DNA from: Alphaproteobacteria bacterium
Lineage (GTDB): Bacteria > Pseudomonadota > Alphaproteobacteria > MPNO01
Assembly: GCA_965205995.1 (NCBI GenBank)
Contig: OZ242200.1
Span: forward strand, 2,073,071 to 2,137,070
Length of the DNA: 64,000 bases
Reading direction: 5' to 3'
Shown: positions 1 through 64,000 of the stretch, piece by piece
Position numbering within the stretch: the first letter of the stretch is position 1
How the letters are laid out: every line of letters begins with the position of its first letter
Position numbers and translations under genes: made by a program
Notes under the pieces: generated by a model
What the model saw: the letters and a program-made list of their open reading frames with translations, nothing else
What the model was told of the DNA's origin: nothing
Database searches by the model: none

Positions 1-73
1 GGACCGTAGCGAAGTTGACATAATTGCAGAAGGCCATGCCCTGGCCTTTCCCGCAGCTGGGAGGAACCGCGCC

Positions 74-454
74 ATGAACGGCGGCGACACAAGGAAGGTT
101 CCGGTCTACTGCAACCGGTGTGCCGCGGGCCCGGACCTGATGAAGGTCGAGATGCGCGACGGCGTGGCGTTGCGCGTCGAGCCGAATTTCGACATCGCCG
201 AACATCCGGCAGGCGGGCGGGTCTGCGTCAAGGCCTACGGGCTGATTCAGAAGACCTACAACCCGCACCGAATCGCCCAGCCGATGAAGCGCACCAATCC
301 CCGGAAGGGCCGCGGCGAAGACCCGGGTTTCGTGCCGATCCCGTGGGACGAGGCGTTCGACGTCGTCGCCGAAAGGCTCAACGCCATCCGGGCAACCGGC
401 CTGCGCGACGACTCCGGCTATCCGGTCTCCCGGCCGCGCCATGGCGTGTGGTAG
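74..454 (+). pseudogene. N-terminal fragment (126 aa) of a molybdopterin (Mo-bisPGD) oxidoreductase; about 85 percent of the expected protein is absent
   Basis: Motif CNRC..C..C typical of the N-terminal 4Fe-4S domain of formate/nitrate-reductase-type enzymes and an IPWDEAFDVVAERLNAI-like segment. The ORF ends at TAG (not TGA) and no in-frame or shifted continuation is seen downstream. Confidence 0.5.
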
Positions 455-999
455 TTCCGCTCGTTGTGCTCGATCGTGTTGACGAAGCCGAGCGCCAGCT
501 TGCGCTTCGCGGCTTCGGCGGCCGAGGCGAGTTCGGCCGCCAGATCGCGGCGCGGGCAGAAACGGCCATAGCCCATTGCCTCGTATGACCCGCGCTCGGG
601 CAGCGACTCGCCGTAGGTGACGATGCCGCGCGCCGCGCGTAGCGCCGCCGGCACGGCGTCCGCGAGCCTCAACCCCTGCCCCGCATTGTTGCCCACCGCG
701 ACGAGGTCGATGGTTTCGTCGAGCCCGCCCAGCGCCTCGCGGATCGCCGCCTCCGAGACCCGGTCCCAGTTGAGCTTCTCCCGGTCGGCCTCGGCGGCGG
801 TGAGGAACCCCGGATATCCCTCGCCGATCCGGTAGACCCCGTCGCGCGAGGTGAGGCGCGCCCAGGGGAGCGGCGGGTCCGCCACGAAGGCGTCGACGGT
901 GACCTCGTTGTCGAGGATCAGAATTTTGAAGTGCCCGGCGAAGCAACGATCGAGCTCGGCGGCAATGCTTGTAATGACCGTCTCCCCTCTCCGCCGCAC
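418..999 (-). CDS. hypothetical protein (about 194 aa); family not recognised
   Basis: Open frame with non-biased composition (TVITSIAAELDRCFAGHFKILILDNEV...). The upstream part of the called ORF overlaps the amidohydrolase in another frame, so a GTG start near 999 is assumed. Confidence 0.4.
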   Translation of the reverse strand: MRRRGETVITSIAAELDRCFAGHFKILILDNEVTVDAFVADPPLPWARLTSRDGVYRIGEGYPGFLTAAEADREKLNWDRVSEAAIREALGGLDETIDLVAVGNNAGQGLRLADAVPAALRAARGIVTYGESLPERGSYEAMGYGRFCPRRDLAAELASAAEAAKRKLALGFVNTIEHNERNYHTPWRGRETG

Positions 1000-1010
1000 T
1001 CGTCCCGCGC

Positions 1011-2384
1011 CTACAGATAATCCGCCGTCGCGCCGGTCGCCTTGAAATCGGCCAGAATCCGGCCGGTCGAGGCGACCAGAGCCGCCTTCTTGGCGTCGAG
1101 GCCGGGGCAGACGATCCGGCCGCCGCGCTTGCGGACCGTGCCGGCCACCAGCACCGTGTCGACGTTGCCCGGATTGGCGTGCAGCACGATGGCGTTGGTC
1201 GCATTGCCGGCGCCGATCATGTTGAGGTCGGTCTTGCGCAGGCAGGCGATGTCGGCCTGCTTGCCCGGCGTCAGCGACCCGACGCGGGCGTCGAGATGCG
1301 CCATCCGCGCGCTGTCGCGGGTCGCCCAGCGCAGCGCCTCGGCGGCGGTCACCGGGATCGGGTGCGGCTTTTCGCCGGTGGCGGCGAAGCTCCGCATCGA
1401 ATGGGCGTGGCGCTCCAGCTGCAGCGTCATGCGCATGACCGCGAACATGTCGGCGGCGTAGGCGCATTCGACATCGGTGCCGATCGCCACCGGCACGCCG
1501 CGCGCGCGCAACCGGCCGGTCAGCGGCGGGCCGTAGGCCATCTGCATTTCGACCTCGGCGGTGACCACGAACGTCGCGCCGTGCTCGACCAGCAGTTCGA
1601 AATCGGCGTCGGTCAGCTCGTTGCCGTGGACGATGCTGATCTTGTCGCCGATCAGCCCCGCCGCGGCCGCCGCCGCGTAGCCCTGCGGCGCCGGCATCGC
1701 CGCGCCGGAATGGTGCAGGCTGGCGACGATGTCGAACTCCCGGGCGAGGCGGAAATCCTCGATCACGACGTCGTGCACCGACATTTGCGGGCCGAGCACC
1801 GCGAGCCCCAGCGAAAGCAGCCCGTCATCGGCGGCGAAGCGGCCCTTGCGCAGCCGTTCGACCTCGCCGCGCGGCATCGGTATCTCGCCATACGGCTTGT
1901 CGCCGGGACCGGGGTCGGGCTTCGGCGATCCGTGCAGGAACAGCGCCCGGATGCCGGCCTCGGCGAGGCCGTCGATCGCCGCGTCGGAATGCTCGGGCGT
2001 CGGATTGTTGTGGTGCCAGTCGGCGATCGTCGTGACGCCGCAATCGATCTGGTTGAGCGCCCCGACCAGGTTGGCGATGCGGATATCCTCGGGCCGGAAG
2101 AAGGTCGCCAGCCCGGCATGAATGGCGCGGAAATAGTTGGTCCCCGTCCAGTCCCCGGCGAGGCTGCGCAGCCCGGTCTGCCAGGTATGGATATGGCCGT
2201 TGACGAGGCCCGGCATGACGATCATGTCGGCGGCGTCGATCGCCTCGAATTCACCTCCAACCGCGAGGTCGACGCCGATTGCGGCGATCTCGGTCCCCTC
2301 GATCAGCACGTCGCCGCGTTCCAGATCGCCGATCCCGGCATCCATCGTGACGACGCTCCCCCCCTTGATCAGCAGCTTCGGCAT
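1011..2384 (-). CDS. metal-dependent amidohydrolase, TRZ/ATZ (chlorohydrolase/deaminase, SsnA-like) family
   Basis: 457 aa with PGLVNGHIHTWQT metal-binding motif near the N-terminus and HH/D motifs typical of the amidohydrolase superfamily. Confidence 0.85.
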   Translation of the reverse strand: MPKLLIKGGSVVTMDAGIGDLERGDVLIEGTEIAAIGVDLAVGGEFEAIDAADMIVMPGLVNGHIHTWQTGLRSLAGDWTGTNYFRAIHAGLATFFRPEDIRIANLVGALNQIDCGVTTIADWHHNNPTPEHSDAAIDGLAEAGIRALFLHGSPKPDPGPGDKPYGEIPMPRGEVERLRKGRFAADDGLLSLGLAVLGPQMSVHDVVIEDFRLAREFDIVASLHHSGAAMPAPQGYAAAAAAGLIGDKISIVHGNELTDADFELLVEHGATFVVTAEVEMQMAYGPPLTGRLRARGVPVAIGTDVECAYAADMFAVMRMTLQLERHAHSMRSFAATGEKPHPIPVTAAEALRWATRDSARMAHLDARVGSLTPGKQADIACLRKTDLNMIGAGNATNAIVLHANPGNVDTVLVAGTVRKRGGRIVCPGLDAKKAALVASTGRILADFKATGATADYL

Positions 2385-3166
2385 GGCAGCGCTCCGCGGT
2401 CGTTCATGGCCCGGCCAGCCTAGCCGCCGCGGTCACCGCCTGCCAGGCGCTGTCCGGCCGAGGCGTTAGTCGAGGAAATCCTCCAGGCGGACCTCGTTCC
2501 TGTGCGGTGCCAGCGTGCGATCGAACACCCGACGGGCCTCGGGCCGGCTCAGCGGCGGCCGGGTCGCATCGGTGCCCCATTTGCCGGTCACGACATTGCG
2601 CGTCCCGCCCGCGGCCGGACGCGCGGTGGGATCGATCGGATGGCCCTTGGCCTCGGGCACCTTCGACCCGCGTCCGTCGAGCGACCGGGGTCTGGCGCTG
2701 TCGCTGCGCCAGACGCCGGGGGCGGCGTCGACGGGCGGCCCGGACGCGCTGATGGGCCGCGAGACCCAGACCGGGCTCGGGGCCAATGACACCGGCGGAG
2801 CGCGGTCGGTGGGTTTGAGGCGTGCTTCGTGACCTATATTGGCCGTGCCGGGAAGAGTATAAGCATGCCAACGCCGATCGGGGGCGGCACGGTTGTGACC
2901 GCGGAGGAGAACTATCACCCCGATGTCCAGGAACACTTCGACCGGGGAGCGGCGGCGCAAGCTCGCCGCTCTGCGCACGTCCATATGCGACGGCATCGGC
3001 GAACGACCGTTCGCCGAGCGGCTCCCGTCAAGGCCGGCATTGGACAGGACGGAGGGGACCGCAGCCTTGATCGCCGGAACTGTCCGGTGCCTCGTCGAGC
3101 AAGGCAGGCTGGCAATCTTGCGGGGTGGCTGTCTGCCCGGGCGTGGGCGCGGCCGGGTCATCATCG

Positions 3167-3204
3167 CGCGGGCGCAGCCATAAGGCGCGGGCGCAGCCAT
3201 AAGG
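3167..3204 (+). repeat. perfect tandem duplication of 19 bp (cgcgggcgcagccataagg x2) ending 8 nt before the rpoD ATG
   Basis: Read directly: copy 1 at 3167..3185, copy 2 at 3186..3204. The duplicated unit contains the AAGG Shine-Dalgarno-like element. Confidence 0.9.
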
Positions 3205-3212
3205 TAGGTCGA

Positions 3213-5150
3213 ATGCTGGCGAAGCCGATAGAGCGGAGCACGACAACCGAGGGAGACGAGGAGACGGCCGACGGGCCGATCCTGGATCTTTCGGCCTCAC
3301 CGGTTGCCAAGATGATCGCCCGCGGCCGGGAGCGCGGCTACGTCACCCAAGACGAGCTGAACGGAGCCCTGCCGCCCGGCGAGACCAGCGCCGATCGGAT
3401 CGAAGACACGATGACGCTGCTGTCCGAGCTGGGCATCGCAATCACCGAGGGCGACGAAGCGGAGACCGGCGTCGAGGAAGGACGTCCGGAAGCGGCTTCG
3501 GCTTCCGCTGCACCCAGGCCTGGCGCTGACGATATCGGGCTTCCCGACGATCCGGTGGGAATGTACCTGCGGGAGATGGGACGCACGGCGCTTCTCACCC
3601 GGGAAGACGAGGTTGCGCTCGCCAAGCGCATCGAGGCGGGGCGGCAGACCATGCTCGACGGTCTCCGCGAGAGCCCGCTGACCATGAGCGCCGTGCTCGC
3701 ATGGCGCGACGAGGTCCGCGCGGGCTCGATGGCGGTACGCGAAGTGATCGACATCGAGGCCACCTATGGCAGCGCCCCGGCGGCGGGCGGCGAGAGTAAC
3801 GGCCCTGGACCTCGGAATGGTCGTGCAGATACGCGAGCGGCGAAGGGCGCCGACGAAAGCGGCGATGAAGCCGACGAGGACAAGCCGTTGCTCTCGGCCA
3901 TGGAGGGGGCGGTCCTTCCCCGTGTCATGGAGACCTTCGACGCGATCGCAGTGACCTATGGGAAGCTCCGCCGGCTCCAGGAGCTGCGCATCGAGCCGGC
4001 CCGCAAGAACCGAACGCTGACGGCGTGGCAGACCAGACGCTGCCGGGAGCTGAACCGCGATCTTGCGGCGTCGATGCAGCGCCTTCATTTCACCGATGCC
4101 TGCATCGAGACGCTCGTGGACGAGCTCCGCGACCTGAACCGCCGCCTTGGGCGTATCGAAGGCGCGCTTTTGCGTCTGGCTGCCGATTGCGGCGTCGCAC
4201 GGGACGCGTTTCTCACGCACCATGAGGGCCGCGAGCTTGAATCGGCCTGGCTGTCGCGGGTCGGACGACTGCGCGGCGAAGGCTGGAAGACCCTCGCCAG
4301 GGAAAAGCGTCCCGAGGTTGTCGCGTTACGCGGGGACATCCTCGCTTTGGCCCGGGACACCGGTCTGGAGCCGGTCGAGCTCAAGCGGATCGCCGGTGCA
4401 GTCCTGAGGGGGCAGCGCGAGGCGAGCCGGGCCAAGGAGAAGATGGTCGAGGCCAACCTGCGGCTCGTGGTCTCGATCGCCAAGAGGTACCGGAACCGGG
4501 GCCTCAAGTTCCTGGACCTGATCCAGGAGGGCAATGTCGGGCTGATGAAGGGCGTGGACAAGTTCGACTACCGCAGGGGCTTCAAGTTATCGACCTACGC
4601 GACCTGGTGGATCCGTCAGTCAATCACCCGCGGAATTGCCGACACGGCGCCGACGATCCGCGTTCCGATACACATGGTCGAGGCGACCACCAGACTGAAG
4701 CGGTTGTCCTGGCAGATGGGGCAGGAGCTCGGGCGTGAGCCGAGCCCGGAGGAGCTTTCGGAACGCCTCCGCATGCCGCTCGACAAGGTGCGCCAGACGA
4801 TGAAGGTTGCGCGGGAGCCGATCAGTCTGGAGACACCGATCGACGAGGAGGAGGACGGCCATCTCGGCGACCTGATCGAGGACGAGGACGCCGTCCAGCC
4901 TCTGGACGCTGCGATCCAGTCCGACCTGCGCGATGCCGTGAGCCGCGTTCTGGGTAGCCTGACGCCGCGGGAGGAACGCATCCTGCGGATGCGCTTCGGC
5001 ATCGGCACGAATACCGACCACACGCTCCAGGAAGTCGGCAAGGTGTTCTCGGTCACGCGCGAGCGCATCCGGCAGATCGAGGCCAAGGCGCTTCAGAAGC
5101 TGAAGCACCCGTCCCGGGCACGCGCGCTGCGTACCTTCCTGGAACAATAG
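3213..5150 (+). CDS. rpoD: RNA polymerase sigma-70 factor RpoD
   Basis: N-terminus [36 protein letters not shown], region 2/3/4 motifs ([58 protein letters not shown]; [18 protein letters not shown]). Start set at ATG 3213, because the 5' extension of the called ORF does not look like RpoD. Confidence 0.95.
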
Positions 5151-6051
5151 AGGCGCCGCGGTCGGCGACGGATGCCCGCGGCCCCATCGGCAAGGCAATC
5201 GCCCGGCTCGTGACGCTCGCGGTGACCGGCCAAGGGAGTAACCGAGAAGAAGCTTCTCTGCGGACGTGTGTGGACGCCCCGTTTGACGCAAGCATTTTTT
5301 CGGTCGGTTGGTTGCATGCGGTCAGGTGCTGTCGTGTGTCCGGCCTCTCATTGCGGCACGTCACACGCCGCGGACCCTCATGGAGATGCGCGGACCGGGT
5401 CCATATCAGCGCCCAGACGATGCGCGCCATCCGGTTGGCCAGCGCCACGGCGACCAGCATGCGCGGCTTGCGCGCCAGCATCCTGGCGAGCCACGGATCG
5501 TTCGTCCTGCCGCGCCGGACCGCCCAGCGGACCACCGCCATGCCGCCCGTGATCGGCAGCCGCCTCAAGTCGCGCTGGCCCATCTTCGATATCTTGCCCA
5601 GTCGCGGCTTGCCGCCCGTCGAGTGCTGGCGCGGCACCAGGCCCAGCCAGGCGGCGAAGTCCCGGCCGCGCCGGAAGCCCTCCATCGGCGGTGCGAAAGC
5701 CTGGATCGCCATCGCGGTGATCGGGCCGATCCCCGGCACGCTCATCAGGCGCCTGGCATCTGCATCCTGCCGCGCGCTCGCATGGATTTTCTTCTCCAGG
5801 TCCGCGATCTGTTCGAGCAGAAGGCTGCCCAGCTCGCGAACCGCGTCCGGCAGGTTCGAGTCCGGATCCTCAAGCGCCGGCGCCAGGCGGTCGACATGAG
5901 CGGGCCCCTGGGCCGCAACGACGCCGAACTCCGCGAGATGGCCGCGCAGCGCGTTGATCGTCTGGGTGCGCTGACGCACCATCAGATCGCGTGTCCGGAA
6001 CAGCATCCCCCGACCCTGCTGCTCCGCCGTCTTGACCGCCACGAAATTCAT
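5053..6051 (-). mobile_element. IS110-family transposase fragment: the N-terminal DEDD catalytic region is missing, the conserved part is about 5367..6051, and the ORF then runs on antisense into the rpoD 3' end
   Basis: Classic IS110 C-terminal region MSVPGIGPITAMAIQAFAPP..FRRGRDFAAWLGLVPRQHSTGGKPRLGKISKMGQRDLRRL. The alignment starts at the position equivalent to residue about 110 of full-length IS110 transposases, and the upstream frame is closed. Confidence 0.75.
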
Positions 6052-6068
6052 CGTCGGTCGCGACGCCG

Positions 6069-6112
6069 CCTCGCAGCATGCCCCGGACTACGATCCGGGG
6101 CATGCTGCGAGG
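6069..6112. other. perfect 18-bp inverted repeat (stem 6069..6086 / 6095..6112, loop actacgat) between the deacetylase stop and the IS110 fragment
   Basis: Read directly: cctcgcagcatgccccgg / ccggggcatgctgcgagg. Candidate terminator or IS-end structure. Confidence 0.8.
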
Positions 6113-6122
6113 GTCGGGGCCG

Positions 6123-7028
6123 CTACCCGCCCGGGGTCGGCAGCGTGCCCGCGGGCAGCGATTCGATGTGGTCGACGATGGCGCCCGGCCGGGTGAACCA
6201 GATGCGGTCGGCGCGCGGGTGCTCGACGATGTATTTGAGGATCCGGCGCAGTTCGGCGAGGCGGAACGGCTGGCCGAAGACGAAGGTGTGCAGCGACAGC
6301 GCGTAGACCAGCGGCTGGTCCTCGCACAACCTGAGCATCTCGTCGACCTGGTCGGTCACCATCTCGGTGAGCTGGCGCGGCGTGTGGTGGCGGTTGAGCA
6401 GCGCCGGCGAATCGTTGAGCTCCACCGGGTAGGGCACCGAGAGGATGGGCCCGAACTTCGTGCTCATCCAGACCGGCTGGTCGTCGATCGGCCAGTCGAG
6501 CACGTAGCGGTAGCCGGCTTCCCTGAGATGGTCGAGCGTCGCCCCGGTCTCGGAGATCCACGGGCCGAGCCAGCCGCCGGGCCGGACCCCCTCCTTCTCG
6601 GCGAGGATCTGCGTCGCCTCCCGGATCAGCACCCGCTCCTCGTCCTCCGTGAGGTCCCCCTGGCGCTCCGAGTTGGTGCGGCCGTGGCCGACGACTTCGT
6701 CGCCGCGGGCGCGCACCCGGTCCATGATCTGCGGCGCGTAGTCGTAGACCGCCGTGTTGACCAGATGGCAGGCCGGCAGGCCGAGCTCGTCGAACAGATC
6801 GAACAGGCGCCAGATGCCGACGCGCAGGCCGTAATCGCGCCACGCATAGTTGCGGATATCGGGCTGCGGGCCGGGCGCGGTCGGGGTGTGCCCCATCCCC
6901 TCGCCGTAGCTGAAATGCTCGATATTGAGCCCGATATAGAAGGCGAGCCGCTTGCCGTCCGGCCAGTCGTATTGCGGGCGCTCGACGATCGCCGAGTAGT
7001 CGTAGCGGCCGTGCTTGCGGATTTCCAT
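6123..7028 (-). CDS. polysaccharide deacetylase family protein (PuuE-type allantoinase-like)
   Basis: 301 aa whose pattern W..G.R.A..IGLN.E..S..Y...G.RVGIWRL resembles PuuE/CE4-family enzymes. Confidence 0.75.
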   Translation of the reverse strand: MEIRKHGRYDYSAIVERPQYDWPDGKRLAFYIGLNIEHFSYGEGMGHTPTAPGPQPDIRNYAWRDYGLRVGIWRLFDLFDELGLPACHLVNTAVYDYAPQIMDRVRARGDEVVGHGRTNSERQGDLTEDEERVLIREATQILAEKEGVRPGGWLGPWISETGATLDHLREAGYRYVLDWPIDDQPVWMSTKFGPILSVPYPVELNDSPALLNRHHTPRQLTEMVTDQVDEMLRLCEDQPLVYALSLHTFVFGQPFRLAELRRILKYIVEHPRADRIWFTRPGAIVDHIESLPAGTLPTPGG

Positions 7029-7073
7029 GAACCTCCCCCGTCAGGCGATGCGCGGGGGACGGTACACGACGCC

Positions 7074-7496
7074 TCAGCCCTCGGGAACCACCGCGGTCGC
7101 CTCGATCTCGACCTTCGCGCGGTCCTCCATCAGCGCCGAGACCTCGACCGCCGCCATCGCCGGATAGTTGCGCCCGATCACCTCGCGATAGGCCGCGCCG
7201 ACCTCCTCGAGCCGGTCGAGATAGTCCCGCTTGGAGGTGAAATACATCGTCATCCGGACGATGTGCTCGGGCCCGGCGCCGGCCTCGCCCAGCACCGCGA
7301 CGATGTTGACCAGCGCCTGGCGGAACTGGTCGGCGAAGCCGTCGCTCTCGAAAATCTCCTCGGCGTTCCAGCCGATCTGCCCGGCGACGAAAACCATGCG
7401 GCCGGACGCCGCGACACCGTTCGAATAGCCCTTGGGCCGGTTCCAGCCCGGCGGTTGCAGGATCTGCATCGATTCCCCCTCGGCGCTTGTCAGCAT
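7074..7496 (-). CDS. ridA: RidA/YjgF family reactive-intermediate deaminase (real start possibly the internal Met MQILQ at about 7469)
   Basis: About 130-140 aa with typical RidA C-terminal motif NYPAMAAVEVSALMEDRAKVEIEATAV. Confidence 0.85.
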   Translation of the reverse strand: MLTSAEGESMQILQPPGWNRPKGYSNGVAASGRMVFVAGQIGWNAEEIFESDGFADQFRQALVNIVAVLGEAGAGPEHIVRMTMYFTSKRDYLDRLEEVGAAYREVIGRNYPAMAAVEVSALMEDRAKVEIEATAVVPEG

Positions 7497-7548
7497 CGGA
7501 TCGTTGTTTTAAGCATAAAATAACTGGAGGCGAAGGGTCGAGCCCGCG

Positions 7549-8349
7549 ATGCCGGAAACAGAGCCGGAGACAAAATCGAGCGCCACGCCGCTGGCCGGCC
7601 GCCACGCGCTGATCACCGGCGGCGGACGGGGGATCGGCGCGGCGGTGGCGTCCGCCCTCGCCCGGCTCGGCGCCGACCTCACTTTGGTCGGCCGCGACGC
7701 GGCGCGGCTGGAGGAGACGGCGGCGGCGATACGCGAGACCGCATCCGTCGCGGTCCTTGCAGTTGCCGGGGATGTGAACGACGAGCACTCGATCGCCGCG
7801 GCGTTCGACCGGGCGGGCCCGGTGTCGATCCTGGTCAACAATGCCGGGATCGCCGACAGCGCGCCGTTCGCGCGCATCGACGATGCCCAGTGGGACCGGA
7901 CGATCGCCACCAATCTGACCGGCACGTTCCGCTGCATGCGCATCGCCTACCCGGCGATGGTCGAGGCGGGGTGGGGGCGGATCGTCAACATCGCCTCGAC
8001 CGCGGGGATCAAGGGATACGCCTATACCGTGGCCTATTGCGCATCGAAGCACGGCGTGGTCGGGCTGACCCGCGCGCTGGCGATGGAGGCGGCGCGGACC
8101 GGGGTGACGGCGAACGCGGTCTGCCCGGGGTTCACCGAGACCGACATGGCGACAAGGGCGATCGCCAACATCGTCGCCAAGACCGGGCGCGGCGAGGACC
8201 AGGCGCGGCGCGAGCTCGCGCGGATCAACCCGCAGGCAAAGCTGGTGCAGCCCGAGGAGGTGGCCGATACCGTCGCCTGGCTCTGCCTGCCGTCGTCGTC
8301 GGCGATCACCGGCCAGGCCATCGCGGTGGCCGGCGGCGAGGTGATGTGA
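7549..8349 (+). CDS. short-chain dehydrogenase/reductase (3-hydroxyacyl-CoA dehydrogenase-like)
   Basis: TGGGRGIGAA Rossmann motif, NNAG, YxxxK catalytic motif (YCASKHGVVGL). Confidence 0.85.
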   Translation: MPETEPETKSSATPLAGRHALITGGGRGIGAAVASALARLGADLTLVGRDAARLEETAAAIRETASVAVLAVAGDVNDEHSIAAAFDRAGPVSILVNNAGIADSAPFARIDDAQWDRTIATNLTGTFRCMRIAYPAMVEAGWGRIVNIASTAGIKGYAYTVAYCASKHGVVGLTRALAMEAARTGVTANAVCPGFTETDMATRAIANIVAKTGRGEDQARRELARINPQAKLVQPEEVADTVAWLCLPSSSAITGQAIAVAGGEVM

Positions 8350-8888
8350 TGGAGGACGCGGGACCGGAAGCAGCCCCCCGGTTCGACGACTTCGAGACCG
8401 ATCTCGGCGCGGACGACGGGCTCGAGCTTCGCGTCTGGCTCAGGCTGCTCACCTGCTCGACGCTGATCGAACACGGGGTGCGGCACGGGCTGCACCGGAA
8501 TTTCGAGACCACGCTGCCGCGCTTCGACGTGCTCGCCCAGCTCCAGCGCGCGGGCAAGAGCCTGTCGATGGGCGATCTGTCGCGCCGGCTGATGGTCACC
8601 AACGGCAATATCACCGGGCTGGTCGACCGCCTGGCGCGCGACGGGCTGGTGGAGCGGCAGCGCCCGGACGGGGACCGGCGGGTCCAGATGGTCACGCTGA
8701 CGGCTGCCGGCGCGGCGTGGTTCGAGCGCATGGCGGCGGACAACCGGCATTGGGTGACGGGGATGATGGCCGGGCTCGGCCGCGAGGAGAAGGAGGCGCT
8801 GTTCGCCCTTCTCGGCCGGCTCAAATCGGCCGTGCTCGACGCCGGGCAGACGATGGAGGACGCGGATGAAGAAGATCAGCGGCGCTGA
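8349..8888 (+). CDS. MarR-family transcriptional regulator
   Basis: About 180 aa; winged-helix segment [32 protein letters not shown]. Its ATG overlaps the SDR stop (ATGA). Confidence 0.8.
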
Positions 8889-9684
8889 CCTCGCGCCCGA
8901 GCATTTCGACTGGGCGGTCGACGGCAAGGTGGGGACGCTCACCATCGACCGTCCGGAGCGCAAGAACCCGCTCACCTTCCAGTCCTATGCCGAGATCCGC
9001 GACATTTTCCGGGCGCTGAAATACGCCGACGACGTGAAGGCGGTGGTGGTGACGGGCGCCGGCGGGAATTTCTGCTCGGGCGGCGACGTCCACGACATCA
9101 TCGGCCCGCTGGTCCGGATGGAGATGCCGGAGCTCCTCGACTTCACCCGGATGACCGGCGATCTGGTGAAGGCGATGCGGGCGTGTCCGCAGCCGATCAT
9201 AGCCGCGATCGACGGCATCTGCGCCGGGGCGGGCGCGGCGATCGCGATGCATTCGGACATGCGCTTCGGCACCGAGGCCGCCAGGGTCGCGTTCCTGTTC
9301 GTCCGCGTCGGGCTCGCCGGCTGCGACATGGGGGCGTGCAGCGTGCTGCCCCGCATCATCGGCCAGGGCCGCGCCGCGGAACTGCTCTATTCGGGGCGCG
9401 GCATGAGCGGAACGGAAGCGCTGGAGTGGGGTTTCTTCAACCGGATCTGCGCGCCGGAAGACGTGCTGGCGACCGCGCAGTCCGAGGCGAGGAAGCTCGC
9501 CGAGGGGCCGAGCTTCGCGCATGCGATGACCAAGCAGATGCTGCACCGGGAATGGCCGATGGCGCTCGACGATGCGATCGACGCCGAGGCCGACGCCCAG
9601 GCGATCTGCATGCAGACGAAAGATTTCAGGCGCGCCTTCGACGCCTTCGCGCGCAAGGAACGCCCGGTCTTCGAGGGCGATTGA
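8866..9684 (+). CDS. enoyl-CoA hydratase/isomerase family protein
   Basis: Crotonase-fold motifs [14 protein letters not shown] and [16 protein letters not shown]. Confidence 0.85.
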
Positions 9685-10862
9685 TGGCCGACCGCAGCTT
9701 CCTCGACTGGCCGTTCTTCGACGATTCGCACCGCGCGCTGGCAGCGGAGGTCGAAACCTGGGCCGACGATGTCATAGCCCCGCTCGAGCATGAGGAGCCG
9801 CGCGACGACGCGGCGCTCGACGCGCTCTGCCGCCGCCTGGTCGGGCTGCTGGCCGCGGGAGGCTGGCTGCGCTATTGCGTGCCGGGATCGCATGGCGGGG
9901 CGACCGGGGGGCTCGACGTGCGCAGCCTCTGCGTGATCCGCGAGATCCTCGCGCGCCATTCCGGCCTCGCCGATTTCTGCTTCGTGATGCAGGGACTCGG
10001 TACCGGCGCGATCTCGCTGTTCGGCACCGAGGCGCTCAAGTCACGATACTTGCCCGAGACCGCGACGGGCGAGCGGATCGCGGCGTTCGCGCTGAGCGAA
10101 CCGTCCAGCGGCTCGGACGTCGCGGCGATGACCACGACGGCGACCGCCGACGGCGCCGAGTATGTGCTCGACGGCGAAAAGACCCTGATCTCGAACGCCG
10201 GCATCGCCACGCAATACGTGGTCTTCGCGCGCACCGGCGAAAGCGAGGGCGCCAAGGGGCTGTCGGCCTTCGTGGTCGATGCCGAGACGCCGGGGCTCAG
10301 CGTGCCGGAACGATTCCCGGTGATCGCGCCGCACCCGCTGGGCCGCGTCCGCTTCGCCGCCTGCCGGGTGCCGGCGGCGCGATTGCTGGCCCGGCCGGGC
10401 GAGGGTTTCAAGGTGGCGATGGCCACGCTCGACATGTTCCGCTCCACCGTCGCCGCCGCCGCGCTCGGCTTCGCCCGCCGCGCGCTCGACGAGACGCTGG
10501 CGCGCAGCCGCACCCGGATCGCCTTCGGCAAGCCGATCGCCGAGACCCAGCTGATCCAGGAGAAGATCGCCGACATGGCGGTCAGGATCGACGCGGCGGC
10601 GCTGCTGGTGTACCGCTCGGCCTGGACCAAGGACCGCTTCCAGGGAAGGGTGACGCGCGAGGCGGCGATCGCCAAGCTCTACGCCACCGAGGCCGCGCAG
10701 GAGGTCGTCGACCAGGCGGTGCAGGTGTTCGGCGGCCAGGGGGTGATCGTCGGCAACCCGGTGGAGCGGCTCTACCGCGAGATCCGCGCGCTCCGCATCT
10801 ACGAGGGCACCAGCGAGATCCAGAAGCTGATCATCGCCGGGCAAACCCTCGCCGCGAACTGA
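9684..10862 (+). CDS. acyl-CoA dehydrogenase
   Basis: ACAD motifs ([12 protein letters not shown]-terminal [24 protein letters not shown]). Start ATG overlaps the hydratase stop; the longer called ORF is an out-of-context extension. Confidence 0.9.
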
Positions 10863-10982
10863 CGCCGGCGCCCGCAATCCAGATCCGGTTGATTTCTGCG
10901 GCTCCTGCCGTACCATCCTTGTCTTGCCTGGGGAGGAACAGGCGTGCGTGCCGTGTAAAGAGCCACATAGGGAGAAACGCCC

Positions 10983-11993
10983 ATGTCCGCCAGACGAATG
11001 CTGATTTCGTTCGCCGCCGCTACTGTCGCGGCCGTCGCAATATTCACGATGACCGCGCCCGAGGCGATCGCCGGGTCGAGCCTCAAGATCCTGAGGAGCT
11101 GGCCGCCGATCATCGAAGCCGTGCGCAGCATCGAGCAGTATCACAAGCAGGTGGAGAAGGCCGCCGCCGGCGAGCTCAAGCTCTCCCAGGCGGGCCCCGA
11201 AGTGGTGCCGCCGCTGGAGCAGCTCAACCCGGTTTCGGCCGGCGTGTTCGACCTCCTGTTCAGCCACGGCGCCTACCACGCCGGCAGCAACGGGCTGCTG
11301 ATGGGGGTGGACGCGCTCAAGCTCGATCCCGGGAAACTGCGTGAATCGGGGCTGTTCGACTACATCAGCAACAACTACGAAAAGCGGCACGGGCTCAAGC
11401 TGCTGGCGCTGACGCCCACCGGGCGGAACGGCTACCACATGGTGCTGAAGTCGCTGCCCGACCCGGAGACCGGGCTGAAGGGGCGCAAGATCCGCGGCAC
11501 CGCGACCTACCACCCGCTGATCAAGAAGCTCGGCGGCTCGCCGGTGGTGCTCACCTTCGGTCAAATCTTTACCGCGCTCGAGAAGGGCGTGGTCGACGGC
11601 TATTGCTGGCCGGTCTACGGGCTGTTGGCGACCAAGTTCTACGAGGCCGGCGCGAAGTTCGTCATGCGGCCGACGCTCGGCGTGTCGCGCAGCTTCACGC
11701 TGATGAACGCAAAGGCCTTCGACAAGCTGCCGAAGAAGCTCCAGACCATCCTGGTCGAGGAAGGCAAGAAGGTCGAATACTGGTCGATCGAGTTCTTCGA
11801 CGACTTCATCGCCAAGGAAGAGGTGGAACTCAAGGGCTTGGGCGTCACCTACCACGACTATCCCGAGAAGTTCCGCCCGCATGTCCGCAAGTGGTTCAAC
11901 GAGGGGGTTCTCCAACTGGTCGAGAAATACTCCAAGGCGGACGGGGTGAAGTTCGTGGAGATGGCGCGGGCGGCGAACATGGTCGCCGAGTAG
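10983..11993 (+). CDS. TRAP-type transporter periplasmic solute-binding protein
   Basis: 336 aa with an N-terminal signal peptide, followed by DctQ/DctM genes. Confidence 0.75.
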   Translation: MSARRMLISFAAATVAAVAIFTMTAPEAIAGSSLKILRSWPPIIEAVRSIEQYHKQVEKAAAGELKLSQAGPEVVPPLEQLNPVSAGVFDLLFSHGAYHAGSNGLLMGVDALKLDPGKLRESGLFDYISNNYEKRHGLKLLALTPTGRNGYHMVLKSLPDPETGLKGRKIRGTATYHPLIKKLGGSPVVLTFGQIFTALEKGVVDGYCWPVYGLLATKFYEAGAKFVMRPTLGVSRSFTLMNAKAFDKLPKKLQTILVEEGKKVEYWSIEFFDDFIAKEEVELKGLGVTYHDYPEKFRPHVRKWFNEGVLQLVEKYSKADGVKFVEMARAANMVAE

Positions 11994-12076
11994 CCGAGCG
12001 AATCCGGCGCGGGCAGCCGGCTCCGGCTGCCCGCCGACGCTTCGCCCCACCGACGCTTCGCATGGTGTGAGCAGGC

Positions 12077-12562
12077 ATGACCGCCGTCCTCCGCATCCAC
12101 GACCGCATCACCTATGCGCTGTTCACCATCGGCGTGACCCTGGTGGCGCTGATCGGCGTGCTCTACGTCTACGAGGTCGCGTCGCGCTATTTCTTCAACG
12201 CGCCGACCGACTGGGGCAACGACACGTCGAGCTTCATGCTGTCGGTCGCAACCTTCCTCTGCATCCCGCAGCTGGTGAAGGACGGCGGGCATGTCGCGGT
12301 GACGATCGTCTTCCAGTACGCGACGCCGCCGGTCGCGCTCTGGGTCGCCCGGATCACGGCGGTCGCGGGCGCCATCGTCTGCGCGATCGCCGCCTATATG
12401 GCGTTCGAGGAGACGTCGCGGCAGATCGTCAACGACATCCTGACCAACACCACCACGGCGATCCCGAAATGGTGGGTGACATCGTTCATCCCCTACGGCC
12501 TCGCCAACGCCGCGATCTATTTCGTGCGCACGCTGAACCGCATACCCACGGCCGGGATCTAG
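12077..12562 (+). CDS. TRAP transporter small permease (DctQ family)
   Basis: 161 aa, four hydrophobic segments, positioned between the SBP and DctM genes. Confidence 0.8.
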   Translation: MTAVLRIHDRITYALFTIGVTLVALIGVLYVYEVASRYFFNAPTDWGNDTSSFMLSVATFLCIPQLVKDGGHVAVTIVFQYATPPVALWVARITAVAGAIVCAIAAYMAFEETSRQIVNDILTNTTTAIPKWWVTSFIPYGLANAAIYFVRTLNRIPTAGI

Positions 12563-12569
12563 CCCGGCC

Positions 12570-13877
12570 ATGGAGTGGTATGTCGTCCTGATCGTCGGCC
12601 TGACCCTGCTGCTGGGGCTGTTCCTCTCAGGGGCGCCGATCTTCATCGCCTTCATGATCATCAACGTGATCGGCACGCTGGTCTATTTCGGCCCGGCGGG
12701 GTTCGGCATGTTCGCCAACAGCCTCTACGACACGACCACCTTCCCGACGCTGATCGCGGTGCCGCTGTTCATCCTGATGGGCGAGTTCCTGTTCCGCTCG
12801 GGCGCGATGGACGTGCTCTACAACTCGCTCGACAAGCTGGTCGGGCGCTCCCGGCTCCGGCTCTACTACCTCTCGATCGCGCTCTCGACGATGTTCGGCG
12901 CGCTCTCGGGCGCCGCGATGGGCGTCGTCGCGATGCTCGGGCGGTCGCTGTACCCGGGGCTGATCGCGCGCGGATACGACCGCGGGATCTCGACCGGCAC
13001 GATCCTCGCCGGCGCCAGCCTCGCCCCGATCATCCCGCCGAGCATCCTGGTGATCATCATCGGCAGCCTGGCCCAGGTCTCGATCGCCAGGCTGCTGATC
13101 GCCGGGATCATCCCGGGGCTGATCCTGGCCAGCCTGTTCCTCGTCTACATCATCGTCCGGGTGAAGCTCGACCCCAGCCGGGCGCCGGCGGTCGCCGACG
13201 ATATCGGCGACATCACCTGGGGGGATCGCGGCATCGCGGTGCTCAGGATGATCCCCTTCAGCATCATCATCCTCGGCGTGCTCGGGACCATCATGGCCGG
13301 CATCGCGACGCCCGAGGAATCCGCCGGCACCGGGGTGCTCGGCACGCTGATCGTCGCCCGGATCTACGGGAGGCTGAACTTCGGGCTGATCAGGGAGGCC
13401 TGCGATTCGACGGCGCGGATCACCGCCATGATCCTGGCGATCATGATGAGCTCGAAGATGTTCGGCCAGCTCCTCGCCTTCTCCGGCTCCACCACCGCCC
13501 TGGTCGGCTTCATCGGCGACATCGAGGTCAACCGCTGGTTCCTGCTGTTCATCCTGATGGCGGTGCCGTTCTTGCTGTGCCTGTTCATCGACCAGGTGGC
13601 GCTGATGCTGGTCGTCATCCCGATCTACATGCCGCTGTTGCAGCCGCTCGGCTTCGACCCGATATGGTTCTGGCTCCTGTTCCTCATCAACATCACGCTG
13701 GGAGGAATAACGCCGCCTTTCGGCTACACCATGTTCGCCTTCAAGGGGGTCCAGCCAACCGTTCCGATGACGGACATCTACAACGCGTCATGGCCCTTCG
13801 TGTTCATCTTCCTGATCGGCATGGCGATCTTCGCCGCCTTCCCCGGCGTGGTGACCTGGCTGCCGAACCTGCTCTAG
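12570..13877 (+). CDS. TRAP transporter large permease (DctM family)
   Basis: 435 aa polytopic protein with DctM-typical C-terminal motifs ITPPFGYTMFAFKGV. Confidence 0.9.
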   Translation: MEWYVVLIVGLTLLLGLFLSGAPIFIAFMIINVIGTLVYFGPAGFGMFANSLYDTTTFPTLIAVPLFILMGEFLFRSGAMDVLYNSLDKLVGRSRLRLYYLSIALSTMFGALSGAAMGVVAMLGRSLYPGLIARGYDRGISTGTILAGASLAPIIPPSILVIIIGSLAQVSIARLLIAGIIPGLILASLFLVYIIVRVKLDPSRAPAVADDIGDITWGDRGIAVLRMIPFSIIILGVLGTIMAGIATPEESAGTGVLGTLIVARIYGRLNFGLIREACDSTARITAMILAIMMSSKMFGQLLAFSGSTTALVGFIGDIEVNRWFLLFILMAVPFLLCLFIDQVALMLVVIPIYMPLLQPLGFDPIWFWLLFLINITLGGITPPFGYTMFAFKGVQPTVPMTDIYNASWPFVFIFLIGMAIFAAFPGVVTWLPNLL

Positions 13878-13952
13878 GCGCCGCACCCGCCGTCGGCCAG
13901 GCGGCGCCTTCGCTCCCGCCACGATCGACCGCCCTAGCGAAAGGGATTCCGC

Positions 13953-15170
13953 ATGTTCGGATGCTTCTTCCCCAACCCGCGCGCGCTTGCCATCTCGGCG
14001 GTGGCGTGGGCGCTGGCCGCGCTGCTGTTCTGGTATTTCGTCGCCGCCGACTGGGGCGACCCGACCGGCCTCGCCGGGCTGGTCGGGGTGAAGGAGAAGA
14101 CCGTCTGGGTCTATCTCTACGTCTTCCTCGCCTATGCCGCCTTCGCGGCCTTCTGGATGTGGTACCGGCCGCACAGATGGTCGCTCTGGTCGGTCGCGGG
14201 CGCAGCGCTGATCGTCTTCGTCACCTGGTTCCAGGTCCAGCTCGACGTGATGATCAACCAGTGGTTCGGGCGGTTCTACGACACCATCCAGAAGGCGCTG
14301 GCGAAGCCCGGCGCGGTGACCATCGAGGACTATTACGGGCAGCTCGCCACCTTCCTGATGATCGCGATGGTGTTCATCGTGACCGCCGTCCTCAGCGCCT
14401 TCTTCACCAGCCATTTCGTGTTCCGCTGGCGGACCGCGATGAACGACCGCTATGTCGATATGTGGCAGAACGTGCGCCATATCGAGGGCGCCTCGCAGCG
14501 CGTGCAGGAAGACACGATGCGCTTCGCCAGCATCATGGAATCGCTCGGCGTCCGGTTCATCGACGCGGTGATGACGCTGATCGCCTTCCTGCCGATCCTC
14601 TGGGGGCTGTCGGTCCACATCAAGGAGATCCCGGTGGTCGGCGAGGTCGCCTATGCGCTGGTGTGGGTCGCCATACTCTGGTCGGTGTTCGGCACCGGCA
14701 TCCTGGCGCTGGCCGGCTACCGCCTGCCCGGGCTCGAGTTCCGCAACCAGCGGGTCGAGGCCGCCTTCCGCAAGGAGCTCGTCATCGGCGAAGACCGCGA
14801 GGACCGGGCGCAGCCGCCGACGCTGGGCGAGCTGTTCGCCAATGTCCGGCGCAACTATTTCCGCCTCTACCTTAACTACCTCTATTTCAACGTCGTCCGC
14901 TACGGCTATCTCCAGGCCGGCGTCATCCTGCCCTATATCGCGCTCGGCCCGACCATCGTCTCGGCGGGGTTCACGCTCGGGGCGATGCAGCAGATCATCC
15001 GCGCCTTCGGCCGGGTGGAGAACTCGTTCCAGTTCCTGGTCAACTCCTGGACCACGATCGTCGAGCTGATGTCGATCTACAAGCGCCTCGCCGCCTTCGA
15101 GCGCGCCATCGCCGGCAACGACCTGGCCGCGATCGAGTTCGAGACCGGCCCGCGGCTCCCGACGGGGTAG
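13953..15170 (+). CDS. sbmA: SbmA/BacA-family inner-membrane peptide transporter
   Basis: 405 aa, collinear with E. coli SbmA along its whole length (HFVFRWRTAMNDRYV, RVQEDTMRFASIMESLGV, GLEFRNQRVEAAFRKELV, NSWTTIVELMSIYKRL). Confidence 0.85.
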   Translation: MFGCFFPNPRALAISAVAWALAALLFWYFVAADWGDPTGLAGLVGVKEKTVWVYLYVFLAYAAFAAFWMWYRPHRWSLWSVAGAALIVFVTWFQVQLDVMINQWFGRFYDTIQKALAKPGAVTIEDYYGQLATFLMIAMVFIVTAVLSAFFTSHFVFRWRTAMNDRYVDMWQNVRHIEGASQRVQEDTMRFASIMESLGVRFIDAVMTLIAFLPILWGLSVHIKEIPVVGEVAYALVWVAILWSVFGTGILALAGYRLPGLEFRNQRVEAAFRKELVIGEDREDRAQPPTLGELFANVRRNYFRLYLNYLYFNVVRYGYLQAGVILPYIALGPTIVSAGFTLGAMQQIIRAFGRVENSFQFLVNSWTTIVELMSIYKRLAAFERAIAGNDLAAIEFETGPRLPTG

Positions 15171-15186
15171 GCGGATGGGGGGCGCG

Positions 15187-15300
15187 TCCTTCGATACGGC
15201 GCTTCGCGCCTACTCGGGATGAGGTGTTGTTTTTGGCCCCTCACCCCAACCCCTCACCCCAAGTAGCCCCCGAAGGGGGCGTATCGAAGGGCGGCCTAGG
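15187..15300. repeat. palindromic intergenic repeat, copy A (arms ccttcgatacggcgcttcgcgcctactcgggatgagg / cctcaccccaagtagcccccgaagggggcgtatcgaagg)
   Basis: Same about 37-bp arm recurs at 30026 and 42677 with an inverted partner about 10-20 nt away. Confidence 0.85.
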
Positions 15301-16906
15301 CCAGGCCCGCCTTCTCGCGCTCGCGCTGGCGCAGGTCGCGGCGGCGGATCTTGCCGGTTGCGGTCATCGGCAGCTCGGCCACGAACTCGACGGCGCGGGG
15401 ATATTCATGCGCCGACAGCCGCTCGCGGACATGGGCGCCGAGCGCCGCTTGCAGCGCCGGCGTCGGCGCCTCGCCTGGGCGCAGCACCACGAACGCCTTG
15501 ACGATCTCGCCGCGCAGCGGATCCGGCACCCCCACCGCCGCCGCCATCGCGACCGCCTTGTGGCTCGCCAGGCATTCCTCGATCTCGCCCGGTCCGATGC
15601 GGTAGCCGGCCGACGAAATCACGTCGTCCTCGCGCCCGACGAAGCGGAAATTGCCGTCCTCGTCCCTGAGCCCGAGATCGCCGGTGAGCAGCCAGTCGCC
15701 GTTGAATTTCGCCTTCGTGGCCTCCTCGTTGCGCCAGTAGCCGAGGAACATCACCGGGTCCGGGCGGCGGATCGCGATTTCGCCGGTCTCGCCGGGCGGC
15801 ATCTCTTCCCCGCCGCCTGCGTCCAGCACCGCGACCTCGTGTCCCGGGATCGCGCGGCCCAGCCAGCCCGGCCTGACCGGCAGCAGCCCGGCGCAATTGC
15901 CGAGCACCAGGTTGCATTCCGTCTGGCCGTAGAACTCGTTGATGGTCAGCCCGAACACCTCCCGCCCCCAATCGAGAAGCTCCTCGCCCAGGCTCTCGCC
16001 GCCGCTGCCGATACTGCGCAGCGCGAGCCCAAGCGGGCGTTGGGCGGCGGCCGGCGCCTGGCGCATCATTTTCAGCGCCGTCGGCGGCAGGAAGGCGTTG
16101 CGCACGCCGTGCCGCGCGAGCATCGCGAACGCCTCTTCCGGGTCGAACCTGCCGGGTGGGCTCGCCAGCACCGGCACCCCCGCCGCCCAGGCCGGCAGCA
16201 GCACGTCCAGCAGGCCGCCCGCCCAGGCCCAGTCCGCCGGCGTCCAGAACAGATCGCCCTTCTGCGGGAAGAATTCGTGCGGCAGGGCCACCCCCGGCAG
16301 ATGACCGGGCAGCACCCGGTGGCCGTGCAGCGCGCCCTTGGGCGGGCCGGTGGTGCCGGAGGTGTACATCAGCAAAGCCGGATCGTCGGGACCGGTCGCG
16401 GCGATCTCGAAGCGGTCGGAGCCGCGCTCCACCAGCGCCCAGAAATCCTCCGCGACCACCGTCGAGAGCTCCGGCAGGTCGAGCGCGGACGCCTTCTCGC
16501 GCCCCGCGGCGTCCGCGATCAGGACCTTCGCGCCGGAATCGCGCAGCCGGTGTTCGAGCGCATCGGCGCCGAACAGCGCGAACAGCGGCAGGACGACCGC
16601 GCCCAGCTTGTACGAAGCAAGATGGGTGAGCCCGGTCTCGACGCTCTGCCCCGCCATCACCGCCACCCGGTCGCCGCGCCCGATGCCGGAAGCGGCGAGC
16701 GCGTTGGCGAGGCGGTTGGAGAGTTGGGAGAGTTCGCGGAACGACCATTCGCGGAGGCCGCCCGCCGGGTCGGGGCAGATCAGCGCCGGGCGGGTGCTGT
16801 CGACATGGCGCTCGCAGACATGTTCGGCGATGTTGTAGCGGGACGGCAGCCGCCAGCGGAACGCCGCCCGAACCGCCTCCCAGCTTTCCCGGCGCTCGAC
16901 GATCAT
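15296..16906 (-). CDS. AMP-dependent synthetase/ligase (acyl/aryl-CoA synthetase)
   Basis: 536 aa with YTSGTTGPPKG AMP-binding motif, GYWRNEEAT, and C-terminal PMTATGKIRRRDL. Confidence 0.85.
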   Translation of the reverse strand: MIVERRESWEAVRAAFRWRLPSRYNIAEHVCERHVDSTRPALICPDPAGGLREWSFRELSQLSNRLANALAASGIGRGDRVAVMAGQSVETGLTHLASYKLGAVVLPLFALFGADALEHRLRDSGAKVLIADAAGREKASALDLPELSTVVAEDFWALVERGSDRFEIAATGPDDPALLMYTSGTTGPPKGALHGHRVLPGHLPGVALPHEFFPQKGDLFWTPADWAWAGGLLDVLLPAWAAGVPVLASPPGRFDPEEAFAMLARHGVRNAFLPPTALKMMRQAPAAAQRPLGLALRSIGSGGESLGEELLDWGREVFGLTINEFYGQTECNLVLGNCAGLLPVRPGWLGRAIPGHEVAVLDAGGGEEMPPGETGEIAIRRPDPVMFLGYWRNEEATKAKFNGDWLLTGDLGLRDEDGNFRFVGREDDVISSAGYRIGPGEIEECLASHKAVAMAAAVGVPDPLRGEIVKAFVVLRPGEAPTPALQAALGAHVRERLSAHEYPRAVEFVAELPMTATGKIRRRDLRQREREKAGLA

Positions 16907-17993
16907 CCGGCGAGATCGTAGAAATCGAGCGCGTTGTCCCAGAGGATCCGGCGCTCGGCGTCTTCGCCGAGTTGCGCGGCTTCGCGGAACTCGCGGACCG
17001 GGCCGGCGCCAGAATCGAAATGCGGGTAGTCGGTCGCGAACAGGATTTTATCGGCGCCGAGCCCGTCGACCGCGAGCGGGATCGTCGGGTCTCCGGGGTC
17101 GCAGCTGACGACGCATTGGCGCGCGAAATACTCGCTCGGGCGCATCGTCAGGCCGCGCATGTATCCGCCGAGCCTGGGATGCTCGAAATGGTCGTCGAGC
17201 CGGGCGATCCAATAGGGCGCCCAGGAGCACCCGGCCTCGAAAAACCGATTTTCAGCGCCGGGTAACGCTCCAGGACGCCGCCGCAGATCAGCGCCATCAT
17301 CGCCATCATCTGCTCGAAGGGGTGCGAAATCATGTGGTGGAAGGCATAGCTTTCCGGCCGCATCATCCCGCCATAGCGGTCGGCGCCCGCGGTCGCCGGA
17401 TCGCCGGTCGATTCGTGGACGATCAGCGGCACGCCGAGCTCCTCAATTGCGGCGTAGAGCGGGTCCCGGCTGGGGTCGTCGAGGCGCATTCCCGCCACCG
17501 GGTTGGGGCGGACGGTCACCGCCACCGCGCCGAGATCGGCAACCGCGCGCCGCGCCTCGCGAACCGCCTCGTCGATATCGTGCAGCGCCGCCGGGGCGGC
17601 GAATTTGAGCCGCTCGGGGAAGGCGCCGCACCAGTTCGCCATCCAGGAATTGTAGGCGCGCATCGCGGCGTGGCTGATGCCCGGCTCCAAATAGCCGGCG
17701 ACCAGCGCGGCGGAGGGAAACAGCACCGCGAGCCGGATACGTTCCTTGTCGAGCACCTTGATCCGGCTTTCCGGCGGCATCGGCTTGCGCACCGAGATTT
17801 CCTTCGGAAACGGCGGGTGCTCCTCGCCGTCGACCACGAACCTGCGGTTCCGGTCGGCATTCAGCGCCCAGCCCTGGGTGCGCCCGCGAAAGGCGGGCTC
17901 CAGATAGTCGCTGAACATCGCGTCCTCTTCGTGGACGTGCCCGTCCGCGTCGATGGCGAGATAGTCCGCGGGCACCGTGGGGGTTTCGTTCAT
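16903..17993 (-). pseudogene. amidohydrolase-2 (ACMSD/PF04909-like) gene split by a -1 frameshift in an A5/T5 homopolymer at about 17240..17244
   Basis: ORF 17148..17993 carries the N-terminal and middle regions, and ORF 16903..17160 carries the C-terminal region (ILFATDYPH). Adding one T restores ...LKIGFFEAGCSWAPYWIARLDDHFE..., matching the intact paralog at 39629..40750 (GIRVGFLEGGVAWLLFCIERFE). Confidence 0.75.
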
Positions 17994-18112
17994 GGCCTCG
18001 ATTCCGCTTCAACCTTGGGGTCACAGGGTTACAGACTATCCGAACTCGCCGGTGCGGGGATTTTGCTATTCTGGCCGCATGAACCGCGCGATGGACAAGA
18101 GGGAGGCGATCC

Positions 18113-19816
18113 GTGCCTGAACCGGGGGGCGGTCCGAGCGCCCATCGCGACCGGTTCGCGGCGGAGAACCTGCCGCCGAGGGATCTGTGGCCGGTCTTCG
18201 ACTACGACAGCCTGCCCGAGCTCCGCGCCTATCCCGCGCGGATGAATTGCGGCGCGATCCTGCTCGACGGCACCGCCGCCGCCGGCCACCGCGGCCGCCC
18301 GGTGCTGCATCTCGACGACACGAGCTGGAGCTATGGCGCGCTCCAGGATCTGTCGGAACGGATCGCCCGGGTGCTGGTCGAGGATTGCGGGCTGGCGCCG
18401 GGCAACCGCGTGCTGCTGCGCTCGGCCAACACGCCGATGCTGGTCGCGTGCTGGTTCGCGGTGCTCAAGGCGGGCGGCATCTGCGTGACCACGATGCAGC
18501 TATTGCGGGCGCGCGAGCTGGTCCACATCGTCGAGAAGGCGGAGATCTCGCACGCGCTCTGCGACCTCGCCCTGATGGAGGAGATGGAAGAGGCGCGCGA
18601 CCGCACCGCCGGCCTGCTCCGGCATTTGCTCACCTTCACCCCGCTCGGCGATCGTCCGGGCGATGCCTCGCTCGACCGGGCGGCCGGGGACAAGCCCGCG
18701 GGCTTCGGGAACTGCGACACCGCCGCCGACGATGTTGCGTTGATCGCCTTCACCTCCGGGACCACGGGAAACCCGAAGGCGACGATGCATTTCCACCGCG
18801 ACGTGATCGCGATGTGCGACTGCTTCCCGCGCTATTGCGACATGTCGGCGCCGGACGACGTGTTCGCCGGCACGCCGCCGCTCGCCTTCACCTTCGGGCT
18901 CGGCGGGCTGACCGCCTTCCCGATGCGGTTCGGCGCCTCGACCCGCTTCTTCCGCGGCCCGCTCGCGCCGGAAGAGACGATCGCGGCGATCGAGCGCCAC
19001 CGCATCACCAGCCTCTACACCGCGCCGACCGCCTATCGGGTGATGGCCGACATCGCCGGCGGCTACGATCTGTCGCGGCTGGTCAAATGCGTGTCGGCCG
19101 GAGAGACCCTGCCGAAGGCGACCTGGGAGGCGTTCCACGCCGCGACCGGCATTCCGATCGTCGACGGGCTCGGCTCGACCGAGATGCTGCACATCTTCGT
19201 CGCGGCCGCCCGCGAGGAGATGCGCGCGGGCTATACCGGGCGCGCGATCCCGGGCTACCGGGCCCGCGTGGTCGACGAGGCGGGCCGGACCCTGCCCCCC
19301 GGCGAGGCCGGGCTGATGGCGGTACAGGGCCCCACCGGCTGCCGCTATCTCGACGATATCGACCGCCAGCAGGTCTATGTCCGGGACGGCTGGAACTATC
19401 CCGGCGATGTCTACGCGATGAACGAGGACGGGTATTTCCGCTACGTCGCGCGGGCCGACGACATGATCATCTCGTCGGGCTACAACATCTCGGGGCCGGA
19501 GGTCGAGGCGGCGCTGCTGGACCATCCCGCGGTCGCCGAATGCGCGGTGATCGGCAAGCCGGATGCGGCGCGCACCAATATCGTCAAGGCGTTCGTGGTG
19601 CTGCGCCAAGGGACGGAGGCGGACGAGGAGGCCGTCCGGCGCCTGCAGGATTTCGTCAAGGCGGAAATCGCGCCCTACAAATACCCGCGCGAGATCGAGT
19701 TCGTCCCCGACCTGCCGAAGACGGAAACCGGCAAGATGCAGCGTTTTGCGCCAGCAGGAGGAAAATCCGCCGGGCTGAGCGATCCGCGATGGACCTGGGA
19801 AAAGAACCCGCTCTAG
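18113..19816 (+). CDS. aryl-CoA ligase (benzoate / aminobenzoate-CoA ligase-like AMP-binding enzyme)
   Basis: 567 aa with FTSGTTGNPKA and PKTETGKMQRF motifs. GTG start has GGGAGG 7 nt upstream. Confidence 0.8.
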   Translation: MPEPGGGPSAHRDRFAAENLPPRDLWPVFDYDSLPELRAYPARMNCGAILLDGTAAAGHRGRPVLHLDDTSWSYGALQDLSERIARVLVEDCGLAPGNRVLLRSANTPMLVACWFAVLKAGGICVTTMQLLRARELVHIVEKAEISHALCDLALMEEMEEARDRTAGLLRHLLTFTPLGDRPGDASLDRAAGDKPAGFGNCDTAADDVALIAFTSGTTGNPKATMHFHRDVIAMCDCFPRYCDMSAPDDVFAGTPPLAFTFGLGGLTAFPMRFGASTRFFRGPLAPEETIAAIERHRITSLYTAPTAYRVMADIAGGYDLSRLVKCVSAGETLPKATWEAFHAATGIPIVDGLGSTEMLHIFVAAAREEMRAGYTGRAIPGYRARVVDEAGRTLPPGEAGLMAVQGPTGCRYLDDIDRQQVYVRDGWNYPGDVYAMNEDGYFRYVARADDMIISSGYNISGPEVEAALLDHPAVAECAVIGKPDAARTNIVKAFVVLRQGTEADEEAVRRLQDFVKAEIAPYKYPREIEFVPDLPKTETGKMQRFAPAGGKSAGLSDPRWTWEKNPL

Positions 19817-19853
19817 GATACCCGTAACATTGCGTTCCCTTGGGAGGGACTCC

Positions 19854-20654
19854 ATGGAACAGCGGACACTACGCCGGATACTTTCGACCGTCCTCGTCGC
19901 CGCGCCGGTCGCTTTCGCCGCGCCGGTCGCCGGGGCCGCCCCGCAGGTGCTGGCGCTGTTCTCGACCGACCGGCCGGTCGCGCTCGCCTGCGCGGGCGGG
20001 ACCTGCCGCGCCGAGTTGCCGACGCTCTGCCTCCAGCCGGGACGGCGCGCGCCGCAGCCCGGCCGGTCCTACCGCCTGGCCGAAGGGCAGTCGCTCACCC
20101 TCGTCGGGCGCACTACCGGCCGGGAGACCGTGTCGATCGCGCTCGGCGGGGAGACGGCCGTCGCCGCCGCCCGCACCCATGTCGCAATGGAGGTGTCGAT
20201 CCCGCGCGCGCTCCTCGACCGCCACGGGCTGGAAGATGCGGCCATCGCCGTCGGCGATAACGTCTCCGCCATCCCGCTGGCCTCAGCGGAGGATGCGCGC
20301 CCGCAGACCGCCGGCGAGATCGCCCGGGCGGCGGGCGAAAGCCGGCGCCTGGCGACCGCGATCGTCGACCGCGATCCCGACCGGATGCCGGCGGTGCGGC
20401 TGATGACCCGGATCTCCAACGCGCCTGGTCCCGGGAACAACGACGCCGCGTGGGCGTCGATGGTTTCCGAAGCGAAGGAGGACGGGGTCTCCGCCGCCGC
20501 CATCGGCTTCGCGCGGTTCAGCTACGACCTCTGCAAGTTCAAGACCGCGAACCGCATCGTCGCCTCGTTCAGGCAATGCCTGCGCGGGCTGAGCGACGAT
20601 TCGATGGAATTCCTGAACGCCGACCTCGAACCGGCGCTCGGTTCGGGCAGCTAG
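19854..20654 (+). CDS. secreted hypothetical protein (signal peptide LSTVLVAAPVAFAAPVAGAAP), no recognisable family
   Basis: GGGAGGG SD 6 nt before ATG 19854, unbiased composition, several Cys (CAGGTC..C). Confidence 0.55.
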   Translation: MEQRTLRRILSTVLVAAPVAFAAPVAGAAPQVLALFSTDRPVALACAGGTCRAELPTLCLQPGRRAPQPGRSYRLAEGQSLTLVGRTTGRETVSIALGGETAVAAARTHVAMEVSIPRALLDRHGLEDAAIAVGDNVSAIPLASAEDARPQTAGEIARAAGESRRLATAIVDRDPDRMPAVRLMTRISNAPGPGNNDAAWASMVSEAKEDGVSAAAIGFARFSYDLCKFKTANRIVASFRQCLRGLSDDSMEFLNADLEPALGSGS

Positions 20655-21981
20655 GGCCGCCCCAGCGGCAAAGGCTGCTCGCCGAGCATCGCGCTGACGA
20701 CGACTTCGCGCACGCGCCCGGCGTCGAGCCCGTATTCTGCGATCATGTCGGCGCTGTCGGCGAGGATGGTGTCCGCGTCCTGCATGATCTTCAGCCGCTT
20801 GAACAGATCGGGGCGGGCGAGCCCCATGCTCTCTCCCACCAGCTCCATGAAATTGACCACCTCGAAGGGCCAGTCGCGCTCATGGGTGCAGAGCTCGCGG
20901 TGGCAGGCGTGGTAGATCCCGGCCAGCGCGTCGATTCCGGCCGCCTCCGCCGCCGCGAGCTGTTCGGCATGCACGTCCCGCTTGTAGTCGGGCAGCACCG
21001 AGAGGGTGTTGCACATATATCCGACGCGCGGCTGCGCGAGGTCCACGAATTCGAGCCCCGGGATCGCCCGCAAGACGGTCTCGGCGGCTTCCGCGATGCC
21101 GGCGACGCCGGGATGCTCGTGCAGCCCGACCCGCTTCTCGACCCGCCGCGTCATCAGCGGGCGCAGATCGTCGAGCCTGGATTCGAGCCAGAGCACGAAG
21201 GGGGTGAGATCGAAGGGCGAATCCCCGGCCTCCGCATGGGTCTCAAGCGCGGCTTCGCCGAGATGGACCTGGCAGCTCGGGCACCAGGACAGCACCTCGT
21301 CGACGCCGCTCTCGGCGAAGCGGTCGATGGTGCGCCCCGACAGATCGGCGAATTTTTCCAGATCGCCGGCGCGGAACTGGTAGACGCCGCAGCAATAGCT
21401 CGGCCCGCCGCGGACCACGTATCGAACCCCGAGCGCGTCCATCACGTCGAGGCAGAGGAGCGCGATATGCGGCGTCTTGAGGACGTTGCAGCCGGTATAG
21501 AAGACGGTCTCCGGGTTCTCCGGCTCGGGCGCGAGCGCATCGATCTGGCCCAGCCGCGCCAGCAGGTCGGGGGCGAGCTGGAGACGGGTGAGCGTTTGTA
21601 CGCCCTTGCTCATGGCGCCGAACTGCCGGCCGCCGCCGGTGCGCAAATCCCCGGGCGGGCTGGAGCTTTGAAGATCCGCGATGCGGGCAAGCGCCAGCAT
21701 GAAGCGCGGGTTGACGCCGTACTCGCAGGCCGGGATGCAGTGCCCGCTGCCGGTGCAGATCTCGGCCCAGCGGCGGGCCGTGTCCGGCCCCTCGCCGGTC
21801 CGGATCATCTCGATCACCCCGGCCGCCACCGATTCGGCGTCCGAAACGTCGAGCCCCGCAGGCCCCGGCATCGGGCAGACTTTCACGCATGCGCCGCATT
21901 TGGTGCAGGCATCGAGAATGCCGTCACGCCGCGCATCGAGCGCGGCGAAGAAATCCTGCGACCTGTCTGAACCGTCGGGCA
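20651..21981 (-). CDS. Fe-S oxidoreductase with 4Fe-4S dicluster and CCG domains (HdrD/GlpC-like)
   Basis: CTKCGACVKVCP and CIPACEYGVNP ferredoxin-type motifs followed by Cys-rich CCG repeats (YTGCNVL.., SYCCGV..., WCPSCQVH). Start taken at MPDGSD; the upstream part of the called ORF looks non-coding. Confidence 0.75.
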
Positions 21982-22028
21982 TGGGATCGAGATATCCAGT
22001 GTTCGACCGCCGAAGCCTAGAGGATAAC

Positions 22029-22045
22029 CGGTTCGGGCGGAACCG
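22029..22045. promoter_or_regulatory. inverted repeat CGGTTC-N5-GAACCG in the divergent promoter region between the Fe-S gene and the Rieske oxygenase operon
   Basis: Read directly. Candidate operator for a dimeric regulator. Confidence 0.3.
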
Positions 22046-22280
22046 TTCTCTCCCTCCGCCTCCCTTCGTCATATCGACCGGAGCCGCGCGGAGCGCGGCG
22101 GAGCGGAGATATTTGCCCGGCACAATGGCGCAACACCTGGGCTGGCAGATTTCTCCGCTTCGCTTCGCTCCGGTCGAAATGACGGTTGGGATCGGTGGCG
22201 ACCGGTCCCTCATCACGCCGCTGTCGACGCCGCGTCCGAAGCTGTGAAAATATAGGGTCCCCAATCGGGACGAACCTGGC

Positions 22281-23528
22281 ATGGCCGAAACCAAAACTCT
22301 CGTCGACTGGCCGGAGGAGGGCGTGGCGCGGGCGCCCTATGCGGTGTTCTCCGATCCGGCGATCTACGCGGCCGAGATGCGGCGCATCTTCCGTGGGCCG
22401 GTCTGGCACTATCTCGGCCTCGAAGCGGAGCTGCCGGAGCCCGGCTGCTACCGGCTGATCGATGTCGGCGACACGCCGGTGATCGTGCTCAGGAACCCGG
22501 ATGGCGGGATCAACGCGCTGGTCAACCGCTGCGCCCATAAGGGGACGATGCTGCTGTTCGAGCCCTTCGGCCGGGTCGAGCGGCTGATGTGCATCTATCA
22601 CAACTGGCGCTACGACCTCGACGGCTGCCTCAAGAGCGTGCCCTTCGCCAAGGGCATCAACGGCAAGGGCGGCATGCCGGGCTCGTTCAGGATGGAAGCG
22701 AACGGGCTGGACCGGCTGCGCGTCGAAAGCCTGGGCGGCATAATCTTCGGCACGTTCTCGGACGCCACGCCGCCGCTCGCCGCCTATATCGGCGACCGGC
22801 TGATGGCGAACTATCGCCGCATGACCGCCCGCCCCTTCAAGGTGCTCGGCTATTACAGCCAGTACCTCGATTCCAACTGGAAGCTCTATTTCGAGAACTC
22901 GAGCGATCCCTACCACGCGACGATCCTGCATGCCTGGGCGACGCGGTTGAAGCTCAACCGCTTCACCATGGAAGGCGCGATCGAGATGAGCGAGCAGGGC
23001 TGGCATCATCTGAGCTGGTCGAAGATGGCGACCGACCGGAACGGAGAAGTATACGAGACCGAGGCGTTCCGCAGCGGCGGCGGGGAATTCGATTCGTTCG
23101 GGCTCAACGACCCCTCGGTGATCGAGCAATGGGACGAGTTCGGCGACGGCATCACGACGGCGATCCAGACCGCCTTCCCCAATTTCGTCCTGCAGCAGAT
23201 CCACAACACCATCGCCACCCGCTATCTGGTGCCGCGCGGACCGGCGGGCTCGGAACTCGTCTGGACCGTGCTCGGCTACGCGGACGACGATGACCGGCAG
23301 ACCCGGATCCGGCTCAAGCAGGGCAATCTGATCGGGCCGGCGGGCTATATCTCGCTCGAGGACGGGATGGTCGGCGGGCTGGTGCAGAAGGGGATCGAAG
23401 GCGACAAGGACAAGTCCTCGGTGATGGAGATGGCCGGCCGGTCGGTCGAGACGATCGTCAACAGCCGCGCCTCCGAATGCGGCGTGCGCGGCTTCTGGAC
23501 CGCCTATCGCGCGCTGATGGGGGTCTGA
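22281..23528 (+). CDS. Rieske non-heme iron ring-hydroxylating oxygenase, alpha subunit
   Basis: CAHKG...CIYHNW Rieske motif, followed by catalytic domain. Confidence 0.9.
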   Translation: MAETKTLVDWPEEGVARAPYAVFSDPAIYAAEMRRIFRGPVWHYLGLEAELPEPGCYRLIDVGDTPVIVLRNPDGGINALVNRCAHKGTMLLFEPFGRVERLMCIYHNWRYDLDGCLKSVPFAKGINGKGGMPGSFRMEANGLDRLRVESLGGIIFGTFSDATPPLAAYIGDRLMANYRRMTARPFKVLGYYSQYLDSNWKLYFENSSDPYHATILHAWATRLKLNRFTMEGAIEMSEQGWHHLSWSKMATDRNGEVYETEAFRSGGGEFDSFGLNDPSVIEQWDEFGDGITTAIQTAFPNFVLQQIHNTIATRYLVPRGPAGSELVWTVLGYADDDDRQTRIRLKQGNLIGPAGYISLEDGMVGGLVQKGIEGDKDKSSVMEMAGRSVETIVNSRASECGVRGFWTAYRALMGV

Positions 23529-24016
23529 TGGCGACCCTGGTCGCGGATTCGGCGCATGTACCGGCGGCTATCGCCGCGCTGATGACCGAATATGTCCACG
23601 CGATCGACGACGACCGGCTGGAGGACTGGCCGGGTTTCTTCACCGATCCCTGCCTCTACCGGATCGCCACGCGCGACAACGAGGAACGCGGCCTGCCCGC
23701 CTCGCTCGTATTTTGCGACACCCGGGCGATGCTGCTCGACCGGGTGGTTTCGGTGCGCCATGCCAATGTGTTCGAGCCGCACCGCTACCGCCACATGGTG
23801 AGCGCGATCCGGGTCCTCGCATCCGACGGCGCGGAATACCGGGTGCAGTCGAACTATCTGGTGACCCGGACGATGCGCGACGGAACGATGGCTGTGTTCT
23901 CGACCGGCGCGTATCGGGACGTTATCGTGGTGGCCGAAGAAGGCGCTTTGTTCCGGGAACGCGTCGTCGTCTGCGACCACGGAATGATCAACAACCTGAT
24001 CGCGATCCCGATTTGA
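23528..24016 (+). CDS. ring-hydroxylating oxygenase beta subunit (SnoaL-like fold)
   Basis: 162 aa, ATG overlapping the alpha stop, with DDRLEDWPGFFTD..Y motif typical of RHO beta subunits. Confidence 0.8.
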   Translation: MATLVADSAHVPAAIAALMTEYVHAIDDDRLEDWPGFFTDPCLYRIATRDNEERGLPASLVFCDTRAMLLDRVVSVRHANVFEPHRYRHMVSAIRVLASDGAEYRVQSNYLVTRTMRDGTMAVFSTGAYRDVIVVAEEGALFRERVVVCDHGMINNLIAIPI

Positions 24017-24044
24017 GCGTGGACCGCCGGGTACGGAGGAAGAC

Positions 24045-25379
24045 ATGCGCAAGCATTTGATCTGCGGGACGCTGTTCGACGGTCTCGACGAGACCGCGAA
24101 AACCGACCAGACGATCGTCATCGACGACGACCGGATCGCCTATGCGGGGCCGTCCGCCGGGGCGCCGGACCAGAAGCCGGGCGAGCCGGTGATCGACCAC
24201 AGCGCCGAGTTTGCGATGCCGGGGCTGATCGACATCCACGTCCATCTGAGCTACGGCGACGCCCAGGCGAACGAGGACATCGACATCTATTCGCCGCCCG
24301 AATACCGGGCGCTGCGCGCGCTGCGGGCGGCGCAGACGGTGCTGAAGGCGGGCTACACCTCGATCGCCGACCCGGCCTCGACCGGGCGCACCACGGTGGG
24401 CGTCCGCGACGCGATCAACTCGGGCATGTTCGAGGGGCCGCGCATCACCACCTCGGGACGCCAGATCACCGCGCGCCAGGGGCTCGCCGACTGGTATCCG
24501 ACCTGGGTCGGCGTCCCGGAAAGCTCGGTCGGGGTGCTGGTGCGCAATACCGACGAGGCGATCGAAGAGATCCGCATGCAGGTCAAGGACCGGGTCGATT
24601 TCGTCAAGATCGCGCTCGACGGGCTGCACCGGAAGGATTCGGACGGCGAGCTGATGGCCTGCTTCAACCAGCGCGAGATGGACGCGATGGTCGAGGAGAG
24701 CCACCGCCTCGGGCGCAAGGTGATCGTCCATGCGCGCGGGCGGGAGGCGGTGCTGACCTCGGCCCGGGCCGGGGTCGACGTGATCTTCCACGCCTTCGAG
24801 ATGGACGACGAAGGGCTGGATGCGGTGCTGGAGAGCGGCGCGATCCTGTCGCCCGCGCTCACCTTCGTCGCCAACACGGTCGAGTTCACCCGGCCGTCCG
24901 ACCCCTGCTTCAAGTGGCGGCCGACCCAGAACCGGCGCGTCATCGACGATGCCTGCGAGATGCTGATCAAGGCGCGCGAGCGGGGCGTGCCCTTCATGGT
25001 GGGGACCGATTCGGGCTTCGCGATCACGCCCTACGGGGAGTGGCACGCCAAGGAGCTGGAGCTCATGGTCGACGAACTCGGCTTCACCCCGGGCGAGGCC
25101 CTCAAGGCGACGACCAGCGGCAATTCGGCGCTGCTGCGCGAGAGGGACGAGGTCGGCCGCCTGGGCCAGGGCGCCTATGCCGATATCACGGTGGTGGCGG
25201 GCGATCCGCTCAAGGACATCGCGGTGCTGCAGAACCGCGAGGCCATCCGGGCGGTCTATCGCGGCGGCGAGCCGGTCGACCTCACGCCGGAGCCGCGCGC
25301 GGCCGGCTATCAGTGGGAATACTCGTATCGGCAGTGGAACGACATCTACACGCGGGAGCGTGTCGCCGATCTCAACTGA
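24045..25379 (+). CDS. metal-dependent amidohydrolase (imidazolonepropionase/prolidase-like subgroup)
   Basis: GLIDIHVHLSYGD metal-binding motif, 444 aa. Confidence 0.85.
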   Translation: MRKHLICGTLFDGLDETAKTDQTIVIDDDRIAYAGPSAGAPDQKPGEPVIDHSAEFAMPGLIDIHVHLSYGDAQANEDIDIYSPPEYRALRALRAAQTVLKAGYTSIADPASTGRTTVGVRDAINSGMFEGPRITTSGRQITARQGLADWYPTWVGVPESSVGVLVRNTDEAIEEIRMQVKDRVDFVKIALDGLHRKDSDGELMACFNQREMDAMVEESHRLGRKVIVHARGREAVLTSARAGVDVIFHAFEMDDEGLDAVLESGAILSPALTFVANTVEFTRPSDPCFKWRPTQNRRVIDDACEMLIKARERGVPFMVGTDSGFAITPYGEWHAKELELMVDELGFTPGEALKATTSGNSALLRERDEVGRLGQGAYADITVVAGDPLKDIAVLQNREAIRAVYRGGEPVDLTPEPRAAGYQWEYSYRQWNDIYTRERVADLN

Positions 25380-27715
25380 TTCGCGGGCGTAACATCGAAC
25401 CGTTCAGGACAATCGGCCGGCCGGTCCGGCGCAAGGAAGATTCGCGCCTGCTCACCGGAAGGGGCCGCTTCAGCGACGACTTCGCCCTGCCCGGCCAGAC
25501 CCACGCGGCGATGGTTCGTTCGCCCCATCCCCACGCCCGGATCCTCTCGGTGGACAAGACGGCGGCCCTGGCCCTGCCCGGCGTTCTCGCCGTCTTCACG
25601 GGCGCCGACTGCGCGGCCGACGGGCTCCGCCCGCTCGACCACAGCCCGCTGCCGAAAACCCGGTTCGACCTCAAGCTGCACGGCCCCGGCGGCGGCGAGG
25701 TCTTCGTCGGCGACCATGCGCTGCTGCCGCTCGACAGGGTGCGCCATGTCGGCGAAGCCGTCGCCATGGCGGTCGCCGAGACCAGGGGCGCCGCGCAGGA
25801 TGCGGCTGAGGCGGTAGTCGTCGACTACGAGGAGCTGCCGGCGGTCACCGAGACCGCGGCCGCCGCCCGCCCAGGCGCACCGCTGATCTGGGACGACCGG
25901 CCGGACAATATCCTGGTCGAAACCTTCTTCGGCGACGAGGCCGGCACCGACGCCGCCTTCGCCGCGGCGACGCATGTCGTCGGCCGCCGTTTCGTCATCC
26001 CGCGGGTGACCGGCTGCCCGCTGGAGCCGCGCTCGGCGCTGGCCCAATACGATCCGGAGACCGGGCGCTACACCATCCATGCCGGCAGCGGCAGCGCGGT
26101 CCGCCAGAAGCGCGAGATCGCCGCCGTGCTGGGGGTGGAACCGGACCGGGTGCGCATCCACGCCTACGATGTCGGCGGCAATTTCGGCACCCGCAACCGC
26201 TGCTATGTCGAGTTCCCGCTGGCCGCCTGGTCATCGCGCAGGCTGGGGCGGCCGGTCAAGTGCACGGTCGAGCGCGGCGAAGCTTTGGTCAGCGACTACC
26301 AGGGCCGCGACCTGGTCACCGAGGTGACGCTGGCGTTCGACGCGGACGGCGCGATCCTCGGCCTGCGGGCGGAGAATCTGAGCAATGCCGGCGCGCGCTG
26401 CGTCTCGCTGTCGCCGCTGTCGAAGGGCTCGGGGATCGTCACCGGCTCCTACCGCGTGCCGGTCGCCTGGCTGCGGTCGCGCGCGACGTTTTCCAACACC
26501 CCGCCGACCAACGCCTATCGCAGCTCGGGCCGCCCGGAGTGCATCTTCGCCATCGAGCGGCTGATCGAGACCGCCGCGGAAGAGCTCGGGATCGACGCGG
26601 TCGAGCTGCGGCGCAGGAACCTGGTCGCACCGGAAGAGATGCCCTATTGCAACGCGGTCGGCGTGACCTATGACAGCGGCGAGTACGAAAAGAGCCTGGA
26701 CATGGCGCTCGGCCTCTCCGACCCGGACGGTTTCGGCGCGCGGAGGGAGGAGGCCGAGGCCCGCGGGCGGCTGCTGGGCCGGGGCGTCGCCCATTATGTC
26801 GAATCCTCGGTCGGCACGCCGGTGGAGCAGGCGCGCATGCGCGTCTTCGGCCAGGACCGCCGGGTCGATGTGGTGATCGGCACCCAGCCGAGCGGCCAGG
26901 GCCACGAGACCAGCTTCGCCCAGGTCGCCGCCGAACGCCTCGGCCTTCCGGTCGAGGATATCCGGATCGTCATGGGCGATACCGACATCGTGAAAATCGG
27001 CGGCGGGTCGCATTCGGGCCGCTCGATGCGGATGGCGGGAACCGTGATCGTCATGGCCGTCGATGCGTTGATCGAAGACGCGAAGCCAATTGCCGCCGGG
27101 CTCCTGGAAGCGGCGGAAATCGACATCGACTTCGCCGACGGCCGGTTCTCGGTCGCCGGCACCGACCGCGAAGCGACGCTCTACGAGGTCGCCGGGGCGG
27201 CCGAGGGAGGCGAGCTCCGCATCGTCGCCGATAACGAGATGCACACCCCGGTCTTTCCCAACGGATGCCATGTCTGCGAGCTGGAGCTCGATCCCGACAC
27301 CGGCACGATCGACATCGTCCGCTACGCGGCCGTGGACGATGTCGGCCGGGCGATCAACCCGCTGATCGTCGACGGGCAGACGCATGGCGGCATTGTCCAG
27401 GGGGTCGGCCAGGCCATGTGGGAGGTCTGCGTCAACGACCCCGAAAGCCAGCAGCCGCTCGCCGGCTCGTTCATGGACTACGCCCTGCCGCGCGCCGACC
27501 GGCTCCCGTTCTTCGCGACCGCGCTCAACGAAGTCCCCTCGCCCACCAACCCGCTCGGAATCAAGGCCGGCGGCGAGGGCGGCACCACCCCCGCGCTCGC
27601 GGTGATCGTCAACGCGATCCTCGACGCGCTCAAGCCGTTCGGCGTCGCCGACCTCACCATGCCGGCGACGCCGTTCCGGGTGTGGAGCGCGATCCGCGCC
27701 GCGCGGGGCGGTTAA
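25379..27715 (+). CDS. xanthine dehydrogenase / CoxL-family molybdopterin-binding subunit (molybdenum hydroxylase large subunit); start codon uncertain
   Basis: Conserved N-terminus GRPVRRKEDSRLLTGRGRF begins immediately at the upstream TGA, where only CTG/ATT are available as starts. AYRSSGRPE and GGGFG-type motifs. No CoxM/CoxS-type partner genes adjacent. Confidence 0.85.
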   Translation: MRGRNIEPFRTIGRPVRRKEDSRLLTGRGRFSDDFALPGQTHAAMVRSPHPHARILSVDKTAALALPGVLAVFTGADCAADGLRPLDHSPLPKTRFDLKLHGPGGGEVFVGDHALLPLDRVRHVGEAVAMAVAETRGAAQDAAEAVVVDYEELPAVTETAAAARPGAPLIWDDRPDNILVETFFGDEAGTDAAFAAATHVVGRRFVIPRVTGCPLEPRSALAQYDPETGRYTIHAGSGSAVRQKREIAAVLGVEPDRVRIHAYDVGGNFGTRNRCYVEFPLAAWSSRRLGRPVKCTVERGEALVSDYQGRDLVTEVTLAFDADGAILGLRAENLSNAGARCVSLSPLSKGSGIVTGSYRVPVAWLRSRATFSNTPPTNAYRSSGRPECIFAIERLIETAAEELGIDAVELRRRNLVAPEEMPYCNAVGVTYDSGEYEKSLDMALGLSDPDGFGARREEAEARGRLLGRGVAHYVESSVGTPVEQARMRVFGQDRRVDVVIGTQPSGQGHETSFAQVAAERLGLPVEDIRIVMGDTDIVKIGGGSHSGRSMRMAGTVIVMAVDALIEDAKPIAAGLLEAAEIDIDFADGRFSVAGTDREATLYEVAGAAEGGELRIVADNEMHTPVFPNGCHVCELELDPDTGTIDIVRYAAVDDVGRAINPLIVDGQTHGGIVQGVGQAMWEVCVNDPESQQPLAGSFMDYALPRADRLPFFATALNEVPSPTNPLGIKAGGEGGTTPALAVIVNAILDALKPFGVADLTMPATPFRVWSAIRAARGG

Positions 27716-27783
27716 ATGGGTTGGAATCGGGCGGCCGCGCGTGTAACGGTCCAACCCATCGTCGAAGCCAGGGGGACAAAACC

Positions 27784-29979
27784 GTGCTGTTCCGATCCCG
27801 GTCGGCCGATCGACCGTTCCATTTCGGCCTCTTTCCGCTGGAGACGCTGCCGCGCGACGAGTCGCTGATCGACGCGGAGGCGGAGCGCCCTCCGGCCGGC
27901 GCCCCGGTGCGCGAGCGGAGCGAGGGCCAGTTCGTCGATGCGCTCGACAAGTTCACCCGGCTCTACGCCGAGTTCGCCGACGCCGATGCGGCGAAGGAGA
28001 AGGCGCCGGTCTCGGACGACCTCGAACGTCGCTCGGTCGACATCAAGGGGGTCGGCTATTTCATGGACGCGAGCCAGGTCGGCATCTGCCGGATCCCGGA
28101 CAATGCCTGGCTCGCCGGCGCCGAGCGCTGCGACCACGATCATGCGATCGTCATCCTCGTCGAGCATTCGCGCGTCGCCGAGGAAGGCAATCTCGCCCGC
28201 GACTGGATGCTTCCGGCGGTCGCCGCCAACGCGGAAATGCGCGCGGCCGAGATCGCCGCCCTGATCGCCGGCCACATCCGGGTCATGGGCCATGGCGCAT
28301 ACATGCACGGCATGGACAAGGAACGCCTCGATGCCGGGCGCCTCGCGGTGCTCGCCGGGCTCGCTATCCGCCAGGGGGAGCGTATCGTCAACCCGTTCGT
28401 CGGCGAGGCGTTTTCGCTCTGCGTGGTCTCGACCGACTACCCACTCGCCGTCGACAAGCCGCTGGCGGCGGGGGCGGTCGGCGCGTCCCGGGGATTCGGC
28501 TACTGGCTCGGGCGCAACGGCGCCCGCTCCGGGCGCGAGCGCAACCGGCGCGCCAGGCGGCGCACCGATCTCGGCCCGTTCGCGATGGAGACCGTCAAGC
28601 GCGTCGACCGGCCGACCACGCTGATCCTCGACGAAGAGGTGCCGCGCGTGCCCAAGCGCGCCGCCTTCTTCGAACGCGCGTTGCAGGGCGATCTCGGGGT
28701 CAAGGCGCAGATGGCGCGGCGGATCTTCTCCTTCAAGCACCCGCTCTCGCTCAGCCAGCTCAAGGTCATCCGCAAGATGGTGCCTTACCAGGACGGTCCG
28801 GTCGCCGAAATCGACAGCGGGCGCTTCGGCGACGCCGAGGCCAATACCAGGGCGCTCAAATCGCTCGCCTATTTCCTCGGCACCGACATCGCCGGCGTGT
28901 GCGAGGTGCCGCGCTATGCCTGGTATTCGCACAAGGAGAACGGCGAGCCGATCGAGCCCTATCACAAATACGCCGTGGTGATGCTGATCGACCAGGGCTT
29001 CGACACGATGGAAGGGGCGAGCGGCGACGACTGGATTTCCGGCGCCCAGTCGATGCGCGCCTATCTCCGGGGGGCGGAGATCGCCTCGGTGATGGCCGAG
29101 CTTCTGCGCGTCAACGGGTTTCCGTCGCGGTCGCAGACCAACGCCGACAGCGACGTGCTGCACATCCCGCTGGTCCTCTGGGCCGGGCTGGGCGAGCTGT
29201 CGCGGATCGGCGAGCTCATCCTCAACCCGTTTCTCGGGCCCCGGCTCAAGACCGTGGTCATGACCACCGACATGCCGCTGGTGCCGGACAAGCCGATCGA
29301 TTTCGGCCTCCAGTATTTCTGCAGCAATTGTTTCAAATGCGCCCGCGAATGCCCCTGCGACGCGATCCCTCTGGGCGACAAGGTGATGTTCAACGGCTAC
29401 GAGATCTGGAAGCCGGATGTCGAACGCTGCACCCGCTACAGGCTCACCAACGTCAAGGGCTCGGCCTGCGGGCGCTGCATGAAGACCTGCCCGCTCAACA
29501 AGGTGGTGGACGCGGACGGCCCGCTGATGACCCGGATGGCGAGCTGGCTCGGCATCAACGCGATGTTCCTCAAACCGCTGATGGTGCCGGTCGCGGCATG
29601 GCTCGACGACGCGCTCGGCAACGGCACGCGCAACCCGCTCAAGAAATGGTGGTTCGACCACGAGGTGGTCGACGGCGTAACCACCGTGCCGAAGGCCACC
29701 AACCAACGGGACATCGACCCGTCGCGCAGTATCGACCCGGCGAAACAGAAGATGGCCTATTACCACGCCAACATGATGCCGCCGCCGGACTCGTCGGAAC
29801 CCTTCGCGGTCGACCGCAAGCAGGCCCTGGCGGCGAAGGACGCGATCGAGACCCCGGCCGAGGCGCGGGCGCGGCTCGCCAACGGCGCCCACACGCCCGG
29901 GCACTACATCCCGACCCCGCCCGCCGGCGCCGCCGATGCGGAGAAGGAGCTGGTCGCGAGCCCCTATGCGAAGGATTAG
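27784..29979 (+). CDS. reductive dehalogenase-like protein (cobalamin-dependent, soluble 'catabolic' RdhA class) with two [4Fe-4S] motifs and a long C-terminal extension
   Basis: CSNCFKCARECP (CxxCxxCxxxCP) followed by C-x12-CGRCMKTCP, the truncated second-cluster arrangement typical of RdhA/QueG. About 730 aa, no TAT signal, no adjacent RdhB anchor. GTG start with AGGGGGA SD. Confidence 0.6.
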   Translation: MLFRSRSADRPFHFGLFPLETLPRDESLIDAEAERPPAGAPVRERSEGQFVDALDKFTRLYAEFADADAAKEKAPVSDDLERRSVDIKGVGYFMDASQVGICRIPDNAWLAGAERCDHDHAIVILVEHSRVAEEGNLARDWMLPAVAANAEMRAAEIAALIAGHIRVMGHGAYMHGMDKERLDAGRLAVLAGLAIRQGERIVNPFVGEAFSLCVVSTDYPLAVDKPLAAGAVGASRGFGYWLGRNGARSGRERNRRARRRTDLGPFAMETVKRVDRPTTLILDEEVPRVPKRAAFFERALQGDLGVKAQMARRIFSFKHPLSLSQLKVIRKMVPYQDGPVAEIDSGRFGDAEANTRALKSLAYFLGTDIAGVCEVPRYAWYSHKENGEPIEPYHKYAVVMLIDQGFDTMEGASGDDWISGAQSMRAYLRGAEIASVMAELLRVNGFPSRSQTNADSDVLHIPLVLWAGLGELSRIGELILNPFLGPRLKTVVMTTDMPLVPDKPIDFGLQYFCSNCFKCARECPCDAIPLGDKVMFNGYEIWKPDVERCTRYRLTNVKGSACGRCMKTCPLNKVVDADGPLMTRMASWLGINAMFLKPLMVPVAAWLDDALGNGTRNPLKKWWFDHEVVDGVTTVPKATNQRDIDPSRSIDPAKQKMAYYHANMMPPPDSSEPFAVDRKQALAAKDAIETPAEARARLANGAHTPGHYIPTPPAGAADAEKELVASPYAKD

Positions 29980-30025
29980 GGCGTGTCCGTTTTGGATGGA
30001 ACCGCTGCGGCGGCTGAAGCACGCC

Positions 30026-30107
30026 CCTTCGATACGGCGCTTCGCGCCTACTCAGGGTGAGGGATTTTTTCCTCATCCCGAGTAGGCCCGAAGGGCCGTA
30101 TCGAGGG
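30026..30107. repeat. palindromic intergenic repeat, copy B (37-bp arms separated by gatttttt), 47 bp downstream of the RdhA-like stop
   Basis: Arms ccttcgatacggcgcttcgcgcctactcagggtgagg / cctcatcccgagtaggcccgaagggccgtatcgaggg read directly. Can form a long hairpin and may double as a terminator. Confidence 0.85.
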
Positions 30108-30172
30108 ACGGCCCGCCGCCACGTTTCCATCCAACACGGATAGGCTCTAGGCCCCTCGCCGCGGCCCGCGCC

Positions 30173-31006
30173 ATGCCTCTCGTCGACTGCGACGGCCGCA
30201 GGGTGAGCTACGAGGCCGGCGGACCGGCGGACGGCGCCGCGCCGCTTCTTGTGCTCCAGCCGCCCGGCGCCAGCGGCGCGGCGATCTGGCGGCCCATCGC
30301 GGCGGCGTTGCAGGACCGGTTCCGCATTGCCGCGGTCAACCCCTCGGCCTATGGCGATACCGAGGCCTTTGCCGGCCCGGCGCCGATGACGATCCGGGAC
30401 GAGGCGGCGGCGACCGCCGCCGCGATCCGCGCCGAGTTGCCGGAAGGCGGCAGGGCGCGCGCCCATATCGTCGGCCATTCCTATGGCGGCACGATCGCGC
30501 TGGTGCTGGCCCTCGATTGGCCGGGGTTGGTGGACCGGCTGACCCTGCTCGAGCCCGCGCCCTACAAGCTGCTGCGCGAGGCCGGCGAGACCGCTTTTGC
30601 CGAGGAGATCGGCGCGCGCAACCGGGATTTCATCGAGACCGTGCGCGCCGGCGGGCTCAACGACGCGGCGATGGAAGACTATCTCGATTATTTCAATGAC
30701 CGACCGGGATACTGGCGGAGCCTGGACGAGGAGACGCGGACCCGGATGCTGGCCTTGGCGGAGCGCCTGGCCGTCGGGCTCGACGCGGTGCGGCGGCTGA
30801 AAATGCGCCGCGCCGACCTCGCCGCGATCTCGGTCCCGGTCACCGTGATCCGGGGCGGCGCGACCGATCCGCTGCACGCGAGGCTGTCCGAACTGGTCGC
30901 CGGGGCGATCCCGGGCGCCGCGCTCACCGACCTGCCGGGCGCCGGCCACATGATGACCCTGACCCACGGCCCGGCGATCGCCGAGATGCTGCGAAGAATA
31001 GCGTAG
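30173..31006 (+). CDS. alpha/beta-fold hydrolase
   Basis: GHSYGG nucleophile elbow, 277 aa. Confidence 0.8.
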   Translation: MPLVDCDGRRVSYEAGGPADGAAPLLVLQPPGASGAAIWRPIAAALQDRFRIAAVNPSAYGDTEAFAGPAPMTIRDEAAATAAAIRAELPEGGRARAHIVGHSYGGTIALVLALDWPGLVDRLTLLEPAPYKLLREAGETAFAEEIGARNRDFIETVRAGGLNDAAMEDYLDYFNDRPGYWRSLDEETRTRMLALAERLAVGLDAVRRLKMRRADLAAISVPVTVIRGGATDPLHARLSELVAGAIPGAALTDLPGAGHMMTLTHGPAIAEMLRRIA

Positions 31007-31014
31007 GTCGGGGG

Positions 31015-32247
31015 TCACCCGCCGGAGGAACCCCGCCGCGGCGCCATGAAGGGGAGCGCGCAGAAAAAGCTCAGCAATGCCATCGAACCCATCGTCAGGA
31101 AGGCGAACCCCCAGGCGTTCGAGCCGCCCAGCGGCGCGGCCAGATCGAGGACCAGCCCCACCAGCGCCGGCGCGAACAGGGATCCGCTGAACCCGAATAT
31201 CGAGTGCACCGCGAGCGTCGCGCCGCGATGGCCCACCGGAGACGTCGCGACCGCGCCGGCGGTCAGCGCCGCCGAATCTGCCTGGATCGCGGCGGAATAG
31301 AGCAGACACAGGAAAGCCGCGATGGCGAAGGGGAGCGTGGAGGAAAACCCGGTTGCGACGCCTATCCCGAAGGTCCCCAGCATGACCCAGGCGATCAGGC
31401 GCGCACGCCCGACGCGCATTGCGATTTCCGCGCCGGCGATGCTGGAAACCACCGAGACGAGGGCGAACAGGGTGGCAAAGAGCGTGGCGTCGAGCTCGAA
31501 CGAGGCGCCGCTGCCGAGGCAGAACACCAGGAACGGGACGATCCAGGAGCGCATGGCGAACAGCTCGGCCCCGTGGCCGGCATAGGCGACGATGTAGCCC
31601 ATCGTCTCGCGCGAGCGCAGAACCGGACGGAAGTCCAGCATATGGCTGCGTTCTTCGGCGGCCGCTTCGGGCGACCGCGGCACGATTGCCGCCGCCAGGA
31701 GAAGAGCGGACAGCGCCGGCCCCGCGGCCGTGAACAGAAACGCGCCGCGCCATCCAAACCACTCCAGGGCAACGCCCGCGAGCGAATAGGAGAGCGCGGT
31801 GCCGACGCTGAAGCTCGCGGTATAAAATGCGACCGCCCGCGCGTGTCGGGCCTGCGGCAGCCGGTCGGTGAGCATCTTGAGGCCCGGCATGTAGCTGCCC
31901 GCGAGACCGGCGCCGGCGATCACGCGCCACGGCAAGGCGGACCAGAACCCGTTCGCGAAGAGCGCCAACCCCGCCAGGCCGAAGGCGGAGAGCATCGCAC
32001 CCAGAATGACGATATGGCGGGCATCGACCCGGTCGGTCATCGCGGAAAGAAACGGGACCGCGAGGACATAGCCGCCGAAAAACGCACCGGACAGCCAGCC
32101 GGCCATGGCGTTGCTCATATGCCAGGCGGGCTGCAGCACCGGCAGCAGCGACCAATACGCCGCGAAACCGGCCATCGTCAGCACTTCGGCCAGGCACACC
32201 ACGGCGATCAGGGTCGACGGGCGTCGCAAGGCGGTGGGGGCGGTCAC
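31015..32247 (-). CDS. MFS transporter
   Basis: 12 predicted hydrophobic segments. GTG start at 32247 chosen to avoid overlap with the upstream thioesterase gene. Confidence 0.75.
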   Translation of the reverse strand: MTAPTALRRPSTLIAVVCLAEVLTMAGFAAYWSLLPVLQPAWHMSNAMAGWLSGAFFGGYVLAVPFLSAMTDRVDARHIVILGAMLSAFGLAGLALFANGFWSALPWRVIAGAGLAGSYMPGLKMLTDRLPQARHARAVAFYTASFSVGTALSYSLAGVALEWFGWRGAFLFTAAGPALSALLLAAAIVPRSPEAAAEERSHMLDFRPVLRSRETMGYIVAYAGHGAELFAMRSWIVPFLVFCLGSGASFELDATLFATLFALVSVVSSIAGAEIAMRVGRARLIAWVMLGTFGIGVATGFSSTLPFAIAAFLCLLYSAAIQADSAALTAGAVATSPVGHRGATLAVHSIFGFSGSLFAPALVGLVLDLAAPLGGSNAWGFAFLTMGSMALLSFFCALPFMAPRRGSSGG

Positions 32248-32264
32248 CGCATCGAAGGGGCGCC

Positions 32265-32696
32265 TCAACCCCTCGCCCGCCAGACCCGCGCGGTGCCGCT
32301 GGCCGTGGCGAGCACCGCACCCTCGGGATCCAGCAATCGGCCTTCCATGAAGCAGATCGTCTTGCCGGCGCGCACCGGCCAGCCTTCGCCGATCAGCCGG
32401 CCGGGCCTGGCGGGGGCAAGAAAGGTGGTCTTCATTTCGAGCGTCGGCACGCGGTAGTCGGGGCCGATCCTGGCGAGCGCGGCGAACGACATCGCCATGT
32501 CGAGCATGGCCGACACCATGCCGCCCTGGAGCACGCCGAGCATGTTGCAGAACTCGTCTCTCCCCTCGAAATCGATCTTGAACACGCCGCTGGCGGCATC
32601 GCAGGCGATGACTTGCGCGCCGAGGAGAGCCGTGACCGGCGTCTCCTCGAACAGGCGCTGCACCCAAAGCGGGTATTCTTCCGGCAAGGCGTCCAT
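32265..32696 (-). CDS. PaaI/hotdog-fold thioesterase
   Basis: 143 aa whose pattern (GVLQGGMVSAMLDMAMSFAA) is typical of thioesterase-superfamily proteins. Confidence 0.7.
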   Translation of the reverse strand: MDALPEEYPLWVQRLFEETPVTALLGAQVIACDAASGVFKIDFEGRDEFCNMLGVLQGGMVSAMLDMAMSFAALARIGPDYRVPTLEMKTTFLAPARPGRLIGEGWPVRAGKTICFMEGRLLDPEGAVLATASGTARVWRARG

Positions 32697-32758
32697 CTCC
32701 CTAAACTAGACATTCGACGAGGCGCGCAAAACCGGGGCGCGGAACCAAGGGGGCTGGC

Positions 32759-34189
32759 ATGGGCGACGAACTCTGGCGCTGGACGGCGGAGGCGCTGGTC
32801 CGCGGAATCCGGACGCGCGCGATCTCGAGCCGCGAGGCGACCGAGAGCTGCCTCGCCAGGCTCGATGCGGTCAACCCGCGCATCAACGCCGTGGTCGACC
32901 CGCTGGCCGACGAGGCGCTGGCCGCCGCCGACCGGGCGGACGAGGCGATCCGCCGCGGCGAGGCGCCGGGCGTGCTCCACGGGGTGCCGGTGACGGTCAA
33001 GATCAATGTCGACTATGCCGGCCGCGCGACCACCAACGGGGTGACCGCCTTCGCCAACATGGCCGCCGAAGAGGACAGCGTCTCGGTCGCCAATCTGCGC
33101 AAGGCGGGGGCGGTGATCCTCGGGCGGACCAACGTACCCGGCTTCTCCACCCGATACTTCACCGACAACGATTTGCACGGTCGGACGCTCAACCCGTGGG
33201 ATGCGGGACGCACGCCGGGAGGATCGAGCGGCGGGGCGGCGGCCGCGGTCGCCACCGGCATCGGCCCGATCGGCCACGGCAACGACCGCGCCGGATCGGT
33301 CCGCTACCCGGCTTTTGCCTGCGGCGTCGCGGGTCTCCGCCCCAGCCTCGGAAGGGTGCCCGACTTCAACCCGTCGGCCACCGAGGAGCGCGGCATCTCC
33401 TCGCAGATGGCGAATGTCCAGGGCCCGCTCGCCCGCACCGTCGGGGATATCCGCCTCGGCCTGGAGGCGCTGGCCGCGCCCGACCCCCGCGATCCGTGGT
33501 TGGTCCCGGTGCCGCTCGCCGCCCACCCCCCGGCGGCGCGCGGCCGCGCCGCCATCCTGTCGTCTTCGCCGGGGGTGAACGCCGATCCGGCGGTGACCGA
33601 GGCGGTGCGCCAGTCGGGCGCCTGGCTCGAGGACGCCGGCTACGACGTCGAGGAGGCGGCGCCGCCCCGGCTCGACGAGGCCTCGGGGCTGTTCTGGCCG
33701 ATCCTGATGGCCGAGGAGCGCGCGGCGACCCCCGCCGAACGCTCCGCCTCGTCGAGCGGGATCGAACGCTTCGGCGACGCGGCGGTGAAACGCGCCCGCG
33801 CGTCGGTCCGCGCCTATGCGGGCGACCTCGACTACGACACCTATGTCCGTTCGCTCGCCTCCCGAACGACCATGCTGCGCGAATGGTACGCCTTCTTCGA
33901 ACGCTACCCGATCCTCGTCATGCCGGTTTCGTGGCAGCGCCCCTACCCCATCGACCACGACCAGAAAGGCGATGACGCGGTGCGGGAAATGCTCGACGCG
34001 CACCGGCCGATGCTGGCGATCTCGCTGCTCGGCCTGCCGGGGCTCTCGGTGCCGGTGAGCCTCGCCGGCGGGGTTCCGGTCGGGGTGCAGATCGTCTCCG
34101 CCAGGTTCGGCGAGGAACGCCTGCTGGCAGCCGGCGAGACGATCGAGGCGCGCTCCCCCATCGATACGCCGATCGACCCCAGAGGCTGA
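32759..34189 (+). CDS. amidase-signature (Ser-cisSer-Lys) family amidase
   Basis: GGSSGGAAAAVA and GHGNDRAGSVRYPAFACGVAGLRPS signature. Confidence 0.9.
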   Translation: MGDELWRWTAEALVRGIRTRAISSREATESCLARLDAVNPRINAVVDPLADEALAAADRADEAIRRGEAPGVLHGVPVTVKINVDYAGRATTNGVTAFANMAAEEDSVSVANLRKAGAVILGRTNVPGFSTRYFTDNDLHGRTLNPWDAGRTPGGSSGGAAAAVATGIGPIGHGNDRAGSVRYPAFACGVAGLRPSLGRVPDFNPSATEERGISSQMANVQGPLARTVGDIRLGLEALAAPDPRDPWLVPVPLAAHPPAARGRAAILSSSPGVNADPAVTEAVRQSGAWLEDAGYDVEEAAPPRLDEASGLFWPILMAEERAATPAERSASSSGIERFGDAAVKRARASVRAYAGDLDYDTYVRSLASRTTMLREWYAFFERYPILVMPVSWQRPYPIDHDQKGDDAVREMLDAHRPMLAISLLGLPGLSVPVSLAGGVPVGVQIVSARFGEERLLAAGETIEARSPIDTPIDPRG

Positions 34190-34199
34190 GGAGAACGCG

Positions 34200-34397
34200 A
34201 TGGCCGACCAGGATGCGATGTTCGAGGCGCTGATCGACGCGTCGGGCGTGCCGGTCTCGGAAGACGAGAAGGCGGATCTGCGGGCGACCTACACCACGCT
34301 GATGACGCTCGCCGCGCGCACCCGCCGGAAGGGGCGCAGCTGGGAGGTCCGGACGCTGCCCCATTACACGCCGCCGGTCCCGGCCGATGACCGCTGA
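34200..34397 (+). CDS. small protein (65 aa) between two amidase genes; possible GatC/AtzG-like amidase partner
   Basis: ATG 11 nt after the upstream stop and 3' overlap with the next amidase. Acidic helical N-half (SEDEKADLRATY) loosely reminiscent of GatC. Confidence 0.45.
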   Translation: MADQDAMFEALIDASGVPVSEDEKADLRATYTTLMTLAARTRRKGRSWEVRTLPHYTPPVPADDR

Positions 34398-35784
34398 GCT
34401 GCCGACAATCGCGGCGGCCGCGCGCGGCTTCCGCGACGGCACGCTGTCGCCGGTCGATCTCACCGCGCTCTGCCTGGAGCGCATCGGACGCTACGACCGC
34501 CACCTCCACGCCTACCACGCGGTGTTTGCCGACGAGGCGATGGCGGCGGCGCGGGCGGCCGAGGACGCGCTCGGCCGGGGCGACGATCTCGGCCCGCTGC
34601 ACGGCATCCCGATCGCGCTCAAGGACGTCTTCTACTGGCGGGGCAAGAAGACCAGCTCGAACTCGCGCGTCATGCTCGACTTCGAGGCCGGCGAGGACGC
34701 GGGCGTCATTACCCGGCTCAAGGCGGCCGGCGCGGTTCTCCTCGGCCAGCTCAACACCTACGAGTTCACCTTCGGCGGCAGGCCGTCGACCGAGCCGCCC
34801 TTCCCGCCGGCGCTGAACCCGTGGAATACCGGGCGGATCACCGGCGGGTCGTCGAGCGGGTCGGGAGCGGCGGTCGCCGCCGGGCTCTGCCTCGGCGCGC
34901 TCGGCACCGATGCCGGGGGCTCGATCCGGCTGCCGGCGGCGTTCTGCGGCATCGCCGGGCTGAAACCCACCATCGGCCGGGTCAGCGCCTATGGCGATAT
35001 GCCGCTCACCTATTCCTTCGACTGCGTGGGGCCGATGGCGTGGACCAGCGAGGACGCCGCGATCATGCTCCAGGCGCTGGCCGGCCACGACCCGCGCGAC
35101 ACGATGAGCGCGGATGTCGCGGTGCCCGACTACGTCGCCGGGCTGGAAGACGGCGTGAAGGGGCTGAGGGTCGGGCTGATCCGGCATTTCTACACCGCCG
35201 ATTTCGCATCGCCTCCGGAGATCGTCGCCGCAATTGACGGGGTGGCGGAGACCCTCGCCGGGCTGGGCGCCGAAATGGAGGAAGTATCGGTCTCGCCGCT
35301 GGTCGACTGGCATGCGGTGGGGCGCGTCCTGGTGCCGGCCGAGGCCTTCGCGATCCACGAGGAACGGCTGCAAACCCGCTGGGACGACTATGGGCGGCTC
35401 GCGCGCAACCGGCTGATGCTCGGGAGCCTGTTCCGCGCCGTCGATTACATCCAGGCGCAGCGTCGGCGGACCGAGCTGCTGGCCGAGCTCGAAGCGGTGC
35501 TCGCGCGCTGCGATATCGTGGTCACCACCGGCACGCTGACCCCGACGCCGCCGCTCGACGACACCGAACCCTTCCCCTTCATCGACGTGCCGACCATCGG
35601 CATTCCGTTCAACCTGACCGCCCATCCCTGCCATGCAATTCGGGCGGGCTTCTTCGCGGACGGGATGCCGATCGGCGCGCAGATTGCCGGGCGGCACTGG
35701 GACGAGGCGACGGTGCTGCGGGCGGCGCACGCGTTCGAGCGCGCCGCCGGCCTCCTCGACCGGAGACCGCCGCTCGACGGTTGA
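34387..35784 (+). CDS. amidase-signature family amidase (AtzE/GatA-like)
   Basis: GGSSSGSGAAVAAGL and GTDAGGSIRLPAAFCGIAGLKPT signature, 465 aa. Confidence 0.9.
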   Translation: MTAELPTIAAAARGFRDGTLSPVDLTALCLERIGRYDRHLHAYHAVFADEAMAAARAAEDALGRGDDLGPLHGIPIALKDVFYWRGKKTSSNSRVMLDFEAGEDAGVITRLKAAGAVLLGQLNTYEFTFGGRPSTEPPFPPALNPWNTGRITGGSSSGSGAAVAAGLCLGALGTDAGGSIRLPAAFCGIAGLKPTIGRVSAYGDMPLTYSFDCVGPMAWTSEDAAIMLQALAGHDPRDTMSADVAVPDYVAGLEDGVKGLRVGLIRHFYTADFASPPEIVAAIDGVAETLAGLGAEMEEVSVSPLVDWHAVGRVLVPAEAFAIHEERLQTRWDDYGRLARNRLMLGSLFRAVDYIQAQRRRTELLAELEAVLARCDIVVTTGTLTPTPPLDDTEPFPFIDVPTIGIPFNLTAHPCHAIRAGFFADGMPIGAQIAGRHWDEATVLRAAHAFERAAGLLDRRPPLDG

Positions 35785-35803
35785 GGCCGCCGGGCGGCCC
35801 GGC

Positions 35804-36208
35804 TCAGGCGAAAACCAGGCTGATTTCGGGGATCAGGATCAGCAGCACGGTGACCGCCAGCATGACCACGGCGAATGGCGCCGCGCCGAGAAAAATCTGG
35901 TTCAGCGTGATCCGCTCGTCGTCCAGCGTGGATTTGACGACATAGCAGGTTATGCCGAGCGGCGGCGTCAACAAGCCAATCTCGACCGCGATGACCGTCA
36001 CGATTCCGAACCAGACCGGATCGCCGCCGAACTGGAACAGCACCGGCAAAGCGAGCGGCAGGACGATGAGCATGATGGATATGGAATCGAGAATCATGCC
36101 AAGCAGAATCAGGAGAACCAGGTAGAGCGCGATAAACCCCGCGAAACCCAATCCGGTGGAGCCGATGAACTCCCCCGTCTGCTGCGGCAGCCCCGACAAT
36201 GCCAGCAT
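35804..36208 (-). pseudogene. C-terminal remnant (about 150 aa) of a TRAP DctM large permease
   Basis: Matches only the last third of the intact DctM copies at 12570..13877 and 40794..42107 (..DPVWFGIVTVIAVEIGLLTPPLG..). The frame upstream switches into DctP sequence at about 36270..36300. Confidence 0.75.
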
Positions 36209-36269
36209 TCGGGCATAGACATTGGCGGCGAGGATCAGGAACAGGATCGAGACCGTGATATGGCCGGTC

Positions 36270-37240
36270 GCCGGCGACGTTGGGCACCCGACCCATGGAC
36301 TGGGCCCAGTTCTTCCGTTCGGCTTCCGGCAGCGTGCTGACGATCGCCCCCTGCTTGGTCATCAGGCCGAGGAACTTCTCGGCGTTCTTGGCAACGATCC
36401 CGCCCTGGACCCGCGCGTATTCCTTGCCAAGATCGGTGAAAATGTCGCGGATATAGGCCGGCAGGGAGTTCCACGTGTCCTTGTTCATCGTGAGCCCGCC
36501 GGAAATCGGCCCGCCCATGTCGACCACCGTGATGAATTTACCGACCTCGTGCAGCTTGAACGGGAACATGCCGGTGGTGATCGTGATGCCGCCATCGGCG
36601 ATACCCGTCTTCACCCCGTTGTAGTAGACCGTGAGACCGCCATTGATCCCGACGGCTCCGGTTCCTTTCAGCCAGCCGGCTGAAGCGCCCGGGGCGTAGA
36701 TTTTCCTGCCCTTGAGGTCAGCGAGCGATTTCACCGGAAACTTGGTGAAAATATTGTAGGTATCGGCCACCTGAATGCCGAGCATGACCTGGTTGTACTT
36801 GTCCCAGGACGCGTTCAGGGCCGGAACCTTCTCGTGCAATTCCTCGCCGATCTCGATCAGCGCCTTCACGTCCCCGGTCGCAAACGGCGTATAGAAGGTC
36901 ACGTTCATCAGCGGCATCTTGACCGGCTCCCAGAGGGTGCCGACCCAGCCGATATCGGCGAGACCCTTCTCTACCCCTTCGAGCGTGTTCTTGAAGTTGT
37001 AGAGCGCCCCGGCATAGGCCTCGGTCCATTGGATGGTATCGCCCTTTCCCGCCGCGGCGACCCGTTTCGCCGCCTCCGGAACCACCAGATTCTTGATGGT
37101 TGCGACCCATGGCACGATGGGCGGATGGCTCGATCCGGCCGTGAGCTTCTACACTTTCGCCGAAATCGGCGAGGACATGAGCATGGCCGCGCCGAGAGCG
37201 GCGATCGCACACAGGCAAGCGGATTTCCTCGTTACAAATT
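36270..37240 (-). pseudogene. TRAP DctP-family solute-binding protein gene inactivated by an in-frame TAG (37149..37151), a likely start-codon loss (GTA at 37233..37235 after a GGAAAGGGA SD) and a 3' deletion fusing it to the dctM remnant
   Basis: Signal peptide TRKSACLCAIAALGAAMLMSSPISAKV, then TAG, then in-frame DctP body (KLTAGSSHPPIVPWVATIKN...LPEAERKNWAQSM) read directly. Confidence 0.7.
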
Positions 37241-37433
37241 CCCTTTCCGTTGGGTAATGGTCTCAACTTGTGTTGTGGGGTGGGGCGCAGATATTCGCCT
37301 CGGCGCATCGTAGCGACCGCGCAACGGCCGGCCAATGCGATTCTGAACGGCGTAGACGCCGGGGCGGCGAACGGGGCTTCGACATTCCGCCTTGTCTCGC
37401 AGAAGATACCCTTGGGATTTCAGGGAGGCAGGG

Positions 37434-38228
37434 ATGGCGGGCTTCGACAAGGTTTCGATCGAGACGCTCTTTCGCATCGACGGGGATAGCGCGCTGGTCA
37501 CCGGCGCCGGCGGCGGGCTGGGGCGGATCGCCGCGCTTGCGCTGGCGGGCGCCGGCGCGCATGTCGCGGTGACCGACATAGACGGGGCGGCGGCGGAGCG
37601 CGTCGCCGAAGAGATCCGCGAGGCCGGCGGCATCGCGCAGTCCTGGCAGCTCGACGTGGCCGACCGCAAGCGCATCGACGACGTCATCGACGCGGCGGCG
37701 GATCAGTTCGGCGGGCTTCGGATCCTGATCAACAATGCCGGGATCGCGCGGCGCGGCTCGACCGAGTCGTTGCCCGACGAGGACTGGGACGCGGTGGTCG
37801 AGGTCAACATGACCGCCCCCTTCGTCTGCGCGCGGCGGGCGGCGAAATACATGCTGGCCCAGGGCGAGGGGCGGATCGTATCGATCGCCTCGATCATGGG
37901 GTTCCGGGGCAACGCCTTCTTCCCCCACATCCCCTACCAGGCGACCAAGGGGGCGATCGTCAACATGACCCGCTCGCTGGCCGTCGAATGGGCCGGCCGC
38001 GGCATCCGCGTCAACGCGATCGCGCCGACCTTCTTCTACACCAATCTCGGCGCCGACATGCGCCAGAGCCGCCCCGAGGTGGTGGCCGAGATCGAGGCCA
38101 GGACGCCGCTCGGCCGGTTCGGCGAGCCCGAGGAGCTTGCGGGCGGCATCCTCTATCTCGCCAGCCCGGCCTCCTCGATGGTCACCGGCCACACGCTGGC
38201 GATCGACGGCGGTTGGCTCGCGGTCTGA
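37434..38228 (+). CDS. short-chain dehydrogenase/reductase
   Basis: TGAGGGLG, NNAG, YQATKGAIVNMTRSLA motifs. Confidence 0.85.
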   Translation: MAGFDKVSIETLFRIDGDSALVTGAGGGLGRIAALALAGAGAHVAVTDIDGAAAERVAEEIREAGGIAQSWQLDVADRKRIDDVIDAAADQFGGLRILINNAGIARRGSTESLPDEDWDAVVEVNMTAPFVCARRAAKYMLAQGEGRIVSIASIMGFRGNAFFPHIPYQATKGAIVNMTRSLAVEWAGRGIRVNAIAPTFFYTNLGADMRQSRPEVVAEIEARTPLGRFGEPEELAGGILYLASPASSMVTGHTLAIDGGWLAV

Positions 38229-38229
38229 C

Positions 38230-38802
38230 TCAGCCCTGGTTGAGCCCGGGCCGCCACAGCACATCCGCCGTCCCCCCCGCATTGGCCTCGCGCGCCAGCA
38301 CGAAGAGGAGGTCGGAGAGCCGGTTGAGGTAGGTGAGCGCGTTCGGGTTCACCGGCTCCCCGGCGGCCACCGCCCAGGCCGAGCGTTCGGCCCGCCGCGC
38401 CACCGTGCAGGCATGGTGGAGATGGGCCGCCGCGCTCGTGCCGCCGCGCAGCACGAAGGATTTCAGCGGATCGAGGTCGGCCGAGATCGCATCGATTTCG
38501 CGCTCCAGCCGCGCGACCTGCGCGGCGTCAATGCGGAGCGCCTTGCCTTCGTCCCCGGAACCGTCGCCCGGCGTCGAGATGTCGGCGCCCAGATCGAACA
38601 TGTCGTTCTGGATGCGGGCGAGGATCGCATCCGCCTCGCCGTCGCCGGCGTGCAGCCGCGCGAGCCCGATCGCCGCATTGGCCTCGTCGATGTCGCCGAT
38701 GGCGGCGGTGCGCGCGCCGTGCTTGCCGATCCGGGTGCCGTCGGAGAGCGATGTCTGACCGCGGTCGCCGCCGCCGGTATAGATTCGGTCGAGCTTGACC
38801 AT
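38230..38802 (-). CDS. PduO-type ATP:cob(I)alamin adenosyltransferase
   Basis: 190 aa; N-terminal IYTGGGDRGQTSL..GTRIGKH..R..AIGDIDEANAAIG is the hallmark of PduO/MMAB-type corrinoid adenosyltransferases. Confidence 0.85.
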   Translation of the reverse strand: MVKLDRIYTGGGDRGQTSLSDGTRIGKHGARTAAIGDIDEANAAIGLARLHAGDGEADAILARIQNDMFDLGADISTPGDGSGDEGKALRIDAAQVARLEREIDAISADLDPLKSFVLRGGTSAAAHLHHACTVARRAERSAWAVAAGEPVNPNALTYLNRLSDLLFVLAREANAGGTADVLWRPGLNQG

Positions 38803-38827
38803 TGCGCCTCCCCGGAGAAGCCCGGGC

Positions 38828-39598
38828 CTAGAGCATCACCTCTCCGCCGCAGCAGGCGATGCACTGGCCGGTGATGAACGCGCTGCCGGGCGAGGCCAGG
38901 AACAGCACCAGCCCGATCAGATCGTCGGGCGTCTGCCGGCGCTTAAGGATGCGGATCTGCTGGATGTGGCCGTGCAGGCCCTCGTCCATATTGGCGTGCT
39001 CGATCTCGGTCTCGGTATAGCCCGGCATGATGGCGTTCACGTTGATGTTGTCGTCGCCGAGCTCGCGCGCCATCGCCCTTGTCATGCCGACGATCGCGGC
39101 CTTCGAGGAGACATAGTGCATGAACCCGGGAACGCCCTGGGGAACGGTGCCGGAGGAAATGTTGACGATCCGCCCCTGCCCCGCCGCCTGCATCGCCGGG
39201 GTGACCGCGGCGGCACAGAGATAGGAGCCGGTGACGTTGACATGGATCACCCGGTTCCATTCCTCATAGGGGATTTCGTAGAACTTGCGGCGGGAGATGG
39301 TCGCGAAGATCGCGGCGTTGTTCACCAGCACGTCGATCCGGCCATGGGCGTCGAGCGTTTTGGCGACCATCGCCGCGACCGACTCGGGCGAACCGACATC
39401 GGTCTCGACAGCGAGCGGCTTCGCGCCCCGGTCGCGCAGCTCCGCCTCGACATTGGCGAGATTGTCCCGGTTTATCTCGGCGAGGATCGGAATCGCGCCC
39501 GCCTCGGCGAAGGCCAGGGCATATTCGCGGCCGATCCCCTGGCCGGCGCCGGTGACGATGACGACCTTGCCGTCCACGTCGAAACGATTGTCGGTCAT
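38828..39598 (-). CDS. short-chain dehydrogenase/reductase
   Basis: TGAGQGIG, NNAA, YVSSKAAIVGMTRAMA motifs. Confidence 0.85.
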   Translation of the reverse strand: MTDNRFDVDGKVVIVTGAGQGIGREYALAFAEAGAIPILAEINRDNLANVEAELRDRGAKPLAVETDVGSPESVAAMVAKTLDAHGRIDVLVNNAAIFATISRRKFYEIPYEEWNRVIHVNVTGSYLCAAAVTPAMQAAGQGRIVNISSGTVPQGVPGFMHYVSSKAAIVGMTRAMARELGDDNINVNAIMPGYTETEIEHANMDEGLHGHIQQIRILKRRQTPDDLIGLVLFLASPGSAFITGQCIACCGGEVML

Positions 39599-39628
39599 GG
39601 TTCCTCCGATCCCGGTCGCGGGCGCCCG

Positions 39629-40750
39629 CTACTCCGCGGCTTCGCGCCCGGCCTCATCCGTACGAACGGCGTAGAACCGTTCGGCGTTGCGGAACAGGAT
39701 CGCATCGCGGTCCTCGGCGCTCAACTCCGCGTGCTCGAAGATTTCCTCCAGGTGGTGCAGGCACTTCTCCGTGTTCACCTCGTGCGGAAAGTCCGAAGAA
39801 AACATGAAGGGGGCATTGCCCACCTTCTTGATCGCCGCCGCCAGCATGTACTCGTCGCCCTCGGCACCGACGAAGATCCGGCCGCCCTGCACCAGTTCGA
39901 GCACATATTCGCCCACCGACTGCCCCTGCGGGAGCTTGAGCAGCTCGCCCCGCCAGTCGAGCGGCACGAAATTGTCGTGCGAGGACTCGAAGCGCTCGAT
40001 ACAGAACAGCAGCCAGGCAACCCCGCCTTCGAGGAAGCCGACCCTGATGCCGGGGAAGCGGTCGAACACGCCGTTGAAGACCAGCCCGCCGAGGCCGATC
40101 ATCATCGCCAGCGGGTGTCCGATCGCATGCGCCGGGGCGAAGACGTTCATCTGGTCCATGCCGAAATTGATGTGGTTTCCGGCATGCACCGCGAGCGGAC
40201 AGCCGAGCCGTTCCGCCTCGGCATAGATGGGCCAGTATTCCTTGGAGCCCAGATTGCCCTTGACGCCGGTCCCGGACAGCATGGCGCCGGTCATCCTGAG
40301 CTCGCTCACGCAGCGCCCGAGCTCCTCGACCGCGGCATCGGGCTCCTGCATCGGGAGCAGCCCCATCCCCCTGAAGGCGTCGGAGCGCGCGACATAGGTC
40401 TCGGCGAGCCAGTCGTTATAGGCCCTGGCGACCGCGATCGCGTAGTCGGAATTGGCGACATGGCCCATCGTCAACCCGTTGGTGGGGAACAGCACCGCGC
40501 TTTCGATCCCGGTGGCGTCCATGAAGCGCATCCATTCCTCGACGCCGACATGCTTGCCGTCGCCGAAGGCCCCCGGCGGGTTGGTGCCGGTCGGGGTGTG
40601 GAGATGGCCGAGCGGCGGGAACCAGGGCTGGCCGGCGAAAATCCCGTGCGCGTATTTCCAGTCGCGGTAGATCTTGGGCATCCGCTTGCCCATCGCCTCG
40701 GCGTCTTCGAAGACATGGCCGTCGGCGTCGATGATTCGAATTTGTGTCAT
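39629..40750 (-). CDS. amidohydrolase-2 family protein (ACMSD-like decarboxylase/hydratase); intact paralog of the frameshifted gene at 16903..17993
   Basis: IIDADGHVFE N-terminal metal motif and FSSDFPH C-terminal motif. Confidence 0.85.
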   Translation of the reverse strand: MTQIRIIDADGHVFEDAEAMGKRMPKIYRDWKYAHGIFAGQPWFPPLGHLHTPTGTNPPGAFGDGKHVGVEEWMRFMDATGIESAVLFPTNGLTMGHVANSDYAIAVARAYNDWLAETYVARSDAFRGMGLLPMQEPDAAVEELGRCVSELRMTGAMLSGTGVKGNLGSKEYWPIYAEAERLGCPLAVHAGNHINFGMDQMNVFAPAHAIGHPLAMMIGLGGLVFNGVFDRFPGIRVGFLEGGVAWLLFCIERFESSHDNFVPLDWRGELLKLPQGQSVGEYVLELVQGGRIFVGAEGDEYMLAAAIKKVGNAPFMFSSDFPHEVNTEKCLHHLEEIFEHAELSAEDRDAILFRNAERFYAVRTDEAGREAAE

Positions 40751-40793
40751 GGAATTCCTCCGCTGGCGATTTCCCGGCGCCAGGCGCCCTGGC

Positions 40794-42107
40794 TCAGCGC
40801 ATGATCGCCGGGAGGATGGTGACGATCCCGGGGAAGATCATCAAGAGAGCAATCAGGACAAGCTGGATACCGACGATGGGGACCGCCGCGCGATAGATCT
40901 CGGCCATGCTCAAAGTAGGCTGAACGCCCTTCATCACGAATAGCAGGACACCGAAGGGGGGCGTGATCCCGGCGAGTTCGAGCTGCACCAGGATCAGGAT
41001 CGAGAACCAGATCGGATCGAGCCCGAGCGCCAGCACCAGCGGCATGAACACCGGGATCGAGACCATCATGATCGAGATCGTGTCGATGAAGCAGCCCAGC
41101 ACCAGCACCATGAGCTGCATGATGATCACCATCGCCAAAGGCGACAGGTCGAGCTCGGCCACCGCGTCGACCAGCGACGACGTCGTTCCGGTCGCGGCGA
41201 GGATTTGCGAGAACCCCGCCGATCCGACGATCACCAGCAGCATCATCGACGTCGTCGTGGCGGTCGAAATCATGGCGGCCTTCACCGCCTCCCAAGTGAG
41301 GCGGCGATAGCAGGCGGCGATGGCCATGGTCGCGACCACCCCCATGGCGGCGGCCTCCGACGGCGTCGCGATCCCCATGAAAATGAAGCCGGTGACGACG
41401 ATGATCAGGCTGAACAGCGGCGTGACCCGGAACAGGCTTGCCAATTTCCGCGCCAGCGTCATCGGCGGCGCGAGATAGGGCGGCGCGAGGTGCGGCTGCA
41501 GCCTGGCCCGCAAGGTGAAATAGGCGAAGTAGAGCGCCGCCAGCACCAGCCCCGGCAGCAGGCCGGCGAGCAACAGCTTGGCGATCGACACCTTGGCGAG
41601 GGCGCCGAGCAGCACGCCAAGCGCGCTGGGCGGGATCAGGACGGCGAGCCCGCCGCCGGCAAGGATCGCGCCGACCGAGAACTCCGAACGGTACTCGCGC
41701 TTGCCCATCTCCGGCACCAGCGTCGAGCCCAGCATGGCGACCGAGGCCATGCTGGCGCCGCTCAGCGCGCCGAACAGGGTGCCGCCGCCGACCGCCGAAA
41801 CCGCGAGACGGCCGGGCAGGCGCCCGATCCAGTGATCGGCGGCGTCGACGGTCATGTTGGCGAGCCCGGTGCGCATCAACAGCTCGCCCATCAGGATGAA
41901 CAGCGGGATCGGGATCAGCGCGAACTGGCCGACCGAGGAGAACGCGCTGGTCGCCAGCAAAGAGAGCGCGACCTCGCCGCCCATGAAGAAGTAGAGCCCG
42001 AGGATGTTGAGCGTAAGAAAGCCGAACGCGACCGGCATGCCGCTCGCCAGCACCACGGCCAGCAGGACGAAGAAGATCAGCAGCAAGAACGACCAGTCGA
42101 GCTCCAT
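40794..42107 (-). CDS. TRAP transporter large permease (DctM)
   Basis: 437 aa, start MELDWSFLLLIFF. Confidence 0.9.
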   Translation of the reverse strand: MELDWSFLLLIFFVLLAVVLASGMPVAFGFLTLNILGLYFFMGGEVALSLLATSAFSSVGQFALIPIPLFILMGELLMRTGLANMTVDAADHWIGRLPGRLAVSAVGGGTLFGALSGASMASVAMLGSTLVPEMGKREYRSEFSVGAILAGGGLAVLIPPSALGVLLGALAKVSIAKLLLAGLLPGLVLAALYFAYFTLRARLQPHLAPPYLAPPMTLARKLASLFRVTPLFSLIIVVTGFIFMGIATPSEAAAMGVVATMAIAACYRRLTWEAVKAAMISTATTTSMMLLVIVGSAGFSQILAATGTTSSLVDAVAELDLSPLAMVIIMQLMVLVLGCFIDTISIMMVSIPVFMPLVLALGLDPIWFSILILVQLELAGITPPFGVLLFVMKGVQPTLSMAEIYRAAVPIVGIQLVLIALLMIFPGIVTILPAIMR

Positions 42108-42118
42108 TGCGCCGCCCC

Positions 42119-42658
42119 TCAGGTTCCGCCGAGCGAGCCGCCGCTCCGGCCCCTCGCCCTCAGCGCGGCCTCGGGATCCGGCTCGCCGATATAGGTCAGC
42201 AGCCGCGCCGCGAAGGCGAGCGTCAGCAACGCGCTGCCGAACGGCACCGCGACATAGGGGTAGATGCGCGGGATGTTCCAGATCCGCGCCGTGCGCACGT
42301 CGTTCTGGGCGTACTCGACCGCCGCGATCCCGGTCCGCCAGGCGAGAATGGCGCAGACCACCAGCCCGACGACGGAAACCGCGACCCCGATCGCCCGCTG
42401 CGACCGGGGGCCCATGGCCTCGACCAGGATCTCGACCCGCACATGGCCGTCGCGAAGCAATATCCAGGGCGCGGCGAGGAAGGTCATCCAGACCAGGGAG
42501 TATTCGGACAGATCGAATGCCCAAGGCGAGGCCCAGCCGAACAGGTTCCGGGTGATCACGTCATAGGTGATCCAGAAGCTCATCGCGAGGATGAGAAAGG
42601 CGGATAGCCAGGCGAGCCACCGCATGGGCCGCTCGACCAGCCTGGCGAAGCGTCTCAC
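42119..42658 (-). CDS. TRAP transporter small permease (DctQ); start may be the internal Met at about 42625
   Basis: Four hydrophobic segments, placed directly upstream of dctM. Confidence 0.8.
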   Translation of the reverse strand: MRRFARLVERPMRWLAWLSAFLILAMSFWITYDVITRNLFGWASPWAFDLSEYSLVWMTFLAAPWILLRDGHVRVEILVEAMGPRSQRAIGVAVSVVGLVVCAILAWRTGIAAVEYAQNDVRTARIWNIPRIYPYVAVPFGSALLTLAFAARLLTYIGEPDPEAALRARGRSGGSLGGT

Positions 42659-42676
42659 CGTCTACACTCTCGACCC

Positions 42677-42787
42677 GTCCCTCGATGCGGCGCTTACGCG
42701 CCTACTCGGGATGAGGAAACAATTTACGGGCTCCCTCACCCTGAGTAGCCCCGGACTTGATCCGGGGCGTATCGAAGGGCGCCGTCC
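42677..42787. repeat. palindromic intergenic repeat, copy C, inserted between dctP and dctQ of the third TRAP locus
   Basis: Left arm gtccctcgatgcggcgcttacgcgcctactcgggatgagg. The right arm has the shared ends plus a nested hairpin ccccggacttgatccgggg. Confidence 0.8.
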
Positions 42788-43822
42788 CTAGGCCGCCGCC
42801 TTGTCGAACAGGGCTTTCAGCCGCGCGCCGTTCTCCGGCGACTGCTTGAGGATCTTGGCCCACAGCTTCTCTTCGGACAGGTCGACGAACCGCTTGGCGT
42901 CGGCCGGTGGCAGTTCGACGATTTCGAGCCCGTGCTTCTTCATCTGCGCGTGTTCGGCGTCGCGGGTCTCGATGCACCATTTCTCGCCGATCTTGTCGGC
43001 GGAACGCGACGCCTTGAGCAGGACGTCCTGAAGCTCGGTGGGAAGCTTCTTGAAGCTGTTCGGGTTCAGCAGCGTACAGGTCCGCAGCCGGTAGAAGGTG
43101 GGCGAGACGATGTACCTGGCGTGCTCGTAGAACTTGAAGTCGAGCAAGCCGATATCGGGCCAGCCGAGCCCGTCGACCACGCCGCGTTCCATCGAGGTAT
43201 AGGCCTCGGCCGGCGAAGTCGTGACCGGCACCGCCCCGAGAGCCTCCAGGATCGGATCGTAGAGCGGAACGGAGCGGATCTTCCTACCCTTGAAGGTCGA
43301 CAGATCGGTCGGTTTGAACCGGACCTGAAACAGATAGCCCACGCCGCTCATGGGAATACCGAGCAGCATGACGCCCCGCTTCTTCATCAGGACGTCGGCA
43401 TAGGCGTCGAGCACGCCGACCTCGCGCAAGCCGCTCGATCGAGGCGGTGCCGCTCGCCAGCGAAATCGACGACGGCATGGCGCCGGCGAAATAGGAGTTG
43501 GCCGAATGGCTCATGTCGAACACGCCCTTGGCGACTGCCTCGGGCGCATCGAAGCCGCTGACGACCTCGGAGCCGCCGGCGTATTCGATCTTGAGTTCGC
43601 CGCCCGACATCCGGTCGACCTCGGCGGCGAGGAAGTCGTAGCCTTTCCCCAGACCGACTTGCGGTTGATGATCGCGATATAGCGCAGCTTGTGTTTCGGC
43701 TTGGCGATCGCCGGGAATCCGGCGATGGCGCCGCTCGCGCCGATGGCAGCGGCGGCCGTCGTCTTGACGAACCTTCGCCGCGAAAGCGCGCTCCTTGTTT
43801 TCTCTGTCACCGTTTCCTCCAC
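42788..43822 (-). pseudogene. TRAP DctP-family solute-binding protein gene with two frameshifts (near 43426 and near 43680)
   Basis: TAT-type signal peptide (SRRRFVKTTAAAAIGASGAIAG) in one frame, DctP core (DFLAAEVDRMSGGELKIEYAGG...) in a second frame, and the C-terminal two thirds (REVGVLDAYADVLMKKRGV...KGRKIR...) in a third, all read directly. Confidence 0.7.
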
Positions 43823-43917
43823 ATTGTCGGTTTTCGTGGGCTGGCGAACGCCCGTTCGGGTGCTCCGCCCGAAATGTTAGATGATCGCCGGCGCCGGCTC
43901 CAGTCGGCGCGGTCGCC

Positions 43918-44672
43918 TCAGCGCCAGCCGCCGCCGCCATTGGCGTAGACCGTGTCCGCGGTCATGAAGGAACAGGCGTCGGAACAGAGGAACAGGACGA
44001 GCTCGCCGATCTCGTCGGGCGTGCCGAAGCGCTTCATCGGCACGTCGTCGCGCATGCTCCGGCGAGCTCGGGCGAGGTCGCGGCGGCGGCCTGGAACGGG
44101 GTGTCGATCGGCCCGGGCGAGATCGAGAGCGCGCGTATGCCGCGGTCCGCGAACTCGCGCGCGACCCCCATCGTCATCGTCACCACCGCGCCCTTCGCCG
44201 ATGCGTAGTGGACCGAATGCCCCGGCCCGCCGCGGCGATGCGCCATGCTCGCCATGTTGACGATCACGCCCGCGCCGCGTTCCAGCATATGGGGCAGGAC
44301 GGCCTGCATGGCATGAAAGGTGCCGTCGACATTGAGCGCGTAGGTGTCGCGCCAGAGCGCCGCGTCGATGTCGAGGAAGGGCGCGCGGCGGCCCGCCGCC
44401 CCGGCGCTGTTGAACAGGAAATCGATGCCGCCGAAGGCCGCGATCCCGGCGGCGACCGCCGTATCGACGGCGGCGCGTTCGGTGACGTCGGCGGCGACCG
44501 CGATCGCGTTCTTCCCCGCCGCCGTCTCTTCCGCGCCGGCGGCGTCGATATCCGCGGCGACGATATTGGCGCCTTCGCGCGCGAAGATCTCCGCCGTCGC
44601 CCGGCCGATGCCGCTCGCCGCGCCGGTGATCAGCACGGTCCTGCCGTGGAAATAATCGGGCGTCTTCGCCAT
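43918..44672 (-). pseudogene. short-chain dehydrogenase/reductase with a single-base frameshift at about 44061..44062 (GG where GGG would restore the frame)
   Basis: N-terminal and middle regions (ITGAASGIGRA, NSAG, YASAKGAVVTMT, ISPGPIDTPF) in one frame, and the C-terminus (RSMRDDVPMKRFGTPDEIGELVLFLCSD...GGGW) in the -1 frame. Start ATG overlaps the glnS stop. Confidence 0.7.
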
Positions 44673-46354
44673 CACCCCCCCTTCGCCTGGATCTTCGCCC
44701 ATGAATCGCGCAGCGCCACCACCCGGTTGAAGACCGGTCGGCCGGGGCGCGACTCGTCGTCCGGGCGGAAATAGCCCTGGCGCTCGAACTGGACCGGCGC
44801 ATCGCCGGGCCGGGCGAGCGCGGGTTCGAGCCGGCAGTCCTTGAGAACGACCAGCGAGAAGGGGTTGAGGTCGTCGAGGAAATCGCCGTCGGCGCCCGGC
44901 TCGGCCACGGAAAACAGATGGTCGTAGAGCCGGATCTCGGCCGGCATCGCGTGGGCGGCGGAGACCCAGTGGATGGTGCCGCGCACCTTGCGGCCGTCCG
45001 GCGCGTCGCCGCCGCGGGTCGCCGGGTCGTAGGTGCAGCGCAGCAGGGCGGGCTCGCCGTCCTCGCCCTTCTCGACACCGGTGCAGGTCACGAAATAGGC
45101 GTAGCGCAGCCGCACCTCGCGGCCGGGGCCCAGCCGGTGAAACTTCCGCGGCGGGTCCTCCATGAAGTCGTCCCGCTCGACCCAGATCTCGCGCGAGAAC
45201 GGGATTTCGCGGCTTCCGGCGCCCGGGTCGTTCGGGTTGTTGGGCGCCGGCAGCATCTCGGTCTCGCCCTCGGGCCAGTTCTCGATCACCAGCTTGAGCG
45301 GACGCAGCACGGCGAGCCGGCGCTCGGCGGTGCGGTTGAGTTCGTCGCGGATGCAATGGTCGAGCAGCGCCGGGTCGACCAGATTGTCGGCCCGCGCCAC
45401 GCCGATCCGCTGCGCGAAATCGCGGATCGCCGCCGACGGCACGCCGCGCCGCCTGAGCCCCGCCAGCGTCGGCATCCGGGGGTCGTCCCAGCCCGCGACA
45501 TGCCCCTCCTCGACGAGGCGGATCAGGCGCCGCTTCGAGAGCACGGTATAAGCGAGGTTGAGACGCGCGAACTCGTATTGCCGGGGGCGCGCCGGCACCG
45601 GCAGGTTGTCGATCAGCCAGTCGTAGAGCGGGCGATGGTCGGCGAATTCGAGCGTGCAGAGCGAATGCGTCACCCCTTCGATAGCGTCGGACTGGCCGTG
45701 CGCGAAATCGTAGGTGGGGTAGATGCACCAGTCCTCGCCGGTGCGGGGATGATGCGCGCGCAGAATCCGGTAAAGCACCGGGTCGCGCAAATTGATGTTG
45801 CCGGACGCCATGTCGATCCTGGCGCGCAGGACGCGGGCGCCCTCGTCGAATTCGCCCGCCCGCATCCGCCTCAGGAGGTCGAGGTTTTCCGCGGCCGGAC
45901 GATTACGAAAGGGGCTGTCGGTGCCGGGTTCGATCAGCGTGCCCCGCATGGCGCGGATTTCCCCGGCGCCCGAATCGTCGACATAGGCCCTGCCTTCGCG
46001 CACCAGATGCTCGGCCCATTCATAGAGCCGCTCGAAATGGTCCGAGGCGAAATGCAGATGCTCGCCCCACTCGTAGCCGAGCCAGCGCACATCCTCCTCG
46101 ATGGACTCGATGAACTCGGCCTCTTCCCGGGCCGGGTTGGTGTCGTCGAAGCGGAGATGGCAGCGCCCGCCGAATTCCCCGGCTACGCCGAAATTGAGCA
46201 CGATCGACTTGGCGTGGCCGATATGGAGATAGCCGTTGGGCTCGGGCGGAAACCGGGTGACCACCGTTCCGGTGCGCCCGGCGGCGATATCCTCCCTGAC
46301 GATGGCGCGGACGAAATCGCTCGGCGCGTCGTGCTCCGCCTCGGCAAGGGTCAT
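44672..46354 (-). CDS. glnS: glutaminyl-tRNA synthetase
   Basis: HIGH motif region PEPNGYLHIGHAKS and class I synthetase core, 560 aa. Confidence 0.95.
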   Translation of the reverse strand: MTLAEAEHDAPSDFVRAIVREDIAAGRTGTVVTRFPPEPNGYLHIGHAKSIVLNFGVAGEFGGRCHLRFDDTNPAREEAEFIESIEEDVRWLGYEWGEHLHFASDHFERLYEWAEHLVREGRAYVDDSGAGEIRAMRGTLIEPGTDSPFRNRPAAENLDLLRRMRAGEFDEGARVLRARIDMASGNINLRDPVLYRILRAHHPRTGEDWCIYPTYDFAHGQSDAIEGVTHSLCTLEFADHRPLYDWLIDNLPVPARPRQYEFARLNLAYTVLSKRRLIRLVEEGHVAGWDDPRMPTLAGLRRRGVPSAAIRDFAQRIGVARADNLVDPALLDHCIRDELNRTAERRLAVLRPLKLVIENWPEGETEMLPAPNNPNDPGAGSREIPFSREIWVERDDFMEDPPRKFHRLGPGREVRLRYAYFVTCTGVEKGEDGEPALLRCTYDPATRGGDAPDGRKVRGTIHWVSAAHAMPAEIRLYDHLFSVAEPGADGDFLDDLNPFSLVVLKDCRLEPALARPGDAPVQFERQGYFRPDDESRPGRPVFNRVVALRDSWAKIQAKGG

Positions 46355-46370
46355 CCGGCGCTCCGGACCG

Positions 46371-46907
46371 CTACAGCCACCACTGGATGACGTATTCGTA
46401 GGGCCCCTCGCGGTTGACCAGATCGACCCGCTGGAGGGCGATCCGGTAGCCGCCCGTCGTCTTCTTCAAATAGTGGCGGTAGCGGCCGGTGAAGTTGCGG
46501 ATGCCGTAGCGCAGATATTCCGCGCAGTGGAAGCGCGCGCGCACGACGATGTCGCCGTTGGGGTCCTCGGATTCGACGATGACGTTGGAGACGACATGGC
46601 AAAGCCGGTTGGGCGGGGCCTGGCTGTGCGCCTGCGGATGGGTGTTCCGGCGGATGCGCATCTTCATCATGTTGAGGTTTTCCCAGAAGATGTTGGGAAC
46701 CCCCTCGCCGTCGGGCTGGTCCTCGGTGACCGGCATCCAGTAATGGCCGTCCTCGGTGAACAGCGCGAGCCATTCGTCCCACCGCTTCTCGTCGAGGATT
46801 TCCGCCTGGCAATAGAGGAATCTTTCCACCGCGAGCTGGGTTTCGATGCTCACCTCGGCGGACGAGAACCTGTCGCCCGCCGCCAGCTTTTCCGCCGCTG
46901 CCCCCAT
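46371..46907 (-). CDS. ring-hydroxylating oxygenase beta subunit
   Basis: 178 aa SnoaL-like protein (DEKRWDEWLALFTEDGHYWMP) immediately downstream of the alpha-subunit gene. Confidence 0.85.
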   Translation of the reverse strand: MGAAAEKLAAGDRFSSAEVSIETQLAVERFLYCQAEILDEKRWDEWLALFTEDGHYWMPVTEDQPDGEGVPNIFWENLNMMKMRIRRNTHPQAHSQAPPNRLCHVVSNVIVESEDPNGDIVVRARFHCAEYLRYGIRNFTGRYRHYLKKTTGGYRIALQRVDLVNREGPYEYVIQWWL

Positions 46908-46911
46908 CGCC

Positions 46912-48237
46912 CTAGCTCCCCGCGCCGTTGGCGGTCATGTAGTCCCGCCAGACATGCATCATCGAGCGCATCGGAAGCTCGCTCATCGAGGACGGGGCCG
47001 AGTACATGATCCCGTCGTCCATGCTGTCCTGGCCCGCATTGCGGTGGAAGCTCACCCACTCGATGCCGTTGCTCTCCAGCCCGTGCTGGCATTTCCACCA
47101 GTTGAACAGATCGTCGGCGTTGACCATCGTCGAGGGCGAATTCACCAGATAGTAATAGGCCAGCGAGCGCTGGTAGATCGCCTCCGGCGCCCCCTTCAGG
47201 CGGAAATGCCAGATCTCGCTCAGCGTGCGGTTGGGGCTGAGCGGGCGGATGGTGCGGAGCTGCTGCAGCGGCGGCTGGACCGAGTTGCACGGATACAAGA
47301 GCACGTGGTGGAGGTCGACGCCCAAAATCTCCTCGGCGCGTTCCTCGCCATAGGAGGCGTACATGCGCCGGACATATTCCGTGGTGTCGGGGTCCTCGGG
47401 ACGCAGCCCCATATAGCCTTCCAGCGTGCAATGGCCCTGCGGGTGGCCGGTGGTGCCGAACTTGTCCCAGCCGTCGATGCCGTGGCGCACGAAATCGGAC
47501 AGGAAGCCGTAGGACATCGGCGGATCTTCGCCCTCGCGCTTCATCTCGTTCTCGACGCTGCGCGCCGCCGCCCCCGTCGATTCATGGGTCGCGCCGGGAT
47601 GCGAGACGTCGATCTGGTTCTCCAGGAAAATTTTCCAGTTGGATTGCTGGATCATGTGGAAGCAGTCGCCGACCACCTCGATCTCGCCCTCGGGCGAGCG
47701 GTCGATGAGCTGGTCGAGCGCGAGCTTGGCCCGCCCCAGATGGGTCTCCAGATCGGGGCCGTCCTTGGCCAGCGAGGCGAACCAGAAGCCGCGATAGTTG
47801 TCGGCCCGCGGCGCCTTCCTGACATGGAAGTCGGGGCTCGCCATGTCGAACCGCGTGCCTTCATAGCCCTTGACGGCGGGGACGCTTTCGAGACGGCCGT
47901 CGAGCTCGAACATCCAGGCGTGGTAGGAGCAGCGGAACAGCTTGCCCGCATTGCCCTTGCGCGCGGTGCAGATCTGCGCGCCGCGATGCGGGCAGCGGTT
48001 GTACAGCACGTTGATCTCGCCGTTCCAGTCGCGCGTCATCAACATCGGCTGGCGGCCGACGCGGGCGAGATAGTAGTCGCCCGGGTTCTTCACCTGGCTC
48101 TCGTGGCCGATATAGATCCACAGCTTTTCGAAGATCCGCTCCATTTCAAGATCGAAGATCCCGGGATCCACATAGGCTTTGCGATGCACCCGGTCGGGCT
48201 CGACCAGGGCGGCGATGTCACTGTCTGACCAAGTCAT
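46912..48237 (-). CDS. Rieske non-heme iron ring-hydroxylating oxygenase alpha subunit
   Basis: CPHRGAQIC...CSYHAW Rieske motif; catalytic domain with the mononuclear-iron His/Asp pattern. Confidence 0.9.
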   Translation of the reverse strand: MTWSDSDIAALVEPDRVHRKAYVDPGIFDLEMERIFEKLWIYIGHESQVKNPGDYYLARVGRQPMLMTRDWNGEINVLYNRCPHRGAQICTARKGNAGKLFRCSYHAWMFELDGRLESVPAVKGYEGTRFDMASPDFHVRKAPRADNYRGFWFASLAKDGPDLETHLGRAKLALDQLIDRSPEGEIEVVGDCFHMIQQSNWKIFLENQIDVSHPGATHESTGAAARSVENEMKREGEDPPMSYGFLSDFVRHGIDGWDKFGTTGHPQGHCTLEGYMGLRPEDPDTTEYVRRMYASYGEERAEEILGVDLHHVLLYPCNSVQPPLQQLRTIRPLSPNRTLSEIWHFRLKGAPEAIYQRSLAYYYLVNSPSTMVNADDLFNWWKCQHGLESNGIEWVSFHRNAGQDSMDDGIMYSAPSSMSELPMRSMMHVWRDYMTANGAGS

Positions 48238-48348
48238 TTTTTCTCTCCCGTCGGCGGCCCGATCATTGCGGCTCGCCCATCAATTGACTAGAGCATTTTC
48301 ACGCGAATTGGAATCGACCGGGCGCGGACCGGCGGGGAGAACTAGACA

Positions 48349-49131
48349 GTGGCGGATTTCGACGACCACGCGGTGCTGATCACCGGCCCGGCCAAGGGCA
48401 TGGGGGCGCGGATCACGCGAAGGTTTGCCGAGGAGGGGGCGGACCTCGTGCTCGCCGGGCGCGACATCGCGGCGATCGAGCCGGTCGCCGAAGAGGCGAA
48501 GGCGATGGGCCGCGGCGCCATCGTCGCGCCCTGCGACGTGACCGACTCAGGAGCGGTCGAGGCGGCGGTCGCGGCCGGGATGGCGGCCTATGGCAAGATC
48601 GACGTGCTGGTCAACGTCGCCGGCGGCACCGGCCCGCTCGGGCGCTCCTCCTGGGAGATCGAGCCCGACGCGTTCGACCGGATCGTGGAGCTCAACATGA
48701 AGGGGGCGTGGCTCACCATGCGGGCGGTGATCCCCCACATGATCGAACGGCGCTACGGCAAGATCGTCAATGTCGGCGGCACCTTCGGGCTGCGCGGCCG
48801 CCAGGGCAGGATGGCCTATTCCGCGTCCAAATGGGGGCTGCGCGGAATCACCAAGTCGACCGCGCTGGAGGTCGGCCCGCACAACATCAACGTCAACTGC
48901 GTCTGCCCCGGCATGGTCGACGGGCCGCGCTTCCGCAAGGTCTGCGCCGAGCGCGCGGAACGCCTCGGCATATCTGTCGCCGAAGCGCGCCGGCAGCACG
49001 AGGACGAATACGCTCTCAAGCGGATTTCCACCGATTCGGACGTCGCCGAGGCGGTGCTCTTTTTCGCCAGCGAGCGCGCGCGTAACATCACCGGCCAGGA
49101 TCTCGCGGTCGACGGCGGCTGGGTAATCTAG
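48349..49131 (+). CDS. short-chain dehydrogenase/reductase
   Basis: ITGPAKGMGA, NVAG, YSASKWGLRGITKS motifs. Confidence 0.85.
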   Translation: MADFDDHAVLITGPAKGMGARITRRFAEEGADLVLAGRDIAAIEPVAEEAKAMGRGAIVAPCDVTDSGAVEAAVAAGMAAYGKIDVLVNVAGGTGPLGRSSWEIEPDAFDRIVELNMKGAWLTMRAVIPHMIERRYGKIVNVGGTFGLRGRQGRMAYSASKWGLRGITKSTALEVGPHNINVNCVCPGMVDGPRFRKVCAERAERLGISVAEARRQHEDEYALKRISTDSDVAEAVLFFASERARNITGQDLAVDGGWVI

Positions 49132-49142
49132 GAGGCTGTGGG

Positions 49143-50558
49143 ATGAAAACGGTCGATCTGTTGATCAAGGGCGGTTCGGTGGTCTCGCCCACGGCGACCA
49201 TCGAAGCCGATATCGCGATCGACGGCGAGCGGATCGTCGGCATCGCGGCGGGCGAGATGTCGCCGCCGGCGCGCGAGACCGTCGATGCCAGCGGCCTCCA
49301 CGTCCTCCCCGGCGCGGTGGACAGCCACGTCCATTTCCGCGAGCCCGGCTACGACCACAAGGAGAACTGGGAGACCGGCACCGCGGCGGCGGCCTGCGGC
49401 GGCACCACCAGCGTCTTCGAGATGCCCAACACCCACCCGCCGACCGGGACGCTGGAGGCGCTGCGCGACAAGCAGGCGCGCGCCAAGCGGCAGGCCCATG
49501 TCGATTACGGCATCTACGGATTGCTCGACGAGAACAATATCGACCGCCTCGAAGACCTCACCCGGGCCGGGGTGAGCGGCTTCAAGTGCTTCATGGGAAA
49601 CACCTTCGGCGACCTGCCGGCACCGTCCGACGGCGCGATGCTGGAGGGGTTCGAGATCCTGGCCAGGCTCGGCATGCGCTGCACCGTCCATGCCGAGAAC
49701 GCGTCGATCATGGCCCGCCGCGAGGCGAAGATGAAGGAGGCGGGGCGCAACGACGCGCGCGCCCATCTCGCCGCCCGGCCGGAGATCTGCGCCATCGAGG
49801 CGGTCGGCCGGGCGACCGCCTTCGCCGAGTGGACCGGGGCGCGGCTCCATATCGCGCACAAGAGCTCGGCCGACGGGCTCGACCTGGTGCGCCGCGCCAA
49901 GGCCCGCGGCGTCGACGTGACGGTCGAGACCTGCCCGCAATACCTGATCTTCTCGGTCGACGACATGGACGCGCTCGGCGGCCAGCTCCGGGTCAACCCG
50001 CCGATCCGCGAAAAGGGCCATGCCGAGGCGCTGTGGGCGGCGCTCCATGACGGGACGATCGACATGATCGCCACCGACCACGCGCCGCATCTGCCGGAGG
50101 AGAAGGCGTCCAACAGCATCTGGGAGTGCGAATGCGGCTTCCCCGGCGTCGAGACCCAGATGCCGATCATGCTGACCCAGGTGGCGGAGAGGCGGCTTAC
50201 ACTCAACCAGTATGTCGAATGGTCCGCCGCGGCGCCGGCGAGGGCGTGGGGCTGCTATCCCCGCAAGGGGGCGATCGCGCCCGGCTCGGACGCCGACATC
50301 GCCATCGTCGACCTCGGGGCGGAGGGGAGGATCGCGCGCGACCGCCTCCACTCCCGGAGCCGGATGACGCCCTGGCACGGCTTCGAGACCAAGGGGCGCG
50401 TGGTCCACACGCTGGTCCGCGGCAAGATCGTGGTCCGCGACGGGCATCTGGCGGGAACGCCGGGCTGGGGGCGCCCGGTGATCCAGGAAATGCCCGAACC
50501 GGCGCCGCGCAACGCCGACAAGACCACGGCCGCGATCGCCGCCTACCGGCCCGACTGA
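49143..50558 (+). CDS. cyclic amidohydrolase (dihydropyrimidinase / hydantoinase / allantoinase family)
   Basis: DSHVHFREPG metal motif, 471 aa. Confidence 0.85.
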   Translation: MKTVDLLIKGGSVVSPTATIEADIAIDGERIVGIAAGEMSPPARETVDASGLHVLPGAVDSHVHFREPGYDHKENWETGTAAAACGGTTSVFEMPNTHPPTGTLEALRDKQARAKRQAHVDYGIYGLLDENNIDRLEDLTRAGVSGFKCFMGNTFGDLPAPSDGAMLEGFEILARLGMRCTVHAENASIMARREAKMKEAGRNDARAHLAARPEICAIEAVGRATAFAEWTGARLHIAHKSSADGLDLVRRAKARGVDVTVETCPQYLIFSVDDMDALGGQLRVNPPIREKGHAEALWAALHDGTIDMIATDHAPHLPEEKASNSIWECECGFPGVETQMPIMLTQVAERRLTLNQYVEWSAAAPARAWGCYPRKGAIAPGSDADIAIVDLGAEGRIARDRLHSRSRMTPWHGFETKGRVVHTLVRGKIVVRDGHLAGTPGWGRPVIQEMPEPAPRNADKTTAAIAAYRPD

Positions 50559-51712
50559 CCGAGCCCGAGCAGGGCCTCGACCACGGCGAGAAGGATCTCC
50601 GCCGCCGGGGCGAGATCGGCGATCGGCACCCATTCGTTCGCCGTGTGCCCCTGATCCGCCGCGCCGGGGCCGAAGGTCAGGATCTCGATTCCGTCTTTGG
50701 CGAAAAAGCGCCCGTCGCTCGCCCCTACGGCGATGAGTTCGCGCACCGGTTTACCGGCCACCCGCTCGATCGCGCGGTGGAACGCGTCGATGCAGGGTGC
50801 ATCGCCGGGCGAGGCGAAGCCGTCGGTGCCGGTCAGGAATTCGAACCCGTAGCTCACATCCGGCTCACCGGACGCGGCGAGCGCCGCCTCCATCTCGGCG
50901 AAGGCCGCGTCCACTTTCTCTTCCGGCAGCGTGCGCCGGTCGATCTCGATGACGCATTCGCACGGCACCGTGTTGGTGTTGTAGCCGCCGCGGATGATGC
51001 CGATGTTCATGGTCGATTTGAGCCTGCGGCGCCGGCGCACCGCGAGCCTCGGGGCGAGCTCGCGCCGCAGGACCTCGATCAGCCGCATCATGCGAATAAT
51101 CGCGTTGTCGCCGGCCCCCGGGTCGCCGGCATGGGCAGCGCGGCCGCGCGCGGTGAGCCGGGTCCAGAACACGCCTCGCTCCTCGGCGATCGCCTGGAGT
51201 TGGGTCTGCGCGCCGAGGATCAAATAGTCGGGCCGGACCGTCCCCGCTTCGCGGAGGAAGGCGAGCCCGTTGGGGCCCAGCCGTTCCTCGTCGCCGACGA
51301 AGGTGAACACGATTTCGCCGGTGCGCGGCCCGCCGGCCGCGGCGATGCGCTCGGCGAGCCAGAGCTGGACCGCCATCGAGGCCTTGCAGTTGCCGGCGCC
51401 GAGCCCGTGCACATTGCCGTCGATCTCGGTGGCGACGAACGGGTCGGTGAGCCAGTTCGCGCGGTCGCCGATATTGACGGTGTCGGCATGGGCGTTGAAG
51501 ACCAGCGACGGTGCGCCCTCGCCCATTCGCCCGACCGCGTTGGCGACGCCGTCGGCGCGCGACAGAGTTTCCACCGCGTAGCCGGCGGCCGCCAGCCGCT
51601 CCGCCGCATAGGCGCAGATCGCCGTGGTGTCGCCCGGCGGGTCGGTAGAGGGGATGGCGATCAGATCTCTGAGGATCGCCGTCACGGCATCGGTTGTCTG
51701 TTTGCGTTCCAT
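50543..51712 (-). CDS. M20-family metallopeptidase/deacylase (ArgE/DapE/YgeY-like)
   Basis: HADTV..GD and GDEE(R)LGPNG metal-ligand motifs. Start taken at MERKQTTDAV. Confidence 0.85.
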   Translation of the reverse strand: MERKQTTDAVTAILRDLIAIPSTDPPGDTTAICAYAAERLAAAGYAVETLSRADGVANAVGRMGEGAPSLVFNAHADTVNIGDRANWLTDPFVATEIDGNVHGLGAGNCKASMAVQLWLAERIAAAGGPRTGEIVFTFVGDEERLGPNGLAFLREAGTVRPDYLILGAQTQLQAIAEERGVFWTRLTARGRAAHAGDPGAGDNAIIRMMRLIEVLRRELAPRLAVRRRRRLKSTMNIGIIRGGYNTNTVPCECVIEIDRRTLPEEKVDAAFAEMEAALAASGEPDVSYGFEFLTGTDGFASPGDAPCIDAFHRAIERVAGKPVRELIAVGASDGRFFAKDGIEILTFGPGAADQGHTANEWVPIADLAPAAEILLAVVEALLGLGQSGR

Positions 51713-51759
51713 GGCATGACCGATTGCAATGGGAGAGAAACTGGAGGAAGGGTCCCTAC

Positions 51760-53289
51760 ATGCCTCAAGCGGCACCGAACGGCAACAACGACGGCCTCAC
51801 CGTCATCCGCGGCGGAACGGTTCTGCCCTGCGACGGCTCCAGCCGGGTCATCGAGAACGGCGAAATCTGGTTCGAAGGCGGCGAGATCCGCGCGGTCTGC
51901 GAAGCCGGCGGGTTCGATGCGCCGCCGGGCGCCAAGGCGACCGCAATCGAGGCCGCCGGGCGGATCGTCATGCCGGGTCTGATCAACGCCCATTCGCATT
52001 CCTACACGGCGCTGCTCAAGGGCACGGTGGATGCGGTGCCGCTCGACCTCTACATGATCCGCGCGATCGCCGGGGGCAGCGACCGGACACCGCGCGAGAT
52101 CTTCGTCTCCGCCCAGGTCGATTGCATCACGCTGCTGAAATCGGGCGTCACCTCGGTGATCGACCACTATTCCGAGCGCCCGCAAACCACCGCGGAAGGG
52201 CTGGAGGCGGTGGCGGCGGGGTACCGCGAGGCCGGGCTGCGCGCCCGCATCGCGCCGATGTTCGCGGATTTGCCCTATCTCGACACGCTGCCGATCGACG
52301 CCGCCCGCCTGCCGGGCGAATTGCGGGACTTCTACGAGGGGATGGGCACTCCCGACGCGGACGCCTATTTCGCGACCCTGGACGGCGCGCTGGAGACGCT
52401 CGATACCGGGTCCGGGCGTATCGGCCTCTTGCTCGGGGTCGACGGGCCGCAGCGCTGCAGCGACGCGCTGATCGAAATGACCGCCGATGCCAAGAAGCGC
52501 ACCGGGCTCGGCCTCCACACCCACATGCTGGAGGCGAAGACCCAGGCGGCGATGCGCGGCGCGGGGGAAGGCTTCGTCGCCAGGCTGGCGCGGCTCGGCA
52601 TCGTCGACGAGAAGAGCTCCTTCGCCCATTTCGTCTGGTCGGCGGAGGACGACATCGCCGCCGCGCGCGAGGCCGGGCTGACGGTGATCCACCCGGCGCC
52701 GTCCAACATGATGCTGGGCTCCGGCGTCTGCCCGATGCTGCGCCTGGTCGAGACCGGCATCCCGGTCGCCTTCGGCTCGGACGGCTCGAACTGCACCCCG
52801 GCCGGGCTGCTGGAGACGATCCGGGTGGCGGCTTACCTCTCGCGGCTGACCGAGCCCGACCCCGACAAGTGGATCGACGCCCCCGGCATGCTCGCGCTTG
52901 CCATGCAGGGCGGCGCGCGGGCGATGGGCGAGGCGGGGCGGATCGGCACCCTCGCCCCCGGCGCGCGGGCCGACATCCTGGTCATCGACACGCGCAACCA
53001 CTGGCACATGCCGATGGGCGATCCCTGGCGGCATGTCCTGTTCTACGAGCAGGGCGCCGGCACCGAGCATGTCTGGATCGACGGCCGCCGCGTCGTCCGC
53101 GACGGCGCGGTGCTGACGATCGACGAGGACGCGATTCTCGCCGAGGCCGGCCGGATCGCCGCCCGCTTCGCCGAACGCCTCGGCGGTCGCGAGGCGTTCA
53201 TCGCCCGACACCACGCCCCGTTCCGCGGCATGCTGCTCGATGCCCATGCGCGCGACATCGGCATCGAACGGCTGATCCGCCTGCGGTGA
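51760..53289 (+). CDS. TRZ/ATZ-family amidohydrolase (SsnA/chlorohydrolase/aminohydrolase-like)
   Basis: PGLINAHSHSYTALLKG metal motif; about 509 aa from ATG 51760. Paralogous to 1011..2384. Confidence 0.85.
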   Translation: MPQAAPNGNNDGLTVIRGGTVLPCDGSSRVIENGEIWFEGGEIRAVCEAGGFDAPPGAKATAIEAAGRIVMPGLINAHSHSYTALLKGTVDAVPLDLYMIRAIAGGSDRTPREIFVSAQVDCITLLKSGVTSVIDHYSERPQTTAEGLEAVAAGYREAGLRARIAPMFADLPYLDTLPIDAARLPGELRDFYEGMGTPDADAYFATLDGALETLDTGSGRIGLLLGVDGPQRCSDALIEMTADAKKRTGLGLHTHMLEAKTQAAMRGAGEGFVARLARLGIVDEKSSFAHFVWSAEDDIAAAREAGLTVIHPAPSNMMLGSGVCPMLRLVETGIPVAFGSDGSNCTPAGLLETIRVAAYLSRLTEPDPDKWIDAPGMLALAMQGGARAMGEAGRIGTLAPGARADILVIDTRNHWHMPMGDPWRHVLFYEQGAGTEHVWIDGRRVVRDGAVLTIDEDAILAEAGRIAARFAERLGGREAFIARHHAPFRGMLLDAHARDIGIERLIRLR

Positions 53290-53389
53290 AGGCGGCTGTG
53301 CCTTCGGTTCGGGAGAGCACTAGCAAGAGATGTGGCAGGTCAATGCCTGCCCGTTTGCCCATACAAGTGTCTAAAGGGCGACTGCGAGA

Positions 53390-53570
53390 CCGTGCACAAC
53401 TACAGAACCAAAAGCAGTATAACTAAAATAATTATTTCTTTTTCAATTGTTATTTTCATAATTTTTTTCCTTTCTTATTGGTTTTATTGTTGTATATTAA
53501 CACATATAGAAGTATTAGTCAAGAACAAAATTCTCTTATTCTAAGTTTTATCTGGTGATCTCAAACTGAG
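53390..53570. other. sharply AT-rich island (contrasts with a GC-rich background) between the amidohydrolase stop and selA
   Basis: Read directly (...aaccaaaagcagtataactaaaataattatttctttttcaattgttattttcataatttttttcc...). Confidence 0.9.
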
Positions 53571-53718
53571 CTCTTCGTGTGTCTCGGCCTCGTAGCCTCG
53601 GTATCTCTTACGCCCACTTTGCTACCGTTGGGCAATCCCGAAATATCTGTTGCCTGCCCGATAGTGCTTCGGAAACGGGGAAGTGCCGGGACAACTCAGC
53701 GTGTTAACCTCTGAGGCC

Positions 53719-55146
53719 ATGCTGAAAGACCCGTCACCGCTACTTTCATCGATCCCGTCGGTCGACCGGCTGCTCGACGCGGCGCCCCTGCGGGAGGCGG
53801 TCGAACGGCACGGTCGGGTCGCTGTCGTCGAAGCGGCGCGCGGGGTTCTGGACGAAATCCGAGGCGCCATCGGGGCAGGCGCCGAGACCGATCCCGGCGC
53901 GGTCGAGCCGTCGGCTCTGGCGGCCAGGATCGTGGCGCGCGCGGAGGCGGAGGCCGCGCCGTCGCTCAGGCCGGTGTTCAACCTGACCGGCACGGTGCTG
54001 CACACCAATCTCGGCCGTGCGAGCCTCGCCGCGGAGGCGATCGAAGCCGCCGTGGAGGCGGCCGCCCGGCCGTCGACGCTGGAATACGATATCGGCGGGG
54101 CCAGGCGCGGTGATCGCGATGTCCATGTCGACGGGCTGCTGCGCCGCCTGACCGGCGCCGAGGCGGCGACGGTGGTGAACAACAACGCCGCCGCGGTGCT
54201 GCTCGTGCTCTCGACGCTGGCGAAGGGTCGGGAAGTGCCGGTCTCGCGCGGCGAGCTTGTCGAGATCGGCGGCTCGTTCCGGATGCCCGACGTGATGGCG
54301 GAGGCCGGCTGCATCCTGCGCGAGGTCGGCACCACCAACCGAACCCATCTTCGGGACTTCGCGGCGGCGATAAACGATGAAACCGCGCTGGTGATGAAGG
54401 TGCATGCCAGCAACTACGCGATCCAGGGATTCACCGCCGAGGTGCCCGAGGCCGAGCTCGCGGCGCTCTGCGCGGAGCACGGCATTCCCTTCGCGGTCGA
54501 CCTCGGCAGCGGCGCGCTGCTGCGGCTGGAGCGCTACGGGCTCGCGCACGAAACCACGGTGGCGGAAACGCTTGCCGCCGGCGCCGACCTCGTCACCTTC
54601 AGCGGCGACAAGCTGCTCGGCGGGCCGCAGGCCGGGCTGATCGTCGGCCGGCGCGAGCCGATCGCGGCGCTCAAGCGCAACCCGCTCAAGCGCGCGCTCA
54701 GGCTGGACAAGATGACCCTCGCCGCGCTGTCGGCCACGCTGGCGCTCTATCTCGACCCCGACCGCATCGCCGAACGCCTGCCCACGCTGCGCAACCTGAC
54801 CCGGCCCGAGGAGGCAATCGCCGCCCTCTGTGCGGAGATCGCCCCGGCGCTGCGCGAAAGCGTAGGCGATGGCTTCGAGGTCGAGACCGTGCCATGCCTC
54901 AGCCAGATCGGCAGCGGCGCGCTTCCGGTCGCCAGCATCCCGAGCCGGGCGATCGCGATCAGACCGAAGGCGGGCGGCGGCGGGGCGCTCAAGCGGCTGG
55001 CCGCCTGCTTCGCCGGACTTCCGGTGCCGGTCGTCGGGCGGATCGCCGACGGCGCGCTCATGTTCGACCTCCGCTGTCTCGAAGACGCCGGGGCCTTCCG
55101 CGCCCAGCTCGCTCATCTCTCCATCGGGGATGCGCCCGGAAAATGA
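53719..55146 (+). CDS. selA: L-seryl-tRNA(Sec) selenium transferase
   Basis: N-terminal [12 protein letters not shown] and SelA core. ATG 53719 preferred over GTG 53683 because of a GAGG SD. Confidence 0.9.
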
Positions 55147-57083
55147 TTGTGGCGACGGCGGGCCATGTCGACCACGGCAAGACGTCGCTGGTCCGCGCGC
55201 TGACCGGGATCGACACCGATCGCCTGCCGGAGGAGAAGCGGCGCAACCTGACGATCGATCTCGGCTTCGCCTATATGCCGCTGGCGGACGGCGGGGTGCT
55301 GGGGTTCGTCGACGTGCCGGGTCACGAGCGCTTCATCCGCAACATGCTGTGCGGCGTGGCGGCGATCGACTTTGCGCTCCTGGTTGTCGCCGCCGATGAC
55401 GGGGTGATGCCCCAGACGCGGGAGCATCTCGCGATCCTCGAACTGATGGGCGTCGCCGAAGGCGCGGTGGCGATCACCAAGACCGACCGGGTCGATTCCG
55501 ACCGGGTCGCCGAGGTGGCGGAGGAGATCGAGCTCTATCTCGACGAGACCCGGCTCGCCGGCGCGCCCTGCTTCCCGCTCTCCTCGGTCGACGGAAGCGG
55601 CGTGGACCGGCTGAAGGCGCATCTCGAGGCCAAAGCGGGCGAAATCGAGCGCCGCCCGGCGGACGGGCATTTCCGCCTCGCCGTCGACCGCGCCTTCACC
55701 GTGGTCGGCGCCGGGCTGGTGGTGACGGGAACCGCGTTCTCGGGCGGCGTCGCGGTCGGCGATCAGCTCGTGCTGTCGCCGCGGCGCATCCCGGTTCGAG
55801 TCCGCGGGCTCCACGCCCAGGACCGCAAGGCGGAAAGCGGCCGGTCGGGCGAACGGCTCGCGCTCAACATCGTCGGCCAGTCGTTCGGCAAGGACGATGT
55901 CGCGCGCGGCGACTGGGTGGTCGCCGCGGACGCCCATCTGCCGGCCCGGCGGATCGACGCGATTGTGCGAATCCTCGACGACGAGACCCGGCCGGTGGCG
56001 CATTGGACGCCGGTCCATCTGCATCTCGCCGCCTCTGACGTGACCGGCAGGCTCGCGCTGCTGGAAGCGAAGTCCCTCGCCCCCGGGCAATCCGGCCTTG
56101 CCCAGCTCGTGCTCGACCGGCCGATCGGCGCGATGCATGGCGACCGGTTCGTGCTGCGCGACACCTCGGCGACGCGCACCATCGGCGGTGGGAGTGTGGT
56201 CGACATCCTGCCGCCGGCGAGAGGGCGCGCGCGGCCGGCGCGGCTCGCCTATCTGAAGGCCGTCATGCAGCCCGACCCGTCCGCCGCGCTGCAGGCCGCC
56301 ATCGACGGCGCGGAGGATGAGGTCGATCTGGCGAACTTCGCCCGCGCCCGAAACCTCACCGACGACGCGCGCAAAAAAATCTTCGCGGCGGCAAGCATGG
56401 TGCGGCTGCGCGACGGCGAGCGCGACATCGCGCTCTCGAAACCGCGCTGGGCGCGCCTGAAATCCGCCGTCGAGGCGGCGCTCGGCCGCTGGCACGAGAG
56501 CAACGCAGACGCGGTCGGGCCGACCGAAGCCAATCTGCGCTCGGCGATGGAGCCCCGCATCGCGGTCGGTCTCTTGAAGCTGGCGATCCCGTATCTCGAG
56601 CGCGACGGGGTGCTGGTCCGCGAAGGGGCGCGCGTCCAGCTGCCGGGTCACCGGCCGCGGATGTCGGCCGCCGACGAGGCGCTGTGGCGCGGTCTCGAGA
56701 CCCTGCTGGAGGAGGGCGGGACCCGCCCGCCGCTGATCGGCGAGATTGCGGAGAGGACCGGCATGGACACAAGGCGGATCGCCACCTTCCTCGGCCGCGC
56801 CGCGAAACTCGGCCTCGTGGTGGGCGCGGCGAAGAACCGCTATTTCACGCCCGCCGCGCTGCGCAGCCTCGCCGAAAGCCTGGAGGCGGCGGCGGAAGAC
56901 TCGGCCGCAGGCACTGTCACCGCGGCGTCGTTCCGCGACAAGGCCGGGATCGGGCGCAACCTCGCCATCGAAGTGCTGGAACATTTCGACAAGATCCGCT
57001 TCACCCGGCGCTCCGGCAACGAGCGCAAGATCCTGCGCCCGGCGGGCGAGGTGTTCGGCGGAAGCGGCGGGCGGGAGACCTGA
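55143..57083 (+). CDS. selB: selenocysteine-specific translation elongation factor
   Basis: [23 protein letters not shown]-domain, DVPGHERFI, long C-terminal winged-helix extension. ATG overlaps the selA stop. Confidence 0.9.
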
Positions 57084-57141
57084 ACCCGCAGGCAATTCAC
57101 GGTTGACGGGATCTCCGTGACGGCCTCAATCTCTCGCTCAC

Positions 57142-57237
57142 GGAAAAGAATCGCGGCCCGGTGGCGCGCCTGGTCTTCAAAACCAGTGAGGGGCGTGAGA
57201 CGTCCCTGGTGGGTTCGACTCCCACTCTTTTCCGCCA
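57142..57237 (+). tRNA. selC: tRNA-Sec (anticodon UCA)
   Basis: GGAAAAGA...UCUUUUCC 8-bp acceptor stem, anticodon loop CUUCAAA, long variable arm, T-loop GGUUCGACUCC, 3' GCCA, read directly. Confidence 0.85.
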
Positions 57238-57241
57238 CCCC

Positions 57242-58528
57242 TCACGCCGTTCCGTAGCGCGCCCTGTAGGCCGCGAGCGCCGCCTCGAAGCATTCGATGG
57301 GGGCCCGCACGATGCCGGCGCCGATCTGGCCGCCGTCGCGCCCGGCGATGCCGATATCCATCACCGGCAGGATCCCGGTGTCCACCACGCGGTGGATGTC
57401 GATCCCGGTCGGCGTGCCGCGATAGCCGAGATAGGGGATCCGGTAGTCCGGGTTCTCGCCGACCGTGATCGCATAAAGGGCGAGGTTGCGCTCCACCATC
57501 GCGGGGGCGGAACCGCCCTGGTAATTCTGCAAGGGGAACGCGGCGGCCTGGGCGAAACCGCCGAGCCCGACGGTCTCGGCGATGATGCTCTCGCCGCCCA
57601 TCCAGGTTATCTCGTCCTCGCCGTGCCCCTCGAACAGCCTTGCGTCGATCGAGGCGTGCGGGCCGGCGAACCAGGTCTCGCCCAGCCCCGAGACCCGGAT
57701 GGCGAAGTTGTTGCAGTTGAACGCCATCGCGGTGACGACGCTGGAGGCCTCGATCCCGGCGGCGGCATCGGCGGTGCATTTGGCGGCCGCCATTGAGAGC
57801 CTGAGGAAGAAATAATGGTCCTCGGTCAGCGCCGCGACGGTCCGCTCCACCGCGTCCCTCATCGCGGTGTCGAGGCGGAGAAGATGGGGAAACAATTCGC
57901 GGGTGAACAGGAGCGACGCCGCCGTGTTGCGGCTGTGCAGCTCATCGCCCATGTGCAGCGCGCGCCGCATGATCGGCTTGAGCGGGATGCCGCCCGACGC
58001 GCGGACCGCCTCGGCGAGGACCGGAGCTATGGTGTCCTGGACGAACAGCAGCCGCGCCCGGACCCCCTCGTCATAGACGCCGTAGTTCAGCCGCCGGGGG
58101 TCGGTGCCCTCATACATGTTGCAGAAGCCGGTATTCCCCCGCGCCCGGTTCTCCACCGCGAAGACCGGCATCGAGGCGGTGTAGATGCCGGCGAGCGAGC
58201 CCACCGCGCCGTGGTCGTGGCAACCGGCCACGACGATCTCGCCGCGTTCGAGCTTGCGGACCGCATCTTCCCGGTCGGTGGCCAGCCCTTCGAACAGGGC
58301 GCCGCCGATCACGGCATCCCGCTGGCCGCCGACATAGCGTTCCCATGGCATCGGCGGACCCGAGGTGAGCACCGTATGCGGGCGCATTCCCGGGAGCGCG
58401 TCGACCGCCGGGCGGATGTCGACGAGCACCGGTTCGGCCTCGCCGAGGCGCGCGAAGGCCAGCTCGTTCGCATCGGTCCTGTTCATACTCCCCACCCGTT
58501 CATCCGGCCCGCCCGCGGTTGCCATCAA
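57242..58528 (-). CDS. DUF1116 (YlbE-like) protein
   Basis: Collinear with E. coli YlbE (SGPPMPW, CHDHGAVGSLAGIYTASMPVFAVEN, IGAGIVRAPIECFEAAL). Confidence 0.75.
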   Translation of the reverse strand: MMATAGGPDERVGSMNRTDANELAFARLGEAEPVLVDIRPAVDALPGMRPHTVLTSGPPMPWERYVGGQRDAVIGGALFEGLATDREDAVRKLERGEIVVAGCHDHGAVGSLAGIYTASMPVFAVENRARGNTGFCNMYEGTDPRRLNYGVYDEGVRARLLFVQDTIAPVLAEAVRASGGIPLKPIMRRALHMGDELHSRNTAASLLFTRELFPHLLRLDTAMRDAVERTVAALTEDHYFFLRLSMAAAKCTADAAAGIEASSVVTAMAFNCNNFAIRVSGLGETWFAGPHASIDARLFEGHGEDEITWMGGESIIAETVGLGGFAQAAAFPLQNYQGGSAPAMVERNLALYAITVGENPDYRIPYLGYRGTPTGIDIHRVVDTGILPVMDIGIAGRDGGQIGAGIVRAPIECFEAALAAYRARYGTA

Positions 58529-58605
58529 AATGGACTGGGACTAGTCTCCGTCGCAAGTGTCGGGACCGGCCCGGCTGGCAAGAACAACCTATTGGAGCGG
58601 ACGTC

Positions 58606-59676
58606 ATGGCTGCGGACACCACCAACCTGCCTTTCGTGCGAAACGCCTGGTATATCGGCGCGTGGTCGGAGGAGCTCGACGACGGGATCCTCGGACGCAC
58701 CATCATGAACCAGCCTCTGGTGTTTTTCCGCGGTGCGGACGGCAAAATCGGCGCGCTCGAGGACCGCTGCTGCCATCGCGGCGCGCCGCTGACCCACGGC
58801 ACGGTGATCGAGACCGGGATCCGGTGCGGCTATCACGGCCTGGTCTACGACGCGACCGGCGCCTGCGTGACCATCCCGGGCCAGGACAAGATCCCGCCCG
58901 ACGCCCGCGTCGTGAGCTATCCGGTGGTCGAGCGCCACAAGATCGTCTGGATCTGGATGGGCGATCCCGCCCGGGCCGACGCGAGCGACATCGTCGACTA
59001 CCCCTATCACGACCAGCCCGACGAATGGCCGCATCGCAAGGCGATGTTCCAGATCAAGGCCAACTACATGCTGATGATCGACAATTTGATGGATCTGACG
59101 CATCTGGGCTACGTCCACAACCGGACGATCGGCGGCGATCCCAACACCCATGTGGACGCCGACATGCGGACCAGGCCGACCGATACCGGCGCCTATTTCA
59201 TCCGCTGGATGCCGGACTGCGTGCCGCCGCCGACCTATGTGAAGGGCGGGCAGTTCACCGGCCGCGTCGACCGCTGGCAGGAGTTCGAATATGTCGCGCC
59301 GGGCATCGTGCTCCAGTGGTCGGGCGCGCTGGAAGTGGGACGAGGGGCGATGGAGAACCGCCACCAGAAGGGATTCCATCTGCGCCTGCTGCACGGGGCG
59401 ACGCCCGAGACCGAGACCACGTTCCACTATTTCTGGTCGACCTCGAACGGCTACCGCCAGGACGAGCCGCAGGCCACCCAGGACATGTATGACGAGATCT
59501 ACCCGACCTTCATCGAGGACAAGACGATCATGGAGGCGCAGCAGGAGCGCCTCGACCTCGACCCCGACCGCAGCCTGGTGCCGATCCACGCCGACAGCGC
59601 GCTGGCGCTCGCCCGCATCGCGATCGACAGGATGATCGAACAGGAACAGACGACGGTCGCCCAGGCGGCCGAATAG
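58606..59676 (+). CDS. Rieske [2Fe-2S] monooxygenase/demethylase oxygenase component (VanA/PobA/KshA-like)
   Basis: CCHRGAPL...CGYHG Rieske motif; single-subunit type with no beta gene. Start at MAADTTNLPF. Confidence 0.85.
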   Translation: MAADTTNLPFVRNAWYIGAWSEELDDGILGRTIMNQPLVFFRGADGKIGALEDRCCHRGAPLTHGTVIETGIRCGYHGLVYDATGACVTIPGQDKIPPDARVVSYPVVERHKIVWIWMGDPARADASDIVDYPYHDQPDEWPHRKAMFQIKANYMLMIDNLMDLTHLGYVHNRTIGGDPNTHVDADMRTRPTDTGAYFIRWMPDCVPPPTYVKGGQFTGRVDRWQEFEYVAPGIVLQWSGALEVGRGAMENRHQKGFHLRLLHGATPETETTFHYFWSTSNGYRQDEPQATQDMYDEIYPTFIEDKTIMEAQQERLDLDPDRSLVPIHADSALALARIAIDRMIEQEQTTVAQAAE

Positions 59677-59782
59677 CTTTCCGAATCCGGCGCCGCGCGT
59701 TGCGGACGCGGCGCCGGTCCCTTCCCCGCGCCACTATCGACAAGGTGGAATCCGCCGGCGGGTGCGGTTTGGAGACGGTTGA

Positions 59783-61261
59783 ATGAGCGATCCCGAGTTC
59801 GATGTCGTCGTCGTGGGCGCCGGCAACGCGGCGCTGTGCGCGGCGCTGGCGGCGGAGGAGAACGGCGCCAGGGTGCTGGTGCTCGAACGCGCGAACGAGG
59901 ACGAATCGGGGGGCAATTCGCGCTTCACCGCGGGCGCCATGCGGGTGGTCTATGACGGGGTCGACGACCTCAAGGGGCTGATGCCGGACCTCACCAACGA
60001 GGAGATCGCCAACACCGATTTCGGCACCTACACCCAGGACCAGTTCTACGACGACATGGCCCGGGTCACCCAGTACCGCGCCGATCCGGACATGGTCGAG
60101 CTGCTGGTCACGAGGTCGCGCGACACCCTGCTCTGGATGCGCGGAAAGGGCGTGCGCTTCGCGCCGATCTGGGGCCGACAGGCCTTCAAGGTCGACGGAA
60201 AGTTCAAGTTCTGGGGCGGGCTCACGGTCGAGGCCTGGGGCGGCGGTCCCGGGCTGGTCGATTCGCTGCACGAGATCGCCGCCGCGCGGGGCATCGAGAT
60301 CCGTTACGGCCACCGCGCGACCGACCTCATCTTCGACGGGGTGACGGTGAGCGGGGTGAAGGTGAAGAGCAAGGGCCGCATCCAGGAGATCCGGGCGAAA
60401 TCGGTGGTGCTCGCCGCCGGCGGATTCCAGGGTAATTACGAATGGCGCACGCGCTATCTCGGCCCCGGCTGGGAGCTCGCCAAGGTGCGCGGGACAAGGT
60501 TCAATACCGGCGACGGGATCCGCATGGCGCTCGATATCGGCGCGATGTCCTATGGCAACTGGTCGGGCTGCCACGCGGTGGGCTGGGAACGGAACGCGCC
60601 AGAGTTCGGCGACCTTGCGGTCGGCGATCAGTTCCAGAAGCACAGCTACCCCTTCGCCATCATGGTGAACGCGACCGGGCGGCGCTTCGTCGACGAGGGC
60701 GCGGATTTCCGCAACTACACCTACGCCAAATACGGCAGGGTGATCCTGGAGCAGCCGGGGCAGTTCGCCTGGCAGATCTTCGATGCCAAGGTCGCCCATC
60801 TGAAGCGCGACGAATACAACATCCGCCAGATCACCAAGGCGACCGCGAACACGCTGGAAGACCTCGCCCCGCAGCTCGACGGGGTCGACGCCGATGCCTT
60901 CCTCGACGAGGTCAGGACCTATAACGCCGCCGTCAGGGCCGGCATCCCGTTCAACCCCAACGTCAAGGACGGGCGCTGCACCGAAGGGCTCGCGGTTCCC
61001 AAGTCGAACTGGGCCAACACGATCGATGAGCCGCCCTTCGAGGCCTATGCGGTGACCTGCGGCATCACGTTTACCTTCGGGGGCTTGCGCATCGGCACCG
61101 ACGGGCAGGTGCTGGACACCGAATCCGAGCCGATCCCCGGCCTCTACGCGGCGGGCGAGCTGGTCGGCGGCATCTTCTATTTCAACTACCCGGGCGGCAG
61201 CGGGCTGACCTCCGGCTCGGTGTTCGGCCGGATCGCCGGCACCTCGGCCGCGACCGCCTAG
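59783..61261 (+). CDS. FAD-binding dehydrogenase (tricarballylate dehydrogenase TcuA / fumarate-reductase-flavoprotein-like)
   Basis: VVVVGAGNAALCAALAA dinucleotide-binding motif, 492 aa. Confidence 0.8.
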   Translation: MSDPEFDVVVVGAGNAALCAALAAEENGARVLVLERANEDESGGNSRFTAGAMRVVYDGVDDLKGLMPDLTNEEIANTDFGTYTQDQFYDDMARVTQYRADPDMVELLVTRSRDTLLWMRGKGVRFAPIWGRQAFKVDGKFKFWGGLTVEAWGGGPGLVDSLHEIAAARGIEIRYGHRATDLIFDGVTVSGVKVKSKGRIQEIRAKSVVLAAGGFQGNYEWRTRYLGPGWELAKVRGTRFNTGDGIRMALDIGAMSYGNWSGCHAVGWERNAPEFGDLAVGDQFQKHSYPFAIMVNATGRRFVDEGADFRNYTYAKYGRVILEQPGQFAWQIFDAKVAHLKRDEYNIRQITKATANTLEDLAPQLDGVDADAFLDEVRTYNAAVRAGIPFNPNVKDGRCTEGLAVPKSNWANTIDEPPFEAYAVTCGITFTFGGLRIGTDGQVLDTESEPIPGLYAAGELVGGIFYFNYPGGSGLTSGSVFGRIAGTSAATA

Positions 61262-61282
61262 CCCGGCGCGGGGAGAAAAATC

Positions 61283-62356
61283 TTGCCGGTCATCGTCGCC
61301 GAAAACGACCCCATCATCCGCAACATCCAGGTCATCCTCGATCCCGACACGCCGTCGGACAGGCAGGATGCGATCGCCGACTACTTCTCGGTCGATTTGC
61401 CGGATTTCCACGCCTGGCGCGAGGAGCTGCGGGCTCGCGTGCCGTCGGTGTTCCCGGCCGAGTTCCGCATGGCGGACGATTTGGACGCCTTCCGGGCGGC
61501 GCTCCCCGATGCCGCCGGGGCCATCGTCGAGGGCATGGCGTTCGGCGCCGCCGAGCTCGATTGCGCGCCAAATCTCAGGATCGTGCAGAAGTTCGGGGCC
61601 GATCTCCGCAATATCGACGTCGAGGCCTGCGCGGCGTGCGGGGTGCCGGTCAAACCCTTGAGACGGCGCGTCAACGGGGCCGTCGCGGAGCACATCTTCG
61701 CCCTGATGCTGGCGCTCGCGAAGAAGATCTGCGAGATCGGCGGGCGGATCGACACGGCGAGCCTGGAGGCCATCGACTACGCGCCCAGGCTCTATGACAG
61801 CCGCCATTGCGGCCGGTCGAACTGGGGCCGGATCGGCGGTCTCGGGACGCTTGAAGGCGCGACGCTCGGGGCCGTCGGGCTGGGCGAGATCGGGCGCGAG
61901 CTCGCAAGGCGCGCCTCCGCCTTCGGCATGGAGGTTCTCTATTTCCAGCGGCGGCAGCTTCCCGAAGAGGTGGAACGGGTGCATGGCGCGCGCTATTGCG
62001 GCTTCGAGGAGCTGCTGGAGCGTTCGGACTACATCTCGGTCCAGCTCCCCTCGAACCGGGACACCGAAAAGATGATCGACGCGGAAGCGTTCCGGCGGAT
62101 GAAACCGGGCGCGGTGCTCGTCAACGTGTCGCGGGCGGAGATCATCGACCGGGCCGCCCTGATCGAGGCGCTCAAGAGCGGCCATCTCGGCGGCGCCGGG
62201 CTCGACGTGTTCTGGGAGGAACCGGCCGCGCCGAACGATCCCCTCACCCGCTTTCCCAATGTCGTCATCACGCCGCACACCGCGGTCGCGGCCCGCTGGA
62301 ACGGGGCGCGGGACGTCGAGGAAGCGGTGCTCAACTTCGCGGAGGCAATCGGCTGA
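61283..62356 (+). CDS. D-isomer-specific 2-hydroxyacid dehydrogenase family protein
   Basis: GLGEIGRELARRA NAD-binding motif and catalytic RAE/H region (ITPHTA). TTG start assumed. Confidence 0.8.
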   Translation: MPVIVAENDPIIRNIQVILDPDTPSDRQDAIADYFSVDLPDFHAWREELRARVPSVFPAEFRMADDLDAFRAALPDAAGAIVEGMAFGAAELDCAPNLRIVQKFGADLRNIDVEACAACGVPVKPLRRRVNGAVAEHIFALMLALAKKICEIGGRIDTASLEAIDYAPRLYDSRHCGRSNWGRIGGLGTLEGATLGAVGLGEIGRELARRASAFGMEVLYFQRRQLPEEVERVHGARYCGFEELLERSDYISVQLPSNRDTEKMIDAEAFRRMKPGAVLVNVSRAEIIDRAALIEALKSGHLGGAGLDVFWEEPAAPNDPLTRFPNVVITPHTAVAARWNGARDVEEAVLNFAEAIG

Positions 62357-63747
62357 GCCCCGGCGCAACCCGGCGGATCGCGGAATTCGCCGGCGGACTC
62401 GCGTTCGAGGATCTGCCGGAACCGGTCCTGGAACGAGGGCGGGTCCACATCCTCGACTGCCTCGGCCTCGCCATCGCCGGCGCCCGCGCGGACGTCTCCC
62501 GGATCGCGCGCGGCCATGTCGAAGGGCTCGGGCTCGCGGGCGGCGCCGCCACCGTGCTGGGGACGCCGCGGCGAACCGCGCCGCGCTTCGCCGCCCTCCT
62601 CAACGCGGCGGCGATGCATGCCGACAATTTCGACGACACCAACCCGCAGGCACTGGCCGAACGAAACGGCGGCATCCACGCGACCGCGCCGGTGCTCGCC
62701 GCGGCGCTGGCCATTGCCGAGGAACGCTCGGCAAGCGGCCGCGCCCTCGCCACCGCGCTTCACGCCGGGATCGAGATCGCCTGCCGGATCAACCACGCGA
62801 TCGATGCGCGGCATTACCGCGGCGGGTTTCACGCAACCGCAACGCTGTCGACCTTCGGCGCCGCCGCGGCGGCGGCGAAGCTCCACGGTCTGGAGAGCGA
62901 GACGATCGGGCACGCGCTTGCCTTCGCCGCGAGCGCGGCGGGCGGCGTGCGGCAGAATTTCGGCTCGATGGTGGAAATCCTCCATCCCGGCCTTGCGGCG
63001 GAGGCGGGCGTGGTCGCCGCCGACCTGGCCGCGGGCGGCCTGACCGGCGCCGCCGATGCGCTCGGCGGTGACGTGGGGTATTTCGAGGCGGCGGGGGGCG
63101 GCTTCGATGCCGACACGCTCGGGCGGCTCGGCGATCCCTGGGCGATTGTCGACCCGGGGATGTGGATCAAGCCGTTTCCCAACGGCGCGCTGACCCACCC
63201 GGCGATGACCGGTCTGCTCGCGCTGATCGGCGAGCACGGGATCGACGGCGCCGACATCGCCGCGATATCGGTGATGACCAACCGGCGGGTTCTCGAAACC
63301 CTCATCCATCACGACCCGAAGACGGTGACGGAGGCGCGGTTCTCGATGGAGTTCGCGCTCGCCCTGATCGCCGTGGAGGGAAGCGCCGGCCTCGCCGAAT
63401 TCACCGAGGCGACGCTTGGACGCCGCGATATCCGCGCGGCGATGGAACGGGTCGGATTCTCCGCCTATGACCGGCCGGAGGCGGGCTTCACCAACATGAC
63501 CACGATGCTCGACGTCGTGCTCGCCGACGGAACCCATCTCCACCGGCGCTGCGACTGGGCGCAGGGCTCGACGCAATCGCCGATGAGCTTCGCGGACGCG
63601 TGCGGGAAATTCCGCCAATGCACGTCCTTCGCGGGCTTCCCGCGTGCGGCTTCGGAGGCCCTGATCGATATCGTCTCCGACCTCGAATCGGTCAACGACG
63701 CCGGACGGATCGCGGAGATTTGCCAGTGGAGCGGTGAGCGGCAATAG
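62353..63747 (+). CDS. MmgE/PrpD-family protein (2-methylcitrate dehydratase-like); start codon uncertain
   Basis: N-terminus ATRRIAEFAGGLAFEDLPEPVLERGRVHILDCLG typical of PrpD family. The frame opens at the upstream gene's TGA with only CTG available. Confidence 0.8.
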   Translation: MSPGATRRIAEFAGGLAFEDLPEPVLERGRVHILDCLGLAIAGARADVSRIARGHVEGLGLAGGAATVLGTPRRTAPRFAALLNAAAMHADNFDDTNPQALAERNGGIHATAPVLAAALAIAEERSASGRALATALHAGIEIACRINHAIDARHYRGGFHATATLSTFGAAAAAAKLHGLESETIGHALAFAASAAGGVRQNFGSMVEILHPGLAAEAGVVAADLAAGGLTGAADALGGDVGYFEAAGGGFDADTLGRLGDPWAIVDPGMWIKPFPNGALTHPAMTGLLALIGEHGIDGADIAAISVMTNRRVLETLIHHDPKTVTEARFSMEFALALIAVEGSAGLAEFTEATLGRRDIRAAMERVGFSAYDRPEAGFTNMTTMLDVVLADGTHLHRRCDWAQGSTQSPMSFADACGKFRQCTSFAGFPRAASEALIDIVSDLESVNDAGRIAEICQWSGERQ

Positions 63748-63779
63748 TCCTCCATCGGCACCGGCATTGGGGGGAAACG

Positions 63780-64000
63780 ATGCACGACATCCGGCGCGTG
63801 GTCACCGGCCACGACGAAAACGGCAAGGCGGTCGTCGTCATGGACGGCGCCGCGCCCAACGTCCGGACCCGGCCCGTGGGCGATCTGGTCTCGACCCAGC
63901 TCTGGCGGACCTTCGAGACCCCGGCCGACAACTCAGGCGACGCCGATCCCTCGCTGGGCGAGATCAGGACGCCGCCGCCGCCCGGCGGCTCGGTGTTCCG
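63780..64000 (+). CDS. cupin-domain protein, 5' partial (runs off the window)
   Basis: ATG at 63780; VVTGHDENGKAVVV pattern typical of small cupins. Confidence 0.5.
   Translation, partial: MHDIRRVVTGHDENGKAVVVMDGAAPNVRTRPVGDLVSTQLWRTFETPADNSGDADPSLGEIRTPPPPGGSVF

Follow-up and report, generated by a model that had tools for sequence, protein, structure and literature searches.

REP-like palindromic intergenic elements in a 64-kb bacterial sequence and in related uncultured genomes

Between the genes of a 64-kb stretch of DNA (hereafter the window, i.e., the whole stretch analyzed), similar palindromes of roughly a hundred nucleotides are found at three places, and this raises the question of what kind of element they are and whether they have spread as mobile DNA or are kept, locus by locus, as functional structures.

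Inverted dimers and their anatomy

An earlier note on this DNA claimed three copies of a repeat, all at gene 3' ends, and the copies were indeed present at the places claimed, each being an inverted pair of half-modules of 37-45 nt. A 35-nt arm was matched three times in the window at ≤3 mismatches but never in 100 shuffles, and the degenerate pattern TCGATRCG-N9-30-CTACTYRGGRTGAGG gave six matches, namely one on the plus and one on the minus strand of each copy, with 0 in shuffles. Also, a covariance model of the half-module hit only six sites in the 64-kb window, two per copy, at 49-63 bits, the next-best match (15.5 bits) being within coding sequence. A match of the model at 34158-34191 was considered as a relic and rejected, as it lies in coding sequence, at the 3' end of an amidase gene. 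The features are as follows.

15186..15292: copy 1, GTAG-inside dimer; half-modules at 15188-15224 (+) and 15252-15290 (-); 62.6 and 53.1 bits
29979..30147 (no strand assigned): outer shell of copy 2, a larger inverted repeat with inward-facing TIR-like modules at both ends
30024..30109: copy 2, core dimer; type B at 30026-30062 (+) and type A at 30071-30107 (-); 61.6 and 60 bits
32247..32258 (-): solo terminal motif CCTTCGATGCG, about 8 nt past the stop of a 4HBT thioesterase gene and abutting the start of an MFS gene
42677..42780: copy 3, dimer; type A at 42679-42716 (+) and type B at 42734-42778 (-); 57.7 and 49.4 bits

Copy 1, the half-modules of which are separated by a 27-nt T-rich spacer, begins 17 nt past the sbmA stop and ends 5 nt short of the stop of a convergent AMP-ligase gene. 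Copy 2 has a reductive-dehalogenase-like gene (TIGR02486, 183.7 bits) on one side and an alpha/beta hydrolase gene on the other, and its core folds as one long hairpin because the spacer is just 8 nt. Copy 3, with a long CCCCGGACTTGATCCGGGG variant as its second hairpin, lies on the minus strand 7 nt past the dctP stop and 18 nt ahead of the dctQ start, i.e., between the binding-protein and membrane-component genes of a TRAP operon. The position at gene 3' ends is correct for all three copies. The "cctagg" ends described earlier at copies 1 and 3, however, are the TAG stops of adjoining minus-strand genes (15296-15298 and 42788-42790), and cctagg is not conserved in 45 other dimers.

The half-module is composed of CCYTCGATRCG, a small GC hairpin, and CTACTYRGGRTGAGG; on the opposite strand, it reads CCTCAYCCYRA, GTAG, the GC hairpin, and CGTATCGARGG. 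GTAG next to a GC hairpin on one strand is the signature of REPs, and the GTAG tags face inward in the dimers of the window. As single-stranded DNA or RNA, the dimer makes a three-way junction, in which an outer stem (TCGATACG/CGTATCGA) and a central stem (CTACTCRGGRTGAGG and its complement) are joined by the two small hairpins. RNA folding, which was proposed earlier as a check, gave stable structures; copy 1 forms the three-way junction both as RNA (z -5.1 and -5.8) and as DNA, and the core of copy 2 reaches z -10.9 as RNA.

A relaxed search, allowing ≤3 mismatches in a 15-mer, detected 451 half-modules, 77% of which were paired in inverted orientation (132 GTAG-inside and 45 GTAG-outside, with 8 in tandem). 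CTAC on the module strand was conserved in 94-99% of the 451 modules, a figure that is partly ascertained given this mismatch limit, and CGTA on the other side of the hairpin was conserved in 98-99%. The segments between these motifs changed in a correlated manner: a perfect stem of ≥4 bp was found in 92% of them versus 1.6% after shuffling, 12 distinct stems were seen, and a formal count on 74 modules gave 97.7% of cells paired and 63 double-change cells, a level that none of 500 shuffles attained. RNAalifold on 28 dimers returned the three-way junction with all 8 compensatory pairs in the two small hairpins, the usual stem of which consists of four variable pairs and an invariant G-C (5 bp), extended to 6-8 bp in longer variants. 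The arm differences, which had been taken as compensatory, are thus real as variation, but the arms do not change against each other; it is each arm's own small hairpin that varies. The outer and central stems are invariant across dimers, and because they never vary, covariation lends their pairing no support; their conservation could instead reflect the binding of a protein to the sequence. Nonetheless, the GTAG tag beside a covarying GC hairpin and the inverted dimers in both configurations support the original idea of a REP-type palindromic family shaped by secondary structure. The half-modules fall, furthermore, into three linked types, and heterodimers account for 36 of 41 GTAG-inside dimers (88%), where random pairing predicts 24.9 +/- 2.9; this excess fits copies descending from dimeric masters.

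Family size, hosts, and placement

Far from being limited to three copies without conserved termini, a case in which the mobile-element idea was expected to weaken, the family runs to hundreds of copies, spread over many genomes, and their termini are conserved. The pattern was found in at least 119 stretches from genomes and at least 120 from metagenomes, and the window itself has three copies in 64 kb. The named genome matches listed are uncultured Alphaproteobacteria, Defluviicoccus or Rhodospirillaceae bins, or a Nitrospinota-labelled lineage; among the matches listed, the hosts are uncultured genomes only. Literature searches with sequence words and on REP/sponge gave no description of this repeat family. 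The repeats make up a REP/REPIN-like family of palindromic intergenic elements that had not been described before, of the ordinary selfish or semi-domesticated kind with a few unusual details.

Around the elements, the genes are co-directional in 112 cases, convergent in 77 (35%), and divergent in 34, and the distance past the upstream stop peaks at 6-30 nt. Copies 2 and 3 hinted at an A/B asymmetry tracking transcription, but a strand-specific RNA function was rejected, since the orientation at co-directional loci is unbiased (AB 9 vs BA 8). A preference for binding-protein genes was rejected as well; the REP between malE and malF of E. coli acts between a binding-protein gene and a membrane-component gene, but 121 Pfam families were found in 107 upstream genes here, with no family enriched.

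Known kinds of element were also considered. In Rfam, the only gathering-level match in the window was tRNA-Sec, and a permissive scan of copy 1 gave chance-level matches only; a known RNA family was rejected accordingly, with no Rfam match to the repeats. A role as terminator, suggested in the earlier note, does not hold in its canonical intrinsic form because no T-tail follows the hairpin: a GC hairpin followed by a U-tract was seen at no copy end, and the sole T-run is inside a spacer. Membership in RIME or other repeats of cultured Alphaproteobacteria was discarded, given that copy 3 had no blastn match in 72,556 plasmids and chromids of PLSDB (including those of Sinorhizobium and Azospirillum) and hence no sequence relation to rhizobial replicons, the comparison being with replicons rather than with RIME consensus sequences. 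A phage or virus origin was dismissed on no match in viral contigs. Integron attC sites have RYYYAAC...GTTRRRY cores and stand in arrays of co-oriented cassettes; they were rejected, as the ends here read CCYTCGATRCG...CGYATCGARGG and 35% of the elements are between convergent genes.

Turnover among related genomes and its possible cause

Related species differ in the presence or absence of elements, in the number of half-modules, and in the hairpin variant at orthologous elements. Exactly at the solo CCTTCGATGCG motif of the window, a related genome (L125) has a full dimer, and this pair of filled site and solo motif can be read either as insertion 3' of ...TCGATRCG or as deletion leaving the gene-proximal arm. 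An exact indel of one half-module separates L154 from L165, one versus two dimers separate L033 from L179, and in L103, L200, and L211, whole hairpins have been swapped between orthologous sites. Copy 2 is kept at an orthologous site in a species of ~85% identity; its ortholog in L125 has different inner hairpins, and in a strain contig (L128) its spacer is 28 nt instead of the 8 nt in the window. In another strain contig (L002), most of copy 1 is replaced. A clean empty site free of remnants was not found, the pairs L102/L067, L092/L066, and L203/L089 being too diverged or mosaic for insertion borders. Solo CYTCGATRCG motifs were also tried as enriched target sites and set aside, because the 5 found against ~1.9 expected, of which 4 are in coding sequence, look like chance.

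We consider it probable, at about 0.65, that these are dispersed REP-like elements that spread and turn over as non-autonomous mobile DNA through a trans-acting, structure-specific enzyme. Such an enzyme, supplied in trans, would act on the folded single strand, and by analogy with REP/REPIN elements, the best candidate would be a tyrosine HUH transposase (RAYT), which would recognize the GTAG tag and the hairpin and cut beside the hairpin. Copies pile up just past stop codons, where little harm is done. Once transcribed, the stable structure would probably shield the mRNA ahead of it from degradation by 3' exonucleases, and such protection could matter for copy 3, placed as it is between dctP and dctQ, in the manner of the malE-malF REP. 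A search for a cognate RAYT had been proposed in the earlier note, and phmmer together with two motif searches detected no RAYT/HUH gene, neither in the 64-kb window nor in the 1.84 Mb of 239 flanking loci. For phmmer, an E. coli RayT sequence served as query, after validation with NF047646 (179 bits). This negative is weak because a RAYT is normally single-copy and the search covered only the window and flanks. No other transposase was found in 1.8 Mb of flanks, either; the genes enclosed between two elements have ordinary metabolic roles, and recurrent neighbouring families are metabolic or transport. The sole transposase gene in the window is a truncated one of the IS110 type, unrelated to the repeats.

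Alternatively, but improbably in our estimate, the family might be a RAYT-independent system of mobile palindromic modules, horizontally shared by Alphaproteobacteria and the Nitrospinota-labelled lineage, with a putative structure-specific enzyme cutting at the GTAG and CGTA borders of the hairpin. Cutting at these borders would explain how hairpins are exchanged like cassettes at orthologous sites with no change in the 8- and 15-nt motifs beside them.

Another reading is that the elements are functional 3'-UTR or intercistronic RNA structures (stabilizers, processing sites, or terminators) that are selected at each locus and are not mobile. The stable folds, the strong covariation of hairpins, the position 6-30 nt past stops, the place of copy 3 in the TRAP operon, and the retention of copy 2 across species would all be consistent with this, but we regard it as unlikely: the orientation does not follow transcription, 35% of the elements are between convergent genes, neither a U-tail nor an Rfam match was found, and the upstream genes are unrelated. 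Also, related genomes differ in presence and unit number, and the systematic A/B mismatches weaken the fold rather than optimize it.

The proposal in the earlier note that the repeats are MITEs, i.e., deletion derivatives of an IS with TIRs and target-site duplication that are moved by a DDE transposase, fits only the TIR-bounded shell of copy 2 and not the core dimers. The TIR-like module of the shell, G(G/A)GC(G/C)T(G/A)TCCGT(T/G)TTGGATGGAA(C/A)CG (outer motif GAGCSTRTCCGTTT...), flanks core dimers in at least eight related loci as well (L055, L057, L062, L071, L101, L111, L118, and L125) and has a TA ahead of it in 9 of 14 cases. In the window, TA is present on both sides of the shell (29977-29978, part of the upstream TAG stop, and 30148-30149), and the sequence at 29990-30139 folds with -103.8 kcal/mol (z -12.7). 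The shell alone resembles Correia-type MITEs in being short, bounded by inverted repeats, flanked by TA, and beside a gene end; Correia-type MITEs duplicate a TA target. Unlike them, the shell has a REP-like dimer inside it; moreover, a shell is lacking from most of the family, copies 1 and 3 included, and no parent IS was seen, with no full-length IS carrying these TIRs in 1.84 Mb and only the unrelated IS110-type remnant in the window. Furthermore, no target-site duplication was seen at core dimers, and both inverted arrangements together with exact single-unit indels are not the behavior of MITEs. A classical MITE origin of the family is hence very unlikely. Least probable of all is the idea that the invariant motifs TCGATACG and CTACTCRGGRTGAGG are putative sites of a host DNA-binding protein (a nucleoid protein or topoisomerase) serving chromosome organization, as proposed for E. 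coli BIMEs; two long motifs do stay invariant across genomes and even phylum labels while hairpins and spacers change freely, but such invariance is equally expected for the recognition sequences of a transposase, and the strict post-stop position and unit-level indels are left unexplained.

Comparison with known systems

The closest relatives in design are the GTAG-tagged REPs with HH/TT dimers, which include the REP/BIME system of E. coli (Di Nocera et al. 2013, PMC3733652). In both, an unpaired GTAG stands by a GC-rich stem-loop, sub-families use alternative complementary stems, dimers are inverted in either configuration around spacers of 8-77 nt, and heterodimers occur; also common to both are the location close to stops between co-directional and convergent genes, the nesting of some dimers in longer palindromes, and the mosaic association with other modules. 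The observations that speak for the mobile reading, turnover included, are all on record for these REPs and their dimers (PMC3733652). The present family nonetheless has no sequence similarity to the described families, comes from uncultured genomes only (among the matches listed), and has CGTA(TCGA) on the other side of the hairpin; its stem of only 5-6 bp falls at the low end of what has been described, namely 6-13 bp as a rule and 5 bp in one family (PMC3733652). Also different is that ~11 nt on each side of the tag and hairpin are conserved like the tag itself, creating the three-way junction. The shortness of the stems and the unusual length of this conserved sequence outside the hairpin count somewhat against a placement among GTAG REPs.

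In REPIN-RAYT systems (Bertels and Rainey 2011, PMC3116915; PMC5581495), the persisting and diversifying unit is likewise two inverted REPs with a spacer, and orthologous copies are kept across species with turnover within lineages. The cognate RAYT there is usually single-copy and flanked by the same REPs, whereas none was found near the new family in the window and 239 loci; the RAYT groups linked to REPINs (2 and 3) have been described in Enterobacteria and Pseudomonas, not in Alphaproteobacteria, and REPIN-RAYT is reported as vertically inherited, whereas the new family crosses phylum labels. The CGTC-tagged REPs of Alphaproteobacteria, for which no dedicated transposase is known (PMC3733652), share the host class and a hairpin with, after it, first a CGT-N tag and then a tail resembling TCGAAGG; in the new family, however, the tag is CGTA (98-99%) and not CGTC, TGTC, or CCTC, a GTAG tag is present, and the stems are without the A-T first pairs described for CGTC families.

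For annotation, the elements are of practical concern in that they give rise to false small ORFs and can disrupt both assembly and gene calling in a set of uncultured Alphaproteobacteria and their relatives; the half-module covariance model recognizes them cleanly. Most documented REPIN-type populations are those of Gammaproteobacteria, for which vertical inheritance together with their RAYT is assumed. Identical core motifs across phylum labels, with no RAYT in 1.8 Mb of flanks, thus provide a useful test case of whether a resident RAYT is always needed and of whether such repeats can move between hosts. From the swapping of hairpins as cassettes with GTAG and CGTA as their borders comes a concrete prediction of where the enzyme would cut. 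As to habitat, several of the depositors' bin names (e.g., "Spongia_Bin9" and apparently those with RHO/COS prefixes) hint at sponge-associated samples.

A family of GTAG-tagged inverted dimers

The three palindromic intergenic repeats described in the earlier note were all recovered at their positions in the window, which is part of a 6.95-Mb circular metagenome contig. A 35-nt arm matched the window three times at ≤3 mismatches (0 in 100 dinucleotide-preserving shuffles), and the degenerate pattern TCGATRCG-N9-30-CTACTYRGGRTGAGG six times, namely once on the plus and once on the minus strand of each copy (0 in shuffles). When R1, the covariance model of the half-module, was searched over the window with filters off, these six sites scored 49–63 bits and the next best match, in which the 3' coding end of an amidase gene was hit, reached 15.5 bits; this puts the number of copies in the window at exactly three. 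All of them are built from two inverted units of one half-module, in which CCYTCGATRCG, a small GC hairpin and CTACTYRGGRTGAGG follow in this order.

Repeat copies in the window (each an inverted pair)
Copy 1: 15186-15292, spacer of 27 nt
Copy 2: 30024-30109, spacer of 8 nt
Copy 3: 42677-42780, spacer of 17 nt

On the opposite strand, the module reads CCTCAYCCYRA-GTAG-[hairpin]-CGTATCGARGG. The GTAG-tagged REP superfamily is defined by a GTAG tetranucleotide adjoining a GC-rich stem-loop (PMC3733652), and our family likewise has a GTAG tag and a GC-rich hairpin; it also shares with published REPs the arrangement of flanking genes and the proximity to upstream stop codons. We consider that it is best filed as a new GTAG-tagged REP dimer family (REPIN-like) with BIME-like mosaic behaviour. 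While REPs as a kind are already well known, the family is new and, among the matches listed, confined to uncultured genomes; no description of it was found in the literature searched, and Rfam has no matching family. Its unusual points are a short hypervariable hairpin set between very long invariant flanks, a strong heterodimer rule, core motifs that are identical across lineages with different phylum labels, and the lack so far of an accompanying RAYT (REP-associated tyrosine transposase). The "cctagg" ends of copies 1 and 3 proved to be TAG stops of the minus-strand genes next to them and are not conserved in other family members.

Unrelated to this family is another palindromic repeat at 22067-22184, CGTCATATCGACCGGAGC...GCTCCGGTCGAAATGACG, which contains nested inverted repeats; three other loci (L018, L200 and L211) have related copies in the orthologous intergenic region, and a fourth (L103) has a GTAG dimer there instead. 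As it starts with CGTC, this repeat may be one of the CGTC-tagged REPs known from Alphaproteobacteria. Three long inverted repeats, I1, I2 and I4 (72–81% complementary), are no repeat elements and reflect the paralogy of two oppositely oriented AMP-dependent ligase genes, 15296-16906 (-) and ~18114-19784 (+).

Fold, covariation and module types

Copies 1 and 3 are predicted to fold, on either strand and as RNA or DNA, into a three-way junction, in which TCGATACG pairs with CGTATCGA to form the outer stem, a 15-mer pairs with its complement to form the central stem, and two small hairpins complete the structure; copy 2 can alternatively zip up as a single long hairpin (z -10.9). For 28 dimers taken from many genomes, RNAalifold returned the same junction with 31 pairs, of which 8, all within the two small hairpins, have compensatory changes, and the outer and central stems are invariant. 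A perfect stem of ≥4 bp is present in 92% of the inner segments of 213 strict modules, among which there are 12 different outer stems, versus 1.6% of shuffled segments. In an alignment of 74 distinct modules, furthermore, 97.7% of cells are paired and 63 cells are changed on both sides, neither value being reached in any of 500 shuffles; the signal is lost when the partner column is slid. The partly compensatory differences noted earlier are located in the small hairpin that each arm carries and are not changes of one arm against the other. The hairpin variants make up a recurrent repertoire, which comprises GCGC-, CCGC-, CGGC-, CCCC(C)- and GCCC(C)- stems as well as one long form, CCCCGGAT..ATCCGGGG, and they do not resemble a continuum.

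With mismatches allowed, the window and 239 further loci contain 451 half-modules, 77% of them in inverted pairs: 132 pairs have the GTAG tags facing inward as in the window, 45 have them facing outward, and 8 are tandem. GTAG-outside pairs are found at loci of 55–70% GC (all but two of 23 at 55–65%), the latter range belonging mostly to a Nitrospinota-labelled lineage and to genomes closely related to it; pairs of the GTAG-inside kind predominate in Alphaproteobacteria of 62–72% GC. Three tightly linked sites define three module types, with only nine modules outside them.

Module types (outer site, position 7, position 10)
Type A: C, G, A; n = 70
Type B: T, A, G; n = 70
Type C: T, A, A; n = 64

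Heterodimers, mostly A with B, make up 36 of the 41 typed GTAG-inside dimers; random pairing would give 24.9 ± 2.9, and none of 20,000 simulations reached 36. This pattern fits descent from dimeric masters, or two ends obliged to differ. Pairing of A with B places G-T and A-C oppositions within the central stem, and the fold is hence not under optimisation.

Hosts and genomic context

Pattern searches located the family in at least 119 genome stretches (GTDB, one genome per species) and at least 120 metagenome stretches (JGI), beyond the three copies of the window; viral contigs and 72,556 plasmids and chromids gave no match. Every genome match listed comes from a bin or a MAG: many carry the title Alphaproteobacteria bacterium, several belong to Defluviicoccus, several to Rhodospirillaceae bins (one titled "Spongia_Bin9") and one to Sphingomonadaceae, and four independent MAGs bear a Nitrospinota or Nitrospinaceae label. 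Nitrospinota-labelled contigs are 81–93% identical over kilobases to contigs of records titled only "bacterium", and two such relatives, L028 and L105, are parts of closed chromosomes (OY843592.1 and OZ244799.1); a binning artefact therefore does not account for the occurrence in this lineage. The half-module in the four MAGs and close genome records, including two closed chromosomes, has an identical core, and the loci of this group (L008, L010, L037, L038, L053, L056, L061, L063, L066, L069, L076, L081, L091, L113, L117 and L122) are mostly GTAG-outside, amid other dense repeats such as "ctgttgaaaaagcc".

Flanking genes are co-directional at 112 sites, convergent at 77 and divergent at 34, and most commonly 6–30 nt separate an element from the stop codon upstream of it, in line with the placement at gene 3' ends noted earlier. 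Secondary protection of upstream mRNA is plausible, especially by copy 3 inside the dctPQM operon. A locally selected RNA element, as a rival reading, explains fewer observations than REP-like mobility: the A/B orientation is unbiased to transcription (9 against 8), and 107 upstream genes comprise 121 Pfam families with no enrichment, binding proteins included. Nor are the window copies canonical intrinsic terminators, as no T-tail follows the structure in any of them. dctP itself, 42788-43940 (-), is apparently disrupted; its signal peptide and C-terminal half share a frame, and the ~90 codons between them are in another frame with a stop, which implies two frameshifts, and the gene is hence either a pseudogene or wrongly assembled from long reads.

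Turnover and a candidate mobilising enzyme

The stretch 27714-32237 of the window has a collinear counterpart, 85% identical, in L125 (OZ220750.1, Alphaproteobacteria bacterium). At the 4HBT–MFS intergenic site L125 has a full dimer, as against just the terminal motif on the gene-proximal side, CCTTCGATGCG, in the window; at copy 2, both hairpins differ between the two. In strain contig L002, copy 1 has the same arm on its gene-proximal side, the rest being replaced by ~290 bp of unrelated AT-rich sequence. This replacement (L002 11230-11525; window ~15182-15277) contains three short perfect palindromes and has CCCC as its boundary at either end; a fragment resembling the outer TIR-like module of copy 2 (..ccaaccgacccggatacgctctaa) is present as well. 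The copy 2 spacer is 28 nt in strain contig L128 versus 8 nt in the window, the family mode being 27–28 nt. The difference between L154 and L165 is exactly one half-module, and L033 and L179 have one dimer versus two. At orthologous sites, hairpins differ as whole units between identical long motifs, and in L103, L200 and L211 the left hairpin, the spacer and the right hairpin are combined in a recombinant manner. Another small module, GCCTGTCCTGAGC...GTCGAAGGGG, is appended to elements via a common CGTATCGAAAGCC junction and is also placed inside hairpin loops. No perfectly clean empty site was seen among the related loci compared.

Spread and turnover would be due to a structure-specific enzyme that acts on one strand of the element in its folded form. 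The foremost candidate is a HUH transposase of the RAYT type, as RAYTs recognise GTAG plus hairpin in studied systems. Cuts at the hairpin borders would explain why hairpins are exchanged like cassettes and why a terminal motif is left behind. RAYTs are usually single-copy. Our query, an E. coli RayT sequence, matched NCBIfam NF047646 (REP-associated tyrosine transposase) at 179 bits and is hence a valid probe, with no Pfam match; phmmer and two HUH/tyrosine motif searches found no RAYT among all ORFs of the window and 239 loci (1.84 Mb). This sample of each genome's repeats would roughly be expected to include ~2 RAYT-adjacent loci, so that the negative result carries little weight. Where two elements bracket a gene, it is an ordinary one, namely a hydrolase or what we take, by eye, to be a probable homogentisate dioxygenase or a probable uracil phosphoribosyltransferase; transporters and metabolic enzymes recur among neighbouring families.

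A classical MITE, as an alternative, would find a parallel in copy 2, whose core is enclosed by a second inverted repeat at 29979-30147 (predicted fold at -103.8 kcal/mol, z -12.7). This shell ends in G(G/A)GC(G/C)T(G/A)TCCGT..TTGGATGGAA.CG with TA on either side, the left TA being part of the upstream stop codon, and it looks like a MITE; the same TIR-like module faces core dimers at ≥8 further loci, preceded by TA in 9 of 14 cases. The shell is missing from most family members, and a MITE accounts for fewer of the observations than a RAYT-type enzyme, as does a protein-binding site.

At L017 (~440-800), L080, L102 and L040, a recurrent module, CTGTCAAGTAATCGGTATAAGC, adjoins the CCCTTCGATA end of core elements, accompanied in L017 by a separate long palindrome, ccgtcatggtcggcgtaggccgaccatccacg. 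The window also carries a truncated IS110-family transposase gene with no link to the repeat family, 5053-6051 (-), which has only the Transposase_20 domain, lacks the N-terminal DEDD domain, overlaps the 3' end of an opposite-strand rpoD-like gene and lies beside a perfect 19-bp inverted repeat (6069-6112). At 57142-57233 (+) there is a gene for selenocysteine tRNA (75.7 bits against Rfam RF01852).

Follow-up and report, generated by a model that had tools for sequence, protein, structure and literature searches.

An XDH-family molybdenum subunit gene co-inherited with an NpRdhA-type reductive dehalogenase gene within one clade

NpRdhA of Nitratireductor pacificus pht-3B (4RAS, 6ZXU, 6ZY0, 6ZY1) is a reductive dehalogenase with a duplicate domain and two [4Fe-4S] motifs; it carries no TAT signal or fused reductase and has no RdhB. 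Its gene was reported beside those of a ferredoxin reductase and two ferredoxins, and truncated catabolic RdhAs depend on separate redox partners (PMC10463259). The RdhA-PDOR fusions BhbA (Comamonas sp. 7D-2) and JtRdhA (Jhaorihella thermophila) are self-sufficient, catabolic and oxygen-tolerant, and act on ortho-halogenated phenolics (PMC10463259). Among molybdenum hydroxylases, the relevant systems are CoxLMS (8UEM, 1N5W), the 6-hydroxypseudooxynicotine dehydrogenase KdhLMS (7DQX) and quinoline 2-oxidoreductase (1T3Q). All are heterotrimers, in which a three-domain L subunit is combined with an M (FAD) and an S (2x 2Fe-2S) subunit.

The only described electron-transfer assembly known to us that joins a molybdopterin protein and an RdhA is the organohalide-respiration complex of Dehalococcoides mccartyi, the OmeA protein of which we take to belong to the DMSO-reductase/complex iron-sulfur molybdoenzyme family and not to the XDH family. 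The complex contains RdhA/RdhB, the molybdoenzyme OmeA/OmeB and the Hup hydrogenase (PMC6005880). It is membrane-bound, respiratory and strictly anaerobic, with a TAT-exported RdhA and RdhB, and none of these features is found in the locus described here.

We analysed a 64-kb stretch of DNA (the window) from a high-GC alphaproteobacterium, of which the nearest named relative is a Defluviicoccus MAG. Three consecutive genes on the + strand encode a metal-dependent amidohydrolase (24045–25379), a CoxL/XDH-family molybdopterin-binding large subunit (Mo subunit, ~25376–27715) and an RdhA (27784–29979). The order, strand and coordinates of these genes, and the 68-bp spacer between the Mo gene and rdhA, are as claimed in an earlier note on this DNA, and its family assignments of all three are borne out by Pfam, PDB and TIGR02486 matches. 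What is new here is that the Mo gene and rdhA are a co-inherited pair within one clade.

RdhA and the lone Mo subunit

Judged by its sequence, the window RdhA is an ordinary representative of the NpRdhA type, i.e. of the well-known, oxygen-tolerant, 'truncated', cytoplasmic, catabolic reductive dehalogenases with cobalamin and two [4Fe-4S] clusters, and not an exotic one. It resembles NpRdhA end to end (phmmer against 4RAS, E=1.2e-194, 47% identity, query 7–704 versus chain 6–699), the differences amounting to 53% of residues and to a hydrophobic stretch, 8 residues longer in the window protein, that follows the second of the Fe-S motifs. Of the two profile checks suggested for the dehalogenase in the earlier note, TIGR02486 gives 183.7 bits, above its cut-off of 160.35, whereas PF13486 gives no match at E<=0.01. 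The protein does carry two [4Fe-4S] motifs of its own, as had been claimed (CSNCFKCARECP and CGRCMKTCP, with Fer4_7 matches too). All nine aligned cysteines of NpRdhA (residues C512–C568) are kept, and the window RdhA and all Mo-linked homologs share the six substrate-binding/catalytic residues F291, S422, M423, Y426, K488 and R552. A vestigial second copy of the cobalamin-binding core, at the N-terminus, shows up as secondary tblastn matches of residues 4–230 to the core region in homologs. BhbA and JtRdhA share the core, the duplicated domain and the key residues; unlike them, the window RdhA (731 aa) stops after the RdhA module and lacks the flavin, NAD and 2Fe-2S domains of a fused PDOR reductase. 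As in NpRdhA, there is no TAT signal (the N-terminus, VLFRSRSADRPFHFG, lacks a twin-arginine motif) and no rdhB-like ORF, the gene downstream of rdhA encoding an alpha/beta hydrolase. A respiratory RdhAB type was rejected on the latter two grounds and because PceA aligns over the C-terminal core only (E=4e-25, residues 461–623). The dN/dS of rdhA is 0.16–0.29. The NpRdhA family occurs in hundreds of genomes, and ~160 other rdhA loci have no adjacent ortholog of the window Mo gene; RdhA neighbourhoods are highly variable, with the commonest neighbour family found in 11 of 80 loci.

The Mo subunit has the Ald_Xan_dh_C + MoCoBD_1 + MoCoBD_2 architecture (PF01315, E=2.8e-26; PF02738, E=1.3e-64; PF20256, E=6.1e-68), the same three domains as in the L subunits of the heterotrimeric enzymes. 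Its matches to solved structures include CoxL 8UEM (E=2.5e-141), 7DQX and 1T3Q, and it shares with the three heterotrimers the motifs QGQGHE, SGRS and GQTHGG and the catalytic Glu. In the alignment to 8UEM, KAGGEGG stands opposite KGIGESA, and QPSGQGHETSFAQ, SHSGRS and VDGQTHGG are found; the pterin-binding motifs and the catalytic Glu, as we identify them from the CODH and XDH structures, are thus retained. Assignment as a Form I aerobic CO dehydrogenase was rejected, since NAYRSSGRPE aligns with VAYACSFR of 8UEM and the Cu-ligand loop AYxCSFR is thereby replaced by AYRSSGR. The TIGR02416 score is 464 bits versus a cut-off of 991, and none of the NCBIfam equivalog profiles reaches its cut-off. 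The gene is under purifying selection (dN/dS 0.17–0.26), like its neighbours, and from these sequence features we infer a hydroxylase in working order.

The Mo gene had been said to begin at the stop codon of the amidohydrolase gene. This stands in so far as CTG 25376 overlaps the TGA (as CTGA), but no ATG, GTG or TTG lies there; the only candidates at this point are the CTG and ATT 25379, and the nearest canonical in-frame start, GTG 25334, would entail a 46-nt overlap with the amidohydrolase gene. In the related locus L002, the conserved N-terminus likewise lacks ATG, GTG and TTG, and a stop codon interrupts the frame ahead of the CTG, so that the non-canonical CTG 25376 is probably the real start. 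At the equivalent position, L004 has a GTG with a GGAG RBS, and in the relatives of 72–75% the Mo gene starts with ATG or GTG. The N-terminal IGRPVRRKED motif, encoded ahead of the first ATG, is conserved as protein sequence; in close relatives, gene callers gave N-terminally truncated models of 734–754 aa. Since the Mo gene has no canonical start codon in the lineage of the window, its expression level is uncertain.

Distribution of the pair and of the partner subunits

Adjacency of the Mo gene and rdhA was seen in the window and in nine distinct related loci, and is thus inherited rather than a one-off. The tree of the Mo subunits matches that of the RdhAs, and both clades are monophyletic. 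In four of the loci, from relatives of 72–75% (L081, L087, L088 and L090), the two genes are translationally coupled (TGATG, TGAgATG, TAGccATG and TAGgcATG), with stop and start overlapping or about 1–3 nt apart. L087 keeps the bare pair, with 1 nt between the genes, in surroundings that otherwise differ and are flanked by mobile elements. The tight coupling in the four loci and the bare pair of L087 would also be compatible with a physical complex. Strict co-occurrence fails in several places: L171, from an in-clade genome, has the Rieske, amidohydrolase and Mo genes with no rdhA within 8 kb, L092 has the sister RdhA without a Mo gene, and an opposite-strand dctPQM (TRAP transporter) operon stands between the Mo gene and rdhA in L002 and L003. 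An obligate two-component enzyme of Mo subunit and RdhA was rejected on these grounds. No clade-specific feature was found in either protein, the active-site residues being the same as in Mo-less homologs.

The spacer (27716–27783) between the Mo stop codon (27713–27715) and the GTG start of rdhA (27784) contains a promoter-like motif, TTGGAAT at 27721–27727 and CGTGTAACGGT at 27740–27750, followed by the RBS AGGGGGA at 27770–27776. The motif columns are invariant in six relatives, including L002 and L003, where the TRAP operon and not the Mo gene lies upstream of rdhA. Neither a terminator nor a significant fold was found in these 68 bp.

Unlike the heterotrimeric LMS enzymes, the window Mo subunit is not accompanied by M or S genes, and the earlier observation that no FAD or 2Fe-2S subunit is encoded nearby holds for the whole 64 kb. 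Pfam scans of ~60 ORFs gave no PF00941, PF03450, PF01799 or PF00111, a six-frame motif scan was negative, and tblastn with CoxS/CoxM queries gave no match below E=0.5 in the window, although these queries recovered genuine CoxS and CoxM at other loci. In the subfamily to which the Mo subunit belongs, L genes as a rule stand alone, mostly without any RdhA, and L083, L089, L171 and L172 have no M/S genes within 8 kb. Canonical coxM/coxS genes elsewhere, which the earlier note would have counted against its proposal if co-regulated with the Mo gene, were found in relatives only, in two pair-bearing genomes: a coxL-coxM-coxS operon lies ~600 kb from the pair on the same contig in L081 and 3.4 kb from it in L087. 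The M/S operons of the relatives accompany their own L (800–810), in a 2-furoyl-CoA-dehydrogenase-like operon. Dispersed subunit genes do occur: L047 has an orphan coxS-coxM pair, and L085 has an extra L gene adjoining an M-S-L operon. The window also encodes three Rieske terminal oxygenases, for which no ferredoxin or reductase gene is present in the 64 kb. The same distinguishes the window rdhA from the NpRdhA gene: it has no ferredoxin or ferredoxin reductase gene in the 64 kb, and an XDH-family Mo gene lies upstream. Redox partners encoded in trans are thus the local rule in the window and its relatives.

Proposed pathway and alternative readings

Upstream of the pair lie genes for the alpha (22281–23528, + strand; PF00355, PF00848) and beta (23477–24016, + strand; PF00866) subunits of a Rieske ring-hydroxylating oxygenase of the terephthalate/anthranilate dioxygenase type. 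The best solved relatives of the alpha subunit are 7VJU and TphA2 7Q04 (E ~1e-120); its score against NF041684 AndAc, 402 bits, is below the cut-off of 750, as is that of the beta subunit against NF041685 AndAd (171 bits) below its own. Divergently from the alpha gene is oriented a gene for an Fe-S/CCG-domain protein with a 4Fe-4S dicluster and a cysteine-rich CCG domain (20651–22294, − strand; PF02754, PF13183, PF12838), with 83–89% counterparts in L002, L004 and L091 and none in more distant pair-bearing loci. The amidohydrolase (444 aa; PF01979; dN/dS 0.12–0.23) belongs to a carboxypeptidase/ochratoxinase-like subgroup. It matches 2QS8, 8IHQ, 3MTW and 4C5Y (E 1e-42 to 1e-30), and the solved structures nearest to it are those of exo-amide hydrolases, namely, Xaa-Pro dipeptidase, Arg carboxypeptidase Cc2672 and ochratoxinase-like enzymes. 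Downstream of rdhA are genes for a PcaD-like alpha/beta-fold hydrolase (30173–31006, + strand; PF12697, PF00561), similarly placed in L001, L002, L003 and L091; an MFS transporter (31015–32250, − strand, upper boundary approximate; PF07690), with 87–92% matches in L002, L003 and L091; a 4HBT-family acyl-CoA thioesterase (32265–32705, − strand; PF03061), whose gene adjoins rdhA in L004 and L090 too; and two amidase-signature amidases (32759–34189, + strand; PF01425, NF005687 626 bits, over the cut-off; and 34387–35784, + strand; PF01425).

We favour, with a probability of roughly 0.58, the reading that the window genes encode separate conventional enzymes of one aromatic amide/acid catabolic cluster, with partners in trans, and not a Mo-cobalamin machine. 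The cluster would comprise the TphA/AndA-like Rieske dioxygenase, the amidohydrolase, the Mo hydroxylase, the RdhA, the alpha/beta hydrolase, the 4HBT thioesterase, the MFS transporter and the two amidases. Because its NpRdhA active site is complete, the RdhA most likely takes Br, I or Cl ortho to a hydroxyl off a phenolic or hydroxy-aromatic acid, and a soluble ferredoxin/reductase system encoded elsewhere would supply it with electrons via the two [4Fe-4S] clusters. The Mo subunit may borrow S (2Fe-2S) and M (FAD) subunits encoded elsewhere in the genome, and its hydroxylation could, for example, create or process the hydroxy-halo-aromatic required by the RdhA. The two genes were probably co-inherited in one clade because both act in the same pathway. 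A single route for a halogenated aromatic, as the earlier note had envisaged with hydroxylation, dehalogenation and ring hydrolysis, is plausible; the ring-hydrolysis step is doubtful because the nearest solved relatives of the amidohydrolase are exo-amide hydrolases.

It is also possible, if rather unlikely, that the two genes are neighbours by descent only, rdhA having been inserted once beside the Mo gene in an ancestor, with no shared substrate or interaction, and the Mo subunit working with the Rieske oxygenase and amidohydrolase or in an unrelated pathway. The single origin of the pair and the mirrored, monophyletic trees would be expected under such a history, as would the retention of the Rieske, amidohydrolase and Mo genes without rdhA in L171, the sister RdhA of L092 without a Mo gene and the variable RdhA neighbourhoods. 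In addition, only ~5 lineages have an XDH-family gene at up to 10 kb from some other rdhA locus, which is about the gene-density expectation (estimated, not computed). Descent alone fits less well with L087, where just the pair persists in a differing context, with the stop/start overlap or 1–2 nt gaps of the four coupled loci, and with the similar purifying selection on the Mo gene and rdhA. A docking of the lone Mo subunit on the RdhA, with the two electrons from hydroxylation passing from Mo-pterin via the distal [4Fe-4S] cluster to cobalamin and driving dehalogenation without S/M subunits or ferredoxin, appears improbable. To our knowledge, the characterised XDH-family enzymes all pass electrons via 2Fe-2S, and we know of none in which a [4Fe-4S] partner replaces the S subunit. 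The direction of electron flow would fit, since Mo enzymes give off electrons and RdhAs take them up, and the translational coupling, the persistence of the pair as a unit in L087 and the lack of S/M or ferredoxin genes in 64 kb point the same way. Moreover, reconstitution of NpRdhA with the ferredoxins of its gene cluster failed, and the physiological electron donor for this truncated catabolic type is not settled (PMC10463259). Against docking stand the generality of lone L genes, mostly without RdhA, the Mo gene without rdhA in L171, the TRAP operon that splits the pair, the promoter-like motif that rdhA has to itself in the clade of the window, the M/S genes elsewhere in two pair-bearing genomes and the absence of clade-specific features in either protein. 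The earlier proposal that a cobalamin/Fe-S RdhA services the Mo subunit, replacing the FAD and 2Fe-2S subunits, finds no support on much the same evidence, the RdhA being an ordinary one. The two proteins are probably not paired as an electron-transfer complex, and direct transfer from Mo subunit to RdhA is unsupported. It is very improbable that the truncated catabolic RdhA of this clade is physiologically reduced by the orphan Mo subunit, the two electrons from hydroxylation at one aromatic position going directly to [4Fe-4S]/cobalamin; if true, the two would form a partner-free, redox-neutral pair that hydroxylates and dehalogenates, and an XDH-family enzyme would be working without 2Fe-2S and FAD subunits.

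The chance that the Mo gene is instead a decaying relic (pseudogene) beside a functional rdhA is slighter still. Such decay could account for the conserved N-terminus having no ATG, GTG or TTG in the window and L002, for the truncated models called in close relatives and for the missing partner subunits. It sits poorly with the GTG and RBS of L004, the canonical starts of the 72–75% relatives, the conservation of IGRPVRRKED, the neighbour-like dN/dS and the full set of cofactor and catalytic motifs; the Mo ORF is intact in all relatives.

Identity and integrity of the Mo subunit and RdhA

The window has a G+C content of ~69%. From 22.2 to 35.8 kb, its + strand carries a series of catabolic genes. 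The series opens with the alpha (22281-23528) and beta (23477-24016) subunits of a Rieske oxygenase, followed by an Amidohydro_1 protein (amidohydrolase, 24045-25379), a CoxL/XDH-family molybdopterin-binding subunit (Mo subunit, ending at 27715), an RdhA-like protein of 731 aa (27784-29979), an alpha/beta hydrolase (30173-31006) and two amidases (32759-34189 and 34387-35784). The interval between the alpha/beta hydrolase and the amidases is taken up by minus-strand genes for an MFS transporter and for a 4HBT thioesterase. The earlier note had described the three central genes as adjacent, with a lone Mo subunit, and this observation is confirmed: its coordinates, gene spacing, RdhA length and Fe-S motifs are correct, as are the families to which it assigned the amidohydrolase, the Mo subunit and RdhA. 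The rdhA gene starts with GTG 27784, which has a good RBS in front of it and is separated by 68 bp from the TAA of the Mo gene.

Pfam profiles, proposed as a check on the Mo subunit, detect all three canonical domains. The closest solved structures are CoxL (8UEM), KdhL (7DQX), CutL and QorL, with which the catalytic glutamate and pterin motifs align. Since AYRSSGR takes the place of the CODH-specific loop AYxCSFR and scores for all NCBIfam equivalogs fall far below the cut-offs, the protein is predicted to be a hydroxylase, not a CO dehydrogenase. No Fe-S motif is present within the Mo subunit itself. The possibility that the gene is a relic was rejected: its dN/dS against five relatives is 0.17–0.26, no different from that of the amidohydrolase and RdhA, which argues for a working gene.

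The Mo gene had been reported to begin at the amidohydrolase stop codon. A coupled start at this place is likely, but the Mo frame offers no ATG, GTG or TTG there; these codons are absent at the conserved N-terminus in both the window and L002, one of its close relatives. Candidate starts in the window (25334-25381) are CTG 25376, where CTGA overlaps the TGA, ATT 25379 and GTG 25334, the last with a 46-nt overlap. In L002 (4540-4585), the frame is closed by a stop between the counterpart of this GTG and the conserved N-terminus, so that only CTG or ATC remain. Among the other close relatives, L004 (7574-7600) has a GTG with a GGAG RBS at the corresponding position, and L003 (4127-4460) has a 320-bp spacer before the Mo gene. 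Public gene calls for the Mo protein of close relatives are N-terminally truncated (734–754 aa). Because such models would remove the N-terminal motif IGRPVRRKED...LLTGRGRF, which is conserved family-wide, translation most likely proceeds from a non-canonical (non-AUG) start coupled to amidohydrolase termination, i.e., by termination-reinitiation.

The alignment of RdhA to NpRdhA, the structurally solved catabolic dehalogenase from Nitratireductor pacificus (4RAS; E=1.2e-194, 47% identity), runs from end to end. Of the two profiles suggested for the dehalogenase, TIGR02486 is matched over its cut-off and PF13486 gives no match. Enzymes of this class are cytoplasmic and oxygen-tolerant and retain a second, vestigial copy of the cobalamin-binding domain; those characterised so far all act specifically on ortho-halogenated phenols (PMC10463259). 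A 'truncated' clade of the class lacks the fused reductase domain, and which physiological donor supplies these NpRdhA-type enzymes with electrons is still unresolved (PMC10463259). The residues listed for the class, namely, F291, S422, M423, Y426, K488 and R552 (PMC10463259), are all kept in the window RdhA, predicting a complete active site, and so are the nine aligned NpRdhA cysteines (residues 512–568). There is no TAT motif, rdhB or reductase domain. On this evidence, the protein is a straightforward new member of the NpRdhA family, which is very common, with more than 570 confirmed matches (a lower bound) in each of two collections.

Evolution of the Mo-rdhA gene pair

The pair is shared by the close relatives of the window, the loci L001–L004 and L091, with RdhA identity of 85–90%. 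Among the 80 RdhA-homolog loci listed, the Mo gene is found in four close relatives (85–89% identity). The pairing could have been confined to near-identical genomes, but this explanation was rejected: an rdhA of 75% identity comes after every one of the Mo orthologs of only 72–75% identity (L081/L082, L087, L088 and L090). The Mo-rdhA junctions in these more distant loci are TGATG, TGAgATG, TAGccATG and TAGgcATG, which indicates that the two genes are translationally coupled there. In L087 the pair alone is kept, and its surroundings differ, with AbiE and integrase genes next to it. In neighbor-joining trees, the linked RdhAs form one clade and so do the linked Mo subunits, the two topologies mirroring each other, meaning that the pair had one origin and was then co-inherited. 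In L081 (5139-7881) and L088 (5157-7885), the amidohydrolase and the Mo gene are set apart by three inserted genes, for Amidohydro_2, PpoB2/DUF2182 and DUF1326 proteins; both loci lack the Rieske alpha gene and keep the beta gene.

The association is not strict. L171, which falls inside the Mo clade, keeps the Rieske-amidohydrolase-Mo arrangement and has dnaA downstream instead of rdhA, and L092 encodes a sister RdhA without a Mo gene. A Mo ortholog is likewise missing next to rdhA in about 160 other loci, whose neighborhoods are highly variable. Moreover, a dctP-dctQ-dctM TRAP operon on the opposite strand separates Mo from rdhA in L002 (6930-9940) and L003 (6895-9855), in both cases on the minus strand. 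The two operons are complete and 89% identical to each other, and are found neither in the window nor in L001, L004 or L091.

Directly upstream of rdhA lies a motif composed of TTGG(C/A)AT, 12 bases (13 in L001) and CGTGTAAC(C/G)GT, at 27721-27750 in the window. It is invariant in six relatives of the window clade, among them L001, L002, L003, L004 and L091, and is kept even where the place of the Mo gene is taken by the divergent TRAP operon. Its invariance whatever stands further upstream suggests that rdhA has its own promoter or operator. A scan of the 68-bp spacer flagged neither a terminator nor a consensus sigma-70 promoter, and did not flag the motif either. A structured spacer was considered and rejected, since its 10-bp inverted repeat shows no more folding tendency than shuffled sequence (z=-0.16).

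Clustering of ORFs within 5 kb of rdhA yielded no universal partner family: none occurs in more than 11 of the 80 loci. The commonest families (at most 11 loci) are Amidohydro_2, ABC ATPase, SDR, acyl-CoA dehydrogenase and Rieske ferredoxin. Co-localization of RdhA with XDH-family proteins does recur independently, as in L073 (10001-14770), a Gemmatimonadota MAG in which co-directional genes for a 2Fe-2S subunit and an IorB-like Mo subunit come after an NpRdhA-family gene, in this case with an Fe-S subunit of its own. At about five lineages among ~160 loci, such co-localization is, by our rough and uncomputed estimate, not clearly above what gene density would lead one to expect.

Redox partners of the lone Mo subunit

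The absence of FAD (M) and 2Fe-2S (S) subunits, noted earlier for the immediate neighborhood, extends over the whole 64 kb: neither Pfam scans of essentially all plausible ORFs, nor tblastn with CoxS and CoxM queries, nor motif scans detected such genes, and the same tblastn queries recovered real CoxS and CoxM in other loci. The earlier note had raised an arrangement in which the Mo subunit could be serviced by the adjacent cobalamin/Fe-S protein. This is not supported. The lone large subunit (L) is not unusual in this Mo subfamily; orthologs of 65–73% identity in L083, L089, L171 and L172 likewise have no M or S genes within 8 kb or the contig. Lone CoxL-like genes being routine there, their occurrence is in itself no ground for claiming novelty. 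An obligate Mo-RdhA partnership is also counted against by L171, L092, the ~160 unpaired loci, the TRAP insertions and the motif that rdhA has of its own. Servicing by RdhA is very improbable, with a chance that we put well below one in ten.

The best-supported picture is that of conventional catabolic enzymes with redox partners encoded elsewhere. The window contains three Rieske-type terminal oxygenases (22281-24016; 46371-48279, minus strand; 58369-59676), two of them alpha/beta pairs and one VanA-like, with no ferredoxin or reductase component for them across the 64 kb, so that supply of electron-transfer partners in trans is evidently the norm in this part of the genome. Canonical coxM/coxS genes elsewhere, which the earlier note regarded as contrary to its proposal if co-regulated with the Mo subunit, are present in the genomes of two pair-bearing relatives, where they could serve the lone L. 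In L087, a divergent L(801)-M-S operon lies 3.4 kb from the pair, and in the L081 genome the orthologous operon shares a 2.6-Mb contig with the pair, at a distance of ~600 kb. In addition, the Mo ortholog of L085 stands directly upstream of a complete M-S-L operon. A shared M-S-L operon as the partner of the lone L was dropped as an explanation, as the operons of L085 and L087 are not orthologous (34–50% identity). The converse case is seen in L047 (13205-14476), where an orphan coxS-coxM pair without L lies 1 kb from rdhA, beside methylmalonyl-CoA mutase.

The nearest precedent found for cooperation between a Mo protein and an RdhA is a respiratory complex of Dehalococcoides that contains OmeA (PMC6005880). 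Our literature search returned nothing relevant on Mo-rdhA pairing, RdhA/XDH association or orphan coxL genes. The Dehalococcoides complex and the pair in the window differ in both enzyme family and lifestyle. A physical pairing would settle what donates electrons to RdhA in one clade, but the evidence at hand speaks against it. Mo and rdhA are a clade-specific, co-inherited and probably pathway-linked gene pair.

Proposed pathway and neighboring genes

The Rieske alpha subunit is closest to the terephthalate dioxygenase TphA2 and AndAc-type enzymes, which act on aromatic carboxylates. Ring hydrolysis had been put forward as one possible step, but the nearest relatives of the amidohydrolase, namely, Xaa-Pro dipeptidase, Arg carboxypeptidase Cc2672 and ochratoxin-type amide hydrolases, attack amide bonds outside rings and do not open the rings themselves. 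Together with the two amidases, the 4HBT thioesterase, CoA ligases and TRAP/MFS transporters, these enzymes fit aromatic amide/acid catabolism, and the abundance of amidases and amidohydrolases, in the company of a TphA-like dioxygenase, suggests that the natural substrates are halogenated aromatic amides or acids. In such a pathway, a chemically sensible sequence would have the Mo hydroxylase introduce or process a hydroxyl beside the halogen and RdhA remove the halogen ortho to that hydroxyl, the redox partners of both presumably being encoded elsewhere. Even if the pairing is only metabolic, it thus has a substrate logic: hydroxylation next to the halogen would yield the ortho-halophenol motif that RdhAs of this class require. 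Oxygen-tolerant catabolic RdhAs are sought for bioremediation. The locus adds to them a 47%-identical NpRdhA-family member with a putatively complete active site, and a clade that couples the translation of rdhA to that of an orphan molybdenum-hydroxylase gene. It is a useful family member with a testable substrate/donor hypothesis, and no new kind of system.

Several other features of the window deserve mention. At the left edge, an ORF entering the window (2-454) has a weak, sub-threshold match to PF00384 (molybdopterin oxidoreductase) up to a stop codon at 452-454, which could be a Sec codon or mark a truncated gene. An IS110-family transposase (PF02371; 5053-6087, minus strand) adjoins rpoD, a sign of local rearrangement. 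Upstream of the Rieske gene and divergent from it, a conserved ORF without a Pfam match (19830-20654), 71–77% identical in L004 and L091, adjoins an Fe-S/CCG protein (20651-22294). The genes selA and selB, for selenocysteine synthase and the Sec-specific elongation factor, occupy 53665-57083; a minus-strand ORF chain beside selA (55322-58540) with apparent in-frame stops was rejected as antisense noise over selB. Between the second amidase and an SDR gene, ~1.6 kb (35790-37420) missing in L002–L004 contains only TRAP transporter fragments, the C-terminal third of DctM (35819-36268) and a DctP fragment (36456-36752), and is a decayed transporter operon; L091 has ~1.65 kb extra at the equivalent site. 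Finally, a PduO-type ATP:cob(I)alamin adenosyltransferase (38230-38835, minus strand; PF01923, 4e-57) is encoded 8 kb downstream of RdhA, between two SDR genes.

Follow-up and report, generated by a model that had tools for sequence, protein, structure and literature searches.

The 64,000-nt stretch of DNA analysed here (the window) carries an rdhA-type gene whose product is very probably a cytoplasmic, monomeric reductive dehalogenase of the catabolic class, dependent on cobalamin and two [4Fe-4S] clusters and belonging to the NpRdhA-like 'truncated' clade. As tractable relatives of the respiratory enzymes, soluble and tolerant of oxygen, enzymes of the catabolic class are sought after for the bioremediation of brominated and iodinated aromatics. 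To our knowledge, only a handful of them have been characterised. An earlier note on this DNA had proposed an enzyme of this non-respiratory class and had called such enzymes rare; the assignment to the class is supported by the evidence below, whereas the rarity was overstated. The window RdhA is intact and belongs, as an ordinary member, to a known catabolic family, with nothing new in kind, and an identical protein is already public without a name.

The gene and the signal in front of it are placed as follows.

27784..29979, plus strand: rdhA-type coding sequence, 731 aa, a catabolic 'truncated' reductase-less reductive dehalogenase.
27770..27775, plus strand: Shine-Dalgarno-like AGGGGG, 8 nt 5' of the GTG, read from the sequence.

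The reading frame runs unbroken from the GTG start at 27784 to the TAG ending at 29979. Orthologues start at the same position (with GTG, or ATG in locus L003), the family consensus N-terminus agrees, and the N-terminus is also aligned with that of NpRdhA. The dN/dS values against five orthologues, including that of a relative 97 % identical, are 0.16-0.20, and rdhA is therefore a real gene under purifying selection.

The catabolic assignment is carried by the likeness to NpRdhA. Residues 7-704 of the window RdhA align with residues 6-699 of the NpRdhA chain (4RAS/6ZXU) with an E-value of 1.2e-194, and the protein passes the NCBIfam reductive dehalogenase model TIGR02486 (RDH) with 183.7 bits against a cut-off of 160.35. 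The AF2 model (pTM 0.86) superimposes on 6ZXX/4RAS with TM-scores of 0.87/0.91 over about 711 columns (Foldseek probability 1.00). This model is cofactor-free, and its low confidence in the lid helix (292-315), the loop that leads into the active-site helix, and the region of the second Fe-S motif is expected without cofactors. The protein is divided into five consecutive regions.

27970..28467, plus strand, residues 63-228: vestigial duplicate of the cobalamin-binding domain, found with hhalign.
28468..28782, plus strand, residues 229-333: linker/lid region, with pocket residues placed by a MAFFT alignment with NpRdhA.
28783..29301, plus strand, residues 334-506: functional cobalamin-binding core, 58 % identical to the NpRdhA core.
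29320..29493, plus strand, residues 513-570: two [4Fe-4S] binding motifs, positions from regular expressions, Pfam Fer4_7 E 2e-5.
29494..29976, plus strand, residues 571-731: C-terminal extension common to NpRdhA, aligned with it up to residue 704 at 44 % identity.

An N-terminal duplicated cobalamin domain is the defining feature of catabolic RdhAs (PMC10463259). Here, the N-terminal columns of the alignment match the core columns (334-506) with an hhalign probability of 99.8 % and an E-value of 1.9e-27, at 31 % identity across 166 columns, and the vestigial copy has Glu at the position of the catalytic Tyr and Ser at that of the catalytic Lys. In the lid, F295, R312, F315 and S316 correspond in the MAFFT alignment to F290, K307, F310 and P311 of NpRdhA, whose pocket residues are taken from a published list (PMC7565698), and in the core G420, S423, M424, Y427 and K489 correspond to A419, S422, M423, Y426 and K488. 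The Tyr/Lys/Arg triad is conserved as Y427, K489 and R553 (R552 in NpRdhA). Among 116 close homologues, S423, M424, Y427, K489 and R553 are invariant and G420 gives way to Ser in one, while 65 of the 68 genome-encoded relatives retain the whole Ser/Met/Tyr/Lys/Arg set.

The Fe-S motifs are those that the earlier note had read: the first, CSNCFKCARECP (CxxCxxCxxxCP), occupies residues 513-524, and the second, CTRYRLTNVKGSACGRCMKTCP (C-x12-CxxCxxxCP, here C-x12-CGRCMKTCP), residues 549-570. The cluster cysteines C513, C516, C519, C523 and C549 are invariant in 116/116 homologues, and C562, C565 and C569 in 115/116; R553 lies between the motifs. The motifs are preceded by 512 residues on which the earlier note was silent, among them the diagnostic duplicated domain, and followed by 161 residues rather than by the domain of about 190 aa that had been described. 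This C-terminal part contains a moderately hydrophobic, clade-specific helix pair at about 581-610 (modelled by AF2 as residues 581-592 and 594-610), 8 residues longer and more hydrophobic than its NpRdhA counterpart. Pfam finds Fer4-type matches only, and FMN, NAD and 2Fe-2S domains are absent. Since these domains are absent and the protein is 731 aa long, it falls in the reductase-less 'truncated' clade.

A cytoplasmic location is in line with the N-terminus, which, as had been claimed, contains neither an RR pair nor a Tat consensus in its first 60 residues. No 19-residue window of the protein reaches transmembrane-level hydrophobicity, the Kyte-Doolittle maximum being 1.48 (residue 589).

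By homology to NpRdhA, the enzyme would be loaded with cobalamin and two clusters and may tolerate oxygen. A phenolic substrate with its halogen ortho to the hydroxyl would bind over base-off cob(II)alamin so that its halogen coordinates the cobalt, and S423, K489 and R553 would hold the phenolic oxygen. Electrons, drawn ultimately from NAD(P)H, would be handed over singly by a ferredoxin or flavodoxin with a gene of its own and would pass through the two [4Fe-4S] clusters. The C-halogen bond would then be cleaved, Y427 would protonate the carbon, and halide and dehalogenated phenol would be released, the product presumably entering aromatic catabolism and not respiration. The vestigial N-terminal domain may pack on the active domain and so stand in for the second subunit that respiratory dimers have.

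Around rdhA, the following genes are found.

22248..27715, plus strand: Rieske oxygenase alpha and beta subunits, an Amidohydro_1 enzyme and a xanthine-dehydrogenase-family Mo-binding large subunit, upstream (Pfam, NCBIfam).
30173..31006, plus strand: alpha/beta hydrolase, 277 aa, downstream (Pfam Abhydrolase_6/_1).
31015-32268, minus strand: MFS transporter (Pfam MFS_1; gene calls on the identical public contig L082).
32265-32696, minus strand: hotdog thioesterase (Pfam 4HBT; gene calls on the same contig L082).

Both flanks of rdhA are taken by the Mo-hydroxylase and alpha/beta hydrolase genes, and the gaps of only 68 nt to the Mo-hydroxylase end (27715) and 193 nt to the hydrolase start (30173) leave no room for an rdhB, whose absence had also been claimed. 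A neighbourhood of oxygenases, hydrolases and transporters is compatible with a role in aromatic catabolism. The adjoining MFS transporter is weakly similar to aromatic-acid symporters, and together with a cationic residue at the pocket entrance (R312 for NpRdhA K307) it is compatible with an anionic halophenol as the substrate. That the organism handles cobalamin is evident from a gene for a PduO-type corrinoid adenosyltransferase at 38230-38835. No cobalamin riboswitch was found within the 64-kb window, and a scan of 21.5-32.8 kb gave 0 promoter-like sites and 7 terminator-like ones against 5.6 expected.

The pocket and the neighbours also bear on an alternative, namely that the same fold and cofactors serve another substrate or chemistry (a halogenated heterocycle, a halotyrosine-derived amide, or a non-halogen reduction) in one pathway with the upstream oxygenase, amidohydrolase and Mo-hydroxylase genes. 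Three pocket positions differ from NpRdhA (K307 to R312, P311 to S316, A419 to G420), and substrate specificity may differ accordingly. These changes are almost uniform in the family, where R312, S-or-A316 and G420 prevail; because all 68 genome relatives have Gly at NpRdhA position 419, it is NpRdhA that is the outlier at that position, as it is at all three. Moreover, rdhA is on the same strand as, and close to, the Rieske, Amidohydro_1, Mo-hydroxylase and hydrolase genes, two amidases are near, and in loci L001 and L002 the alpha/beta hydrolase gene abuts rdhA with a gap of 15-19 nt. However, the residues that would bind the phenolic hydroxyl and donate the proton (S423, K489, R553 and Y427) are invariant, and every catabolic RdhA characterised so far works on ortho-halophenols (PMC10463259). 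The neighbours, in turn, are not kept: the upstream gene order is conserved in the closest relatives only (L001-L004 and L081-L083), the hydrolase gene is absent in L004 and L081, and in close relatives rdhA is still intact where the Mo-hydroxylase gene has been truncated and the hydrolase gene lost. When the flanking ORFs of 80 homologous loci were clustered, no neighbour occurred in more than 12/81 loci, a figure reached by the MFS transporter, which is the commonest. The context is therefore of little help for the substrate, being conserved only in very close relatives and variable even there, and a different substrate or chemistry is unlikely.

The electron supply and the downstream sequence raise the question of whether rdhA is an inactive relic, orphaned from its redox partner. 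A search of the 64-kb window by ferredoxin and Rieske cysteine motifs in all well-coded ORFs and by Pfam in about 50 ORFs turned up no gene for a ferredoxin, a ferredoxin reductase or a PDOR-like protein, and the other Fe-S proteins there are a CCG/Fer4 protein and the Rieske oxygenase alpha subunits only. Likewise, small Cys-rich ORFs clustered across the 80 homologous loci gave no ferredoxin cluster. Ferredoxin oxidoreductase and ferredoxin genes have been reported near NpRdhA-type genes 'in some cases', but they do not define the class. Directly downstream of rdhA, a repeat has been inserted.

29978..30150, strand not assigned: near-perfect palindromic insert of about 170 nt, between rdhA and the alpha/beta-hydrolase gene.

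The palindrome folds with a minimum free energy of -132 kcal/mol (z -12.5), and it is absent from L001 and L002, where rdhA and the hydrolase gene are 15-19 nt apart. Its core motif occurs again at 15185-15224 and 42675-42719 and in L003, L081 and L083. It is thus a member of a dispersed repeat and not part of the enzyme. In Rfam it matched no family at the gathering score, with sub-threshold generic hairpin matches only. The missing partner genes, the decay of adjoining genes in relatives and this insertion could all be expected of a relic, but the ORF is intact with every catalytic and cluster residue kept, the low dN/dS holds also against the 97 %-identical relative, and full-length orthologues persist where neighbours have been lost. 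A relic is therefore very improbable.

The family to which this dehalogenase belongs is large. At least 584 matching stretches were found in species-representative genomes, from hundreds of species of Alpha-, Beta- and Gammaproteobacteria and Gemmatimonadota. The best 120 matches are all at least 64 % identical to the window RdhA, and 118 of these 120 homologues are 709-832 aa long, the exceptions being a 549-aa partial sequence (P0043) and a singleton 1105-aa read-through ORF (P0004). The catabolic RdhA family is thus common in environmental Proteobacteria, and the count corrects the impression of these enzymes as rare. The subclade at 64 % identity or more is the numerically dominant branch of the reductase-less clade and is without a characterised member. 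Characterisation of a single member would reveal what the majority of environmental enzymes in this class do, and the subclade bears on the question of the electron donor to truncated enzymes, no partner gene being conserved nearby.

Tentatively, and with less than even confidence, the large subfamily marked by R312/S-or-A316/G420, by the helix pair at about 581-610 and by the lack of a dedicated redox-partner gene might act on natural brominated and iodinated phenolics in soils, waters and host-associated communities, and its specificity and electron supply could differ from those of NpRdhA. In this Defluviicoccus-like lineage, as part of the same tentative proposal, the gene may form an operon with the Rieske oxygenase, amidohydrolase and alpha/beta hydrolase genes, directed at a halogenated aromatic amide or acid. 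Several related MAG names resemble what we take to be sponge-microbiome bins, and a search for literature linking Defluviicoccus, sponges and dehalogenases gave nothing usable.

Among the known systems, the epoxyqueuosine reductase QueG (5D08, 5D6S) has the class-III cobalamin fold in common with the window RdhA, together with one full and one truncated ferredoxin-type motif. In databases, some homologues have been automatically annotated as 'epoxyqueuosine reductase QueG', and there are weak matches to PDB 5D08 (E 0.0045) and to TIGR00276 (E 5e-4). The proposal that the protein is a QueG acting on tRNA was nevertheless rejected and has a negligible probability: the score with TIGR00276, 19.2 bits, falls far short of the cut-off of 200, the TM-score of 0.87 with NpRdhA drops to about 0.2 with QueG, and at 731 aa the protein has roughly double the length of the solved QueG chains (about 370-440 aa, 437 aa in 5D08), with a duplicated domain and the RdhA Tyr/Lys/Arg triad. 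Alignment to characterised RdhA and QueG sequences thus favours NpRdhA, and the cobalamin core is present.

The respiratory enzymes PceA of Sulfurospirillum multivorans (4UQU, E 4e-25) and the RDH complex 8Q4H (E 2e-19) have a homologous cobalamin core, Fe-S module and catalytic Tyr, but they are Tat-exported, RdhB-anchored or -partnered, dimeric and without the vestigial domain, which substitutes for dimerisation in catabolic enzymes; a terminal reductase of organohalide respiration was rejected on these defining features, with the Tat signal and rdhB both absent and the similarity to PceA confined to residues 395-623 (TM about 0.3), and hardly merits further consideration.

The self-sufficient catabolic RdhAs BhbA (Comamonas sp. 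7D-2) and JtRdhA (Jhaorihella thermophila), by which ortho-halophenolics are catabolised as a carbon source (PMC10463259), are closer in kind. They have in common with the window RdhA the lack of a Tat signal, the duplicated cobalamin domain, the two [4Fe-4S] clusters and the Tyr/Lys/Arg residues. Unlike them, the window RdhA stops after the RdhA module and would need separate redox partners. Representatives of about 1040-1090 aa came up only as remote homologues, matching the N-terminal domain at 33-37 % identity.

Of the characterised enzymes, NpRdhA of Nitratireductor pacificus pht-3B (PDB 4RAS, 6ZXU, 6ZXX, 6ZY0 and 6ZY1) is the nearest; it is only 46-48 % identical to the window RdhA, of the same length class (about 700 aa) and collinear with it across residues 7-704. 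Both proteins are built of the same four parts, and the identity is 39 % in the vestigial domain, 58 % in the cobalamin core, 76 % in the Fe-S region and 44 % in the C-terminal extension. Neither has a Tat signal, an RdhB or a fused reductase, and both keep the Tyr/Lys/Arg triad, the Ser/Met pair and the two pocket Phe residues.

The rdhA gene encodes an uncharacterised protein of the already known catabolic reductive dehalogenase (RdhA) class. The coordinates proposed for it earlier, 27784-29979, match a single open reading frame exactly, and its surroundings are as follows.

about 25391-27715, plus strand, molybdenum-binding large subunit of the xanthine-dehydrogenase/CoxL type, just upstream of rdhA
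27770-27775, AGGGGG, read from the sequence upstream of the GTG start at 27784
27784-29979, plus strand, rdhA coding sequence, GTG start, stop codon ending at 29979, 731 aa
29978-30150, near-perfect hairpin of about 170 nt directly 3' of the rdhA stop codon, MFE -132 kcal/mol, z -12.5

In a Protein Data Bank sequence search, the crystallised catabolic enzyme of Nitratireductor pacificus, NpRdhA (4RAS), was a collinear full-length match (E 1.2e-194; query 7-704, chain 6-699). The NCBIfam reductive dehalogenase model TIGR02486 scored 183.7 bits (cut-off 160.35), and Pfam recognized ferredoxin-type motifs only. An AlphaFold2 model built from 50 homologues (pTM 0.86, mean pLDDT 78) was superposed on the NpRdhA structures over about 711 columns; TM was 0.87 when normalised to the query and 0.91 when normalised to the target. 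Confidence is low in three stretches, namely the lid helix (292-315), a loop (407-417) and the region of the second Fe-S motif (536-560), which may be due to the cofactor-free model. The earlier observation is confirmed, and the reading as a catabolic, non-respiratory RdhA is supported.

Two other identities were considered and rejected. For a respiratory PceA-type enzyme, the sequence match (E 4e-25) was confined to residues 461-623 and the model reached TM of about 0.3. Residues 1-60 contain neither an arginine pair nor a Tat consensus, as had been claimed, and hydropathy nowhere reaches transmembrane level. The gene for the membrane anchor RdhB, also said to be lacking, is not beside rdhA because the gaps to the molybdenum-binding subunit gene (end 27715; 68 nt) and to an alpha/beta hydrolase gene (start 30173; 193 nt) are too small for one. 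The epoxyqueuosine reductase QueG is dismissed by a marginal match (E 0.0045), 19.2 bits against a cut-off of 200 for the equivalog model TIGR00276 and TM of about 0.2. The earlier note had proposed alignment to catabolic RdhA and QueG sequences, which came out clearly for the former.

Both Fe-S motifs quoted in that note are real: the first, CSNCFKCARECP, runs from residue 513 and the second, CTRYRLTNVKGSACGRCMKTCP, of the form C-x12-CxxCxxxCP, from residue 549. All eight cluster cysteines are present, each kept in 115-116 of 116 close homologues. The domain following the motifs had been put at about 190 aa, and the actual tail after the second motif is 161 residues. Catabolic RdhAs are split into reductase-fused and "truncated" clades (PMC10463259). 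Since the window protein ends after the RdhA module with no fused reductase, and the best 120 homologues of 2954 clusters are nearly all about 710-830 aa long, it belongs to the reductase-less ("truncated") clade. A duplicated cobalamin domain is a defining feature of the class (PMC10463259). In a profile-profile comparison within the family alignment, the N-terminal residues 60-260 matched the core (330-512) with 99.8 % probability (E 1.9e-27; 31 % identity over 166 columns). The N-terminal copy carries Glu and Ser at the positions of the catalytic Tyr and Lys, as expected of a vestigial domain.

The gene is under purifying selection, with dN/dS of 0.16-0.20 against five orthologues of 85-97 % protein identity, in which the start position is also conserved. 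The window is a catabolic neighbourhood, holding three Rieske oxygenase alpha subunits, several amidohydrolases, two amidases and two acyl-CoA ligases, together with TRAP and MFS transporters and short-chain dehydrogenases. On its own strand and at tight spacing, rdhA is preceded by genes for Rieske alpha and beta subunits, an Amidohydro_1 enzyme and the molybdenum hydroxylase large subunit, and is followed by the alpha/beta hydrolase gene. This order is limited to the nearest relatives and is variable even among these. The hydrolase is absent from the homologous loci L004 and L081, and in two others a TRAP-transporter insert of about 3.1 kb (DctM, DctQ), with no counterpart at the window locus, separates the molybdenum hydroxylase gene from rdhA:

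L002, about 6900-10000, opposite strand to rdhA, TRAP block
L003, about 6800-10000, opposite strand to rdhA, TRAP block

Any one neighbour is shared by at most 12 of 81 rdhA loci, the commonest being an MFS transporter, which in the window lies on the opposite strand; thus, rdhA is kept independently of its neighbours. Genes for the small (2Fe-2S) and medium (FAD) subunits of the molybdenum hydroxylase were not found in the window, and the large subunit is shortened to 131 aa or 521 aa in the close relatives L081 (9537-9932) and L083 (3647-5212), which suggests a decaying orphan. At L083 (5453-8770), on a long-read contig, the gene call merges RdhA and the downstream hydrolase into one ORF of 1105 aa (P0004). 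This protein forms a singleton cluster, with a stop codon in another frame after the normal RdhA C-terminus, and a genuine fusion is less likely than a frameshift or an error in sequencing.

The hairpin downstream of rdhA has no family match in Rfam and is missing in L001 and L002, where the hydrolase gene follows rdhA after 15-19 nt. Its core of about 40 nt, CCTTCGATACGGCGCTTCGCGCCTACTCRGGRTGAGG, is repeated at other intergenic sites in the window and in related genomes, and the hairpin resembles a dispersed palindromic element of the REP/MITE type.

15185-15224 and 42675-42719, hairpin core copies in the window
12310-12351 and 14475-14581, sites with the hairpin core in L003
4656-4857 and 14312-14355, sites with the hairpin core in L081
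5255-5296, site with the hairpin core in L083

Regarding electron supply, genes for a ferredoxin and a ferredoxin oxidoreductase beside the dehalogenase gene have been reported for NpRdhA in some cases. When all well-coded ORFs were scanned for motifs, 4Fe-4S signatures turned up in just two window ORFs, RdhA and a CCG-domain protein (20651-22336). Pfam revealed no ferredoxin, flavodoxin or NAD(P)H-ferredoxin reductase among about 50 ORFs of the 64-kb window, and no conserved ferredoxin-like small ORF lies near rdhA across the homologous loci. Electrons probably come from a ferredoxin or flavodoxin that serves the cell at large. A PduO-type ATP:cob(I)alamin adenosyltransferase gene (38230-38835, minus strand), 8 kb downstream of rdhA amid short-chain dehydrogenase genes and found in L081 too, shows that the organism handles corrinoids.

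Several further elements were recorded in the window.

2790-5147, plus strand, rpoD, primary sigma factor
13938-15170, plus strand, SbmA/BacA-family peptide transporter (NCBIfam NF008306, 573 bits, cut-off 492)
53665-55146, plus strand, selA
55143-57080, plus strand, selB
57142-57237, plus strand, tRNA-Sec (anticodon TCA, Rfam 75.7 bits)

The selA, selB and tRNA-Sec cluster is the selenocysteine machinery, and the organism therefore makes selenoproteins. An IS110-family transposase ORF (5056-6087, minus strand; Pfam Transposase_20) overlaps with the rpoD region at its 3' end, and a TRAP transporter operon (10971-13877) adjoins the SbmA/BacA-family gene. At 35445-37115 (minus strand), a GC dip (0.635) coincides with TRAP system fragments, assigned by eye from translations and not by Pfam: a DctP-like N-terminus that continues out of frame, and at 35804-36208 a piece of 134 aa resembling the C-terminal end of a DctM permease. 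These look like pseudogene remnants. Between the genes of an acyl-CoA ligase and of the CCG/Fe-S protein lies a well-coded ORF of about 290 aa (19779-20654, plus strand; GC3 0.87) without a Pfam match; a 267-aa gene without Pfam domains occupies the corresponding position in L081 (3823-4626).

Four public contigs (NCBI, ENA), up to 4.6 Mb long, already encode an identical protein without a name, and the closest named relatives are "hypothetical protein" entries from MAGs of Defluviicoccus sp. (Rhodospirillales), about 89 % identical. Such enzymes had been called rare, which does not hold. A word-indexed search gave 2954 protein clusters at E <= 1e-10, the best 120 all at least 64 % identical and nearly all about 730 aa long. 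At one genome per species, at least 584 relatives were found (584 of the first 600 pattern matches), and among the matches listed they belong to Alpha-, Beta- and Gammaproteobacteria and one Gemmatimonadota MAG. A class-specific search with the N-terminal 330 residues against 50 %-identity representatives gave 480 clusters with E <= 1e-3, of which 72 had E <= 1e-30; some few matches of about 1040-1090 aa have the size expected for reductase-fused enzymes. The class is therefore not rare but moderately diverse and environmentally widespread. A 2026 survey of characterised catabolic RdhAs names BhbA, NpRdhA, JtRdhA and two shorter Roseobacter/Pararhodobacter enzymes, none of which, as far as we could tell, falls within the subclade of the window protein. 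The interest of the protein lies in its place in a dominant yet unstudied branch of the reductase-less clade, in the lack of a dedicated redox partner gene near rdhA, and in a pocket signature unlike that of crystallised NpRdhA.

NpRdhA is the nearest solved structure. Identity to it rises from 39 % in the vestigial domain and 44 % in the C-terminal extension to 58 % in the cobalamin core, whose presence the earlier note had wanted checked, and 76 % in the Fe-S segment. By alignment with its sequence, Y427, K489, R553 and S423 of the window protein correspond to NpRdhA Y426, K488, R552 and S422, so that the Tyr/Lys/Arg triad is kept, and M424, F295 and F315 correspond to M423, F290 and F310. 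By homology with the NpRdhA substrate complexes (PMC7565698), an ortho-halogenated phenol would lie over base-off cob(II)alamin with its halogen as ligand of the cobalt, and S423, K489 and R553 would hydrogen-bond the phenolic oxygen. The two [4Fe-4S] clusters would relay electrons to the cobalt, and Y427 would protonate the carbon while the halide departs. The catalytic residues are missing from two full-length homologues, one of a betaproteobacterial and one of a Gallionella MAG (L023 7545-9692; L028 391-2541). One has Tyr to His and Arg to Gln, the other Tyr to Cys, Arg to Gln and Ser to Ala, and they may have other chemistry or be inactive.

The pocket differs from that of NpRdhA at three positions, K307 to R312, P311 to S316 and A419 to G420. 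In NpRdhA, K307 forms a salt bridge to the benzoate carboxylate, and the A419M variant moved the preference towards a mono-halogenated substrate (PMC7565698). R312 preserves the positive charge at the pocket entrance, which would fit an anionic substrate, e.g., a halogenated hydroxybenzoate or hydroxyphenylacetate. G420 would widen the niche of the second, non-ligating halogen, and since A419M favours mono-halogenated compounds, the pocket may accommodate di-halogenated or bulkier substituents. Species-representative genomes supplied 68 full-length relatives (47-89 % identity), in which position 419 is Gly throughout, position 307 is Arg in 59, Val in 8 and a gap in one, and position 311 is Ser or Ala in 67, the other being the relative gapped at 307. 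In this near-uniform family, it is therefore NpRdhA that is unusual and not the window protein.
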